Translations under genes and position numbers: made by a program
Notes under the pieces: generated by a model
Database searches by the model: none
The model's input: the letters and a program-made list of their open reading frames with translations, nothing else
What the model was told of the DNA's origin: nothing
Shown here: one piece after another, positions 1 to 31,463 of the stretch
How positions within the stretch are numbered: position 1 is the first letter of the stretch
How the letters are laid out: each line of letters begins with the position of its first letter
Assembly: GCA_038056445.1 (NCBI GenBank)
Contig: JBBUFP010000014.1
Span: 1-31,463 of the forward strand
Direction: 5' to 3'
Source: Patescibacteria group bacterium
GTDB taxonomy: Bacteria > Patescibacteriota > Minisyncoccia > Phycocordibacterales > DSPV01
Length of the DNA: 31,463 bases

Positions 1-2
1 TG

Positions 3-872
3 GTGACTGGCGCTAATGGGTTGCTTGGCAAGGAAATTATCGCGGTTAAGCGAAGCGGTTTTGAGATTGTTGGAGCTGACCATTTGGAATTAGATGTGAC
101 GAATTTGGCAAGTATTAAAAAAGCGCTTTTGAAAGAACAGCCGGACACGGTGATGAATTGCGCCGCGATGATAAATATGGATAAGTGTGAGGAAGACCCG
201 AAATTATGTTTTGGAGTCAATCGCGACGGGGTTTCTAATTTGCTTCAGGCGCTCAAAGAAATAGGCAAACCAACAGCTTTTGTGCAAATAAGTTCGTCCG
301 AAGTTTTTGGCAGGATAAATGAAGGTGAATATAAAATCGATGGTTATATTGAAAATGATGAACCGAAGCCGGTGGTGAATTATCAGAAGTCAAAAGCCGA
401 AGCGGAAAAAATTGTCACAGAATTTGCGCGGCAAAATCCGGAGATTTTGCCGCGCTCCTACATTTTGCGGGCGGCGTGGCTTTATGGCCAAGGCCGGAAA
501 ACTTTTGTGGAAAATTTTTTGGCGGACTTGCAGCAGCCAAAAGAATTATCAGTGATTGCCGCTCAGTGGCGCTCGCCGACTTGGACGAAGTATTTCGTGG
601 CTCAATTATTTTTACTTTTGGAAAAAAAACCGAGTGGAATTTATCACAGCGTGGCCGAAGTTTTACCAGGCGAAGCCACCACCCCTCAAGTCATTGAAGA
701 AATTTCCAAATTTTTGGGTCCGGAAAAAGTTAAAGCGACATTAAAAGAGGTGTCGCGCGCGGGTTTTTTTAAAGTGCCGCGTTCGCCGTCCAATGTTTTG
801 AAAAATACTAAATTGCCGAAACTCTTGTATTGGCGGGACATGCTTCAGGAATACCTAAAAGAAAATTACTAA
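3..872 (+). CDS. RmlD-like dTDP-4-dehydrorhamnose reductase family SDR (probably 5'-truncated by the window edge)
   Basis: TGANGLLG Rossmann motif at the very start, NCAA, catalytic NYQKSK (YxxxK), RAAWLYG and SPT motifs typical of RmlD/RfbD. Confidence 0.8.
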   Translation: MTGANGLLGKEIIAVKRSGFEIVGADHLELDVTNLASIKKALLKEQPDTVMNCAAMINMDKCEEDPKLCFGVNRDGVSNLLQALKEIGKPTAFVQISSSEVFGRINEGEYKIDGYIENDEPKPVVNYQKSKAEAEKIVTEFARQNPEILPRSYILRAAWLYGQGRKTFVENFLADLQQPKELSVIAAQWRSPTWTKYFVAQLFLLLEKKPSGIYHSVAEVLPGEATTPQVIEEISKFLGPEKVKATLKEVSRAGFFKVPRSPSNVLKNTKLPKLLYWRDMLQEYLKENY

Positions 873-898
873 TTTCTAATTACTAATGTCCAATTAAA
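864..898. repeat. Degenerate 7-nt tandem repeat at a convergent gene junction
   Basis: aattact-aatttct-aattact-aatgtcc-aattaaa; it spans both stop codons (870-872 on +, 883-885 on -). Confidence 0.5.
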
Positions 899-2106
899 CA
901 TTTTTTCGTTATCTCTAAAATTCCATCGGCGTATTTTTGCCAGGAGAAATTTTGGCGAACGAAGGCGTTGCCATTTTTGGCGATTTTTGAATAAAGAACG
1001 CTGTCGGTCAGCAGTAGAGAAATTTTTTCGGCGATATCGGCGGGATTTTTTGGCTCAATAAACAAAGCATTTTCTTTATCAGCCAGCACTTCGTGGCAAC
1101 CGGCGGTTTTGGAAACGATAATCGGCAAACCGCAAGCCACCGCTTCAAAAGGCGACAGGCCATCGCTTTGGAGGTGATGCTGGAAAATGTAAACATCGTG
1201 TTCTTGGTAAGCACGAATCAATTCTTCGTCGGTAACTTTGCCCCGGAAATTAACTTGGTTTTCCAATTTTAATTTTGAGACCAAATCGCGCAGCCGAGCG
1301 TAATATTTTTTATCATTATCAGTGTCGCCGACGATAGTTAGAGTCGGTTTAAAGCCTTTGGCATTCAAAATCGGTAGAGCGTTGATGGTATCTTCAAACC
1401 GCCGGTGGGGCATTAAGATGCCGCTAGAGAGAATTTTGATGGAATTTTTCGGCGGCGTTTTTTCTTTGAAGGTGAAATATTCAAAATCCGGTCCGCTACG
1501 GACGGTGAAAGCGTTTAAGTTGATATATTTTTTTACCAATTCTTTATTGAAATGGTCTACCACGACGATAGCGTCTTGTTTTTTTATAAAAGCGTGTTTG
1601 TCATAAAAATCAAAAATCCAGTAAGCGATGTGTTTATACCAAGGTTGGTGAAAATTATCATCACAGCCATGGGCGCGAGCAAAACCCCAACGCTTCAGCG
1701 GCAGGTCATTCATATTCCAAACCGAAGGAATATTTTTTTTGGATTTTTTGTAATAAACGGCAACTTTGTAAGCGACTTGGTCGTGGGGATTTAAAACATC
1801 AAAATCGTCGTCCATTATCATCGCCAGTTTTTTTGCTTGTCGATTTTCGTTGATAATTTCCGGTAGGCCGGTTTTTTCAAAGGTTTGATAATAGGCCGCT
1901 TTTTTGTTTTGCTCCCGTTCTCTGCTTTTTAAGGTTTCCACCCGAAAATTTTTGAGCAAGTGAGGGTAGCAATTCTCTGGCGAATAGTGGAGCGTGTAAA
2001 TTACGATTTCGTGGCCACGCCGGCGCAGTTCATTGGCCAGCGAAAGACCCTGGCGCTGAGTGCCGCCTTGGACATTGAGTTTCCGAAAAATCATTGCGAT
2101 TTTCAT
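883..2106 (-). CDS. Glycosyltransferase family 4 (GT-B)
   Basis: N-terminal MKIAMIF..GGTQRQ, C-terminal DGLSPFEAVACGLPIIVS..GCHE and F.W..YA. Start placed at ATG 2106 because the ATG at 2115 overlaps the -10 box. Confidence 0.9.
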   Translation of the reverse strand: MKIAMIFRKLNVQGGTQRQGLSLANELRRRGHEIVIYTLHYSPENCYPHLLKNFRVETLKSREREQNKKAAYYQTFEKTGLPEIINENRQAKKLAMIMDDDFDVLNPHDQVAYKVAVYYKKSKKNIPSVWNMNDLPLKRWGFARAHGCDDNFHQPWYKHIAYWIFDFYDKHAFIKKQDAIVVVDHFNKELVKKYINLNAFTVRSGPDFEYFTFKEKTPPKNSIKILSSGILMPHRRFEDTINALPILNAKGFKPTLTIVGDTDNDKKYYARLRDLVSKLKLENQVNFRGKVTDEELIRAYQEHDVYIFQHHLQSDGLSPFEAVACGLPIIVSKTAGCHEVLADKENALFIEPKNPADIAEKISLLLTDSVLYSKIAKNGNAFVRQNFSWQKYADGILEITKKCLIGH

Positions 2107-2113
2107 AATGTCC

Positions 2114-2162
2114 ATTCTAACGGGAGTTCAAAATTTATCAAGCGGTTAAAGTGTGCTATATT
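2114..2162. promoter_or_regulatory. Divergent sigma70-like promoters
   Basis: Minus strand: TTGATA(2141-2136)-16 nt-TAGAAT(2119-2114), 7 nt before ATG 2106. Plus strand: extended -10 TGcTATATT (2154-2162), 13 nt before ATG 2176. Confidence 0.6.
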
Positions 2163-2175
2163 GTCAGAAAAATAA

Positions 2176-3555
2176 ATGAAAACAATTTTTATAAACTTAT
2201 TTTCCATTCTGGCAATGGATAACTTCACGGTCCCGGACGGCGTGATTGACCAGCTGATTCGGCGCAAAGGCCAAGACATTCGTTTGGTATTGCTCACGGG
2301 GGAGAAGCTTTTACCGCGGCTGGCGCCCTATGCCAATGGCCAGACGGTAATCGTTGAAGCGATAAAGTCATTTCCGCCGAGAGGTTTTATCCAAAAGCTT
2401 TTTCATTTTTTCTACGCTTTTCTGATTTTTACCGGCAGTACCAAAGTGCTGGCGACTTTCGGCGCCCGCGCCGACATTCCGCCGGCTGGAGGCAATCGGC
2501 ATATGTGGTTTTTCAAATCCTTAATTGCTAATACTTTCGGTCAGTCGCTTTTTGTGAAGCGGCGGTTGACGCCCTGGCTCTTTAAAATAATTTTTCGTGA
2601 GCGCCCCTATCAACAACTTTTTGCTCGGTATCAGCCGGATTTAGTGATGACGCCGGCGATTGCTTTTTTCCCGGATGTTGAATTGGTTTCGGAGGCGAAG
2701 CGGTGGGGGGTAAAAACGATTGGTATGGTAATGAATTGGGACCATCTTAATAAATATTTTATTCCCATTCACGCCGATTGGCTTTTGGTTCAGAACGAGC
2801 CGATGCGTCGCGAGGCGCTCAATTGGCACGCCTATTCTCCGGAGCAAATTTCAATTGTTGGTTTTCCGCAATTTGATATGTATGCTCAGCCCGATAAGTA
2901 TTTGGTGCCAAAAGTTCAGTTCAAAAAGGCTTTCGGTCTTGAAGGGATTGATAAAACAATCCTGTTCATTTCCGGCGCCGCTTATTCTTTGGATGAGCCG
3001 GATATTATCAAGGAAATTTCCAAGTGGATTAGCGAAGGGAAATTCGGTCCAAAGACCAAACTTCTTATTCGTCCTTACGCTATTGCTCGGGATATAGAAC
3101 GGGAGCGGGAAAAATACAAATCTTTGGAAAATGACCCGAACATCGTTTTTAATTGGCAGAGAAGAAGCGATTCTTTGGAAAGCAAGAAAAATTTTATGAG
3201 TATGCTGGCGTATGCCGATGTGATAATTTCAATTTTTTCCACTACGGCGATTGAATCGGCGATTTTTGATAAGCCGACCATTACCATCGGTTTTGACGGT
3301 TACAAAAAACGACAGTATCACCAATCAATTGTTCGGTTGGAAGATATGTCTCATTTCCGAAATGTTTTGGAAACGGGCAGTGTAAAAGTAGTCCGCAGTT
3401 TTCCTGACCTTTTGGAGACCCTAATTAGTTATATCAAGAATCCAGCCATTGATGCTGACAGGCGGAAAGTTTTAGTTAATAAAATGTGTTATAAAATTGA
3501 CGGCGGCGCCGCCAATAGAATCACCGATTTTATTTTGGAAAAAACCAATGCCTAA
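2176..3555 (+). CDS. GT-B fold putative glycosyltransferase (CDP-glycerol transferase-like; candidate NulO transferase), paralog 1
   Basis: GMVMNWDHL, VGFPQFDMY, DVIISIFSTTAIESAIFDKP and DGGAANRI motifs are shared with the three ORFs at 18495-22545. Confidence 0.65.
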   Translation: MKTIFINLFSILAMDNFTVPDGVIDQLIRRKGQDIRLVLLTGEKLLPRLAPYANGQTVIVEAIKSFPPRGFIQKLFHFFYAFLIFTGSTKVLATFGARADIPPAGGNRHMWFFKSLIANTFGQSLFVKRRLTPWLFKIIFRERPYQQLFARYQPDLVMTPAIAFFPDVELVSEAKRWGVKTIGMVMNWDHLNKYFIPIHADWLLVQNEPMRREALNWHAYSPEQISIVGFPQFDMYAQPDKYLVPKVQFKKAFGLEGIDKTILFISGAAYSLDEPDIIKEISKWISEGKFGPKTKLLIRPYAIARDIEREREKYKSLENDPNIVFNWQRRSDSLESKKNFMSMLAYADVIISIFSTTAIESAIFDKPTITIGFDGYKKRQYHQSIVRLEDMSHFRNVLETGSVKVVRSFPDLLETLISYIKNPAIDADRRKVLVNKMCYKIDGGAANRITDFILEKTNA

Positions 3556-4927
3556 ACAAAATCATTCATTCTTGAAAAAGTTCATTGGCGGCGAAGCCAG
3601 TTTCGGTTTTTGGGATTCGGTTTCCAAAGTCATCGGTTTGGTCAACACTTTTTTCATCATTACCGCGCTGTCGCTCTATCAATACGGTGTATTCCAGTTG
3701 TTGCTTTCCGTCTACGCGATTTTTTCCAACTTTTTAGCGCTCGGAGGCGGGGTGGTTAGCAATGACATCTTGCGCTTTATAGGCGAAGGCAGGGAAGATA
3801 AAGCCAAGAAACTATTTTTTGAATACAACTGGATAAGAATTGTTGCCAGTTTGTTGGCTGCGACTTTTCTCTTTTTTACTCCCGAAGTGCTGGCTCGTTG
3901 GTATGCCTCCGACGCTGTGGCTTTTGTCCGATTGCTAGCCGGATTGTTGCTTTTAGAACTCGCTTATTCAATATTCAAATCAATTTTGAGTTACCGTCTG
4001 CAGTTTGGTTTGGTTGCTTCGCGGGCGACTCTTTACAAATTTGCTCAGCTTGGCATTTTGGCTTTTTTCTTTTTGACCCACCGACTCGGCGTTCGTGAAG
4101 TTATTTACTCTATGATGTTCGGTTCCATTGTTTCCACTTTTATTCTTATCCGGCCAATCTTGCGGTCTTACGGCAAATGGCGGGGTTTGCCCATGTTTAA
4201 AGAAAATATTATTTTTTGGGTTTTTAAGAATCACGGTAAATGGGAAATTTTTCAGCAATTTACCGCCAAGCTCACCGCCTCTTTGCAACCGTGGATTATT
4301 AAGACCTTCGTCAATACCGAGGCGGTGGCGATATTTTCAATCGCTCAAACTATGGCTATTACCATCGTCGGCTTTTATCCAACCAAAACTCTCGGCACTT
4401 TGATGCCGTTGAAAGTTAATGAACCAGCGCAAATGCAAAAAATTTACAATTACGCGGCAAAATATCTTTTTCTGCTAGCTATTGTTATGGCTATCGGCGC
4501 GGCGGTAGCCGGGCCGGCTGCAGTTTACTTATTCTTTCCCAAATATATTCCGTCACTGCCGTATTTTTTCGTTTTGCTTCTGTATCTGCCAATCAATGCC
4601 CTTAGTTCCACCACCTCAATTTTTCTCGTTGCCTTGCGGCGGCAGAGAGATTTATTTTTTCAGAAAGTTTTCAAAGCCATTACCGCCATCCCGATGTTTT
4701 TCTTGGTGATGTTTTTTGGTTTGTGGGGAATGACGGCTAGTCACCTTATTTTCGCTTTTACTTTGTTTTGCACGGCTTACATTTTTCTGCGTCGCGTGCC
4801 ACCAGGCTTTACATTGGAATGGCGGAATTTTTTCCGGTTTGGCGCGGAGGATAAAATTTTCGCCAGAAAATTTCGAACCGAAATTTTATTGTTCTTGAAG
4901 AAAAAGATTACTTTCATAAATTCCTAA
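3548..4927 (+). CDS. Wzx/MOP-family oligosaccharide flippase
   Basis: About 460 aa with many hydrophobic segments and LSLYQYGVFQLLLS and EAVAIFSIAQ patterns. ATG 3548 overlaps the upstream stop (ATGCCTAA). Confidence 0.75.
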   Translation: MPKQNHSFLKKFIGGEASFGFWDSVSKVIGLVNTFFIITALSLYQYGVFQLLLSVYAIFSNFLALGGGVVSNDILRFIGEGREDKAKKLFFEYNWIRIVASLLAATFLFFTPEVLARWYASDAVAFVRLLAGLLLLELAYSIFKSILSYRLQFGLVASRATLYKFAQLGILAFFFLTHRLGVREVIYSMMFGSIVSTFILIRPILRSYGKWRGLPMFKENIIFWVFKNHGKWEIFQQFTAKLTASLQPWIIKTFVNTEAVAIFSIAQTMAITIVGFYPTKTLGTLMPLKVNEPAQMQKIYNYAAKYLFLLAIVMAIGAAVAGPAAVYLFFPKYIPSLPYFFVLLLYLPINALSSTTSIFLVALRRQRDLFFQKVFKAITAIPMFFLVMFFGLWGMTASHLIFAFTLFCTAYIFLRRVPPGFTLEWRNFFRFGAEDKIFARKFRTEILLFLKKKITFINS

Positions 4928-4939
4928 AAAACAAACTTT

Positions 4940-5512
4940 ATGAATAACAACTTGAAAACAAAAATCAAAAATCTCAAACTGATGGTCACCGATTTTGACG
5001 GCGTGTGGACGGATGGTAAGGTTTATTTTTCTCAAACCGGAGAGGAAACGGTGCTTTGTAGCCGGAAGGACACGCTTCGGATAAAGGAGATAAAAGCATT
5101 AGGCGTTGATATCGTGGTTATCTCAAAAGAGGGAAACCCGGTAGTTATGGCGCGTTGCGAGAAGATGAAGGTGGAATGTTTCCAGGGAGTGGATGATAAA
5201 TTGCCGCTGCTCAAGCAGCTTCTTGAGAAGAAAGGTGTTCGGCCGGAAGAGACCGCTTTTGTCGGCGATGACATCAATGATGTGAAATGTTTAAAGTTTG
5301 TCGGCTTGCCGATAACGGTTGCCGATGCTCACAATGATTGCAAAAAAGTCGCGCTTTATACGACCACTCGTAAAGGCGGCGACCACGCGATGCGCGAGAT
5401 TTTTGATTTGATTCTTTGGTCTCAAACCGCGGTGTTTTTTGTTGGTTTACCAGCAGGTTCGGCCGCCATCAACTATAACGGTGCTACCGGTCATAAAAGA
5501 AGAAGCGTCTGA
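4940..5512 (+). CDS. KdsC-like HAD phosphatase (Kdo-8-P / Kdn-9-P / Neu5Ac-9-P phosphatase family)
   Basis: DFDGVWTDG motif I, VISKE motif II, K, GDDIND motif IV and GGDHAMRE. Confidence 0.85.
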   Translation: MNNNLKTKIKNLKLMVTDFDGVWTDGKVYFSQTGEETVLCSRKDTLRIKEIKALGVDIVVISKEGNPVVMARCEKMKVECFQGVDDKLPLLKQLLEKKGVRPEETAFVGDDINDVKCLKFVGLPITVADAHNDCKKVALYTTTRKGGDHAMREIFDLILWSQTAVFFVGLPAGSAAINYNGATGHKRRSV

Positions 5513-6286
5513 ACACATAAAAAGCACCACCCCTTTGTATTCGTCGGGCTTAGCCATTCGGCCGAGGGGAATTTGTTTAGCTAATTTTGCCACGAATTCG
5601 TCTGGCTGATTGTTGTAGACGCCGCCGAAAGCCACGGCGTTTGAACGCACGCCTTTATCGGCCCAATAAGTGGCGAGGTATTTGGAAAGACCAATTAGTC
5701 CGTGCTTGACCGCCGAATAAGTTACCGGCTTGACCGGCTGAACGGCATCTTTTAAACCCGGCTTTTTATACAATTCCTGATTGGGCGCCACGATGCCAAG
5801 GTCCGAGGCGATGTTTAAAATAACACCCTTGCCGTTTTTAGCCATCAACGCGCCGATGTGCTTGCTCATTAAGAAAGCGCCGGTCAAACCGACGGCGATA
5901 TCGTTGTTCCAGTGCTCGAGAGGAAAGTTTTCCAAACGGGAAAAGTTTTTCATCCCATCTTCCACTTTCGGGTTATTGGCGGCGTTGTTGATGAGGATGC
6001 CAATTTGTCCCACTTCGGCGGTGATTTTTTTTACCACCGAGGCAATTTGCTTTTCATCGGTAATGTCAAGCCGATAACTGAAAACTTTTTTCGGATAAAG
6101 TTTGTTCAACGGTAAAACGGTTGCCTTTAATCTTTTTTCATCTATATCAGTCAAAATCGCGCGACCACCGCCTTCCAGAATCGCTTCGGTGTGGCGCTTG
6201 CCCAGCAAGCCGGCGGCGCCGGTGATGACCGCGACGGCGTTTTTTAAATTGAATGTCCCCAGGGTTTTAGCTATTGTTTTATTCAT
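5447..6286 (-). CDS. SDR oxidoreductase, PtmA-like
   Basis: TGAAGLLG, NNAA, NIAS..G, YSAVK and DGG motifs. Confidence 0.85.
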   Translation of the reverse strand: MNKTIAKTLGTFNLKNAVAVITGAAGLLGKRHTEAILEGGGRAILTDIDEKRLKATVLPLNKLYPKKVFSYRLDITDEKQIASVVKKITAEVGQIGILINNAANNPKVEDGMKNFSRLENFPLEHWNNDIAVGLTGAFLMSKHIGALMAKNGKGVILNIASDLGIVAPNQELYKKPGLKDAVQPVKPVTYSAVKHGLIGLSKYLATYWADKGVRSNAVAFGGVYNNQPDEFVAKLAKQIPLGRMAKPDEYKGVVLFMCSDASSFMTGSTVIVDGGRTCW

Positions 6287-6290
6287 TGAT

Positions 6291-7118
6291 CTATTTTTTT
6301 ATCAAGTTTTTAATAAAATTTATATAACTTTTTAAGGTTTCTTTTTCTTTGCCATCCTCGCCGCGGGCAACTTGAAGAATTATACTTCCCTGGTATTTAT
6401 TTTTCTTCAGTGTTCTGAAGAATTTTTCAAAGTTAACATTTCCAGCGCCGAGAGGAACTGTCGTGCCATGAAGCAGCCGGTCTTTAATATGGATGTTGGC
6501 GATGTATGGCGACAAAGTGTTTAATTCTTCTACCACATTATAACCCAAGGCAGCGCTATTACCGCTATCATAATTGGCTTTTATGGTTTTGCTATTAAAT
6601 CTTTTAAGCAACGACAGAAATCTTTTGGGCGGCAAATCGGTTTCTAATCCAATAGTGATGCCCAAGCTTTTTGCCAGTGGCCTAACTTGACTTAAGGCGT
6701 CGATTAGTTCTTTTTCTTCGCCATCGGTTTTTATTGAGGAATTATCCACCAAAGGGATTTCTATGTTTTTTGCGCCAATTGCCGCCGCCGCTTTCAGCAA
6801 ACGCTTTAGGACGAGCAAGTTTTGTTTTTTAACTTTGGCTGTTACGCGAAAAAAAGGAACACGCATAAAGTAATCGGCTAAGATATGGCGAACTGCCACA
6901 CCATACTTTTTCTGGAGCCGGTTTATTTTCTTTAAGCCAGCTTTGGACCAAAGGGGATTTTTCTCATAATGTTCTTTATCAAAAATAAATTCAATTTCAT
7001 CAAGCCCGACTGCTTTGGCCGAGGGAAATTCGTTTTCCCAGTTTTCAAAAGGGAAAAATTGGATTGGTCGTTCGCGTCTCGGCGTTAGGCGACCTTGTAT
7101 TATGCCAATTTTAAACAT
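6291..7118 (-). CDS. Xylose-isomerase-like TIM-barrel protein (sugar-phosphate isomerase/epimerase family)
   Basis: GIIQGRL start, LETD, YDSGN, HIKD and LGAGNV motifs. Confidence 0.75.
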   Translation of the reverse strand: MFKIGIIQGRLTPRRERPIQFFPFENWENEFPSAKAVGLDEIEFIFDKEHYEKNPLWSKAGLKKINRLQKKYGVAVRHILADYFMRVPFFRVTAKVKKQNLLVLKRLLKAAAAIGAKNIEIPLVDNSSIKTDGEEKELIDALSQVRPLAKSLGITIGLETDLPPKRFLSLLKRFNSKTIKANYDSGNSAALGYNVVEELNTLSPYIANIHIKDRLLHGTTVPLGAGNVNFEKFFRTLKKNKYQGSIILQVARGEDGKEKETLKSYINFIKNLIKK

Positions 7119-7126
7119 TTAGTTTT

Positions 7127-8896
7127 TTATAGATTTATTTTTTTACCTGAAGCTAGCGACCTTTTCATTGCTACGATAATTTCCATGACGGGCAAATTTT
7201 CCCTGATGCCATTTGTCGGTTTGTTTTTGCTCGCGATAAGATTTAGAAAGTGTCTCGTTTCTTCCAAGAACATGTCGTTGCGGTTGAAATTCGCTGGTTG
7301 CTGGAACTCTCGGACTTTTCCATCAAGAGGAATTAGTTTCAATTTGCCGTCAAAATAGTCCCATCTTAAGCGGCCTTTTTCACCAGTCGCTTCCAGAAAG
7401 CGGACAGCTGGCTGCTTGAAATAATCCAAATGAAGTTCAACATTAAAGTGATTATAGCGCCAAATCGCGGAGACGCAATTTTCAGCGTCAGTCTCCAGGT
7501 CGCCGACTTTGCCGCCGGCGGCAAAAACCCAATTGGGCTTGCCGAAGAGCCAAAATAGAAAATCAATTTCATGGCTTTGGGTAGTAATGGCTCCGCCGCC
7601 TAGATTTTTTCGGCTGGCATAAGACACTTTGTAACTTTCCCATGAATGCCAGTCAGTGACCCTTTCTCCAATGTGCGCCTCCACTGATATTATCTGACCA
7701 AGCTCATTATTTTCCAGATTTTTTTTGAATTCTTTAAGCAGGGGATGGAAACGGTGATTGAAAGCGACCAAGGCGACCAGTTTCCTTTTTTCAATTTCCT
7801 TCTCTAATTTTTTAACTCCAACCATTGTGTCGGAAAGTGGTTTTTCAATCATGACATGGCAACCGGCTTGGGCCGCTTTCAGTGCCGTCCGGACATGCAA
7901 GCTTGTTGGGTTGGTAATAATGGCGGCCATCGGTTGCTCTTTCAGAGCGGCGTCAAGATCTTGATAAACTTTTAGGTTTGGGTTTTTACTCAAAAATTCA
8001 TCGCCGAACGATTTAGTGCCCAAACCGGTTCTGAAGATTATAATATCGGAAGGTTGGTAGCCCAAAGCAAGCAGGTTTTCCGTATGGCGTTTACCTATAC
8101 TTCCCAAACCGCAGATAAGGATCCTTTTGGAATTGCCATTTATTTTGTTTTCGTTAGGATAATTGGCTTTTAAGTAATCAGATACTTGGAACTTCTGATT
8201 CTTAAGAAGAGTTTCAACATACTTCAAGTCACTTTGGGTGTCAATGTCGCCGATGTCGGGAGTTAGGAAAGCAAGAATCTTGGGACCATGAATGACGGGA
8301 TTTTTTAAGACGAACGAGCTTTTGAGTATATCAACATAACTGTCGGGTTTGAAGGTTGGCGGAAACGATTGGCGGTGGAGGTTGTGATAATCGGGACGGG
8401 GGTCGTTTGGAAATAGGCCGACAAAAAATTTACCCTCAAGGGCGAAACATTTCTGTGGTACCGTATTTATTTTATGGCCGGAGCGCAGGCTTGTCGCTTC
8501 CGGATGTTTTAGCATTGTCTCTATGGCCTCATTTATTTTCTCCGGAGCGCGGAGCGGGGAAGTTGGACGGAGATGAACAAAATAATCCGGAATTTTTCCT
8601 TCGTTCTTTTGGAGCCATTCTAGCGCGTGGATAACAAATTCTCGGTCGGTTGAGGTGTCGCCGGAGATTTCAGCGGGGCGTAAGAATGGAACTTCAGCGC
8701 CGTATTTTTTGGCAAGGTCGGCGATTTCCTGGCTGTCGGTTGAAACTATAATCCGCGCGATTTTTTTTGTCAGTTTCGCGGCGGCGATGGAGTAGGCAAT
8801 TAGCGGAAAACCGCCGATTGGCAGGATATTTTTTTTCGGAATGCTTTTTGAGCCGCCCCGGGCCGGAATAAGAGCGTAAATAAGTTTTTTATTCAT
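7127..8896 (-). CDS. Fusion of a CMP-nonulosonate synthetase (NeuA family) and a Gfo/Idh/MocA oxidoreductase
   Basis: N-terminal half: PARGGSKSIPKKN, STD, EVPFLRP, LRPTSPLR, DIDT..D. C-terminal half: ILICGLGSIGKRH, EKP, GGGAITTQSHEID. Confidence 0.85.
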   Translation of the reverse strand: MNKKLIYALIPARGGSKSIPKKNILPIGGFPLIAYSIAAAKLTKKIARIIVSTDSQEIADLAKKYGAEVPFLRPAEISGDTSTDREFVIHALEWLQKNEGKIPDYFVHLRPTSPLRAPEKINEAIETMLKHPEATSLRSGHKINTVPQKCFALEGKFFVGLFPNDPRPDYHNLHRQSFPPTFKPDSYVDILKSSFVLKNPVIHGPKILAFLTPDIGDIDTQSDLKYVETLLKNQKFQVSDYLKANYPNENKINGNSKRILICGLGSIGKRHTENLLALGYQPSDIIIFRTGLGTKSFGDEFLSKNPNLKVYQDLDAALKEQPMAAIITNPTSLHVRTALKAAQAGCHVMIEKPLSDTMVGVKKLEKEIEKRKLVALVAFNHRFHPLLKEFKKNLENNELGQIISVEAHIGERVTDWHSWESYKVSYASRKNLGGGAITTQSHEIDFLFWLFGKPNWVFAAGGKVGDLETDAENCVSAIWRYNHFNVELHLDYFKQPAVRFLEATGEKGRLRWDYFDGKLKLIPLDGKVREFQQPANFNRNDMFLEETRHFLNLIASKNKPTNGIRENLPVMEIIVAMKRSLASGKKINL

Positions 8897-8909
8897 TTTT
8901 ATAATATGA

Positions 8910-8937
8910 AATATAGCTCATGTTAAGATTTTGTCAA
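8910..8937 (-). promoter_or_regulatory. Sigma70-like promoter for the NeuA-Gfo / TIM-barrel / SDR unit
   Basis: TTGACA(8937-8932)-16 nt-TATATT(8915-8910), 13 nt before ATG 8896; no SD. Confidence 0.65.
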
Positions 8938-8948
8938 TGGCCGTTTTT

Positions 8949-10220
8949 TTATCCAATCCACCCAAGTATTTTTTTGAGCGAATCGGGAGTGATTATTTTA
9001 TTTGGTTGTTGGTATTGTTTTTCTAAGGCGTTGTTTTTAAAGGATTGGAGCAAAGAACGCAATTCATCTATGCCGGTTATAAATCTTTTAATAGCGAAGA
9101 AGGAACGGCCCGATTCTATTTGGGGCAGTTTGGAAAGATTCACAAAAATCGCGTCTTTGTTCATTGCCAAAGGAATAAAATTAGTAGTAGAAACACCGGC
9201 GATATAAAGCTCGCTCAAGCCAATGAGCTCGTTGTTGTCGGCAATCGGATTCATAAATTTGACCCCATAGCGATTAAGTTTCTGGTACTGGCCGATGTCT
9301 TCCGAAGGGTGGGGTTTGAATAAAATATCAAATTCTGATTGAGGGCAAATTTCCCGAAGGGTCTTGATAATCGTTTCCGTCAGCTGATATTGTTCTTGGT
9401 CGGTGAGGACGGCAATATCTTTTCTGTTAAAGGGCGTGGAGTAGAAAATAATATTTCGTTTGGACCGGTCAATATTGTGCCGTTTAGCCAATTCCTGGCG
9501 TTTATTTTTGTCATTGGCTAGCTGATTTTTCATTTGTTCACTAAGGTAAAAATCTAAATAACCGACCACGGTCATTTTTTCTTTAGGGATGCCTCTCTCA
9601 ATAAAAAATTCTAGAGTTTGTTCGTTGATGACGCCAAACCTTTTGGCTTTGCCGCCGCCAATCATTCCCTTTGACCAATTTCTCGGTTTATCAAGGACAA
9701 AACCAAGCAAAAAGTTTTTGATTTTGAGGTAGAGTGGTTTGCCGAAACGATAGCTAAACTTGCGCCAAGCGGGCGTTTCTTTTTTTAATAAAATTCTCTG
9801 ACCCGGGTAAGTGAGCGCCCATTGAAGCACCATAGTGTCAATTTGCCGTTGATTGGCTTGTTCCATAAGATAGCCCGAATAGAAACCTTGGTCGTTGGTG
9901 GCGATTATTTTTACCGGGCGCTCCTTATCAAGTAATTTATTAATTTCTTCGGTATAATGTTTATGATTTTTCAAGATCGCGTAAAAAGGTATGTATCTTG
10001 ATAAAAAATTAATTGCCGGCGGTTCAACCGCATAGAACGGGTGTTGATTGATTCTGGCGTATTCCAGCATTTTGCCGTAGGATTTTCTGCCGAAAATAAT
10101 CAGGAATTTGACTTCATAATGCTCGGCTATGAAAGGCAAAAGTTTTTCAAAATATTTAAAACTCCCCACATAATGGGGGATTAAAAAGAGTAATGGTTTA
10201 GAATGGGGTTGCGTTGGCAT
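8949..10220 (-). CDS. GT-B fold putative glycosyltransferase with HP and ST motifs (candidate sialyl/NulO transferase)
   Basis: RPVKII..ND, VLQW, VVGY, FKPHPSED and GVSTT resemble the HP and S(S/T) motifs of bacterial GT-B sialyltransferases. Confidence 0.55.
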   Translation of the reverse strand: MPTQPHSKPLLFLIPHYVGSFKYFEKLLPFIAEHYEVKFLIIFGRKSYGKMLEYARINQHPFYAVEPPAINFLSRYIPFYAILKNHKHYTEEINKLLDKERPVKIIATNDQGFYSGYLMEQANQRQIDTMVLQWALTYPGQRILLKKETPAWRKFSYRFGKPLYLKIKNFLLGFVLDKPRNWSKGMIGGGKAKRFGVINEQTLEFFIERGIPKEKMTVVGYLDFYLSEQMKNQLANDKNKRQELAKRHNIDRSKRNIIFYSTPFNRKDIAVLTDQEQYQLTETIIKTLREICPQSEFDILFKPHPSEDIGQYQKLNRYGVKFMNPIADNNELIGLSELYIAGVSTTNFIPLAMNKDAIFVNLSKLPQIESGRSFFAIKRFITGIDELRSLLQSFKNNALEKQYQQPNKIITPDSLKKILGWIG

Positions 10221-10281
10221 AATTTTGTGTTAATATGCCAATGCTAGCAGATTTAGCCGATAGTTTCAAAAAAATAACAAT

Positions 10282-11154
10282 ATGGCAAAGGATTTCTCTA
10301 TTACAGTCGGCAATAAAAAGATTGGCCACAATCATCCGGTTTTTATCATTGCGGAAATCGGCATCAATCATAATGGCGATTTAGATATAGTTAAAAAACT
10401 TATTGATGTGGCGGTAGACGCGGGCGCCGACGCGGTTAAATTTCAAAAGCGGACCATTGAGGTTGTCTATATGCCGGAAGCTCTGGCCGCGCCGCGCGAA
10501 AGCCCATTCGGTAAAACCAACGGTGATTTGAAGAAGGGTTTGGAATTTGGCGTCAAGGAGTATAAAACGATAGACGGATATTGCCGGCAGAAGGGCATTC
10601 TTTGGTTTGCTTCCTGTTGGGATGAGGGGGCGGTGGATTTTATTGAGAAATTTAATCCGCCGGTTTACAAAATTGCTTCGCCTTCTTTAACTGACCATGG
10701 CCTACTGCGCCACATCAAAGCGAAAAAGAAGCCCATTATTCTCTCAACAGGGATGAGCGATTTGGCGATGGTCAGAAAAGCGGTCTCAGTGCTCGGCAAG
10801 AAAAATCTGGCGTTGATGCATTCCGTTTCCACTTATCCGGCTTCGCATACGGAGCTTAACCTTTTATGTATTCCAACGCTTAGAAAGACCTTCGGTTTAC
10901 CTACGGGTTATTCTGGTCACGAGGTTGGGATAACTTCGCCCTTGGCGGCTGTGGCGCTGGGCGCTTGCCTTGTGGAGAGGCACATCACTCTTGACCGAGC
11001 GATGTGGGGTTCCGACCAAGCCGCTTCGCTTGAGCCATACGGTTTCAAGAAAATGATTATCTATATTCGCCAGTTTGAAGCGTCTTTGGGCGATGGAGTC
11101 AAAAGGATTATGGAATCCGAAGTGCCGGTTTTGAAAAAGCTGCGGCGGAAATAA
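10282..11154 (+). CDS. neuB: NeuB-family nonulosonate synthase, short form without the C-terminal antifreeze-like (SAF) domain
   Basis: IIAEIGINHNG, KFQKR, STGM, HSVSTYP, GYSGHE, ERH.TLDR and GSDQAASLEP; the protein ends at 290 aa. Confidence 0.9.
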   Translation: MAKDFSITVGNKKIGHNHPVFIIAEIGINHNGDLDIVKKLIDVAVDAGADAVKFQKRTIEVVYMPEALAAPRESPFGKTNGDLKKGLEFGVKEYKTIDGYCRQKGILWFASCWDEGAVDFIEKFNPPVYKIASPSLTDHGLLRHIKAKKKPIILSTGMSDLAMVRKAVSVLGKKNLALMHSVSTYPASHTELNLLCIPTLRKTFGLPTGYSGHEVGITSPLAAVALGACLVERHITLDRAMWGSDQAASLEPYGFKKMIIYIRQFEASLGDGVKRIMESEVPVLKKLRRK

Positions 11155-11156
11155 AA

Positions 11157-11921
11157 ATGGCGAAAAAACAAGATAAAAAATTGATTTACGCTTTGATTGG
11201 CGCCCGCGGCGGTTCTAAAGGTATTCCTCGTAAGAATATTGTGCCGATTGTTGGCCATCCTTTAATTGCTTATTCCATTGCGGCGGCAAAATTGGCAAAA
11301 AATATTGATCGGATAGTTGTGTCTACTGACAGTGAGGCAATTGCGGCAGTGGCGAAAAAATATGGCGCTGAAGTGCCGTTTATGCGTCCAGCCAAAATTT
11401 CCGGCGACCAATCTTTGGATGTAGAATTTTTTCGGCATGCTTTGGATTGGTTTAAAAAAAATGAAGAAAGAATGCCTGATTTTATCGTTCATCTCCGACC
11501 AACTATCCCCGTTCGGGAAGTTTCCGTTCTTGATAAAGCTATTTCAGAAATGCTCGCCGATAAAGATGCTACCGCGCTTCGTAGCGCCGAAAAAGTTCCT
11601 CCGTCTTCAATTTTCAAATCTTTTCGCCTGAAAGATTCTTACTGCGAATTTTTCGGCAAAGAATTGTTTGCACCCAACGAGGAATTTTTTAATTATCCCC
11701 GCCAGCAATTGCCGAAAACCTACCATGTCAACGGGTATATTGATGTTATAAACGCTCGCACTTTCCTTAAGACCGGTTTACTTTACGGGGAAAAGATGAG
11801 AGCATTTATAAACGAAGAACCGGCAGTTGATATTGATGAACCAGCGGATTTACTTAAAGCTGCTGAAGAATTAAAAAAGCCGCAATATAACGATTTACAT
11901 AATTTTTTAAAAAGTATTTAA
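11157..11921 (+). CDS. neuA: CMP-nonulosonate synthetase (acylneuraminate cytidylyltransferase family)
   Basis: ARGGSKGIPRKN, STD, EVPFMRP, LRPT.P.R, NGYID and DIDEPAD. Confidence 0.9.
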   Translation: MAKKQDKKLIYALIGARGGSKGIPRKNIVPIVGHPLIAYSIAAAKLAKNIDRIVVSTDSEAIAAVAKKYGAEVPFMRPAKISGDQSLDVEFFRHALDWFKKNEERMPDFIVHLRPTIPVREVSVLDKAISEMLADKDATALRSAEKVPPSSIFKSFRLKDSYCEFFGKELFAPNEEFFNYPRQQLPKTYHVNGYIDVINARTFLKTGLLYGEKMRAFINEEPAVDIDEPADLLKAAEELKKPQYNDLHNFLKSI

Positions 11922-11931
11922 TTTGAGTTTT

Positions 11932-12732
11932 ATGAAAAACAAAAAAATAAATCAAAACAAAACCATTTTTGAATTAGCGGATTTGACCGGGAAAAAGGCG
12001 GTGGTAACCGGCGGCGGCGGGCATTTAGGTTTTCAAATGAGCAAAGCCCTGCTTGAGCTTGGCGCAGATGTTATTGTTTTAGCTCGCGATAAAGAGAAGA
12101 TTAAGTCCCTCTCAAAAGAGTTCGGCAAAAAGATTTCTTTCATTAAAGTTGACCTCAACAACAAAGAAGAAGTAACGGCCCTTGATAAAAAATTGCCGTC
12201 AATGATTCATATTTTGATAAATAATTTTTATACTTGGCCAACTAATCCCCATTTTGAAAAAATGCAATGGGACGAAGCGGTGGCGACCATGACCGCTGGA
12301 ATCGTTTCGCCCCTTTTCCTTTCAAAAGTTGTTTTTCCTAAAATGAAAAAAGGCGGCTCAATTATTAATATTGGTTCAATGTATGGGATGATTTCACCCG
12401 ATTTTAGGATTTATCGAAATAGTGGCATGGGCAATGCTTTGGAATACGGCGCGACCAAGGCGGCTCTGATTCAGGCGACAAAATATCTGGCGGTTAAGGG
12501 GGCGCCTTCGGGTATTAGAGTTAACGCTATCAGTCCGGGACCATTTTCTCGGCCTGGCGCTTTTGATAATGGCAAGGATTGGTTTAAGGAGGAACTTATA
12601 AACAAAATGCCGCTTCACCGGATCGGTGAGAATTGGGAGCTAAAGGGAGTTATTGCTTTTCTTGCTTCCGATTTGAGCAGCTATGTGACCGGTCAGAATA
12701 TCGCGGTGGATGGCGGTTGGACGATTTGGTAA
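11932..12732 (+). CDS. SDR oxidoreductase, PtmA-like
   Basis: TGGGGHLG, NIGSMYG, YGATK, RVNAISPG and DGGWT. Confidence 0.85.
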   Translation: MKNKKINQNKTIFELADLTGKKAVVTGGGGHLGFQMSKALLELGADVIVLARDKEKIKSLSKEFGKKISFIKVDLNNKEEVTALDKKLPSMIHILINNFYTWPTNPHFEKMQWDEAVATMTAGIVSPLFLSKVVFPKMKKGGSIINIGSMYGMISPDFRIYRNSGMGNALEYGATKAALIQATKYLAVKGAPSGIRVNAISPGPFSRPGAFDNGKDWFKEELINKMPLHRIGENWELKGVIAFLASDLSSYVTGQNIAVDGGWTIW

Positions 12733-12737
12733 TTGTT

Positions 12738-13730
12738 ATGAGAGAGAAGTTAAAACAACAATTGAAGATTTTTAATTTTGACGCTCACGCCTTGCGAGGC
12801 AACAATTTTTTTAAGGGGATTTTAGATTACCGAAAAAAGATTTTGCCGATTCACAAACATCGGATAAAAAAAGCTAGAAATTTTTGTTGCGTGCTTTGCG
12901 GTGGCAAGCGGGGTAAACTTTTCTTGGAATGGCAAGTCGGTTATCAACTTTTTCAATGCTTGGTTTGCGGCGCGGTTTCAGCTAACATTGCGGCTGATGC
13001 GAGGCATATTGACGATGTTTATAATAATGAAATTTATTATAAGAAATTTGAACAGGAAATCTTAAAACACTATGCTTATCGCAAGCAGACCCAAGGGGCT
13101 GAACGTTTTGATTATGTAATAAAGCGTCTAAAACTTAAGCCGAAGAAAGCGCGAGTGTTGGATGTTGGTTGCGGCGCCGGCTATTTTTTATCCATGCTTA
13201 AAGACCGAGGGGTGAAAGGTCGGGGTTTGGAAGTTAATCCTGCCCAAGTCCGTTATTGTCGGAAGTTGGGATTGGATGTAGTCGGTTCGGATTTAGCCGA
13301 TGAACCGGACAATCATTATGATGTGATTACGATGTTTGATGTGCTGGAACACTTAACCGAACCGCTCGCCACGATTAAAACCGTCTGTCGGAAACTCAAG
13401 CCCGGCGGTTATTTAATCGCTTACACGCCCAACATTCATTCGTTGGCTTACGAATTGATGGGCAGCAAGCAAAATACGCTTTTACCTTTTGAACACTTTT
13501 GTTTTTTCAATAAGCCGTCGTTCCAATATCTGGCGAAGAAAACTGGTTTTGCCATTCACACTCTTGAAGTTTATGGCTTGGATGTAATGGATTATTTACT
13601 GATGAAAGAATACGAAGATGGCATTGACTACACCGTTAAGCTCAAAGATTTTATGAATGTTTTGCAGGCCTGCGTTGATAAGTTGGAATTCGGCAATCAT
13701 TTTCGTTTAACGCTCAAAAAGAAAAAATAA
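12738..13730 (+). CDS. Class I SAM methyltransferase with an N-terminal Cys (Zn-ribbon-like) motif
   Basis: CVLC...CLVC, VLDVGCGAG and FDVLEHL..P; start placed at ATG 12738, just after the SDR stop. Confidence 0.85.
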   Translation: MREKLKQQLKIFNFDAHALRGNNFFKGILDYRKKILPIHKHRIKKARNFCCVLCGGKRGKLFLEWQVGYQLFQCLVCGAVSANIAADARHIDDVYNNEIYYKKFEQEILKHYAYRKQTQGAERFDYVIKRLKLKPKKARVLDVGCGAGYFLSMLKDRGVKGRGLEVNPAQVRYCRKLGLDVVGSDLADEPDNHYDVITMFDVLEHLTEPLATIKTVCRKLKPGGYLIAYTPNIHSLAYELMGSKQNTLLPFEHFCFFNKPSFQYLAKKTGFAIHTLEVYGLDVMDYLLMKEYEDGIDYTVKLKDFMNVLQACVDKLEFGNHFRLTLKKKK

Positions 13731-13738
13731 AGAAATAA

Positions 13739-14722
13739 ATGATGGAAAAATTTCCCTATGAAAAAGCCGAACAGGAAGAAGTGCCGTGCGGTTTTTGCGG
13801 TTCGCGGGACTTAGAAGTTTTGGCGGAAGCGGGGCAAGACGGTTTGCCGCTGCGGACGGTTATTTGCCGAGTTTGCGGTTTGGTTTTTATTAATCCGCGA
13901 ATGACCAGAGAGTGGTACGCTCGCTATTACCAAGAGGAATACCGAACGAATACCATTGGAAATATTCAAAAGAAACCGCCGGACTTTGACAAGCTTTTTG
14001 TTTCAATGACCAAGCACGGCGAAGAGCTGGCTGAATTTATTCAACCGTATCTTAAAGTTGCCGGTCTGGTAGCCGAAGTTGGTTCTAGTTTAGGCGGGAT
14101 TTTAGCTGGTATCAAAAACAAACTTAATCGCGAAGTGGTGGGCATAGAACCATCACAACCGGAAGTTGATTATGCTAATCGTCAAGGAGTTAAATCCATT
14201 TGTTCGCTCATTGAAACTCTTGAAGAAAAGTTTTCTCAACCGCCAAAATTTGGCGCGGTGATTTGTTCTCAGTCGCTTAATCATTTTCTTGAACCGAAAC
14301 TTTTTTTTGTTTGGGCGCATAAACATCTTTTGGCTGGCGGCTTGTTGGTTTTGGAAGTGATGAATTTTCGCCACCAGCTTAAAAAAGCCGGCCGCTTCCG
14401 GAACGCGGTGAAAATTGACCATGTTCAGATGTTCACGCCGGAGGTTTTGAAAAATTTTGTTGAAGCGGCCGGCTTTGATATTTTGTATTTTGATGTTGAT
14501 GAAACTAAAAGCCAGCAGCAGTTGAACGCAATCAATCGCGTTTTACCCAAAGTCCATATTACTTGCGTTGCCCGCAAAACTTCGCGTCCGCCGTTTGAAA
14601 ATTTTGCCGTTGTGCCAAATTATCAGCGAGTCAGGCGAACGCTGAATAAATTGAAAATTTATCTTTATTATCTTTTTGCTGTCAGGCTGCCGAGGTTGGA
14701 TAAAAAATCCCGTTCCGAATAG
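13739..14722 (+). CDS. Class I SAM methyltransferase with a Zn-ribbon N-terminus (paralog of 25416-26396)
   Basis: CGFC...CRVCGLVFINPRMT, EVGSSLGG, GIEPS and QSLNH. Confidence 0.8.
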   Translation: MMEKFPYEKAEQEEVPCGFCGSRDLEVLAEAGQDGLPLRTVICRVCGLVFINPRMTREWYARYYQEEYRTNTIGNIQKKPPDFDKLFVSMTKHGEELAEFIQPYLKVAGLVAEVGSSLGGILAGIKNKLNREVVGIEPSQPEVDYANRQGVKSICSLIETLEEKFSQPPKFGAVICSQSLNHFLEPKLFFVWAHKHLLAGGLLVLEVMNFRHQLKKAGRFRNAVKIDHVQMFTPEVLKNFVEAAGFDILYFDVDETKSQQQLNAINRVLPKVHITCVARKTSRPPFENFAVVPNYQRVRRTLNKLKIYLYYLFAVRLPRLDKKSRSE

Positions 14723-14735
14723 GTGTCGGAACGGG
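14709..14735. terminator. Intrinsic terminator-like hairpin between convergent genes
   Basis: Perfect 10-bp stem cccgttccga / tcggaacggg with a 7-nt loop; followed by ATTTTTTA on the minus strand. Confidence 0.7.
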
Positions 14736-14751
14736 TTGGTTGTTGTCCGGA

Positions 14752-15087
14752 CTATTTTGCCGCGAACAGGGCATTGACCGGAAAACTTTCGAAAAAGATG
14801 AAGGTTAGGATTCCTTCCTCAAGGCAGAGGAGTTTTCTTTTACCCGATGTGTCTGCGACCGCGGTGGAAATAATCAGCGAACTGGATTCACTGGGCTTAA
14901 TTTTTGCCAGTGTTTTCATACCTTGGAAACCAAGAGGTATCAGCCCAAGTTTGCGGATTGCTTTGTCCATGGCCTCCTCGTTGAGTTCTGAATCAACCGC
15001 TTTAACCAGTGATATTTCGATTATCCCCTCTCCGTCAGTTGGAACCGGAATCTTTCTTACCACTTGCACACTTGTTTTTTTTATCAC
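14752..15087 (-). CDS. Small hypothetical protein (111 aa, GTG start; start uncertain)
   Basis: Open frame bracketed by a consensus promoter upstream and a terminator downstream; no recognisable family. Confidence 0.5.
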   Translation of the reverse strand: MIKKTSVQVVRKIPVPTDGEGIIEISLVKAVDSELNEEAMDKAIRKLGLIPLGFQGMKTLAKIKPSESSSLIISTAVADTSGKRKLLCLEEGILTFIFFESFPVNALFAAK

Positions 15088-15122
15088 AATCTTCGCCTTT
15101 GTTGAGGTTCTGTTCAGCCCAT

Positions 15123-15174
15123 AAGTTACCGCATTATTATTTTCTTGTCAAGAAACTACAATATGTGCTAATCT
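15123..15174. promoter_or_regulatory. Back-to-back promoters sharing a TTGTCAA -35 region
   Basis: Minus strand: TTGACA(15151-15146)-17 nt-TAACTT(15128-15123). Plus strand: TTGTCA(15145-15150)-18 nt-TAATCT(15169-15174) with an extended TG. Confidence 0.55.
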
Positions 15175-15218
15175 AGACTGGTGAAAAAATCAGTCCAATT
15201 ATTATTTATTGCTTTGCC

Positions 15219-15729
15219 ATGTTAAGGGACCGGCGTTCTCAACTGTGTCGAGGACTTGATTTTCAGAAAGCTGGCATCCAGGCCATAAGCCGCGCCATTG
15301 GGGCGACGGCGCCCGGAAATGTCTTGGAACTCGGTAGCGGTAACGGTTTTAACCTGTTGGCGCTTTCCGCCATGCACCCGGAAATCAAGGAGTGGCAGGG
15401 CGTAGAATTTACAAAAAGCGGTATCGCCGCGTCCGAGAAATTAAAGCGGGAACCGCCGTTTGACGCTCTGATTTACATGACCGAGTTGCCGCGAGAGGAG
15501 ATTACCAGAAGATTAAACGGGGCGCGGATTGAATATCGTTAAGGTGATGTGCAGTCACTGCAAAAGTTACGATTACTTCCGCTCCAGTGTTAATGTTGTG
15601 GAACGAGCCGGCCTCAAGATTCTAAAATTTGAGCGCCTGCCGCTTAACAAGATTCCGCAGTCGGTGGGTTTGCTTCTTTGCGCCCCAGCCAAGGTGGGGC
15701 GCACTCCCACAGACTTTATTTTTTTCTAA
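15219..15729 (+). pseudogene. Disrupted class I SAM methyltransferase
   Basis: VLELGSGNG motif I, then a premature TAA (15540-15542) followed in frame by GDVQSL. A shifted frame then gives a C-terminus-like YFRSS...VERAGLKILKFE; the central motifs are missing. Confidence 0.7.
15679..15703. terminator. GC-rich hairpin at a convergent junction (possible terminator, no clear U tract)
   Basis: 9-bp stem tgcgcccca / tggggcgca with a 7-nt loop, 13 nt past the stop of the 15716-16399 gene. Confidence 0.4.
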
Positions 15730-16399
15730 GTATTTGTATGACTTCCGCGCCGAAAAATTTTTTGAATTTCAGCCAATTTTTTTTCACAGCGATTCTTTTT
15801 AACCAACCTAACCTATTTTTGTAAATCTTTGGGTCAACCCAGTATTCCACCGCTAACTCATTAAAGTATTTTAGAATCGTCTTTTTGTAAATCGCCGGGG
15901 TAAATACAGAAATATGGTCGTTATCTTCGGTGAATCTTTCCAGTTCACCAGTCAAAAAGAAAAGTTTTCTAGCGTGAAGTGAAGTATTGGGCATTTCGTT
16001 AAAAAATATGCCGCCTGGTTTTAAAACCCGATAAATTTCTCTGATGAAATGGTGAGGATTTTCAAGGTGCGCCAATAAACACCAAGCCGTAACAGCGTCA
16101 AAAAAATCGTTAGGGTAAGGCAACTTATCTACATTGGCGTCTACTTCGGCAAAATTTCCGATTTTTTTCACTCTCATATCAGTAATGTCTAGGCCGTAGG
16201 CGTTGTAACCTTTTTCTAAAAGATGACGGATGAAATGGCCTCCGCCAATACCGCAATCTAACACTTTTTTACCTGTAAGAATTGACTCATATTTTTCAAA
16301 AGTTTCTATTCCGAACGGTAAGCCGTAACACAATTCTACATAAGGCGAAGTATCAATCTTCGCCCTCAGCTCGTCTGTTGTTTTGTATGGTAGACGCAT
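15716..16399 (-). CDS. Class I SAM methyltransferase (type 11-like)
   Basis: VLDCGIGGG, GLDI, LPYPNDFFDAV and LAHLENP...EIYRVLKPGG. Confidence 0.85.
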   Translation of the reverse strand: MRLPYKTTDELRAKIDTSPYVELCYGLPFGIETFEKYESILTGKKVLDCGIGGGHFIRHLLEKGYNAYGLDITDMRVKKIGNFAEVDANVDKLPYPNDFFDAVTAWCLLAHLENPHHFIREIYRVLKPGGIFFNEMPNTSLHARKLFFLTGELERFTEDNDHISVFTPAIYKKTILKYFNELAVEYWVDPKIYKNRLGWLKRIAVKKNWLKFKKFFGAEVIQILRKK

Positions 16400-16409
16400 G
16401 GAGATTTTG

Positions 16410-18434
16410 TTACTTATCGCCTTTCAAGAATTTATATTTTGAAAGTTTAGCTAGAGCTATTCGAAATTCCCGGTAATCATTGATGTGGCCTTGCCAGATT
16501 TCCGGTATCCAACTTATGCCCCCGCTTTCTTTAGGAAGATGTTGCTCGAGAATTTCGAACACCTTTTCAAAAGGCACATCACCTTCGCCTATTTGCAATC
16601 CTTCTTTATAGCAACCGCGGCCGTCAGCGATGTGCAGGTGACGGACCAAGGGCGCCACTTTTTTGATATATTCCAGGTAATCTTGATTTTCGGCGACACA
16701 GAAGAGCCAGGCGTGGGAGAGGTCTAGGCACATATTTAAATTCAGTTTGTTGCAAAACTCAATCATTTCGTCAGCGGCCCCGAAGACATTGTGTTTCCAT
16801 AATCCGCCGAAGTGCCAGCTAAAAGCAGGCAGATTTTCCGGCAGAAGAGTTACGCCTTTGTAGTCTAAACATTTGAATGCTTCTATCGCGCGGTTAAGGA
16901 GTTTTTTTGGTTGCGGGTGGGGCGTGATGGTTATGCCCCCGACATGGATTACAATACCGGGGATTCCCTCGAAGTGCTCGGCGATTTCTCGGGTTTTGTC
17001 AATGGTCTTTTGAATAATTTCGATTGAACTTTTCCAGATCCGTTCGTTTTCGGAAGCTAGATCTACTTCCGTTCTTTCGTTGTATTCAGGCGCATGAACG
17101 AACAGCTGAAAAGGGTATTTGGAGTTCTTCTCAAATTTGAAGTCGAGGTCTTTGTCATTTACATGAAATTCCAAAAGAGTCGGTTTCGGTTCGAATTTCA
17201 TCAGTTGATTTAATTCGAAAAAGCGCGCCTTTAATCCCCACCTCGTTTCAATCTTGCCAATGTGGTTTTCAATTTGCCGAGCGTCAAGGTCGTCATTGGT
17301 GAAAAATTCATCTTCAGCAATCAATCTTTTGGCGGTTTTTCCTACGAGGTCAAAAATTCTCTGGGGAGAAATTCCGAACCCAGGGCCTTTCACAGTTATC
17401 ATGTCTCGAGTAATCTTAGTGCCGGGAGCGATATCAGTCCCGGCTGTCAAGCTCTTACGTAAAATTAGTTTGTTCATGACTTCGCCGCGACTAACCTGTT
17501 TTACCGGCAGGCCGAGAGCGATTTCACATTCGCGAATCTTTTTAACTAATTCTTTAAATTGGCTGGGTAAAAGCGAGGCCGCGTGGTCCGGCCCTTCGGC
17601 CTCTCGATCAAGAGTGATATGCCTCTCGATAACTCTGGCTCCCAGAGCGATGGCGGCCAGAGTCGGTTCAAGGCCTGTTTCGTGGCCGGAATAACCGACG
17701 GGAACGCCATAACGATGTTTGAGGATTTTAATGAAAGATAAGTTTAAGGTGTCCAAACCGGCCGGATAAGAGCTTTGGCAATGAAGCAACACAAAAACAG
17801 CCCGGGCGCGATGCAAAAAAGCGACGGTCCTTTCAATTTCGTCAATAGTGGACATACCGGTTGAAACAATCAGCGGTTTGTTTTCTTTAAGTAGCCGTTC
17901 CAATAAGGGAATGTTCACTAAATCAGCTGAAGACACCTTGTAGAGCGGGGGAGTAATCACCTCCTTTAGGAAGTCCACGCTTTGTTCGTCAAAAGGAGTC
18001 GCAAAAAAAACCAGTCCGTGTTTATCGGCCTGAGCTTTTAAGGCGCGATATTCTTTTTCCCCAAACTCGCTTTCTTTGAGAATCGGTATAACATAACGAA
18101 GCGCTTGGTCGGTCAGATTAGGATTTTCCACCACTTCTTTTTGATAGACCGCCAGCAGTTGTCTTTTCTGAAATTTGACAGCGTCAGCTCCGGCTTCGGC
18201 AGCGGCGTCAATAAGTTTTAAAGCCTCGGTAAGTTTGCCATTGTGGTTGATTCCGATTTCGGCAATGATAAAGACGGGCACCTTTTCGCCGATGGCTTTA
18301 TTGCCAATTTTTATTGTCTGTGGCGATGGGGCCAGAATCTTTCTAGCTTTGATTATGAATCTGGTCCACAGACGACGGCTCCATAGTTTGCGCGTATCCC
18401 CATCCCCGAGAATTTTTAGAATCTTATTTAGCAT
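16410..18434 (-). CDS. NeuB-family synthase + SAF domain + C-terminal xylose-isomerase-like TIM barrel (three-domain fusion)
   Basis: EIGINHNG, KFQKR, HCQSSYP, GYSGHE, ERH, GPDHAASL; then LRKSL..DI..G..IT.DM..KGPG; then VIHVGG, ENLP, DLSHA, HLHIADG, EIWQGH. Confidence 0.85.
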   Translation of the reverse strand: MLNKILKILGDGDTRKLWSRRLWTRFIIKARKILAPSPQTIKIGNKAIGEKVPVFIIAEIGINHNGKLTEALKLIDAAAEAGADAVKFQKRQLLAVYQKEVVENPNLTDQALRYVIPILKESEFGEKEYRALKAQADKHGLVFFATPFDEQSVDFLKEVITPPLYKVSSADLVNIPLLERLLKENKPLIVSTGMSTIDEIERTVAFLHRARAVFVLLHCQSSYPAGLDTLNLSFIKILKHRYGVPVGYSGHETGLEPTLAAIALGARVIERHITLDREAEGPDHAASLLPSQFKELVKKIRECEIALGLPVKQVSRGEVMNKLILRKSLTAGTDIAPGTKITRDMITVKGPGFGISPQRIFDLVGKTAKRLIAEDEFFTNDDLDARQIENHIGKIETRWGLKARFFELNQLMKFEPKPTLLEFHVNDKDLDFKFEKNSKYPFQLFVHAPEYNERTEVDLASENERIWKSSIEIIQKTIDKTREIAEHFEGIPGIVIHVGGITITPHPQPKKLLNRAIEAFKCLDYKGVTLLPENLPAFSWHFGGLWKHNVFGAADEMIEFCNKLNLNMCLDLSHAWLFCVAENQDYLEYIKKVAPLVRHLHIADGRGCYKEGLQIGEGDVPFEKVFEILEQHLPKESGGISWIPEIWQGHINDYREFRIALAKLSKYKFLKGDK

Positions 18435-18446
18435 TGACAATTTATA

Positions 18447-18488
18447 AGTGTAGTTTTTTTTGATTAAATGTCAACTTATTGTTAAAGT
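18447..18488. promoter_or_regulatory. Overlapping divergent promoters
   Basis: Minus strand: TTGACA(18474-18469)-16 nt-TACACT(18452-18447). Plus strand: TTGATT(18460-18465)-17 nt-TAAAGT(18483-18488) with an extended TG, 6 nt before ATG 18495. Confidence 0.6.
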
Positions 18489-18494
18489 AATGTT

Positions 18495-19862
18495 ATGAGA
18501 AGAACCATCTTTATCACCAGTTTTCACCCCCTAATCTCCAGAAACATCATTCGCACCGAGGTGATTTCGAAGTTGATTTCTAATGCCTGTCGAGTTGTTG
18601 TTCTCGTACCGAAGTCAAAACTCGATTATTTTAAAAAGGAATTCGAGCGGGGAGAAGTTTTGGTTGAAGGTGTGGAAACCGGCGCCGCCATTCGAACCTT
18701 GCGTGTTGGCATAATGAAGCGCCTAGCTGAAGCGCTCCCTAACACTAAGCGCGCGGCGCTTGGCCGGCGGCTTACATTATCGGGAAACAAAAAGAACGCT
18801 CTGTATTATTTTTTTTTCTATTTACCGGCGGGCTTTTTGGGTAAGAGCAAGTTGTTTATGAAGCTCGCTCGTTTCTTTGACTACTTTATTTCCCCACGCG
18901 GTCGTTTTTATCCGCTTTTTGAGAAATATAAACCCGACTTGATTTTCTCGACGGATGTTCAAAATGAGCATGATGTCTGTCTTGTGCAAGATGCCCATAA
19001 GAAGGGGATTGTCGTAATTGGCATGGTACGGTCTTGGGATAACTTGGTGACTCGAGCTTTTCGCTTTGTGCCGGACAAACTTATGGTTCACAACAACATA
19101 ATCAAAGAACAAGCCGTATCAATTTACGGTCTCAAGCCCGATAAAATAATTGTGACCGGTGTGCCACATTACGATAAATATGTCAAAGCGCCTTTTGTTT
19201 CCAGGGAGGAATTTTTCCGGCGCGTTGGTCTCGACCAGACCAAAAAGACGGTTTTATTTTTTCCGCTTTGCGATTACAGGATAGTGAGAAAGGGAGGAGA
19301 AACGCCCACTTATACGGACAAGGACGCTTTAGAGGCGCTTTCTAAAATATCGGCCAATGTTATTGTCCGTTTCCCACCGAATGAAACGGTGACCATTCCG
19401 GACTTTGTTAAGCCCGTCAATTTTTTCTATGACCAGCCCGGCGTTTCTTTCGGCCAGGGCGCGTCTATTACTACCAGAGAACTTAACACTGACGATGATA
19501 TCCGCTTAGCGAATGAATTATATTATTCCGACGTCGTCGTTTCCGGTCCGTCAACCGCGGTGATTGATGCGGCTGTCTTTGATAAGCCGATAATATTTCT
19601 AGATTTTGGCCGCGACGGCGCCGATTCTTTGGTCGGCAGGATTTTTGAATATGAATCAGAACACATCGTCAATATTTTGAAAACCGGTGGGGCAAGGGTG
19701 GCTACTGCCGAAAATTCTCTCAAAAAAGAAATCGGTCTTTACTTAGAGAATCCGAAGCGGGATAGTATTGGTCGGACGAGAATTGTGAAAGAGCAGTGCT
19801 TTTTAACCGACGGAAAGGCCAGCGAGCGAGTGACGGCGGCCATTCTTGAAAATATCAAATGA
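18495..19862 (+). CDS. GT-B fold putative glycosyltransferase (candidate NulO transferase), paralog 2
   Basis: IFITSFH, GMVRSWDNL, TGVPHYDKY, GPSTAVIDAAVFDKP and DGKASERV. Confidence 0.65.
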   Translation: MRRTIFITSFHPLISRNIIRTEVISKLISNACRVVVLVPKSKLDYFKKEFERGEVLVEGVETGAAIRTLRVGIMKRLAEALPNTKRAALGRRLTLSGNKKNALYYFFFYLPAGFLGKSKLFMKLARFFDYFISPRGRFYPLFEKYKPDLIFSTDVQNEHDVCLVQDAHKKGIVVIGMVRSWDNLVTRAFRFVPDKLMVHNNIIKEQAVSIYGLKPDKIIVTGVPHYDKYVKAPFVSREEFFRRVGLDQTKKTVLFFPLCDYRIVRKGGETPTYTDKDALEALSKISANVIVRFPPNETVTIPDFVKPVNFFYDQPGVSFGQGASITTRELNTDDDIRLANELYYSDVVVSGPSTAVIDAAVFDKPIIFLDFGRDGADSLVGRIFEYESEHIVNILKTGGARVATAENSLKKEIGLYLENPKRDSIGRTRIVKEQCFLTDGKASERVTAAILENIK

Positions 19863-21178
19863 AAAAAACCATTTTTATAACCAGCTTTCATATTCTTATC
19901 TCGCGAAATATTTTGGCGACCGGTATTTTGCCGTTGCTTGCCAAACGAAACGGGGTTCAGGTGGTGATTCTTTGCCCAAAGAAGAAGGAGGGGTTTTTCC
20001 GGAAAGAATTTGAAAAAGCCGGAGTGCTCGTTGAGCCAGTGTCAGTCCGATTAAACTGGCGGGATTTTTGCCTCCGTTTTTTATCGCTGGCGTCTTTGCG
20101 GACGAAAACCCTTTGGCTTAAACGGCGAACAGAAATGAAAGGTGTCGGCGCGGTTTTTTCAGAACTCATACCCGCTTTTTTAGCAAGTTGGCTGACACGC
20201 CGGTTGAGTCCGTTTCTGACACCACAAAATCGCTTCCAGCCACTTTTGGAAAAATATCAGCCGGAGTTGATTTTTGCCACTGATGTCCAAAATGAATATG
20301 ATGTGTCTTTGATGCATGAGGCCAGAAAGCGGGGGGTAAAAATTGTCGGTATGGTGCGGTCTTGGGATAATCTGGCGGCTAAAGGTTTATTGCGAATTAT
20401 TCCCGCTCTTTTGCTGGCCAACAACGAGCTGGTGAAGCGGGAAGCGATGGCTCTGCACGGTGTGCCGGCCGAAAAAATTCAGGTGGTTGGTTTGCCTCAT
20501 TACGATAATTATTTCCAAGCGCCAAAACTTTCTCGTTTGGAATTGGCTGAAAAACTCGGTTTGAATGCCGCCAAAAAATTTGTTTTATTCGTCCCGGTTG
20601 GCGACCGCTATCTCACCGATAATTTTGTTGATAAAAATGCCTTAACTTTGCTTGATAAAATTTTGCCGGGCGATTGGGAAATTTCGGTCCGTTTGCCGCC
20701 GGCTGATTCGGTGAAAGAAATCGAGGGGGGTAATTTTTCGGAACGGGTAAAAATTTATCGGCCGGGTGGCTACTTTGGCAATGTTAAAAACACCGAACTT
20801 TCCCGCATTGATGACGAAATTTTAATCGCCAGCATTAAATACTCCGATTTAATTGTTGCCGGACCGTCCACGATGGTGATTGACGCGGCGATTGCCGATA
20901 AGCCGATAATTTTGGTAGGCTTTGACGGCAAAGAAAACGCGTCTTATTTTCAAAGCGTGCGCCGTTATTACGATTACAATCATTTTCAACCGATTCTGGA
21001 AAGCGGCGGCGTCCCGTTGGCGCGAAGCGAAGAAGAGTTTGAAAAACTTGTCAGAGCGTATCTTGCCGACCAAACTTTGGATTGGGCGGGGCGCCGCCGG
21101 ATTGTTGAATTGGAATGCCAATTTACCGACGGCCAATCAAGCCAAAGGGTAGTTGAGGAATTAGAAAAATTTCTATGA
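19859..21178 (+). CDS. GT-B fold putative glycosyltransferase (candidate NulO transferase), paralog 3
   Basis: IFITSFH, GMVRSWDNL, VGLPHYDNY, GPSTMVIDAAIADKP and DGQSSQRV; ATGA overlap with the upstream gene. Confidence 0.65.
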   Translation: MKKTIFITSFHILISRNILATGILPLLAKRNGVQVVILCPKKKEGFFRKEFEKAGVLVEPVSVRLNWRDFCLRFLSLASLRTKTLWLKRRTEMKGVGAVFSELIPAFLASWLTRRLSPFLTPQNRFQPLLEKYQPELIFATDVQNEYDVSLMHEARKRGVKIVGMVRSWDNLAAKGLLRIIPALLLANNELVKREAMALHGVPAEKIQVVGLPHYDNYFQAPKLSRLELAEKLGLNAAKKFVLFVPVGDRYLTDNFVDKNALTLLDKILPGDWEISVRLPPADSVKEIEGGNFSERVKIYRPGGYFGNVKNTELSRIDDEILIASIKYSDLIVAGPSTMVIDAAIADKPIILVGFDGKENASYFQSVRRYYDYNHFQPILESGGVPLARSEEEFEKLVRAYLADQTLDWAGRRRIVELECQFTDGQSSQRVVEELEKFL

Positions 21179-22545
21179 GCCAAAAAGTCAAAACAATTTT
21201 TCTGACGATTTTTGAAGGGGTGGAAGCCAAGAATCTTTTGCGCACCTCGGTTTTGCCGACTTTGCTGGCCGACCCGGCGGTTCGGATTATTTTGTTTACC
21301 AAGAGCGCGGAAAAAGTTGAATATTACAAAAAAGAATTTTCCGACTCGAGATTGATTTATGAAGTAGCATCGCGTCAGCCGATTAGCGGCTGGGACGCGA
21401 TTTTCGCCAAGTTAAAATTTACTTTGCTTCGGACGGTGACCACTGATTTAAAACGCCGGTTGCATTACGAACGAGAGAAAAACTTTTTCCGCTATTTCGG
21501 CGGTTTGTTCGCCAATCGGCTTTTGGCTTGGCCAGTGGTTAGGAAAATTGTTCGTTGGCTGGATTTTATTTTGATTCACCAAGATTGTTACGCGCCGGTT
21601 TTTGAAAAGTATCAGCCCGATTTGGTTTTTCTTGCCCATCTTTTTGACGAGCCGGAAATTGCTCTGTTGCGGGAAGCGAAAAAACGGGGAGTGAAAACTG
21701 TCGGCTTGATAAATTCTTGGGACAAGACAACCGCCCGTTGTATTTTGCGATTATTGCCGGATAAGGCGATTGTTTTTAATGAAATTGTGAAGCGGGAACT
21801 TATGGCGCACGATGAAATGAAAGCGGAAAACATTTTTATTTCCGGCTTGCCCCAGTATGATATCTATTGGCAAGCCCAACCCCATTCTCGCGAAGAATTT
21901 TTTAACGCCATCGGTATCGGCTCCGAGAAAAAACTGATTATCTACGCGCCGAACGGGCGCTACTCAAAGTCGGCGGACGGTCTGATGATAGACACGCTGC
22001 ACACATTCGTTGAAAATGCTTTTCCTAGGAAAGATGTTGGCTTACTGGTTCGCTTTCAGCCTAATGATTTTGTTGACCTGGCCGAAATCCAGAAACGGCC
22101 TTGGCTTGTTTATGAGATTCCAGGTCTCCGTTTTTCAAGCAAGCGCGGCGTTGATTGGGATATGGATGCCGATGATATAAAATTATTGACAAACACTCTT
22201 TTTCATTCATCTTTGTTTATCTGCTATACGTCTAGTTTGAGTATTGACGCTGCTGTTTTTGACAAGCCGATTATCAACATTGATTTTGAATTGGAAAAAT
22301 CAGATAATCCACTGAACTCGCCAACGATGTACTATAACATGGACCATTATATAAATGCCACGAAAACTGGAGGAATTCGAGTGGTTAAAAGCAGAGAAGA
22401 ACTTTTTAAATGGATTTCCTTGTATTTAGCTAATCCAGCTTTGGACGCAGTTGGTCGGCGGCGTTTGGTTTTGGAACAATGCGGCACAGTTGATGGCAGG
22501 GCGGGGGAGAGAATTGGACAGTTTACTTTAAAAAATCTTTTATGA
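21175..22545 (+). CDS. GT-B fold putative glycosyltransferase (candidate NulO transferase), paralog 4
   Basis: GLINSWDKT, SGLPQYDIY, TSSLSIDAAVFDKP and DGRAGERI; ATGA overlap. Confidence 0.65.
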   Translation: MSQKVKTIFLTIFEGVEAKNLLRTSVLPTLLADPAVRIILFTKSAEKVEYYKKEFSDSRLIYEVASRQPISGWDAIFAKLKFTLLRTVTTDLKRRLHYEREKNFFRYFGGLFANRLLAWPVVRKIVRWLDFILIHQDCYAPVFEKYQPDLVFLAHLFDEPEIALLREAKKRGVKTVGLINSWDKTTARCILRLLPDKAIVFNEIVKRELMAHDEMKAENIFISGLPQYDIYWQAQPHSREEFFNAIGIGSEKKLIIYAPNGRYSKSADGLMIDTLHTFVENAFPRKDVGLLVRFQPNDFVDLAEIQKRPWLVYEIPGLRFSSKRGVDWDMDADDIKLLTNTLFHSSLFICYTSSLSIDAAVFDKPIINIDFELEKSDNPLNSPTMYYNMDHYINATKTGGIRVVKSREELFKWISLYLANPALDAVGRRRLVLEQCGTVDGRAGERIGQFTLKNLL

Positions 22546-23426
22546 ATCGTTATCTAATCGTCAATTATCATTATATTCGCGATGAGCAATCGAGCGGCAT
22601 TAATGCCTGTCGGGTTGACCATTTTGCCGAACAGATAAATTTTTTAAGTAGCCAATATTCCATTGTGACGCTTCAAGAGCTTTATGACAACGCGCGAAAG
22701 AGCGCGCCGGGCAATTTCTGTTCCCTCACCTTTGATGATGGTCTTGTTGAACACTACGCAGTTGCTTATAAGTTTTTGCGCGAAAAAGGTCTGCCCGGGG
22801 CTTTCTTCATCATTGGTATGCCGCTCCAAGAACAAAAAATACCCTTGACGCACAAATTGCATTTATTGCTCTCCCATAAAACGGCGAAAGAACTTGTCTC
22901 CATGTTTCATTCCTATTTTCACGGGCGTTACTTAATAGACGATTCAATTCGCATTAATCCCCGCCGGAGATTTGATGATGTTCTTACCTCCAATCTCAAA
23001 GAAACACTCATTGGTCTGCCGATTACAGAACGCCAGGATTTTATTGAGAACGTTTTTAAGGATTTCCATAAATCTGAAGCGAAGTTATGCGCTGACCTGT
23101 TTATGTCTCCTTCGTCTCTGAAGGAAATGGGTGAGCACAGTATGGAAATCGGTTCTCATGGCTACAGTCACCGGTCCCTGGAAACCTTGTCTTTTGAAGA
23201 ACAAAAGGCGGATATTGAAGCGAGTCGCCGTGCCATCGGTGATATTACCGGGAAGAATCCGATGATATTTTCTTATCCTCACGGCCGTTACAATGATGAT
23301 ACAATAAGAATTCTTAATGACCTGGGTTTTTCTATGGCGGTGATCTTGGGCGGGCGAGCAATAACGAACCTCGATGAGAGATTTTCGATTCCTCGTTATG
23401 ACACAAACGACATTAAAATAATTTGA
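22542..23426 (+). CDS. Polysaccharide deacetylase (NodB / CE4 family)
   Basis: NYH, LTFDDG, EIGSHGYSH, FSYPHG and IPRYD. Confidence 0.85.
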   Translation: MNRYLIVNYHYIRDEQSSGINACRVDHFAEQINFLSSQYSIVTLQELYDNARKSAPGNFCSLTFDDGLVEHYAVAYKFLREKGLPGAFFIIGMPLQEQKIPLTHKLHLLLSHKTAKELVSMFHSYFHGRYLIDDSIRINPRRRFDDVLTSNLKETLIGLPITERQDFIENVFKDFHKSEAKLCADLFMSPSSLKEMGEHSMEIGSHGYSHRSLETLSFEEQKADIEASRRAIGDITGKNPMIFSYPHGRYNDDTIRILNDLGFSMAVILGGRAITNLDERFSIPRYDTNDIKII

Positions 23427-23432
23427 AATCTT

Positions 23433-24389
23433 ATGAACAAACAAAAACAACTAACCAAAGATTTTTTCAATGATGCGTCAAGAGAGTGGTTTGAACGAAC
23501 CTATGACCCGGCGGAACAATTTTTGAAGTTTCCGGGCAACAGGGCGAGAATGGAAATAGCTTTAAGCGAGATTAAAAATTTATCGGTTAAGGGCGCGTTT
23601 CTTGACATTGGTTGCGGTACGGGGCAACTGGTGATTGAACTTTTGAAAAAAGGGGTTCGGGCTACCGGGATTGATGTTGCCGAGAAAATGATTGAGATTG
23701 CGAAAAATAATCTTGCTAAAGAAAAACTTTCATTTAATCCCAATCCAAACGAAATCTTTGCGGTGATGAATTTAGCTGAACTTGGTAAAACCACGGCTCA
23801 TTATGACGCGGTGACCGCCTTGGGGCTTCTTGAGTATTTATCAAAAGATGATGAGCTCTTTTCTGTTCTTAAAAAAAATGTGAAAAAGGACGGTTATGCG
23901 TTCGTGGAATGCCGGAATAAATTTTTTAATCTTTTCTCGGTCAATAATTATACCGAGTCAACGGCGAAGACCAAGATGCTCGCCCCGCTTATCAGAGAAA
24001 TGGCCGAAGTTGATAAATACAGCCCGATTTCTTCAAGGAATATTCCCGCGATTCAGGCGGAGGTCTCTCAAAAGATTGCTGACTTTTTGAAAGAGAGTGC
24101 CGGTAAAAGCGAATGGCTCGAAACATCTATTCCGAAGCACCTCGACTATCCCCAAGAAATGATACGCCGTCAACACACGCCAAAAGAACTTGAAGCGTCG
24201 GCTCATCGTTTTGGTTTTACTTTAAAATATGTTGTCTATTGGCACGCCCACCTTTACCCGCCGTCTTTTAAGAAAGAATTTCCCAGAATCTATAATAAAA
24301 TATCATTCCTCGAAGCCCCGCTTGGGTATACTTCACTTGGCGCTTGGATGTGCTCGTCTTTTGTTGCCGTTCTAAAGAAACAGGAATGA
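23433..24389 (+). CDS. Class I SAM methyltransferase
   Basis: FLDIGCGTG, GIDVAEKMI and YDAVTALGLLEY. Confidence 0.85.
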   Translation: MNKQKQLTKDFFNDASREWFERTYDPAEQFLKFPGNRARMEIALSEIKNLSVKGAFLDIGCGTGQLVIELLKKGVRATGIDVAEKMIEIAKNNLAKEKLSFNPNPNEIFAVMNLAELGKTTAHYDAVTALGLLEYLSKDDELFSVLKKNVKKDGYAFVECRNKFFNLFSVNNYTESTAKTKMLAPLIREMAEVDKYSPISSRNIPAIQAEVSQKIADFLKESAGKSEWLETSIPKHLDYPQEMIRRQHTPKELEASAHRFGFTLKYVVYWHAHLYPPSFKKEFPRIYNKISFLEAPLGYTSLGAWMCSSFVAVLKKQE

Positions 24390-25423
24390 AAGATAAATTA
24401 AATGAAGAAAAAAAGCGGGTTTTTATCACCGGCATTACCGGTCAGGATGGCTCTTATCTATCGGAATTTTTGGCAAAAAAGAATTGTGAAATTTTTGGTT
24501 TGACTAGCAAAAAATATTCCGATAATGCGGTTTCAATGGCAGCGTTAAAAAAGCTTGGTGCTCAAGTCATTTTAATTGACGGCGATATCACTGACACTGG
24601 TTTGCTGGCGAAAATTTTTAAGGATATAAAACCGCACGAAATTTATAATTTGGCTGCAATCTCAAGCGTCAGCGAATCTTTCAAGGTTCCCGAAAAAGTA
24701 ATGGAGGTTAATTTTCACGCTTTTAAAAGGTTAGTTGATGAGGCAATAACTGTTGTGCCGAAAGTTAGAATTTATCAGGCCTCGTCCAGTGAAATGTTCG
24801 GCCAAGCGTCTGCGCCACAGAATGAAAAAACCGATTTTATGCCGGTTAGTCCTTACGGCAAATCAAAACTTCGCGCTTATCAGGAAGTCGTCTTGGAGTA
24901 TCGTAGGAAAAAAGGCGTTCATATTTGTTCCGGAATTATGTTTAATCACGAATCGCCGAGGCGGGGCGAAGGTTTCGTGACTTCAAAAATTATTACCGAT
25001 TTATCTAAAGTAAAATTAGGCCTGCTTGCTCACCTTGAATTAGGGAATTTGGATGTGGAGAGGGATTGGGGTTTTGCCGGAGATTATGTGAAAGCTATGT
25101 ATTTGATTCTGAATTATGATAAAGCCGATGATTATGTGATTGCCACCGGCAAAAGTCACACTGTGCGGGATTTTGTGAATGAGACGGCGAAAAATCTCGG
25201 TTTGAAAATAAAATGGCGGGGACGGGGCGAAAAAGAAGAAGCCGTTGACGACAATGGAAAAATTTTAGTGAAAGTTAATCCGATTTTTTACCGCCCTAAA
25301 GAACTTAGCGTGACTATTGGTGATAGCGCTAAGGCGAGAAAAATTCTTGGTTGGAATCCGGTAGTAAATTTTGAAGGGTTGGTAAAAATGATGGTGAAAG
25401 CCGCCATGGAGCATTATGTTTGA
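24386..25423 (+). CDS. gmd: GDP-mannose 4,6-dehydratase
   Basis: ITGITGQDGSYL, YNLAA, ASSSE, SPYGKSK, NHESPRRG..FVT.KI and GNLD..RDWGFAGDYV; ATGA overlap at 24386. Confidence 0.9.
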   Translation: MKDKLNEEKKRVFITGITGQDGSYLSEFLAKKNCEIFGLTSKKYSDNAVSMAALKKLGAQVILIDGDITDTGLLAKIFKDIKPHEIYNLAAISSVSESFKVPEKVMEVNFHAFKRLVDEAITVVPKVRIYQASSSEMFGQASAPQNEKTDFMPVSPYGKSKLRAYQEVVLEYRRKKGVHICSGIMFNHESPRRGEGFVTSKIITDLSKVKLGLLAHLELGNLDVERDWGFAGDYVKAMYLILNYDKADDYVIATGKSHTVRDFVNETAKNLGLKIKWRGRGEKEEAVDDNGKILVKVNPIFYRPKELSVTIGDSAKARKILGWNPVVNFEGLVKMMVKAAMEHYV

Positions 25424-26396
25424 TTATTCAAAAACAAAAAAAGAAAATATTACCTGTAACCTTTGCGGTAGCGATGATTTTTCTCTGCTAGCTAAAAAAT
25501 CAAAAAATAATTTGCCGGTGGCAACGGTAATGTGCCGAAATTGTTCTCTAATCTATATCAATCCGCGAATGACAAGCGAGGACTACGACAATTATTATAA
25601 ATATTTTTATCGAGTGGACAGAAATACGATTAAAGGCACAACCACTGACACCAGATTGGAACGGAATTTTGAAAACGCCAGAAAATTCGGCCGAGCGCTT
25701 GGTCGGCGCTACCAAAAATTTTTTAAGCCGGGGCTGGCGGTTGATGTCGGTTCTTCCACCGGCGGCGTGCTCTACGGCTTGCGAGAAGCGCTGCCAGCTT
25801 TAAAAATTCTTGGCATTGAACCGTCGGTGGCGGAATCGGAATTGGCAAGAAGTCGCGGGGTGCCGACCAAAACCGTTTTGTTTGAAAATTTCCGCGATGT
25901 TTTGCCCGAAGTGCCAGCTAACATTTTTTGTGTTCAGAGTTTGAACCATCTTTTGGACCCCAAGGGCTTTATGGCTTGGGCTTATGAGGCGTTGACTGCT
26001 GGTGGTTCGCTGTTTTTGGCGGTGAAAAATTTCCGACATCAGGCGCGCCGCGCCGGCTCAATAGAAGCCGGCGTTCAAATTGACCACCCTTATATGTTCA
26101 CGCCCGAGACCTTGCGGGCCATGATTGAATCCGTTAGTTTTAGAATAGTGGTTTTTGAAATTGACGAGGGTAAAAGCCAAGATGAATTATTAATTCAACG
26201 AGCCGAGGGTCTGCCCAGGCATCACATTCGAGTGGTGGCGGTGAAGGATAATTTAAATAAAGTTCAAGTAGTTTTGCCAAGTTTTTGGGCACAGCTTAAG
26301 CTTCGTTTAGCGCTTAGCTGGCCGATTTTGAAGCTGTTTTACCTCGCCAAGTATTCCCATTGGTTGACTTGGCAAAAATCAAAGAGTGTAGTATAG
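25416..26396 (+). CDS. Class I SAM methyltransferase with a Zn-ribbon N-terminus (paralog of 13739-14722)
   Basis: CNLC...CRNCSLIYINPRMT, DVGSSTGG, GIEPS, QSLNH, NFRHQ and IDH..MFTPE. Confidence 0.8.
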   Translation: MFDYSKTKKENITCNLCGSDDFSLLAKKSKNNLPVATVMCRNCSLIYINPRMTSEDYDNYYKYFYRVDRNTIKGTTTDTRLERNFENARKFGRALGRRYQKFFKPGLAVDVGSSTGGVLYGLREALPALKILGIEPSVAESELARSRGVPTKTVLFENFRDVLPEVPANIFCVQSLNHLLDPKGFMAWAYEALTAGGSLFLAVKNFRHQARRAGSIEAGVQIDHPYMFTPETLRAMIESVSFRIVVFEIDEGKSQDELLIQRAEGLPRHHIRVVAVKDNLNKVQVVLPSFWAQLKLRLALSWPILKLFYLAKYSHWLTWQKSKSVV

Positions 26397-26404
26397 TGTT
26401 GGTA

Positions 26405-27523
26405 ATGACAAAAAGACGGCTCAAAACAATAGCGATTCCGGGTACTGACAGAATCCTTGGTGGCGAGGAAGTTTTTTTCGTGGCGGAAATTGGCAAGGGC
26501 TTCATTCAGACCAAAGAAGACCAGCCGATGAGAGAATATCTGGCCAATGCCAAACGATTGATTGATGCAGCGGTGGCTGCCGGTGCCGACGCGGTTAAAT
26601 TCCAAACTCACGAGGTTAGTGATGAGCAAGCTGACATACCGATTGTCTCGCTTCATTTTAAGGGTGCCGAGCGTTATGCTTGGGTAAAAAGGAACACCGA
26701 AGCAACACCGCTTTTTTTCTGGCGAGAGTTGAAAAATTACGCCGCTCGCAAAGGCATTATTTTTTTCTCCACCGCCATGAGTCGGGGGGCGGCGGAAAAA
26801 CTTACCAAAGTTGATGTGCCGCTTTGGAAAGTTGGTTCTGGCGATGTGGAAGATTATGTTTTACTGGATTATCTCACCGGCACTGGCAAACCGGTCATCA
26901 TTTCCACCGGTATGGTTAGTTTTGCCGAGCTGGATGAAATCGTCGCTTATTTTAGAAAGCACTTAACCCCGTTGGCTATTTTGTATTGCGTCAGCGAATA
27001 TCCCTGCCCGCCGGAAAAATTTAATTTAGCCAGTATTGAAAAAATAAAAGAAAAATATCCGGAAGTCATTGTAGGCTTTTCTGACCATTCGGTGGGCGAT
27101 ATCAATCCGGTATTAGCCGCCGTTAAAGTCGGCGCGCGGATTGTGGAAAAACATTTTTCATTGGCGCGCGATTTGTGGGGTTCCGACCATAAGGTTTCCA
27201 TGATACCGGTCGAGTTTGCTGAAATGGTGCGCGCTGTGCGCGCCGGCGAACACAAAAAAGTCGCCCAGCAGAAATTTTACGGCAATAAAAATCGCGAGCT
27301 TGATGGTGCCACCAACCAATTCCGTCCTTACTTCAAGAAATTATTGGTGGCGGCGCGAGTTATCAAGAATGGTGAAAAGATTGCTAAGGATATGATTCAC
27401 GCCTTGCGCCCTGCGCTTCATCTTAAAGGTTTGCCATCGCGCGATTTTCATAAAGTAGTTGGCCGCGAAGTAATTCGCCAAATTAAAAAAGGTGAGCTGT
27501 TAACCAAGCAAAATGTTCGTTAA
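26405..27523 (+). CDS. neuB: NeuB-family nonulosonate synthase with SAF domain (divergent N-terminal motif)
   Basis: AEIG, KFQTH, KVGSGD, STGM, CVSEYP, GFSDH, EKH, GSDH and C-terminal ALRP...IKKGE. Confidence 0.85.
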   Translation: MTKRRLKTIAIPGTDRILGGEEVFFVAEIGKGFIQTKEDQPMREYLANAKRLIDAAVAAGADAVKFQTHEVSDEQADIPIVSLHFKGAERYAWVKRNTEATPLFFWRELKNYAARKGIIFFSTAMSRGAAEKLTKVDVPLWKVGSGDVEDYVLLDYLTGTGKPVIISTGMVSFAELDEIVAYFRKHLTPLAILYCVSEYPCPPEKFNLASIEKIKEKYPEVIVGFSDHSVGDINPVLAAVKVGARIVEKHFSLARDLWGSDHKVSMIPVEFAEMVRAVRAGEHKKVAQQKFYGNKNRELDGATNQFRPYFKKLLVAARVIKNGEKIAKDMIHALRPALHLKGLPSRDFHKVVGREVIRQIKKGELLTKQNVR

Positions 27524-28688
27524 ACCCAAACAAAAAAGAAAAGTTTGTTTCGTCATCACGAGTTTTATCCATTACTCGCGCGGTCTTTTTATTTTGGAAG
27601 AATTGAAGAATCGGCCGGATGTGGAACTACACATTGTCATTAGCGGCACCGCTTTGCTCGCCAAATATTCTTCAAAATTTTCCTATGTGAAAAATATTCT
27701 GGAGCGCGAGGGTTATAACAATCTTCACGAACTTTATTTTAATTTGGAAGGCGATAGTCATCTTACCAAAGCCAAAACCGCCGGCATTGGTATTGTGGAA
27801 TTTTCCACTTTTTTCAATCAGCTTAGACCGGATGTGGTAGTATTGCGCGGCGACCGGTTTGAAGTGCTGTCGGCCGCCGTGGCCGCCGCTTACTTGCAAA
27901 TTCCCATTGCCCATCTTGAGGGTGGCGACATTACCGGTTCCATAGACGAGAGCGTCCGCCATGCCATTACCAAATTATCGCATTTACATTTTGCCACCAA
28001 TGAAGACGCCAAGAAAAGAATTTTGCGGATGGGGGAAAATCCCAAATATGTTTTCAATTTTGGCAGTCCGGAAATTGAAGTGGTTTATCGGATAATCAAT
28101 GGCAAACACCATGTTGATTTTAGCCAGACCGGTTCCGGCGCGCCGTTTGATATCAAATTGGATTTTTTGATGGTGATGTATCAGCCGGTCACGACCGAAA
28201 CCGAACGATTGGCTGAATACACCAAAACGATTCTGGAAGCTGTCCACGAGCTCACGATTCCGACGCTTTGGTTCTGGCCCAACTTTGACACCGGTGCTGA
28301 AGAAATTTCCCATACCTTGCGGGTTTTTCGCGACCAGGTGAAGGAACACAAAATTCGTTTTATGCGTTATTTGCCGCCACGCGATTTTATCTGGCTTTTG
28401 AAGCACACTCGGGCGCTGGTCGGCAATTCTTCGGCTGGTATTAAAGAATCCTCTTATCTTGGCGTGCCGGTGGTAAATATCGGCAATCGTCAGGGTTCGC
28501 GTTTGCGCACTAAAAATGTTTTGGATGTGCCGCACAAAAAAGAGCCCATCAAAAAAGCCATTGAAAAACAAATGAAAAAAGGCCGCTATCAACCGTCCAA
28601 ACTTTATTTCGCCAACGGCACCGCCCGCAAAATCGCCAAAACTTTAGCTGAAGCCAATCTTTATGTCCAAAAAAAATTCCACAACTAA
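27513..28688 (+). CDS. neuC: UDP-GlcNAc 2-epimerase (hydrolysing), NeuC family
   Basis: GDRFE, AHLEGGD.TGSIDE..RHAITKLSHLHF and GNSSAGIKE; lies between neuB and neuA. Confidence 0.85.
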   Translation: MFVKPKQKRKVCFVITSFIHYSRGLFILEELKNRPDVELHIVISGTALLAKYSSKFSYVKNILEREGYNNLHELYFNLEGDSHLTKAKTAGIGIVEFSTFFNQLRPDVVVLRGDRFEVLSAAVAAAYLQIPIAHLEGGDITGSIDESVRHAITKLSHLHFATNEDAKKRILRMGENPKYVFNFGSPEIEVVYRIINGKHHVDFSQTGSGAPFDIKLDFLMVMYQPVTTETERLAEYTKTILEAVHELTIPTLWFWPNFDTGAEEISHTLRVFRDQVKEHKIRFMRYLPPRDFIWLLKHTRALVGNSSAGIKESSYLGVPVVNIGNRQGSRLRTKNVLDVPHKKEPIKKAIEKQMKKGRYQPSKLYFANGTARKIAKTLAEANLYVQKKFHN

Positions 28689-29400
28689 ACCGAAGATTCT
28701 CGCGGTGATTACCGCCCGGGGCGGGTCAAAGGGGATTCCTGGGAAAAATATCAAACCCTTGGGCGGAAAACCTTTGATAGTTTATTCCATAGACGCGGCA
28801 AAGAAAAGCAAATTAATTACTCACACTATTGTTTCCACTGATGATAAAGAAATTGCCAAAGTGGCGAAAAAATTTGGCGGTGAAGTGCCATTTTTGCGTC
28901 CCAAAGAATTAGCTGAAGACACAACGCCCCATGTGCCGGTGATGAAGCACGCCATTGAATTTATGGAAAAAAAGTTGGGCATTGTTTTTGATTATGCCGT
29001 AATTTTACAACCAACTTCGCCGTTTCGGACTACCGATGACATAGACGAAACCTTGCGGAAGTTAATAGAAAACAAAGCCGATAGCGCGGTGACTTTGGTG
29101 GATGTCGGTAACGAACATCCGGTCAAAGCGAAAAAACTAGTGGGCGCTCGGGTTTTGCCTTATTGCTTACCGGAACCGGAAGGCACTCGCCGGCAAGATT
29201 TCCCGCCAGCTTACCGCCGCAGCGGCGCGATTTACGCTATGCGCCGCGACTTGATTATCAAAGACGGCAGATTATACGGCGCTCATATTGTCGGCCATAT
29301 TGTTCCAACCGAACGCTCGGTGGACATTGATTCGCCGTTTGAATGGTTCCGGGCCGAGTGGATGTTGGAGGACTTGAAGAAAAAAAATTATGAGTTTTAA
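28663..29400 (+). CDS. neuA: CMP-N-acetylneuraminate synthetase family
   Basis: ARGGSKGIPGKN, STDD, EVPFLRP, LQPTSPFR, GAIY and DIDSPFE. Confidence 0.9.
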   Translation: MSKKNSTTKPKILAVITARGGSKGIPGKNIKPLGGKPLIVYSIDAAKKSKLITHTIVSTDDKEIAKVAKKFGGEVPFLRPKELAEDTTPHVPVMKHAIEFMEKKLGIVFDYAVILQPTSPFRTTDDIDETLRKLIENKADSAVTLVDVGNEHPVKAKKLVGARVLPYCLPEPEGTRRQDFPPAYRRSGAIYAMRRDLIIKDGRLYGAHIVGHIVPTERSVDIDSPFEWFRAEWMLEDLKKKNYEF

Positions 29401-30373
29401 AATTCTAAACACTATTGGCGAAAATTTCGCCCCCGAAGCCAAAAAGATTTTGGCAACTTTAGGCGCGATTGATTATAAAATTCCGACGCAGGAAAAACTG
29501 GCAGAAATCATCGGCGACTATGACGTGGCAGTCATTGGTCTGGGTTTGAATTTTCACAAAGATATTTTGGATGCGGCCTGCCTGCCGGCAGGCAGGTCGA
29601 AAAAACTTAAAGTGATTGCCACAGTAACAACTGGACTTGATCATATTGATCTTATCGCCGCCAAAGAGAAGGGGATTAAGGTTTTGAGTTTGCGCGGTGA
29701 AAATGAATTTTTGGACACCATTATCGGCACAGCCGAATTGGCTTTCGGTCTGCTCATTGATTTAGTTCGCTTCACGCCTTGGGCTTTTGAAGATGTTAAA
29801 AATTATCGCTGGCGACGCGAGGACTGGAAAGGCGCGAGTTTGTATGGCAAAACTTTGGGTGTTGTCGGTTTGGGGCGATTGGGAAAAATGATGGCACGAT
29901 TTGGTAAAGCGTTTGACATGAAAGTTTTATTTACCGACCCAAATGTTTCGCCAAAAGATTTTCCTGATTATGAAAAAACCGATTTGGAAAACCTGCTCCG
30001 GCGAAGCGATGCGGTTTCATTGCACATTCATTTGACCAAAGAAACAGAAAATCTTTTGGCGAAAAAGGAATTCGCCCTAATGAAAAAGGGCGTGGTTTTG
30101 ATTAACACCGCCCGGGGCAAAATCGTCAATGAAAAAGATTTGCTGGCGGCTCTTGAAAACGGTCAATTGGGTGGCTACGCTGCTGATGTTTTGACCGACG
30201 AACTTTCTTTTGAAAAAACTGGTTTCAAAAATCATCGGCTAGTTGAATATGCCAAAACTCACCGTAATGTCATCATCGTGCCACACATTGGTGGTATGAC
30301 CACTGACTCACGAATTGCCACCGACCTCTTTATGGCGGAGAAATTAAGAAAACAGCTGGCTAAAAATAGCTAA
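29390..30373 (+). CDS. D-isomer-specific 2-hydroxyacid dehydrogenase (SerA-like, no ACT domain)
   Basis: TTGLDHID, TAELAFGL, GVVGLGRLG, INTARG, DVL..E and PHIGG. Confidence 0.85.
   Translation: MSFKILNTIGENFAPEAKKILATLGAIDYKIPTQEKLAEIIGDYDVAVIGLGLNFHKDILDAACLPAGRSKKLKVIATVTTGLDHIDLIAAKEKGIKVLSLRGENEFLDTIIGTAELAFGLLIDLVRFTPWAFEDVKNYRWRREDWKGASLYGKTLGVVGLGRLGKMMARFGKAFDMKVLFTDPNVSPKDFPDYEKTDLENLLRRSDAVSLHIHLTKETENLLAKKEFALMKKGVVLINTARGKIVNEKDLLAALENGQLGGYAADVLTDELSFEKTGFKNHRLVEYAKTHRNVIIVPHIGGMTTDSRIATDLFMAEKLRKQLAKNS
29577..29596. repeat. Perfect 20-bp palindrome CCTGCCTGCCGGCAGGCAGG inserted within the dehydrogenase CDS
   Basis: cctgcctgcc|ggcaggcagg is self-complementary and encodes part of ACLPAGR. 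Confidence 0.85.
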
Positions 30374-30382
30374 AAAATAATT

Positions 30383-31270
30383 ATGGCAACACTGATTTTT
30401 ATCGTTCTGATGCTTAGCGGTACTTTCGCGCTTGGTTTGGGCGATGTTTGGCGCAAGAAATATCTGAACGCCGGTGTGGACGAGCAATCCTTGCTGACCG
30501 TCACTTTATTTTTAACCGGCGTTTTGCTTTTGCCCATTGTCGCCATTGTCGGTTTTCCGGAAATAAAAAGCGGCTTTTGGTTGGCGGCTGGCGGCACTGT
30601 CGCTCTCAATTTGATTTCCCAAAACCTTTTTATTCGCGCTTTTAAATTAAGCGACGCCTCGCTCATCGCGCCTCTGCGGCTGATTATTCCGCCGATTGTC
30701 ATCGTTACTGGCTTTATTTTTCTAGGAGAAAAACCGTCGTTGCTCGGCGCGTTGGGTATTTTTATCACGATGCTCGGCTTGTGGTTTCTTTTGTTCAAAA
30801 AAGAAGATATGACTTGGTTGCGCTTGACGGCAAAATTGAAAGATAGGGGAGTTTTATATGGACTGATTGCCTCGGTTTTGTTTGCCGTTTCTTTTCCGCT
30901 AGACAAAATGGTGGTGGTGAAATCATCAGCTTTATTCGGGACATTTGTGATTTTTAGCGCGCTTGGAGTTTTGACTTACTTGGTCAATGTCATAATGAAA
31001 AAGGAATTTAATAGTTCTCTCGGCAAGGTCTTGAAGGAAAATTCCGGCGCGCTCTTTCTTATTTCCATCGCTTTTAGCGCCGGTGTTTTTCTTACCAATC
31101 AGGCGCTTAATTATTCTTTGGCCGCTTATGCTTCCAGTTTGAAACGCTTGCAGGCTTTGTGGACAATTCTTTTGGCGGGTTCGCTTCTCAAGGAAAAAGA
31201 AATCCGCCGCCGCGTTTTCGCGGCGGCGGTAATGTTCGCCGGTATTCTGCTCTCGGTTTTAGTGAAATAA
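30383..31270 (+). CDS. EamA/DMT-family membrane transporter
   Basis: About 10 hydrophobic helices in two repeats; RAFKLSDASLIAPL and G...LGEK...G..G; second repeat AL...LAAYAS..KR..L.EK. Confidence 0.85.
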   Translation: MATLIFIVLMLSGTFALGLGDVWRKKYLNAGVDEQSLLTVTLFLTGVLLLPIVAIVGFPEIKSGFWLAAGGTVALNLISQNLFIRAFKLSDASLIAPLRLIIPPIVIVTGFIFLGEKPSLLGALGIFITMLGLWFLLFKKEDMTWLRLTAKLKDRGVLYGLIASVLFAVSFPLDKMVVVKSSALFGTFVIFSALGVLTYLVNVIMKKEFNSSLGKVLKENSGALFLISIAFSAGVFLTNQALNYSLAAYASSLKRLQALWTILLAGSLLKEKEIRRRVFAAAVMFAGILLSVLVK

Positions 31271-31433
31271 TTTTATTTAGTTTTTTGCTGCTTTGAGAAT
31301 GTAAATATTAGTCATATGGTTCTTCTTAAAATTTACAGATGTCAGACATCCGTCATTAACATTTGGTATTTTCTCCTGGTTCTCCTCCCGACTCACGTTT
31401 TGTGAGGCATTAGGAGAGGACTTGTCTGGGAGT

Positions 31434-31461
31434 ATAATACACGAAACCAAAATATTGTCAA
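31434..31461 (-). promoter_or_regulatory. Sigma70-like promoter facing into the window
   Basis: TTGACA(31461-31456)-16 nt-TATTAT(31439-31434); a plus-strand TATAAT overlaps it at 31433-31438. Confidence 0.45.
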
Positions 31462-31463
31462 CT

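Follow-up and report, generated by a model that had tools for sequence, protein, structure and literature searches.

Four related GT-B enzymes (GTB1 to GTB4), encoded in a stretch of DNA of 31,463 nucleotides that was analysed as a whole (the window), are probably membrane-associated CMP-nonulosonate (CMP-NulO) glycosyltransferases that act on a lipid-linked glycan. As their branch of the teichoic-acid transferase superfamily has lost both catalytic histidines and genes for NulO (sialic-acid-like sugars) lie alongside, these enzymes most likely attach NulO to a surface glycan. The host of the four, and of a fifth and more distant enzyme (GTB5), is a tiny uncultured bacterium of the candidate phyla radiation (Table 1).

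The coordinates of the five reading frames were verified, and GTB1 to GTB4 are true paralogs, as had been claimed in an earlier note on this DNA, with a similarity far beyond chance: pairwise BLASTP alignments of ~350-460 residues show 27-40% identity (E 1e-34 to 4e-100), with GTB2 and GTB3 at the upper end (40%, E 4e-100) and GTB1 matching the other three at E 1e-34 to 8e-42. All the motifs quoted in that note are found in the alignment of the four, where the W-D motif reads NWDH, SWDN, SWDN and SWDK, respectively, and is accompanied by the blocks G-x-P-(Q/H)-(F/Y)-D-x-Y, S(T/S)..I(D/E).A..DKP and DG....R(I/V). GTB2, GTB3 and GTB4 are in tandem, with ATGA overlaps that can be read directly at 19859-19862 and 21175-21178, and a third overlap (22542-22545) couples GTB4 to a deacetylase gene. 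In the tree, GTB1 is a long branch whose orthologs (35-49% identity) recur within GTB triads of other genomes, GTB3 falls into one orthogroup with a GT4-adjacent copy from a Sungbacteria contig, and the GTB4 orthogroup, with members in six genomes, is well supported (SH-aLRT 99). GTB5 does carry the KPHP and ST ascribed to it, the latter within S-T-T. It is not linked to the other four by BLASTP (E 0.007 or worse), and hhalign aligns it with the four-paralog profile over 240 columns (probability 93.9%, E 1.6e-7). Only 32 GTB5 homologs were found, all of them unnamed or from Parcubacteria, and its gene sits upstream of NeuA::GFO, TIM-barrel and SDR genes that run in the same direction.

Table 1. 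Genes of the window, in order of position, with their strand and assignment.
Feature	Coordinates	Strand	Assignment and scores
GT4 glycosyltransferase	883-2115	-	Glycos_transf_1 107 bits
GTB1	2176-3555	+	459 aa; His-less TagF-like GT-B; most divergent paralog; runs divergently from GT4 gene
Wzx-like flippase (Polysacc_synt)	3497-4927	+	PF01943 33.7 bits
KdsC/Kdn-9-P-type HAD phosphatase	4940-5512	+	TIGR01670 126.8 bits, over cutoff; NF058599 (Kdn-9-P phosphatase) 115 bits
CMP-ulosonate synthetase fused to Gfo/Idh/MocA oxidoreductase	7127-8896	-	PF02348 81.6 bits plus GFO domains; PseF-like 132.7 bits
GTB5	8949-10220	-	423 aa; distant relative retaining K-P-H-P and S-T-T
Short NeuB	10282-11154	+	NeuB 257.6 bits
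CMP-NulO synthetase	11157-11921	+	CTP_transf_3 75.6 bits; PseF-like 142 bits
Two SAM-dependent methyltransferases	12633-14722	+	Methyltransf_23/11
SAM-dependent methyltransferase	15716-16399	-	Methyltransf_23 76 bits
NeuB-SAF fused to xylose-isomerase-like TIM barrel	16410-18440	-	NeuB 260 bits; AP_endonuc_2 75 bits; divergent from GTB2
GTB2	18495-19862	+	455 aa; His-less TagF-like GT-B; heads tandem trio
GTB3	19859-21178	+	439 aa; tandem paralog; ATGA overlap with GTB2
GTB4	21175-22545	+	456 aa; tandem paralog; ATGA overlap at either end
Polysaccharide deacetylase	22542-23426	+	Pfam
Methyltransferase	23433-24389	+	Pfam
Gmd-like 4,6-dehydratase	24344-25423	+	Pfam; Gmd TIGR01472 342 bits, below cutoff of 415
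Methyltransferase	25416-26396	+	Pfam
NeuB	26360-27523	+	Pfam
NeuC	27513-28688	+	Pfam; TIGR03568 338 bits, over cutoff
CMP-NulO synthetase	28663-29400	+	Pfam; PseF-like 181.8 bits

Pfam and NCBIfam bear out the one GT4 and the three CMP-NulO synthetases counted earlier: the window encodes one GT4, three NeuB, three PF02348 cytidylyltransferases and one NeuC and, beyond the GT4 and the GTB reading frames, no further glycosyltransferase family was detected there with these libraries. A Wzy_C+TPR protein is encoded just past the end of the window on the same contig, and a search of the genome for a Maf-type NulO transferase found none.

GTB1 to GTB4 score 37.5, 51.6, 46.5 and 37.5 bits, respectively, with PF04464 (TagB/TagF CDP-glycerol transferases; gathering threshold 22.1 bits) and, by these scores, they are not the unclassified family that had been proposed; there is also a genetic precedent for TagB-like NulO transferases in Tannerella forsythia (PMC5420450; NF046086). 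Additionally, hhalign relates the family to five classical TagF-like proteins of Patescibacteria (98% probability, E 8.5e-14). All five reading frames have their best NCBIfam match in NF046086, the T. forsythia Pse/Leg transferase family, with 48.7 bits for GTB1, a range of 42-49 for GTB1 to GTB4 and 29 for GTB5; as all these scores are far below the cutoff of 200 bits, the kinship of GTB1 to GTB4 to the Tannerella enzymes is distant. The AlphaFold model of GTB2 (pLDDT 93.2, pTM 0.92) shows a two-domain GT-B fold that matches TarL with a Z of 20.8 at 17% identity, and the model of GTB5 (pLDDT 92.3) matches it with a Z of 19.4. The suggested link to the GT38/52/80 sialyltransferases holds weakly and for GTB5 only, which comes just short of the PF07388 cutoff (22.7 against 23.3 bits) and matches the polysialyltransferase 5wc6 with a Z of 19.4 (rank 7); it fails for GTB2, with no sialyltransferase among the 50 best folds for its model, and PF07388 gave no Pfam match on GTB1 to GTB4. 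Residues 62-135 of GTB2 form a basic amphipathic helical insert in the model. This insert is strongly basic (median of 15 K+R versus 4 D+E), resembles the membrane-binding helices of TarL and fits a lipid-linked acceptor.

TagB, TagF and TarL depend on two invariant histidines, which in TarL are H300 of W-H, acting as the base, and H433 of K-M-H-P, from which the leaving CMP receives a proton (PMC10901376). In this family, H300 aligns to the invariant D182 and the position of H433 to P294, so that W-H becomes W-D and K-x-H-P becomes R-x-P, although the placement of D182 on H300 comes from a low-confidence alignment of the N-domain that is backed only by a shared Trp and the strand position. 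W181-D182 and R292 (GTB2 numbering) are invariant in 50/50 family members. The replacement of HP, which reads R-P, P-P, P-P and Q-P in GTB1 to GTB4, is real, as profile alignment to TarL and classical TagF-like proteins places it at the position homologous to the HP histidine of the TagF family. The P-T-(W/F)-R motif of classical TagF-like proteins is likewise absent. Judged by these alignments, this branch appears to have lost the phosphotransfer machinery of the TagF type. By contrast, the positions with which TarL contacts cytidine and ribose, P395 and E497, are kept in the alignment as P257 and D358. An acidic ribose-binding residue is general among GT-B enzymes, however, and the kept D358 does not prove a cytidine nucleotide.

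In other genomes, the homologs co-occur and co-localise with NeuB/NeuA and not with TagD/CDP-polyol genes, so that the genomic side of the CMP-NulO transferase proposal stands, with CMP-NulO as the predicted donor. The family profile matches 23/401 Patescibacteria genomes, of which 22 have NeuB, as compared to 42/378 genomes without the family, counts in which related genomes are non-independent samples. Every full-length match in this set lies within 10 kb of NeuB, and weaker matches in one family (f40, 75-126 bits) are on contigs other than those with NeuB; in five further genomes with family loci that have no NeuB within 8 kb, NeuB was found elsewhere in all five. Among the 41 loci that span 15 kb or more, a NeuA homolog lies within 8 kb in 27, and neither NeuA nor NeuB does in 14. 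Three-gene NeuB-NeuA-GTB operons, headed by the NeuB-SAF/TIM-barrel fusion that the window also encodes, are found in G008, G085 and G061, the order in G125 is NeuA-NeuC-NeuB-GTB-Wzx-GTB, and three metagenomic contigs carry the same gene mix. GTB4 orthologs adjoin a NeuB-NeuC-NeuA set in G125 and NeuB-2HADH-NeuA on a Taylorbacteria contig, a locus without a NeuC-like match. In G095, a single protein of 854 aa joins a GT4 to a family member, and on the Sungbacteria contig the GT4 gene overlaps a family gene. Wzx homologs are found between the family copies of G125 and adjoin copies in G350 and G095, and methyltransferases are interspersed among the copies in every context examined.

Public records name the relatives of these enzymes "CDP-glycerol glycerophosphotransferase family protein". 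Were this annotation correct, they would be CDP-glycerol or CDP-ribitol polyol-phosphate transferases that build a teichoic-acid-like polymer, which the PF04464 scores, TarL and Cps3D as the top PDB sequence matches and a TagD-like gene 6-7 kb away in 2/77 family loci would favour. We consider this very improbable, as both essential histidines and P-T-W-R are replaced and bona fide TagD, present in 3/401 genomes, is found in 0/23 of those that bear the family. The form that the genuine pathway takes in this phylum can be seen in the three TagD genomes, all of which have classical TagF-like genes (110-353 bits) a few kb from TagD; the full-length copies checked there retain W-H-G and the His motifs. 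Furthermore, the host's own genome (79% complete) was found without an IspD-type enzyme, and its single PF01467 protein scores below the TagD cutoff and is on another contig. It is even harder to believe that the family acts in the NulO pathway as NeuC/WecB-like sugar-nucleotide 2-epimerases or hydrolases and not as transferases. Although NeuC and UDP-GlcNAc 2-epimerases top the structural matches of both models (Z 22-25), GT4s, TarL and TagF trail closely (Z 19.5-21), so this ranking reflects the shared GT-B fold; hhalign of the family profile with the NeuC of the window gives a probability of 0.5%, Pfam Epimerase_2 is not matched, and the sequence homology is to TagF-like transferases. The basic membrane-type insert of the family is not expected in soluble epimerases either.

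A mixed function, in which only one or two paralogs (e.g., GTB4 and GTB5) transfer NulO and the rest add UDP- or GDP-sugars to the acceptor chain, deserves more attention, even if we regard it as rather unlikely. Family copies outnumber NulO modules (four copies to one NeuB in G350, two to one NeuB/NeuA set in G125 and five to three in the window), so that other donors may serve some of the copies. DegT, epimerase/dehydratase and Gmd genes for other activated sugars are also present in the loci and, as the GT4 is the sole other glycosyltransferase of the window, neutral sugars would call for further transferases. Moreover, a specific tie to one NeuB/NeuC type is confined to the GTB4 orthogroup, which is enriched at loci with a strong NeuB3-type match (6/7). 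However, W-D, R292, D358, D-G and R445 form an active-site set that is invariant in all orthogroups and thus speaks for a single type of reaction, some minimal NeuB-NeuA-GTB operons have just one copy, and the ancestry of the family lies among enzymes with a CMP leaving group. The G350 and G125 counts also make it unlikely, as a general rule, that each paralog has its own donor, one of the two options (donor or linkage) suggested earlier; different acceptors or linkages account better for the copy number than different donors.

Under the preferred reading, a lineage of TagB/TagF CDP-polyol phosphotransferases would have given rise to monotopic membrane-associated GT-B NulO transferases, with GTB5 more distantly related. 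The three NeuB/cytidylyltransferase sets of the locus would supply the CMP-NulO donors, and the GT4 and a phosphoglycosyl transferase whose gene lies outside this locus, elsewhere in the genome, would begin a glycan linked to undecaprenyl phosphate. Each paralog may then attach NulO at its own acceptor position or in its own linkage, after which the interleaved methyltransferases and the deacetylase would modify the glycan, the Wzx-like protein would flip the product, and the downstream Wzy_C+TPR protein would polymerise or ligate it. At the active site, the Asp of W-D, in place of the catalytic-base histidine of TagF, would deprotonate an acceptor hydroxyl that attacks the sugar C2 and not phosphorus, and the departing CMP may be stabilised by Arg292 and the (S/T)-G-P-S-T helix start instead of the lost HP histidine. 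It counts against this scheme that the Tannerella enzymes, like the GT-B sialyltransferases of bacteria, have retained this histidine.

Among known systems, the TagB/TagF/TarF/TarL enzymes (PF04464) and the TagF-like capsule polymerases Cps3D and Bcs3 share with this family Pfam membership by score, profile homology in the C-terminal domain, the GT-B fold, the basic membrane-type helical insert, the blocks G-x-P-x-x-D, S-(S/T), D-K/R-P and D-G...R and, presumably, a CMP leaving group. The family differs in that its PF04464 matches (28-52 bits) cover part of the model, while the classical Patescibacteria members match the whole model with 110-353 bits, and in having NeuB/NeuA as neighbours instead of TagD. 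Bacterial GT-B sialyltransferases use an Asp as catalytic base and have an S-(S/T) motif where a helix begins, and a putative Asp base and such a motif are also seen in this family, which would share its class of donor, CMP-NulO, with the GT38 polysialyltransferases and with GT52 and GT80 of CAZy. Nevertheless, the GT38-type likeness belongs to GTB5, as GTB1 to GTB4 have neither the PF07388 match nor the HP histidine.

Tannerella Tanf_01245 and TFUB4_00887 (strain homolog BFO_1060) are transferases of pseudaminic and legionaminic acid derivatives (NF046086, "BFO_1060 family glycosyltransferase"). Knock-outs have shown that such TagB-like proteins of T. forsythia are needed for NulO addition, and transfer from CMP-NulO to a glycan acceptor has been proposed for them (PMC5420450). 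With 29-49 bits against 200, the five enzymes described here are not members of NF046086 by NCBI's rule, and the Tannerella enzymes were compared by profile and description. Both groups are TagB-like GT-B enzymes of ~440 aa, with NulO biosynthesis genes alongside and a methyltransferase gene nearby. Unlike the Tannerella enzymes, which keep HP and D/E-D/E-G, GTB1 to GTB4 lack the HP histidine and only GTB5 retains K-P-H-P, and the enzymes occur here in Patescibacteria, in up to five copies per locus.

Four TagF-like paralogs of the window, GTB1 to GTB4, and the branch to which they belong (hereafter, the family) are probably membrane-associated glycosyltransferases that use CMP-activated nonulosonic (sialic-acid-like) acids (NulO), in which Asp182 and Arg292 would take the place of the catalytic histidine pair of TagF. 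The branch is not a new family. All four paralogs exceed the gathering threshold of the TagB/TagF model PF04464 (Glyphos_transf; 37.5, 51.6, 46.5 and 37.5 bits, threshold 22.1), and the suggestion of a possibly unclassified family made in an earlier note was consequently not borne out; the paralogs belong to a divergent branch within an established Pfam family, and a functional precedent exists. Close homologs are named CDP-glycerol glycerophosphotransferase in public records, and the clusters returned by an ESM Atlas search were all labelled PF04464. The best NCBIfam match is NF046086 ('BFO_1060 family glycosyltransferase'), with 48.7, 48.2, 41.6 and 42.8 bits for GTB1 to GTB4 and 29.1 bits for a fifth ORF, GTB5, all of which fall short of its curated cutoff of 200 bits; the TarB and TarF models give only about 22 bits on the four paralogs. 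In a representative library, the family comprises about 1,942 clusters (50% identity) at an E-value of 1e-30 or better.

That the four ORFs are paralogs, as the earlier note had it, was confirmed by pairwise BLASTP (27-40% identity over about 350-460 residues, E from 1e-34 to 4e-100). All the motifs claimed to be shared by them were found in their alignment, and the claimed ATGA overlaps of the tandem three are seen directly in the sequence, where a further one joins GTB4 to a deacetylase gene. GTB5, for which the reported K-P-H-P and S-T-T were also found, has no PF04464 match and no detectable BLASTP match to the four, and is tied to them by hhalign (93.9% probability, E of 1.6e-7, 240 columns). 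Its score with PF07388 (GT38 polysialyltransferase), which none of the four paralogs matches, is 22.7 bits, just under the gathering threshold of 23.3. A profile search of PDB sequences with GTB5 gave no meaningful match.

Apart from these five ORFs, the window is a NulO glycan locus, in which three NulO modules accompany five family members, the richest such combination seen so far. Pfam and NCBIfam place in it three NeuB (NulO synthesis), of which one is short and another is a fusion with a TIM barrel, a NeuC and three PF02348 cytidylyltransferases, one of them joined to a Gfo/Idh/MocA oxidoreductase. The other genes identified there encode a KdsC/Kdn-9-P-type phosphatase, a Gmd-like dehydratase, a single GT4, five SAM methyltransferases, a polysaccharide deacetylase, an EamA transporter and a Wzx-like flippase. 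Two small ORFs without a Pfam match lie between methyltransferase genes. The fusion of NeuB to a TIM barrel is common across the phylum, as the NeuB search brought up many open frames of about 630 aa. The DNA comes from a 458-kb MAG of Patescibacteria (Parcubacteria/Paceibacterota-type) that is 79% complete.

Coordinates of the features discussed, in the window where no code is given (C, contig of the window's genome, which is G000; L, fetched locus; other G-codes, sampled genomes)
Feature	Location	Strand	Length (aa)	Remark
GTB1	2176-3555	+
GTB5	8949-10220	-
Small ORF	14723-15124	+	133
Small ORF	15219-15542	+	107
NeuB::TIM fusion	16410-18440
GTB2	18495-19862	+
GTB3	19859-21178	+
GTB4	21175-22545	+
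ATGA overlaps	19859; 21175; 22542			the last with the deacetylase gene
Wzy_C+TPR protein	C14:32888-35134 (L140:1889-4135)		748	about 1.4 kb past window end
PF01467 protein	G000:C7:9980-10264 (L006:1345-1818)	-	157	another contig
Minimal operon	L046:6752-10787
Minimal operon	L047:6714-10669
Minimal operon	L048:7195-11190
YfhO-like fragment, G008	L015:2778-3803			directly upstream of family member
GT4::family-member fusion, G095	L045:6695-9259		854
TagD-like gene	L099:1536-1832
TagD-like gene	L139:606-1007

The AlphaFold model of GTB2, built from a 50-sequence family alignment (pLDDT 93.2, pTM 0.92), has two Rossmann-like domains with an inter-domain cleft, that is, a GT-B fold, and so does the model of GTB5 (pLDDT 92.3). 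When the PDB was searched with Foldseek and VIA-align, both models gave full-length matches to many GT-B structures (Z 19-25), and these matches are generic for the fold. For GTB2, they include NeuC and UDP-GlcNAc 2-epimerases (Z 24-25), GT4 enzymes (Z about 21), TarL (Z 20.8, with 17% identity, the highest in the list), TagF (19.5), Cps3D (17.9) and Bcs3 (16.9), and GT80, GT52 and GT38 sialyltransferases are absent from its top 50, a result that weighs neither for nor against a sialyltransferase-like function. For GTB5, the bacterial polysialyltransferase 5wc6 ranks seventh (Z 19.4), tied with TarL, which fits the near-threshold PF07388 score. Additionally, residues 62-135 (GTB2 numbering) form a four-helix, strongly basic insert (median of 15 K+R versus 4 D+E) that resembles the monotopic membrane helices of TarL and, by this analogy, suggests that the acceptor is lipid-linked.

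According to the cryo-EM work on TarL, the activity of TagB, TagF and TarL depends on a pair of invariant histidines: in TarL, H300 (in a W-H pair) is the catalytic base and H433 (in K-M-H-P) touches the alpha-phosphate and protonates the leaving CMP, while P395 and E497 contact the cytidine and the ribose (PMC10901376). As a reference, five classical TagF-like proteins from Patescibacteria genomes were aligned; their invariants include the His of W-H-G, the P-T of P-T-W-R, the C-domain His and the D-x-S of T-D-Y-S-S. The profiles of the family and of this reference align with 98% probability (E of 8.5e-14) in the C-terminal domain. The classical G-x-P-R-x-D reads G-x-P-H-Y-D in the family, P-T-(W/F)-R reads P-x-G-D, (K/R)-x-H reads R292-F-P294 and T-D-Y-S-S reads (S/T)-G-P-S-T; the classical D-G...S-x-R is kept. 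The C-domain alignment is robust. In the N-domain, whose alignment is of low confidence, W-H-G falls on W181-D182-N183 in both global and low-threshold alignments, a correspondence supported by the common Trp and by the position of the motif after the same strand.

Among the 50 family sequences, W181, D182 and R292 are invariant, and position 294 is Pro in 45 and never His, in agreement with the claim that the HP histidine is lost in the four paralogs. TarL H300 and H433 thus align, the former with the low confidence of the N-domain, to D182 and P294. The equivalents of P395 and E497 are P257 (48/50) and D358 (47 Asp, 3 Glu). As these are kept and the histidines are swapped, the nucleotide-binding half of the site looks retained and, judging from the alignments, the phosphotransfer pair looks replaced by Asp and Arg/Pro.

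The genomic surroundings of the family also point to NulO. In an even sample of 401 Patescibacteria genomes, where a family member was defined by a match to the 50-sequence profile at an E-value of 1e-20 or better, the family was found in 23 genomes and NeuB in 64. NeuB is present in 22 of the 23 family-bearing genomes versus 42 of the 378 without the family, counts that overstate the statistical strength, since related genomes are not independent samples; the pattern recurs in nine family-level groups. The sole family-bearing genome without NeuB is 92% complete, in about 80 contigs. Wherever the family match is full-length (G270, G350, G125, G324, G138 and G095), NeuB lies within 10 kb on the same contig; in G125, for instance, the gene order is NeuA-NeuC-NeuB-GTB-Wzx-GTB. 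Three other genomes (G008, G085 and G061) have minimal operons, in which a NeuB of about 630 aa, carrying a xylose-isomerase-like TIM barrel as a fusion partner, is accompanied by a CMP-NulO synthetase (NeuA) and a family member of roughly 390 aa; in G008, part of a membrane protein of the YfhO-like (GT-C type) kind is also encoded there. Three metagenomic contigs (Taylorbacteria, Sungbacteria and one other) carry two to four family copies interleaved with methyltransferases, together with NeuB, CTP_transf_3, a 2-hydroxyacid dehydrogenase and a KdsC-like phosphatase; TagD and IspD families are absent from all three. A scan of 185,579 species genomes gave 208 relatives, and the 77 loci fetched all come from Patescibacteria-type MAGs. 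Among the 41 loci of at least 15 kb, a NeuA homolog lies within 8 kb in 27 and a NeuB homolog in 20. The 14 loci with neither in their 8-kb flanks were considered as counter-examples and rejected, as all five of the genomes searched have NeuB; in three of these it sits 1.5-33 kb past the locus edge on the same-numbered contig, so the clusters are larger than the flank. Our search of the literature available to us on NulO in Patescibacteria found nothing relevant.

The annotated CDP-polyol function, which the public names suggest, would call for a neighbourhood of another kind, and we consider it very unlikely. Bona fide TagD, the source of CDP-glycerol (TIGR01518 above cutoff), occurs in none of the 23 family-bearing genomes and in only three of the 401, so that the comparison proposed in the earlier note, of neuA/neuB against tagD or CDP-polyol genes, came out on the NulO side. 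The three TagD genomes serve as a positive control: classical PF04464 genes (110-353 bits) lie within a few kb of TagD, and those full-length copies that were checked match the Pfam model over almost its entire length and retain W-H-G and the C-domain His. In these genomes (G010, G347 and G370; loci L055-L062), some of the TagF/TarF-like open frames reach 938-1200 aa, and the loci appear to encode a teichoic-acid-like pathway that is genuine, though rare among Patescibacteria. Weak PF01467 matches were rejected as TagD, as they are not enriched (7/23 family-bearing genomes versus 116/401 overall). In the 79% complete genome of the window, neither an IspD-type enzyme nor a Maf-type protein was found, and the only PF01467 protein scores highest with RfaE domain II (69 bits), followed by TagD (54 bits), neither score reaching its cutoff. 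On the other side, two of the 77 loci have, 6-7 kb from a family member, a cytidylyltransferase gene that resembles TagD (60-69 bits, 34-40% identity to Patescibacteria TagD).

An epimerase-like function draws on the NeuC-type enzymes at the top of the GTB2 fold matches, but the likeness does not extend beyond the fold. When the family profile was compared with the NeuC of the window by hhalign, the probability was 0.5%; a NeuC-like enzyme was rejected on this ground, and we give this reading hardly any credence. The main rival is that only some copies transfer NulO and others use different sugar donors, which we regard as possible, if unlikely. When 32 family members, drawn from 12 genomes or contigs, were placed in a tree rooted on GTB5, they fell into a GTB4 group that spans six genomes (SH-aLRT 99), a GTB2/GTB3 group, a long GTB1 branch, a deep group of three without a member in the window and a group of the roughly 390-aa proteins of minimal operons; such conserved orthogroups indicate that the duplications are old, and the copies presumably differ in specificity. 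The proposal that each paralog has its own donor does not hold in general, as the number of copies does not follow that of donors (G350 has four copies for one NeuB, G125 two copies for one NeuB/NeuA set); differences in acceptor or linkage explain the copies better, in general, than differences in donor. GTB4 is the sole paralog linked to a NeuC-type module, its ortholog (at least 50% identity) being found in six of seven loci with a strong NeuB3/NeuC-type module, a link that is suggestive. A fusion of a GT4 to a family member in G095 and tandem GTB-GTB proteins of about 900 aa (P0153, P0154, P0167, P0186 and P0202 among the fusion forms listed from the representative library), which mirror the ATGA-overlapped tandem genes of the window, point to consecutive action in one pathway.

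For such CMP-NulO glycosyltransferases, a route to the surface can also be outlined. The locus is closed, past the window, by a gene for a protein with Wzy_C (O-antigen ligase/polymerase-like) and C-terminal TPR domains, after which the housekeeping genes hpf, fmt, def and udg follow. This protein may act on the NulO glycan as a polymerase, a ligase or an O-oligosaccharyltransferase. Together with a Bac_transf phosphoglycosyl transferase on contig C28 and the Wzx-like gene, it is consistent with a route of the Wzx/Wzy type on a polyprenyl carrier, whose product may be a polymer, a wall-linked glycan or a protein O-glycan; a search for an LCP ligase gave none in this incomplete (79%) genome. 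A bolder reading, to which we attach little probability, is that in Patescibacteria the teichoic-acid polymerase scaffold has given rise to batteries of histidine-independent CMP-ulosonate glycosyltransferases which, with partner methyltransferases, would make oligo- or poly-nonulosonate chains at the surface, an anionic polymer that contains no phosphate and does the work of teichoic acid, by a mechanism (Asp base, Arg-assisted departure of CMP) not described for any sialyltransferase or TagF-like enzyme.

If the assignment is true, it would name the enzymes that put NulO sugars on the surface of ultra-small episymbiotic bacteria, offer new biocatalysts for NulO glycoconjugates and illustrate clearly how a phosphotransferase scaffold can become a glycosyltransferase through a swap of the catalytic pair. 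The branch is large (about 1,900 clusters at 50% identity), its function being so far inferred from sequence and context. The 'teichoic acid' annotation should not be transferred to these genomes, where the public CDP-glycerol name is, in our reading, a misnomer.

To our knowledge, the transferases described for sialic-acid-like sugars of bacteria are few, namely Maf, FlmG, some GT-B enzymes (also few) and two Tannerella proteins. BFO_1060, after which the best NCBIfam model is named, is the strain homolog of Tanf_01245 and TFUB4_00887, TagB-like proteins of Tannerella forsythia; when they are knocked out, the O-glycan loses its terminal pseudaminic or legionaminic acid derivative (PMC5420450). 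These knock-outs therefore provide a genetic precedent for a TagB-like NulO transferase. The T. forsythia enzymes have the HP and D/E-D/E-G motifs of sialyltransferases (PMC5420450); by contrast, as compared through HMMs and published motifs, the HP histidine is lost in GTB1 to GTB4 and is present in GTB5 only.

Follow-up and report, generated by a model that had tools for sequence, protein, structure and literature searches.

The locus described here encodes three non-orthologous NeuB proteins and probably directs the synthesis of at least two, and possibly three, CMP-activated 3-deoxy-2-ulosonic acids, by routes that we refer to as A, B, and C. In route C, NeuC would convert UDP-GlcNAc to ManNAc, NeuB3 would condense this with PEP, and activation by NeuA3 would give a Neu5Ac-type sugar. 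In route B, which has a precedent in Serratia, a fusion of NeuB2 with SAF and TIM-barrel domains may produce a Kdn-type, non-N-acetylated nonulosonate. Route A, suggested by conserved gene neighbourhoods, would begin with the condensation of PEP and a sugar phosphate by the short NeuB1; a KdsC-like phosphatase would then take off the phosphate, a Gfo/Idh/MocA dehydrogenase, a UlaE-like TIM barrel, and the short-chain dehydrogenase SDR1 would carry out oxidise-epimerise-reduce tailoring, and NeuA1 or NeuA2 would activate the product. It is conceivable that A and B end in one and the same sugar.

Locus content and precedents

The window, that is, the whole stretch of 31,463 nucleotides that was analysed, appears to cover most of a ~48-kb Wzx/Wzy-type surface-glycan locus (extent judged by synteny), roughly 10% of a groundwater Saccharibacteria MAG that is 79% complete. 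At 458 kb, this assembly supports the original prediction of a reduced-genome CPR bacterium as the source; because the habitat is groundwater, the mimicry also proposed there is unlikely as far as vertebrates are concerned. Gene families were called with Pfam and NCBIfam profile searches, which recovered the entire predicted inventory at or near its expected positions: three NeuBs (all those of the genome), three CMP-sugar synthetases, one NeuC, a KdsC-like phosphatase, two SDRs, a Gfo/Idh/MocA domain, two xylose-isomerase-fold domains, a 2-hydroxyacid dehydrogenase, five methyltransferases, and a deacetylase. The window also holds four TagF/TagB-like GT-B transferases, one further GT-B, a GT4, a Wzx, a Gmd-like dehydratase, an RmlD-like reductase, and a decayed sixth methyltransferase; a NeuA fragment (the fourth NeuA) and a Wzy_C-TPR protein are found just outside it. 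None of the three NeuBs and none of the NeuAs reaches its NCBIfam equivalog cut-off. By orientation, the genes form seven transcription blocks with promoter-like sites within the divergent gaps, which is weakly suggestive of the separately promoted modules envisaged earlier.

Multi-NulO loci are known in Campylobacter. In Leptospira, single loci with several NulO synthases have been described (PMC3438082), and other phyla as well as Parcubacteria contain two-module loci of nearly the same design, so that the claim of an undescribed multi-NulO system is unsupported or overstated. Each of the three NeuBs is of a widespread type known from other bacteria; what is unusual is their combination, whereas systems of this kind are known. 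Congeners exchange modules of the locus.

Three NeuB proteins and their gene contexts

The three NeuBs share 33-47% pairwise identity, NeuB1 and NeuB2 being mutually the closest paralogues (46-47%). In the phylogeny, each is nested in its own supported clade amid other phyla or other CPR groups (SH-aLRT 97 for NeuB1, 97 for NeuB2, and 100 for NeuB3). Judged by their sequences, they are non-orthologous and not recent copies. The expectation of three parallel modules is only a first approximation, as the NeuB1 cassette spans two divergent operons.

NeuB1 (10282..11154, +; NeuB 258 bits) lacks a SAF domain and shares 64-68% identity with a very large family that spans multiple phyla and has S at the E134-equivalent position. 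It is followed on the same strand by the CMP-sugar synthetase NeuA2 (11157..11921; CTP_transf_3 75.6 bits), which is 50% identical to NeuA1, and by SDR2 (11923..12732; adh_short_C2 144 bits), which shares only 31% identity with SDR1. The candidate ulosonate-phosphate phosphatase, a KdsC-like HAD protein (4940..5512, +), passes the TIGR01670 cut-off (126.8 bits against 107); with the Kdn-9-P phosphatase model NF058599 it reaches 115 bits, below the cut-off of 180. On the reverse strand lie the PtmA-like SDR1 (5447..6286; adh_short_C2 155 bits), a stand-alone TIM barrel of the UlaE-like sugar-phosphate 3-epimerase type (6291..7118; AP_endonuc_2 88 bits; top PDB match UlaE, 45 bits), and NeuA1 with a Gfo/Idh/MocA dehydrogenase as its C-terminal half (7127..8896; CTP_transf_3 and GFO_IDH_MocA). 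This last fusion reflects a 4-nt deletion relative to the congener G002, where the two are separate genes with a 17 nt overlap, and a promoter-like site matching 11 of 12 positions lies beside it at 8937-8910.

The phosphatase, SDR1, TIM barrel, Gfo-NeuA, and NeuB1 form, as judged from gene neighbourhoods, one conserved cassette. The SDR that comes after a short NeuB in three other loci (L055, L059, and L057) shares 54-60% identity with SDR1, and the TIM barrel is 31-34% identical to its counterpart in the cassettes of L055 and L056. The order Gfo, NeuA, NeuB, SDR, HAD recurs on two unrelated contigs, one of them with a TIM barrel ahead of it. A HAD phosphatase adjoins the short NeuB in all six foreign contexts, often together with Gfo-NeuA-SDR, and this points to a route for NeuB1 that is phosphorylated and includes redox tailoring. 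For B. thetaiotaomicron and Prymnesium, a phosphorylated route to Kdn is established (PMC6200933), a precedent for candidate route A.

NeuB2 (16410..18440, -; NeuB 260, SAF 36.5, AP_endonuc_2 75 bits) joins NeuB-SAF to a metal-binding TIM barrel with the MJ1311, EndoIV, and 3-epimerase fold, a domain modelled with a pLDDT of 95.8 and closest in fold to 3WQO, UlaE, and EndoIV. The two TIM barrels of the window belong to different subfamilies. The fusion has > 2,400 full-length homologues, lies beside CTP_transf_3, with or without Gfo, in foreign contexts, and carries G or S at the R314-equivalent position in 115 of 121 family members. The Kdn capsule of Serratia marcescens requires neuA and a neuB with an extra COG1082 domain (PMC9000132), and NeuB2 shares the architecture of that neuB. 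This precedent, together with the HAD phosphatase beside the short NeuB, makes a Neu-type plus a Kdn-type output plausible, in line with the original proposal.

NeuB3 (26360..27523, +; NeuB 209, SAF 40 bits) belongs to a clade in which most of the named sequences come from CPR bacteria. Its family has AEIGK[N/G]FIQ in place of NHNG and an invariant R-P pair, and the Arg contacting the N-acetyl group is retained in all 120 sequences of the clade. Three genes follow on the same strand: NeuC, a hydrolysing UDP-sugar 2-epimerase (27513..28688) that passes the TIGR03568 cut-off (338 bits against 236); NeuA3 (28663..29400; CTP_transf_3 96.5 bits), which in the PDB matches NeuA and CMP-Neu5Ac synthetases best (96-127 bits); and a D-2-hydroxyacid dehydrogenase (29390..30373; 2-Hacid_dh_C 170 bits). 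NeuC matches LegG (187 bits) and human GNE (183 bits) in the PDB and by sequence is equally near LegG and a ManNAc-forming epimerase. The core set of TagF-like gene, NeuB3, NeuC, and NeuA3 also occurs in five other genomes (G017, G025, G037, G040, and G050), and the dehydrogenase adjoins NeuA or NeuB in G003 (twice), G025, and a Taylorbacteria locus (L060, twice). We infer that NeuC-NeuB3-NeuA3, often with the dehydrogenase, represents a Neu5Ac-type route common among CPR bacteria. The EamA-family transporter that comes next (30383..31270, +; EamA 77 bits) opens an insert missing from G002 and G003, in which Wzy-TPR directly follows the dehydrogenase.

No DegT protein or acetyltransferase occurs in the window, in keeping with the original prediction. 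Genome-wide, the sole DegT, next to a canonical Gmd, is of an RfbH/ColD-like type, and no Leg/Pse branch was found. Nor did we find a Leg/Pse aminotransferase or acetyltransferase in relatives, complete ones included, or a hexapeptide acetyltransferase across the genus; G017 (100% complete) and G025 (98%) have the NeuB3-NeuC-NeuA3 module and no DegT at all. ManC- or GlmU-type nucleotidyltransferases, which could supply GDP-mannose and UDP-GlcNAc, were not detectable in the genus, a point against the main reading.

Transfer, decoration, and assembly

Four or five TagF/TagB-like GT-B enzymes would place the CMP-sugars on an undecaprenyl-phosphate-linked glycan, with a Bac_transf protein on contig C28 as the likely initiator. 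The first, a candidate ulosonic-acid transferase (2176..3555, +; Glyphos_transf 37.5 bits), scores 48.7 bits with BFO_1060_trans, below the cut-off of 200. Three others are in tandem (18495-19862, 19859-21178, and 21175-22545, +; Glyphos_transf 37-52 bits, BFO_1060_trans 42-48 bits) and are 32-42% identical among themselves. All TagF-like copies of the genome are confined to the locus. In Tannerella, TagB-like enzymes have been validated genetically as Pse/Leg transferases (PMC5420450). A divergent GT-B, GTx (8949..10220, -), matches A-2_8-polyST weakly (22.7 bits, slightly below cut-off) and BFO_1060 weakly (29 bits), and a sequence search of the PDB returned no match to it. The window also encodes the GT4 glycosyltransferase (883..2115, -; Glycos_transf_1 107 bits) and the Wzx-type flippase (3497..4927, +; Polysacc_synt 33.7 bits), which would flip the glycan; Wzy_C-TPR would polymerise or ligate it.

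Decoration may be provided by the deacetylase (22542..23426, +; Polysacc_deac_1 95.6 bits) and the methyltransferases MT1 (12633-13730, +; Methyltransf_23 96 bits), MT2 (13739-14722, +; Methyltransf_23 39 bits), MT3 (15716..16399, -; Methyltransf_23 76 bits), MT4 (23433..24389, +; Methyltransf_25 57.5 bits), and MT5 (25416..26396, +; Methyltransf_23 42.8 bits), the last a paralogue of MT2 (40% identity). A terminator-like hairpin follows MT2 at 14709-14735. The divergent Gmd-like GDP-sugar 4,6-dehydratase (24344..25423, +; GDP_Man_Dehyd 358 bits) scores 342 bits with TIGR01472, below the cut-off of 415, and lies beside NeuB3 only within the genus. The RmlD-like 4-keto-6-deoxyhexose reductase (3..872, +; RmlD_sub_bind 151 bits) likewise falls below the TIGR01214 cut-off (142 against 224), and its region is collinear with G002 and G003.

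Alternative readings

It is unlikely, although a serious possibility, that Neu5Ac and Kdn are the only two sugars made by the locus, with NeuB1 and its phosphatase and the NeuB2 fusion leading separately to the same Kdn, and with the redox enzymes and methyltransferases acting on other residues, e.g., 6-deoxyhexoses from the Gmd/RmlD-like enzymes. In the literature, Kdn is tied to the phosphorylated route as well as to the fusion architecture, NeuB1 and NeuB2 are the closest pair, and G002 keeps the fusion but lacks the phosphatase and has NeuB1 swapped for another member of its clade, which suggests that NeuB1 is dispensable. However, each of the two clades is conserved across phyla, their active-site signatures differ (at the E134-equivalent position, S for NeuB1 and D for NeuB2; SAF absent from the former and present in the latter), both types are accompanied by Gfo and NeuA in further genomes, and redundant routes seem costly in a ~0.5 Mb genome. 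Somewhat more doubtful is a NeuB1 cassette that parallels, with non-orthologous enzymes, the isomerase, synthase, phosphatase, and cytidylyltransferase steps of the Kdo pathway and yields an eight-carbon or other 3-deoxy-ulosonic acid instead of a nine-carbon one. We know of no NeuB-family enzyme that synthesizes Kdo-8-P, and the window has no SIS gene, but short NeuBs of other genomes do occur with SIS-domain isomerases (one fused to HAD) and with a KpsS/KpsC-like Capsule_synth transferase. The phosphatase scores best with KdsC models and no KdsA was found across the genome; its 115 bits with the Kdn-9-P phosphatase model, and the rejection of Ara-5-P by the Prymnesium Kdn-9-P synthase (PMC6200933), argue against this reading.

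We consider it improbable that the TagF-like proteins act as genuine polyol-phosphate transferases and build a teichoic-acid-like backbone, with ulosonic acids as minor decorations only. They match Pfam Glyphos_transf above cut-off, and CDP-glycerol is conceivable as a donor given a small cytidylyltransferase on contig C7, but the latter reaches 54 bits with the TagD model, far below the cut-off of 165, and no LCP ligase was found. Moreover, BFO_1060, a family typed on NulO transferases, outscores TarB for every copy, there are four or five transferases to four CMP-sugar synthetases, and unrelated genomes (L039, L059, and L060) have TagF-like genes beside their NeuB cassettes. Least probable, in our estimation, is a partly decaying locus or an assembly chimera with fewer working modules than the gene count suggests. 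Signs of decay include the sixth methyltransferase, a pseudogene (15164..15702, +) that tblastn with the intact G002 gene recovers in two frames with ~170 nt missing, the fusion by a 4-nt indel, and an in-frame 20-nt palindrome inserted in the dehydrogenase gene (29577-29596), and the MAG assembly has scaffold gaps. Against this, the frames of the three NeuBs, three full NeuAs, and NeuC are intact with family-invariant residues, the same sequence was recovered in several independent groundwater studies (94-100% word share), and gene order is collinear with G002 across long stretches.

Gene content and extent of the locus

ORF listing together with Pfam and NCBIfam searches recovered the entire gene set listed in the original prediction, which had read the window as a locus for several nonulosonic acids (NulOs). 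Three NeuB-family genes (NeuB1, 10282-11154(+); NeuB2, 16410-18440(-); NeuB3, 26360-27523(+)), three CTP_transf_3 genes (NeuA1, 7127-8896(-); NeuA2, 11157-11921(+); NeuA3, 28663-29400(+)), and one NeuC (27513-28688), which passes the cut-off of TIGR03568, were identified. Alongside these are a KdsC-like HAD phosphatase (4940-5512), two SDRs (SDR1, 5447-6286(-); SDR2, 11923-12732(+)), a Gfo/Idh/MocA domain (7127-8140), and two TIM barrels of the AP_endonuc_2 family. The window further encodes one 2-hydroxyacid dehydrogenase, one polysaccharide deacetylase, and five methyltransferases. The searches also identified genes that had not been counted before, namely four TagF-like Glyphos_transf proteins (TagF1-4; 2176-3555, 18495-19862, 19859-21178, and 21175-22545), a divergent GT-B protein (GTx, 8949-10220), a Gmd-like dehydratase (24344-25423), and Wzx, GT4, and RmlD-like genes. 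The remnant of a sixth methyltransferase lies at 15164-15702, where an intact gene of ~280 aa in the congener G002 (L021:3319-4212) is matched in two frames with a loss of ~170 nt; the ORF at 15219-15542 represents part of this gene. The genes of the window form seven orientation blocks with promoter-like sites between divergently oriented genes, the strongest candidates being 8937-8910 and 18474-18447, and there is a strong hairpin at 14709-14735. A search of the window against Rfam gave zero matches.

The source genome, G000, comprises 457,640 bases in 40 contigs and is 79% complete; the genomes of its relatives range from 0.4 to 1.1 Mb, and near-identical DNA is present in groundwater, aquifer, and drinking-water metagenomes. 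Past the window, the same contig (C14) continues with a fourth NeuA fragment (57% identical to NeuA3) that a scaffold gap truncates, followed by a Wzy_C-TPR protein (748 aa, C14:32888-35134) and by housekeeping genes; the stretch C14:31564-35134 (L019) also encodes a 253-aa protein without a family match. Scaffold gaps occupy C14:31464-31563 and 32729-32828. As the Wzy-TPR gene directly follows the dehydrogenase gene in the congeners G002 and G003, G000 has an extra insert at this point, which may conceal a fourth module. On the other side, positions 1-11971 of contig C10 (L018) hold a tRNA-Thr pair, five GT4 genes, a UDP-sugar dehydrogenase, a canonical Gmd (520 bits), a DegT protein, and GtrA, a gene set from which the locus may also have a branch for a 3,6-dideoxyhexose (colitose-like). 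Gene order on C10 follows that of a congener contig, and the end of C10 falls ~1.2 kb short of the window start. Based on both flanks and this collinearity, the locus spans ~48 kb, or roughly 10% of the assembly.

Three synthases and their predicted products

The three NeuBs share pairwise identities of 33-47%, none of them reaches the NCBIfam equivalog cut-offs for NeuB or PseI, and each fell into its own large family in database searches. A quick maximum-likelihood tree of 99 NeuB domains recovered three separate supported clades (SH-aLRT 97, 97, and 100), a clustering that is partly by construction because the comparison sets were collected by similarity to each paralogue; the informative point is that each window NeuB is nested within its own clade. 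Judged by sequence, the three are different enzymes, and their PDB bit scores do not discriminate between the characterised types. NulO synthases from more than one clade, and likewise CMP-NulO synthetases, are therefore combined in this one locus (three NeuBs and three or four NeuAs). A further, very divergent NeuB type, with frames of 520-547 aa and a long-branched clade of its own, was observed in four other Saccharibacteria (G004, G007, G009, and G017, at loci L049, L050, L051, and L032).

Members of the NeuB1 family have 288-299 residues and no SAF domain, and they are 64-68% identical across Verrucomicrobiota, Acidobacteriota, and CPR groups, with at least 95% conservation at 121 of 290 positions, a Ser at the Glu134 equivalent, and a basic C-terminal tail. 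A Hydrolase_3 HAD phosphatase adjoins the short NeuB in each of the six foreign contexts read, once fused to a SIS isomerase domain, and on two contigs the order is Gfo, CTP_transf_3, NeuB, SDR, HAD, with a TIM barrel ahead on one. SDR1 shares 54-60% identity with the cassette SDR, against only 34% for SDR2, and the stand-alone TIM barrel at 6291-7118 has its counterpart in the TIM barrel of the cassette. These contexts and matches identify 4940-8896 and 10282-11154 as one conserved cassette distributed over two divergent operons. The promoter-like sites in the divergent gaps fit, weakly, the proposal of separately promoted modules, but these two stretches belong together. Within the cassette, NeuA1 is fused to the Gfo domain (junction at 8130-8160) through a 4-nt (TAAA) deletion relative to G002, which removes the NeuA stop codon; in that congener the two genes are separate and overlap by 17 nt.

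The closest relative of the stand-alone TIM barrel is the sugar-phosphate 3-epimerase UlaE, the Gfo domain most resembles sugar and inositol ring dehydrogenases, and KdsA is absent from the genome. Together with the HAD neighbours, these features support a NeuB1 route through a phosphorylated intermediate, with added redox tailoring, by analogy with the phosphorylated Kdn pathway of Bacteroides thetaiotaomicron (BT1713-BT1715) and Prymnesium parvum (PMC6200933). The likeness lies in a NeuB-family synthase, a KdsC-type HAD phosphatase, and a CMP-sugar synthetase (PMC6200933), but the Gfo/Idh/MocA domain, the UlaE-like TIM barrel, and the SDR are additions absent from the three-gene pathway, and the NeuB1 family has Ser for the E134 equivalent. 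The phosphatase falls below the cut-off of the Kdn-9-P phosphatase model NF058599 (115 bits; cut-off 180) and above that of the KdsC/YrbI subfamily model TIGR01670 (126.8 bits; cut-off 107). Among other genomes, G055 has a NeuB1 orthologue and no KdsC match, and G053 has a KdsC-like gene beside NeuA, together with a fusion NeuB. The predicted NeuB1 product could be Kdn, a Kdn epimer, or a non-nine-carbon sugar.

NeuB2 carries NeuB, SAF, and AP_endonuc_2 domains in a single 676-aa frame with NeuA genes nearby, so that a NeuB is fused to an isomerase/epimerase-like TIM barrel and has candidate NeuA partners. More than 2,400 proteins from many phyla have this architecture, at 45-64% identity over their full length, and the ESM Atlas contains Pseudomonadota clusters with it. 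In one of three foreign contexts the fusion adjoins CTP_transf_3 and Gfo, with a classical NeuA-NeuB-NeuC set upstream and Wzx and Wzy_C-TPR close by; in another its neighbour is CTP_transf_3 alone, and in the third it lies beside a methyltransferase, Maf, and flagellin. Arg314 of Neisseria meningitidis NeuB contacts the N-acetyl group (PMC8208679), and its equivalent is Gly or Ser in 115 of 121 NeuB2-family members, which would fit a substrate without an N-acetyl group. The loss of this Arg also fits the Kdn product of Serratia marcescens KL1/KL2, whose capsule locus has no NulO genes besides neuA and a neuB that carries an additional COG1082 domain; in this capsule Kdn exceeds Neu5Ac by ~20:1, and deletion of neuB abolishes the capsule (PMC9000132). 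This comparison is drawn by domain architecture (a NeuB with a COG1082/xylose-isomerase-like domain, a NeuA partner, and no NeuC), and the Serratia genes differ in belonging to a group-1-like capsule locus with a single NulO (PMC9000132).

The fused TIM domain may act either as an isomerase/epimerase that supplies the aldose or as a phosphoesterase that removes a 9-phosphate. Its predicted model is of high confidence (pLDDT 95.8), and its profile is closest to MJ1311 (3WQO) and M. tuberculosis endonuclease IV, ahead of epimerases. The phosphoesterase reading is based on the retention of seven of nine endonuclease-IV metal ligands in a HMMER alignment, counted by the ligand numbering of that enzyme. 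A fold search ranked MJ1311, UlaE, EndoIV, and ketose 3-epimerases about equally (TM 0.56-0.69), and the epimerase E-D-H-E tetrad is intact and accompanied by three more invariant histidines. Because the fold ranks are tied and the tetrad is intact, we demoted an endonuclease-IV-like phosphoesterase to a minority reading.

The NeuB3 family consists mostly of sequences with CPR/Patescibacteria source names. NeuB3 itself scores 236 bits on TIGR03569 (cut-off 400) and passes both the Pfam NeuB and SAF models. The motif AEIGK[N/G]FIQ stands where EIGxNHNG is usual and is conserved throughout the family, and so is a family signature and not decay; the metal-binding histidines and an Arg-Pro pair (the Arg314 equivalent) are invariant in 120 family sequences. 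A set of TagF-like, NeuB3, NeuC, and NeuA3 genes recurs in five more Saccharibacteria genomes from other families at 45-64% identity, and the copy in G025 has the 2-hydroxyacid dehydrogenase and lacks the Gmd-like gene. A Taylorbacteria contig (L060) carries two NeuB-NeuA-dehydrogenase sets, a TagF-like gene, and Wzy_C-TPR. NeuC scores 338 bits on TIGR03568 (cut-off 236), a model that also spans LegG-type enzymes, and its PDB scores are nearly equal for LegG (187 bits) and human GNE (183 bits). By default, we predict a Neu5Ac-type product for the NeuB3 route.

A legionaminic or pseudaminic acid (Leg/Pse) product of this module is very unlikely, since two relatives with the NeuB3 module, G017 (100% complete) and G025 (98%), have zero DegT genes, and hexapeptide acetyltransferases (LegH/PglD type; Hexapep) gave no match in G017, G025, or any of the genus's four genomes (G000-G003). 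Pfam and NCBIfam found no DegT aminotransferase or acetyltransferase in the window, and for the PseB/LegB dehydratase Polysacc_synt_2 returned weak matches to generic epimerases only. The sole DegT of the genome (C10:9212-10519) scores 213 bits on RfbH, 143 on PseC, and 123 on LegC, the last two with cut-offs of ~420; it is RfbH/ColD-like and sits beside the canonical Gmd, and was rejected as a Leg/Pse aminotransferase. The absence of Leg/Pse aminotransferases and acetyltransferases, originally noted for the window, was confirmed there and, as searched, extends to the rest of the genome (no LegC/PseC-type DegT, no Hexapep, and only weak generic Polysacc_synt_2 matches) and to G017 and G025. 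We also considered a Gmd enzyme feeding NeuB3 toward a 9-deoxy sialic acid, but this idea was dropped because, outside the genus, the Gmd-like gene is not next to NeuB3, and G017, G025, G037, G040, and G050 all carry the module without it. With regard to precursor supply, neither a PF00483 nucleotidyltransferase nor a hexapeptide-repeat protein was found in G000-G003, a 100%-complete genome included, and thus no canonical ManC, RmlA, or GlmU was found in the genus, despite the requirement of two Gmd genes and NeuC for GDP-mannose and UDP-GlcNAc.

Relation to described systems and polymer assembly

A locus with several NulO synthases and several CMP-NulO synthetases, predicted to make more than one NulO, has been reported in Leptospira interrogans (PMC3438082). 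Both this multiplicity and a NeuB-phosphatase link, there a fusion, are shared, but the Leptospira locus encodes aminotransferases for di-N-acetylated Leg-type sugars (PMC3438082), of which there are none here, and it lacks a NeuB-TIM fusion, a Gfo cassette, and a TagF-like battery; the organisms also differ, one being a spirochaete pathogen and the other a CPR epibiont. The suggestion that the present system is undescribed therefore needs narrowing, as a multi-synthase locus was already described (PMC3438082) and it is the three-synthase combination that is new. Precedents exist for multi-NulO loci (Leptospira, Campylobacter), the NeuB-phosphatase link, Kdn synthesis by a fused NeuB, TagB-like NulO transferases, and the phosphorylated Kdn route; the new elements are that combination, the TagF-like battery, the CPR setting, and two uncharacterised cassettes. 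Our literature search found no paper tying Saccharibacteria, Patescibacteria, or CPR to nonulosonic or sialic acid biosynthesis.

TagF1-4 share 26-42% identity with one another, every TagF-like copy of the genome falls within this locus, and TagF-like genes flank NeuB cassettes in unrelated contigs. In Tannerella forsythia, TagB-like enzymes have been shown genetically to add Pse or Leg derivatives, and there too a GT-B protein with TagB/TagF similarity is encoded beside NulO biosynthesis genes (PMC5420450). The top NCBIfam match of TagF1-4 is the BFO_1060 family, but at 42-49 bits against a cut-off of 200, and the present locus has four paralogues, tandem or dispersed, in contrast to one in Tannerella. 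For TagF2 and GTx, no sequence relatives were found in the PDB. As the family assignment of a small cytidylyltransferase on contig C7 is ambiguous, CDP-polyols are possible, if less likely, donors for the TagF-like proteins. The initiating Bac_transf gene lies elsewhere, on contig C28. A Wzy_C-TPR protein of ~730-750 aa recurs by NeuB/NeuA modules in Saccharibacteria, Parcubacteria, and one non-CPR contig (e.g., L060, L056, and the contig of P0039), and it could be a PglL-like oligosaccharyltransferase or ligase instead of a polymerase.

Actinobacteria are the known hosts of cultivated Saccharibacteria. The teichulosonic acids of actinomycetes are Kdn-Gal cell-wall polymers that are often methylated (PMC11481543). 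A monoderm envelope would be common to both, as would methyl substituents and a sugar of the Kdn type; the present system differs in having Wzx and Wzy_C-TPR, and an LCP ligase (PF03816) was not found in G000 or three relatives (G001, G002, and G015).

Variation and a possible surface coat

The locus behaves like a serotype-variable glycan island when compared among congeners. G002 has nearly all of the same genes in a rearranged order, with KdsC absent and another member of the short-NeuB clade in place of NeuB1. G003 has kept the flanks and the NeuB3 block, and the NeuB1/NeuB2 region is swapped for a second set of NeuC-like, NeuA, dehydrogenase, and NeuB genes. DegT-linked NeuBs are present in other Saccharibacteria.

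Saccharibacteria, like other CPR bacteria, live attached to bacterial hosts, and to our knowledge hardly any work has been done on their surfaces. Among 61 sampled genomes of the order, 25 have NeuB genes, a genome of ~0.5 Mb devotes ~10% of its DNA to such a locus, and congeners swap whole modules, which together point to a strongly selected, strain-variable acidic coat of relevance to host recognition and phage defence. The analysis also draws attention to two very large cross-phylum NeuB subfamilies with conserved partners, the short NeuB with its HAD phosphatase and the NeuB-TIM fusion, for which Kdn in Serratia is the only chemical lead.

As for the multi-NulO interpretation itself, the gene set and the three clades support it in part, with the products being predictions from sequence. 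A more ambitious joint reading, which we hold only tentatively and consider rather unlikely as a whole, is that two of the three routes are uncharacterised pathways that, with the Neu5Ac-type route, would yield three ulosonic acids. Its first part is that Gfo, NeuA, short NeuB, SDR, and HAD, with or without the UlaE-like TIM barrel, would make an undescribed 3-deoxy-ulosonic acid, with a phosphorylated intermediate followed by oxidise-epimerise-reduce tailoring to a Kdn epimer, a deoxy form, or a non-nine-carbon sugar. The second is that the NeuB-fused TIM domain would be a new kind of ulosonate-phosphate phosphoesterase and not an isomerase. If the joint reading were true, Saccharibacteria would carry an anionic coat that varies by strain and contains three different ulosonic acids; TagF-like transferases would build it, and its supply would come mostly from glycolytic intermediates and less from nucleotide sugars.

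A perfect 20-nt GC-rich palindrome, CCTGCCTGCCGGCAGGCAGG, was also observed in three copies in the genome, at 29577-29596 of the window, at ~294 on C10, and at ~4470 on contig C29. The window copy sits in frame within the 2-hydroxyacid dehydrogenase, and the C10 copy closely follows the tRNA-Thr pair with which the glycan locus is bordered upstream; the sequence looks like a small mobile or repeated palindromic element.

Follow-up and report, generated by a model that had tools for sequence, protein, structure and literature searches.

The closest described counterpart of the locus analysed here is the ElaB/ElaA/ElaC module of Acinetobacter baumannii KL49, in which three separate proteins are appended to a full legionaminic acid (lga) pathway and give CMP-8-epi-legionaminic acid by a mechanism that has been proposed from genetics, structures and docking and not demonstrated in vitro (PMC13656337). 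In Campylobacter and Plesiomonas, a nonulosonate (NulO) locus likewise has adjacent genes for the SDR PtmA, the roughly 326-residue oxidoreductase PtmF and the CMP-synthetase LegF; there PtmA and PtmF have been placed in the first segment of CMP-Leg synthesis, which forms the precursor (PMC4481668). The original prediction had tied sets of cytidylyltransferase, Gfo/Idh/MocA oxidoreductase and SDR to NulO epimers in both systems, which holds for the Acinetobacter module (PMC13656337) but not for Campylobacter ptm (PMC4481668). Neither the Ela module nor PtmA/PtmF/LegF includes a TIM barrel, and the latter proteins are also free of fusions. In Escherichia coli, the 3-keto-glucoside 4-epimerase YcjR is encoded together with two sugar dehydrogenases (YcjS/YcjR/YcjQ, interconverting D-gulosides and D-glucosides) and acts between YcjS, a Gfo/Idh/MocA enzyme, and YcjQ; YcjR has retained the canonical second Glu that, as fourth ligand, serves as the second catalytic base in ketose 3-epimerases. 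Finally, the Kdn pathway of Bacteroides thetaiotaomicron consists of a Kdn-9-phosphate synthase, a Kdn-9-P phosphatase and a CMP-Kdn synthetase, with no oxidoreductase, TIM or SDR tailoring.

The operon examined here occupies positions 8896 to 5447 on the minus strand of the window (the whole stretch of 31,463 nt that was analysed), which comes from a tiny groundwater Patescibacteria (CPR) bacterium whose genome is 79% complete. It encodes a CMP-NulO synthetase (cytidylyltransferase, CT) fused to a Gfo/Idh/MocA oxidoreductase (GFO), an E-D-H-Q-type TIM barrel and an SDR (SDR1), and on balance we read it as the tailoring arm of a NulO pathway for a surface glycan. By analogy with Ela, this arm would, in the reading to which we incline, edit a Kdn/Neu-type sugar after its CMP activation, with oxidation followed by a TIM-catalyzed step on the keto intermediate and then by reduction. 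Families were assigned from Pfam domains, NCBIfam models with curated cut-offs and best PDB matches, complemented by Foldseek for the TIM model; only the broad YrbI subfamily model scored above its NCBIfam cut-off, whereas all equivalog models tested (PseF, NeuB_NnaB, Kdn-9-P phosphatase, UlaE and IolG) fell below theirs, which weighs against the favored reading.

The 589-residue fusion protein (P0001; 7127–8896, minus strand) was delimited from Pfam, NCBIfam and PDB matches, with Pfam placing CTP_transf_3 at residues 8–134, the NCBIfam PseF model carrying that match on to residue 231, and the N- and C-terminal GFO_IDH_MocA domains covering residues 258–589. Its CT half (residues 1–245; 8162–8896, minus strand) carries the motifs PARGGSK (11–17) and GDID (216–219), scores 81.6 bits against CTP_transf_3 and 132.7 against PseF (below the cut-off of 205.7), and finds its best PDB matches in NeuA (9FTB, 1.9e-33) and PseF (6IFD). 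The GFO half (residues 259–589 plus stop; 7127–8122, minus strand) features a Rossmann GLGSIG motif (263–268), an EKP motif with Lys352, and His442, and scores 81 against IolG (cut-off 355). Lys352 and His442 are invariant in 26 relatives and lie 90 residues apart, exactly as do K91 and H181 of ElaA. The fusion is thereby confirmed, with borders that agree with those predicted at about 8896–8160 and 8130–7127. Ela and the window share the same three families (CMP-NulO synthetase, Gfo/Idh/MocA and SDR, with Ela judged by its published description), coinciding nearest solved structures (3EZY, 6IFD and 6UH2) and the same proposed activate–oxidize–reduce logic, a precedent that would speak for the favored reading; unlike Ela, the window has CT and GFO fused, a TIM barrel between the oxidase and the reductase, and no Leg/Pse precursor genes. 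The predicted catalytic motifs are all intact across the operon, and all four genes are under purifying selection (dN/dS 0.11–0.20; 0.11 for each fusion half against split orthologs), again in support of that reading.

In a sister genome of the same genus CT and GFO are two separate, overlapping genes, and the loss of 4 nt (TAAA) at the junction R258/I259 (8120–8125, minus strand) removes the TAA stop and joins both frames in the window. That the nearest genome keeps two overlapping genes, that the indel falls exactly at the stop, and that the fused variants are nearly identical, a sign that the genes have not long been fused, could point to an assembly or sequencing artefact or to a disabling frameshift. 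We consider this extremely improbable: the junction is spanned, with 0 gaps and no listed indel, by contigs from four studies (2019–2025), at least 14 contigs carry the 589-residue form, which comes in four variants one residue apart each, and the deletion yields a continuous frame that preserves every catalytic motif. The lost stop is therefore real with respect to the sister genome, and so is the fusion, which was created when 4 nt were deleted between two overlapping genes and, since its variants differ by single residues, is a young, very recent strain-level event. The fusion may ease the hand-over from activation to oxidation but is too young for selection for such a hand-over to be read from it, and the channeling that had been predicted is thus unsupported. 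Analogous fusions elsewhere also speak against an artefact: CT and GFO have fused independently in both orders (CT-GFO and GFO-CT), CT being the commonest fusion partner of GFO, and the further combinations found are CT-HAD-GFO (at least once; HAD, KdsC-like phosphatase), GFO-HAD, GFO-SDR1, GFO-NeuB and TIM-GFO, the last of which joins a sister TIM subfamily to the same oxidoreductase family. Gene fusions indicate a common pathway, not the order of its steps.

The second gene (P0002; 6291–7118, minus strand) encodes a xylose-isomerase-type TIM barrel of the AP_endonuc_2 family with an N-terminal QGRL motif and the putative ligands E159, D184, H210 and Q249. Its AlphaFold2 model adopts a (beta/alpha)8 xylose-isomerase-like fold (pLDDT 95.4), for which UlaE is the best match (Foldseek 1.4e-17, TM 0.86), and the UlaE-type NCBIfam model gives 69 against a cut-off of 200. 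UlaE and the ketose 3-epimerases (DTE/DPE) are its best sequence and fold matches, at about 20% identity and from pentose/ascorbate catabolism as opposed to a NulO biosynthesis context. Alignment with UlaE, MJ1311 and 3TVA bears out the predicted metal site: Glu, Asp and His are retained, and the fourth position, Glu in all three, is Gln249 (ILQVAR), leaving the Glu-Asp-His-Glu site of ketose 3-epimerases incomplete. The substitution stands as predicted but not as a local change, with Gln249 invariant in 35/35 sampled relatives; as judged from the alignment, it characterizes a large, conserved subfamily rather than being a local loss. Because Gln replaces the second catalytic Glu, a one-base reaction, putatively a carbonyl shift, a one-sided epimerization or a beta-elimination, appears more likely than classical two-base 3-epimerization. 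The fold neighbors are enzymes that work beside a keto group, which is in line with the favored reading, and they include YcjR (PDB 6WN6), although the Ycj system is catabolic, handles neutral glucosides without nucleotide activation and has Glu where the window protein has Gln.

SDR1 (P0003; 5447–6286, minus strand) is a classical, PtmA/ElaC-like SDR with the motifs TGAAG (22–26) and NNAA (100–103) and the residues S161, Y190 and K194. It scores 176 bits against PRK09186 and 130 against the PtmA model (cut-off 350), its best PDB match is 6UH2, the search model used in solving ElaC, and a long insertion separates Ser from Tyr, which may correspond to the elongated loop described before the catalytic Tyr of ElaC. 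The three genes are arranged as predicted and, because only 8 nt separate the fusion gene from the TIM gene and 4 nt the TIM gene from that of SDR1, are very likely co-transcribed. The operon had been credited with its own promoter, and a sigma-70-like match (TTGACA-16-TATATT; 8910–8937, minus strand) does have 11/12 consensus positions, is the best in the 5.6 kb scanned and has a -10 hexamer ending 13 nt ahead of the start codon (ATG at 8896); the attribution is weakened by the frequency of such matches in this AT-rich DNA (20 found against 10.7 expected). No Shine-Dalgarno motif is found upstream of this ATG, and transcription may also run on from the glycosyltransferase gene upstream on this strand.

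The predicted trio proves to be only part of the module, other members of which lie outside its coordinates. A KdsC/YrbI-family HAD phosphatase (4940–5512, plus strand), convergent with the SDR1 gene and overlapping its 3' end by 66 nt, passes TIGR01670 (126.8 bits; cut-off 106.95) and scores 115 against the Kdn-9-P phosphatase model (cut-off 180). Directly upstream of the fusion gene on the same strand, a sialyltransferase-like glycosyltransferase (8949–10220, minus strand) with weak matches to A-2_8-polyST and BFO_1060, both below cut-off, is probably a NulO transferase. It is followed on the plus strand by a short, 290-residue NeuB without SAF domain (10282–11154), of the type found alongside the TIM barrel in different phyla, a second CMP-NulO synthetase (CT2, 11157–11921) 51% identical to the fused CT, and a second SDR (SDR2, 11923–12732), which is a candidate alternative oxidase because its orthologs flank the TIM gene in loci without Gfo/Idh/MocA. 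Further along, a NeuB-SAF protein is fused to a different TIM barrel (TIM2; 16410–18440, minus strand). No Leg/Pse-type aminotransferase and dehydratase set and no DegT occur in the window, and legionaminic precursor genes (4,6-dehydratase, DegT and N-acetyltransferase) were not found linked to the module; the only DegT of the assembly, at its 79% completeness, lies on contig C10 in a perosamine-like cluster, beside a true GDP-mannose dehydratase. This supports the predicted non-legionaminic backbone. As in B. thetaiotaomicron, the window combines a NeuB-family synthase, a YrbI/KdsC-family phosphatase and a CT, a Kdn-type core that likely feeds the tailoring enzymes.

Across many phyla CT, GFO, SDR1, TIM, HAD and NeuB are recurrent neighbors, fused in various pairs. 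We surveyed 50 well-flanked loci of many different phyla and found, within 6 kb of the TIM gene, NeuB in 48/50, SDR1 in 44/50, HAD in 40/50 and CT in 31/50, and comparative genomics thus supports the assignment of all four activities to NeuB-based pathways. In the sequence of events that we favor, the short NeuB would build a Kdn-type sugar by condensing PEP and a hexose 6-phosphate, the simplest candidate being mannose 6-phosphate, and the KdsC-like phosphatase would remove the phosphate from this product before the CT half forms the CMP-sugar. The GFO half would then, like ElaA in the published proposal, create a ketone by oxidizing one hydroxyl of this CMP-sugar, the TIM enzyme would act on the adjacent carbon via a metal-bound enolate, and SDR1 would reduce the ketone, with the resulting epimer or deoxy form of the Kdn/Neu-type sugar passing to the adjacent sialyltransferase-like enzyme. 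The module to which the four enzymes belong, widespread among phyla, would thus probably yield a sialic-acid-like sugar in a variant yet to be described.

Gene neighborhoods bear on two other readings. In the sister genome the order is NeuB-SAF-TIM2, two methyltransferases, CT, GFO and SDR1, whereas the Q-type TIM gene lies 7 kb away, directly after the counterpart of the window's glycosyltransferase gene and next to CT2-SDR2; because of this distance, TIM does not belong invariably to the CT-GFO-SDR unit. Two loci (L108 and L158) combine NeuB-SAF-TIM2, CT, GFO and an SDR with no Q-type TIM, two others (L021 and L030) have SDR2-TIM-SDR1 with no Gfo/Idh/MocA, and none of the 80 loci compared has both GFO and the alternative SDR beside TIM (0/80), although the window has both. 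The four activities might accordingly not form one linear pathway here, their adjacency reflecting rearrangement: the CT-GFO fusion, with an SDR, would edit the NeuB-SAF-TIM2 product by a simple Ela-like two-step epimerization, and the E-D-H-Q TIM and SDR1 would serve the short NeuB, the phosphatase, CT2 and SDR2. We regard this scheme as unlikely, though not negligible. The detached TIM gene of the sister genome and the three NeuB and three cytidylyltransferase genes of the window, which would allow more than one sugar as the substrate of the fusion, do count against the favored reading; conversely, the order TIM-GFO-SDR1 is often seen in Acidobacteriota, Chloroflexota and metagenomes, fusion proteins join the sister TIM subfamily to the same oxidoreductase family, the window's three genes are tightly spaced, and only one SDR1 ortholog is seen at the locus. 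The NeuB-rich TIM loci and the mutual exclusion of GFO and the alternative SDR are also among the observations that favor the Ela-like tailoring of a CMP-sugar.

Alternatively, GFO, TIM and SDR could act before NeuB and derive an unusual aldose phosphate from a common hexose phosphate, an option that we find distinctly unlikely, as we do the order of steps that it entails (oxidation, isomerization or epimerization, reduction, NeuB-catalyzed condensation with PEP, and only then phosphatase and CT). It would fit the kinship of the TIM barrel with UlaE, a sugar-phosphate epimerase, the invariant R10, K212, R214 and R252 of the TIM family, suited to an anionic substrate, the near-constant presence of the KdsC-like phosphatase, by which a phosphorylated intermediate exists, the GFO-NeuB and GFO-HAD fusions, and the placement of PtmA and PtmF in precursor synthesis in the literature, which speaks against the favored reading. 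However, such an order would make the commonest fusion, that of GFO to CT, a union of the first and last steps, and ElaA and ElaC have been modelled on CMP-sugars. GFO relatives, moreover, also occur in TIM-less CT-GFO-SDR sets beside NeuC and NeuB, a context in which the precursor is a free sugar released from a nucleotide sugar, so that no sugar phosphate precursor is expected. Lastly, Lachnospiraceae loci hold a phosphatase-fused SIS phosphosugar isomerase separate from TIM, which argues against TIM as the precursor isomerase and, together with the TIM-less sets and the independent CT/GFO fusions, favors tailoring after CMP activation.

Our ORF and domain analysis recovers the gene set of the original prediction: downstream of the minus-strand gene at 8949-10220 for a sialyltransferase-like glycosyltransferase lie three closely spaced ORFs of the same strand, which encode the 589-residue fusion (7127-8896), whose N-terminal CTP_transf_3 domain is followed from residue 258 by the N- and C-domains of Gfo/Idh/MocA; a 275-residue AP_endonuc_2 (xylose-isomerase-like) TIM barrel (6291-7118); and a 279-residue classical SDR, SDR1 (5447-6286). 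The intergenic gaps are 8 nt between the fusion and barrel genes and 4 nt between the barrel and SDR1 genes. Signature motifs are complete in the cytidylyltransferase half (PARGGSK, GDID), the oxidoreductase half (GLGSIG, EKP with Lys352, His442) and SDR1 (TGAAG, NNAA, Ser161, Tyr190, Lys194), and the glutamine previously noted in the barrel's ILQVAR motif indeed aligns with the fourth metal-ligand glutamate of UlaE, MJ1311 and 3TVA. A promoter belonging to the operon itself had also been proposed; a consensus scan does find TTGACA-16-TATATT in the 52-nt spacer 5' of the fusion, although in such AT-rich DNA this is a match to the consensus only, and transcription by read-through from the glycosyltransferase gene is possible. 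At the opposite end, the SDR1 gene and a convergent KdsC-like phosphatase gene (4940-5512, plus strand) overlap by 66 nt at their 3' ends (5447-5512).

The fusion itself, found in a 79%-complete Patescibacteria assembly of 0.46 Mb, is a young, strain-level event. In the sister genome, that of the same-genus Parcubacteria group bacterium Gr01-1014_73, it is replaced by two genes that overlap by 20 nt in different frames and whose products are 84% (cytidylyltransferase) and 89% (oxidoreductase) identical to the respective halves. DNA alignment reveals that exactly four bases (TAAA) are missing from the window at 8122/8123, so that the TAA stop is lost and the frames are joined as ...NGNSKR/ILICGLGSIG.... 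Stand-alone relatives start with MK.L(I/V)CGLGSIG, and since the lysine of this start is retained by the sister genome and lost from the window, the fused state is derived. The concern that the missing stop is an assembly error can be dismissed, as contigs of four studies (2019-2025; those labelled are from groundwater) cross the junction without a gap or reported indel and the 589-residue protein is present on at least 14 contigs, and one of the runs that cross the junction carries no flag marking it as a potential source of the window. A marine RNA run contained only 0.14 of the sampled sequence words. The fused variants differ by a single residue in each case, which points to one young, nearly clonal population, and all four genes are under purifying selection between window and sister genome (dN/dS 0.11-0.20). 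In the same comparison, the cytidylyltransferase half (8123-8896 against 4341-5156 of the sister locus L013) has a dS of 0.98, twice the 0.37-0.46 of its neighbours, which hints at recombination or a separate history of this segment. The fused and split alleles in sister genomes offer a natural pair for asking whether fusing consecutive enzymes alters flux.

When two protein collections were searched and domains mapped on the matches, following the domain-architecture search suggested earlier, fusions were recovered in both orders: cytidylyltransferase-oxidoreductase in proteins P0251 (41% identity, other linker length), P0299, P0344 and P0106, and the reverse in P0040, P0047, P0055 and P0264. 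Other combinations are cytidylyltransferase-HAD phosphatase-oxidoreductase (P0014), oxidoreductase-HAD (P0281), oxidoreductase-SDR1 (P0323, its SDR half 39% identical to that of the window), oxidoreductase-NeuB (P0351) and TIM-oxidoreductase (P0354), and the nearest relatives of the cytidylyltransferase half have their own fusion partners, namely class-III aminotransferases, a glyoxalase-type domain or a HAD phosphatase. The cytidylyltransferase-oxidoreductase architecture is recurrent, already catalogued (some sources carry the automatic annotation 'CMP-N-acetylneuraminic acid synthetase/predicted dehydrogenase') and uncharacterised. A further candidate in a genome of the same family was not confirmed; only the cytidylyltransferase part was found there.

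New, and more interesting than the fusion, is a widely conserved module built around the E-D-H-Q, or Q-type, TIM barrel, which has no characterised member. About 1,800 homologs are 45-66% identical to it, and across 35 sampled members the four residues E159, D184, H210 and Gln249, an N-terminal QGRL motif and several arginines and lysines are invariant; the glutamine is therefore a family trait. Q-type barrels themselves are almost never fused: a search for longer or fused forms yielded only a tandem TIM-TIM and a single protein whose N-terminal part is unknown. The TIM half of P0354 retains QGRL and the E, D and H ligands together with a canonical glutamate at the fourth position, which reveals a Glu-type sister subfamily physically coupled to the same oxidoreductase family. 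The protein atlas offers only the generic name 'sugar phosphate isomerase/epimerase', and the predicted structure (pLDDT 95.4) lies nearest to UlaE and ketose 3-epimerases. Its other fold neighbours include the C-glycoside lyases DgpBC and DfgAB as well as YcjR, a 3-keto-glucoside 4-epimerase whose gene lies alongside those of two sugar dehydrogenases. All of these enzymes act through a metal-bound enolate on the carbon adjoining a keto group. Nothing relevant emerged when the literature was searched for TIM barrels characterised in nonulosonic acid (NulO) clusters, or for CMP-Kdn dehydrogenases or epimerases.

To define the module, we collected 80 Q-type loci from named genomes and searched their ORFs with the window's proteins. 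The sources include Patescibacteria, Lachnospiraceae, Nitrospirota, Acidobacteriota, Chloroflexota, Verrucomicrobiota, Omnitrophota, Margulisiibacteriota and other bacteria, as well as Thaumarchaeota and Nanoarchaeota. Of these loci, 50 extend for 5 kb or more to either side of the barrel, and within 6 kb of it we found NeuB in 48 of them, mostly of the short SAF-less type encoded at 10282-11154 of the window, an SDR1 ortholog in 44, a KdsC-like phosphatase in 40, a cytidylyltransferase in 31, Gfo/Idh/MocA in 14 and NeuC in 2. Gfo/Idh/MocA adjoins the barrel in 18 of the 80 loci and another SDR in 42, with both together in none, which suggests that either can take the role of oxidase. Conversely, 80 metagenome loci centred on the oxidoreductase lie nearly always within NeuB clusters and show two contexts, cytidylyltransferase-oxidoreductase-SDR without the barrel (some with NeuC and NeuB) and TIM-oxidoreductase-SDR1, so that the barrel is an optional addition to an oxidase/reductase pair. 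Lachnospiraceae versions of the module encode the KdsC-like phosphatase as one protein with a SIS_2 phosphosugar-isomerase domain (L036:5497-6561), which suggests that NeuB's aldose phosphate is made there from a ketose phosphate. Further enzymes in many of the barrel's loci are class-III aminotransferases (23 loci), acetolactate-synthase-like TPP enzymes (17), glyoxalase/VOC proteins (13) and class-IV aminotransferases (13), with listed examples at L018:7682-8863, L018:8857-9300, L032:11852-13705 and L027:8955-9980; the class-III aminotransferase and glyoxalase/VOC types are fused to the cytidylyltransferase in other organisms, and such loci may make amino or branched product variants. The module shrinks to five genes in an Anaerolinea MAG (cytidylyltransferase-HAD, NeuB, TIM, Gfo/Idh/MocA and SDR1), and some of its carriers are in culture or can be cultured (the mouse-gut Lachnospiraceae isolates D16-56 and 1XD21-70, Acidobacteria bacterium AB60 and Nitrosopumilus), which makes the chemistry directly testable.

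NulOs decorate capsules, flagella, S-layers and pili, where they influence immune recognition and phage attachment. Their known diversity stems almost entirely from the tailoring of nucleotide-hexoses before the NeuB step; for editing after CMP activation, the main example so far is the Ela system, whose structures were solved recently. This system, ElaB/ElaA/ElaC of A. baumannii KL49, is also the closest characterised one to the window's operon. It includes a CMP-NulO synthetase and two enzymes with proposed roles, namely oxidation of CMP-Leg5,7Ac2 at C8 by a Gfo/Idh/MocA enzyme and reduction of that ketone from its other face by an SDR (PMC13656337). The search models of the ElaA, ElaB and ElaC structures (3EZY, 6IFD and 6UH2, respectively) are all among the PDB matches of the window's parts: SDR1 has 6UH2 as its top match, the cytidylyltransferase half has 6IFD in second place, and 3EZY ranks ninth among the hits of the whole fusion. 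Given this likeness and the fold neighbours' action beside keto groups, the operon would activate its substrate to a CMP-sugar, oxidise the latter to a keto intermediate, process it in the Q-type barrel and finally reduce the product. Replacement of the second catalytic glutamate by glutamine would make a one-base reaction (a carbonyl shift, one-sided epimerisation or beta-elimination) more likely than classical two-base epimerisation.

Tailoring before NeuB would accommodate both the barrel's resemblance to a sugar-phosphate epimerase and the published assignment of PtmA and PtmF to precursor synthesis (PMC4481668) rather than, as in the original prediction, to NulO epimers. Several observations nevertheless make editing after CMP activation the best reading of these sequences: the fusion met most often is that of cytidylyltransferase and oxidoreductase, which occurs in either order and, in one case, with the phosphatase inserted between them; barrel-less sets occur with NeuC and NeuB, where no sugar phosphate precursor is expected; and in the Lachnospiraceae loci the phosphatase is joined to a SIS isomerase distinct from the barrel, which also down-weights the barrel as supplier of NeuB's aldose phosphate. 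A catabolic role of the operon was rejected in view of the surrounding glycosyltransferases, flippase, TagF-like enzymes and methyltransferases.

The original interpretation is partly supported: its non-legionaminic backbone agrees with the absence of Leg/Pse precursor genes from the window. Together with the preference of the module for a phosphatase over NeuC, and with the confinement of the only DegT gene of the 79%-complete assembly to a perosamine-like cluster elsewhere, this argues that the backbone is probably of the Kdn or Neu type. The latter cluster (L175, contig C10 of the same assembly, 8244-10519) comprises a true GDP-mannose 4,6-dehydratase followed by the DegT aminotransferase amid GT4 glycosyltransferases, and is a perosamine-type locus separate from that for NulOs. 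We tentatively advance the rather speculative idea that the Q-type barrel is a new kind of enzyme acting on a CMP-activated keto-nonulosonate, as a one-base carbonyl-shifting isomerase or beta-eliminase, and that it makes a chemically undescribed NulO together with a short NeuB, a KdsC-like phosphatase, SDR1 and either Gfo/Idh/MocA or another SDR as oxidase. Candidate products would be a side-chain epimer, a 9-deoxy or a keto derivative of Kdn or Neu5Ac, and amino forms where the cluster has class-III aminotransferases. If so, the new NulO would have a wide distribution, spanning CPR bacteria, gut Lachnospiraceae, Acidobacteriota, Chloroflexota and ammonia-oxidising archaea. The locus points to a much broader set of post-activation editing enzymes, with an extra TIM step, in at least 12 phyla.

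The operon at 8896-5447 may, alternatively, join parts of two modules. In the sister genome, a fusion of NeuB-SAF to a different TIM barrel (TIM2) is followed by two methyltransferases, the cytidylyltransferase, the oxidoreductase and SDR1, and the Q-type barrel lies 7 kb away, directly after a glycosyltransferase and near CT2-SDR2, the second CMP-NulO synthetase and SDR. The window likewise holds, besides the phosphatase, a divergently transcribed short NeuB-CT2-SDR2 set (10282-12732), a 676-residue NeuB-SAF-TIM2 fusion (16410-18440, minus strand) and a classical NeuB-NeuC-NeuA set (26360-29400). In all, three NeuB genes, three CMP-NulO synthetases and NeuC are packed into 31 kb of a 0.46 Mb assembly, with six methyltransferases, four TagF-like (Glyphos_transf) proteins, a polysaccharide deacetylase, a flippase and a 2-hydroxyacid dehydrogenase, which suggests several, probably O-methylated, NulOs, perhaps in a teichulosonic-acid-like polymer. 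On the plus strand at 24344-29400, a 4,6-dehydratase-like gene (GDP_Man_Dehyd, 358 bits) and a methyltransferase gene precede NeuB-NeuC-NeuA with no aminotransferase nearby, and could provide a route to a 9-deoxy, non-aminated NulO. At 14723-15715, a region of about 1 kb that separates a methyltransferase gene from the minus-strand gene after it contains only short ORFs, of 133 and 107 residues. TIM2 is about 24% identical to the Q-type barrel and has glutamate at the fourth ligand position; its fusion to NeuB-SAF is kept both by the sister genome and by the metagenome loci L108, L158, L167 and L145, whereas in L116 and L146 TIM2 has a gene of its own, beside NeuB and a GMD-like gene.
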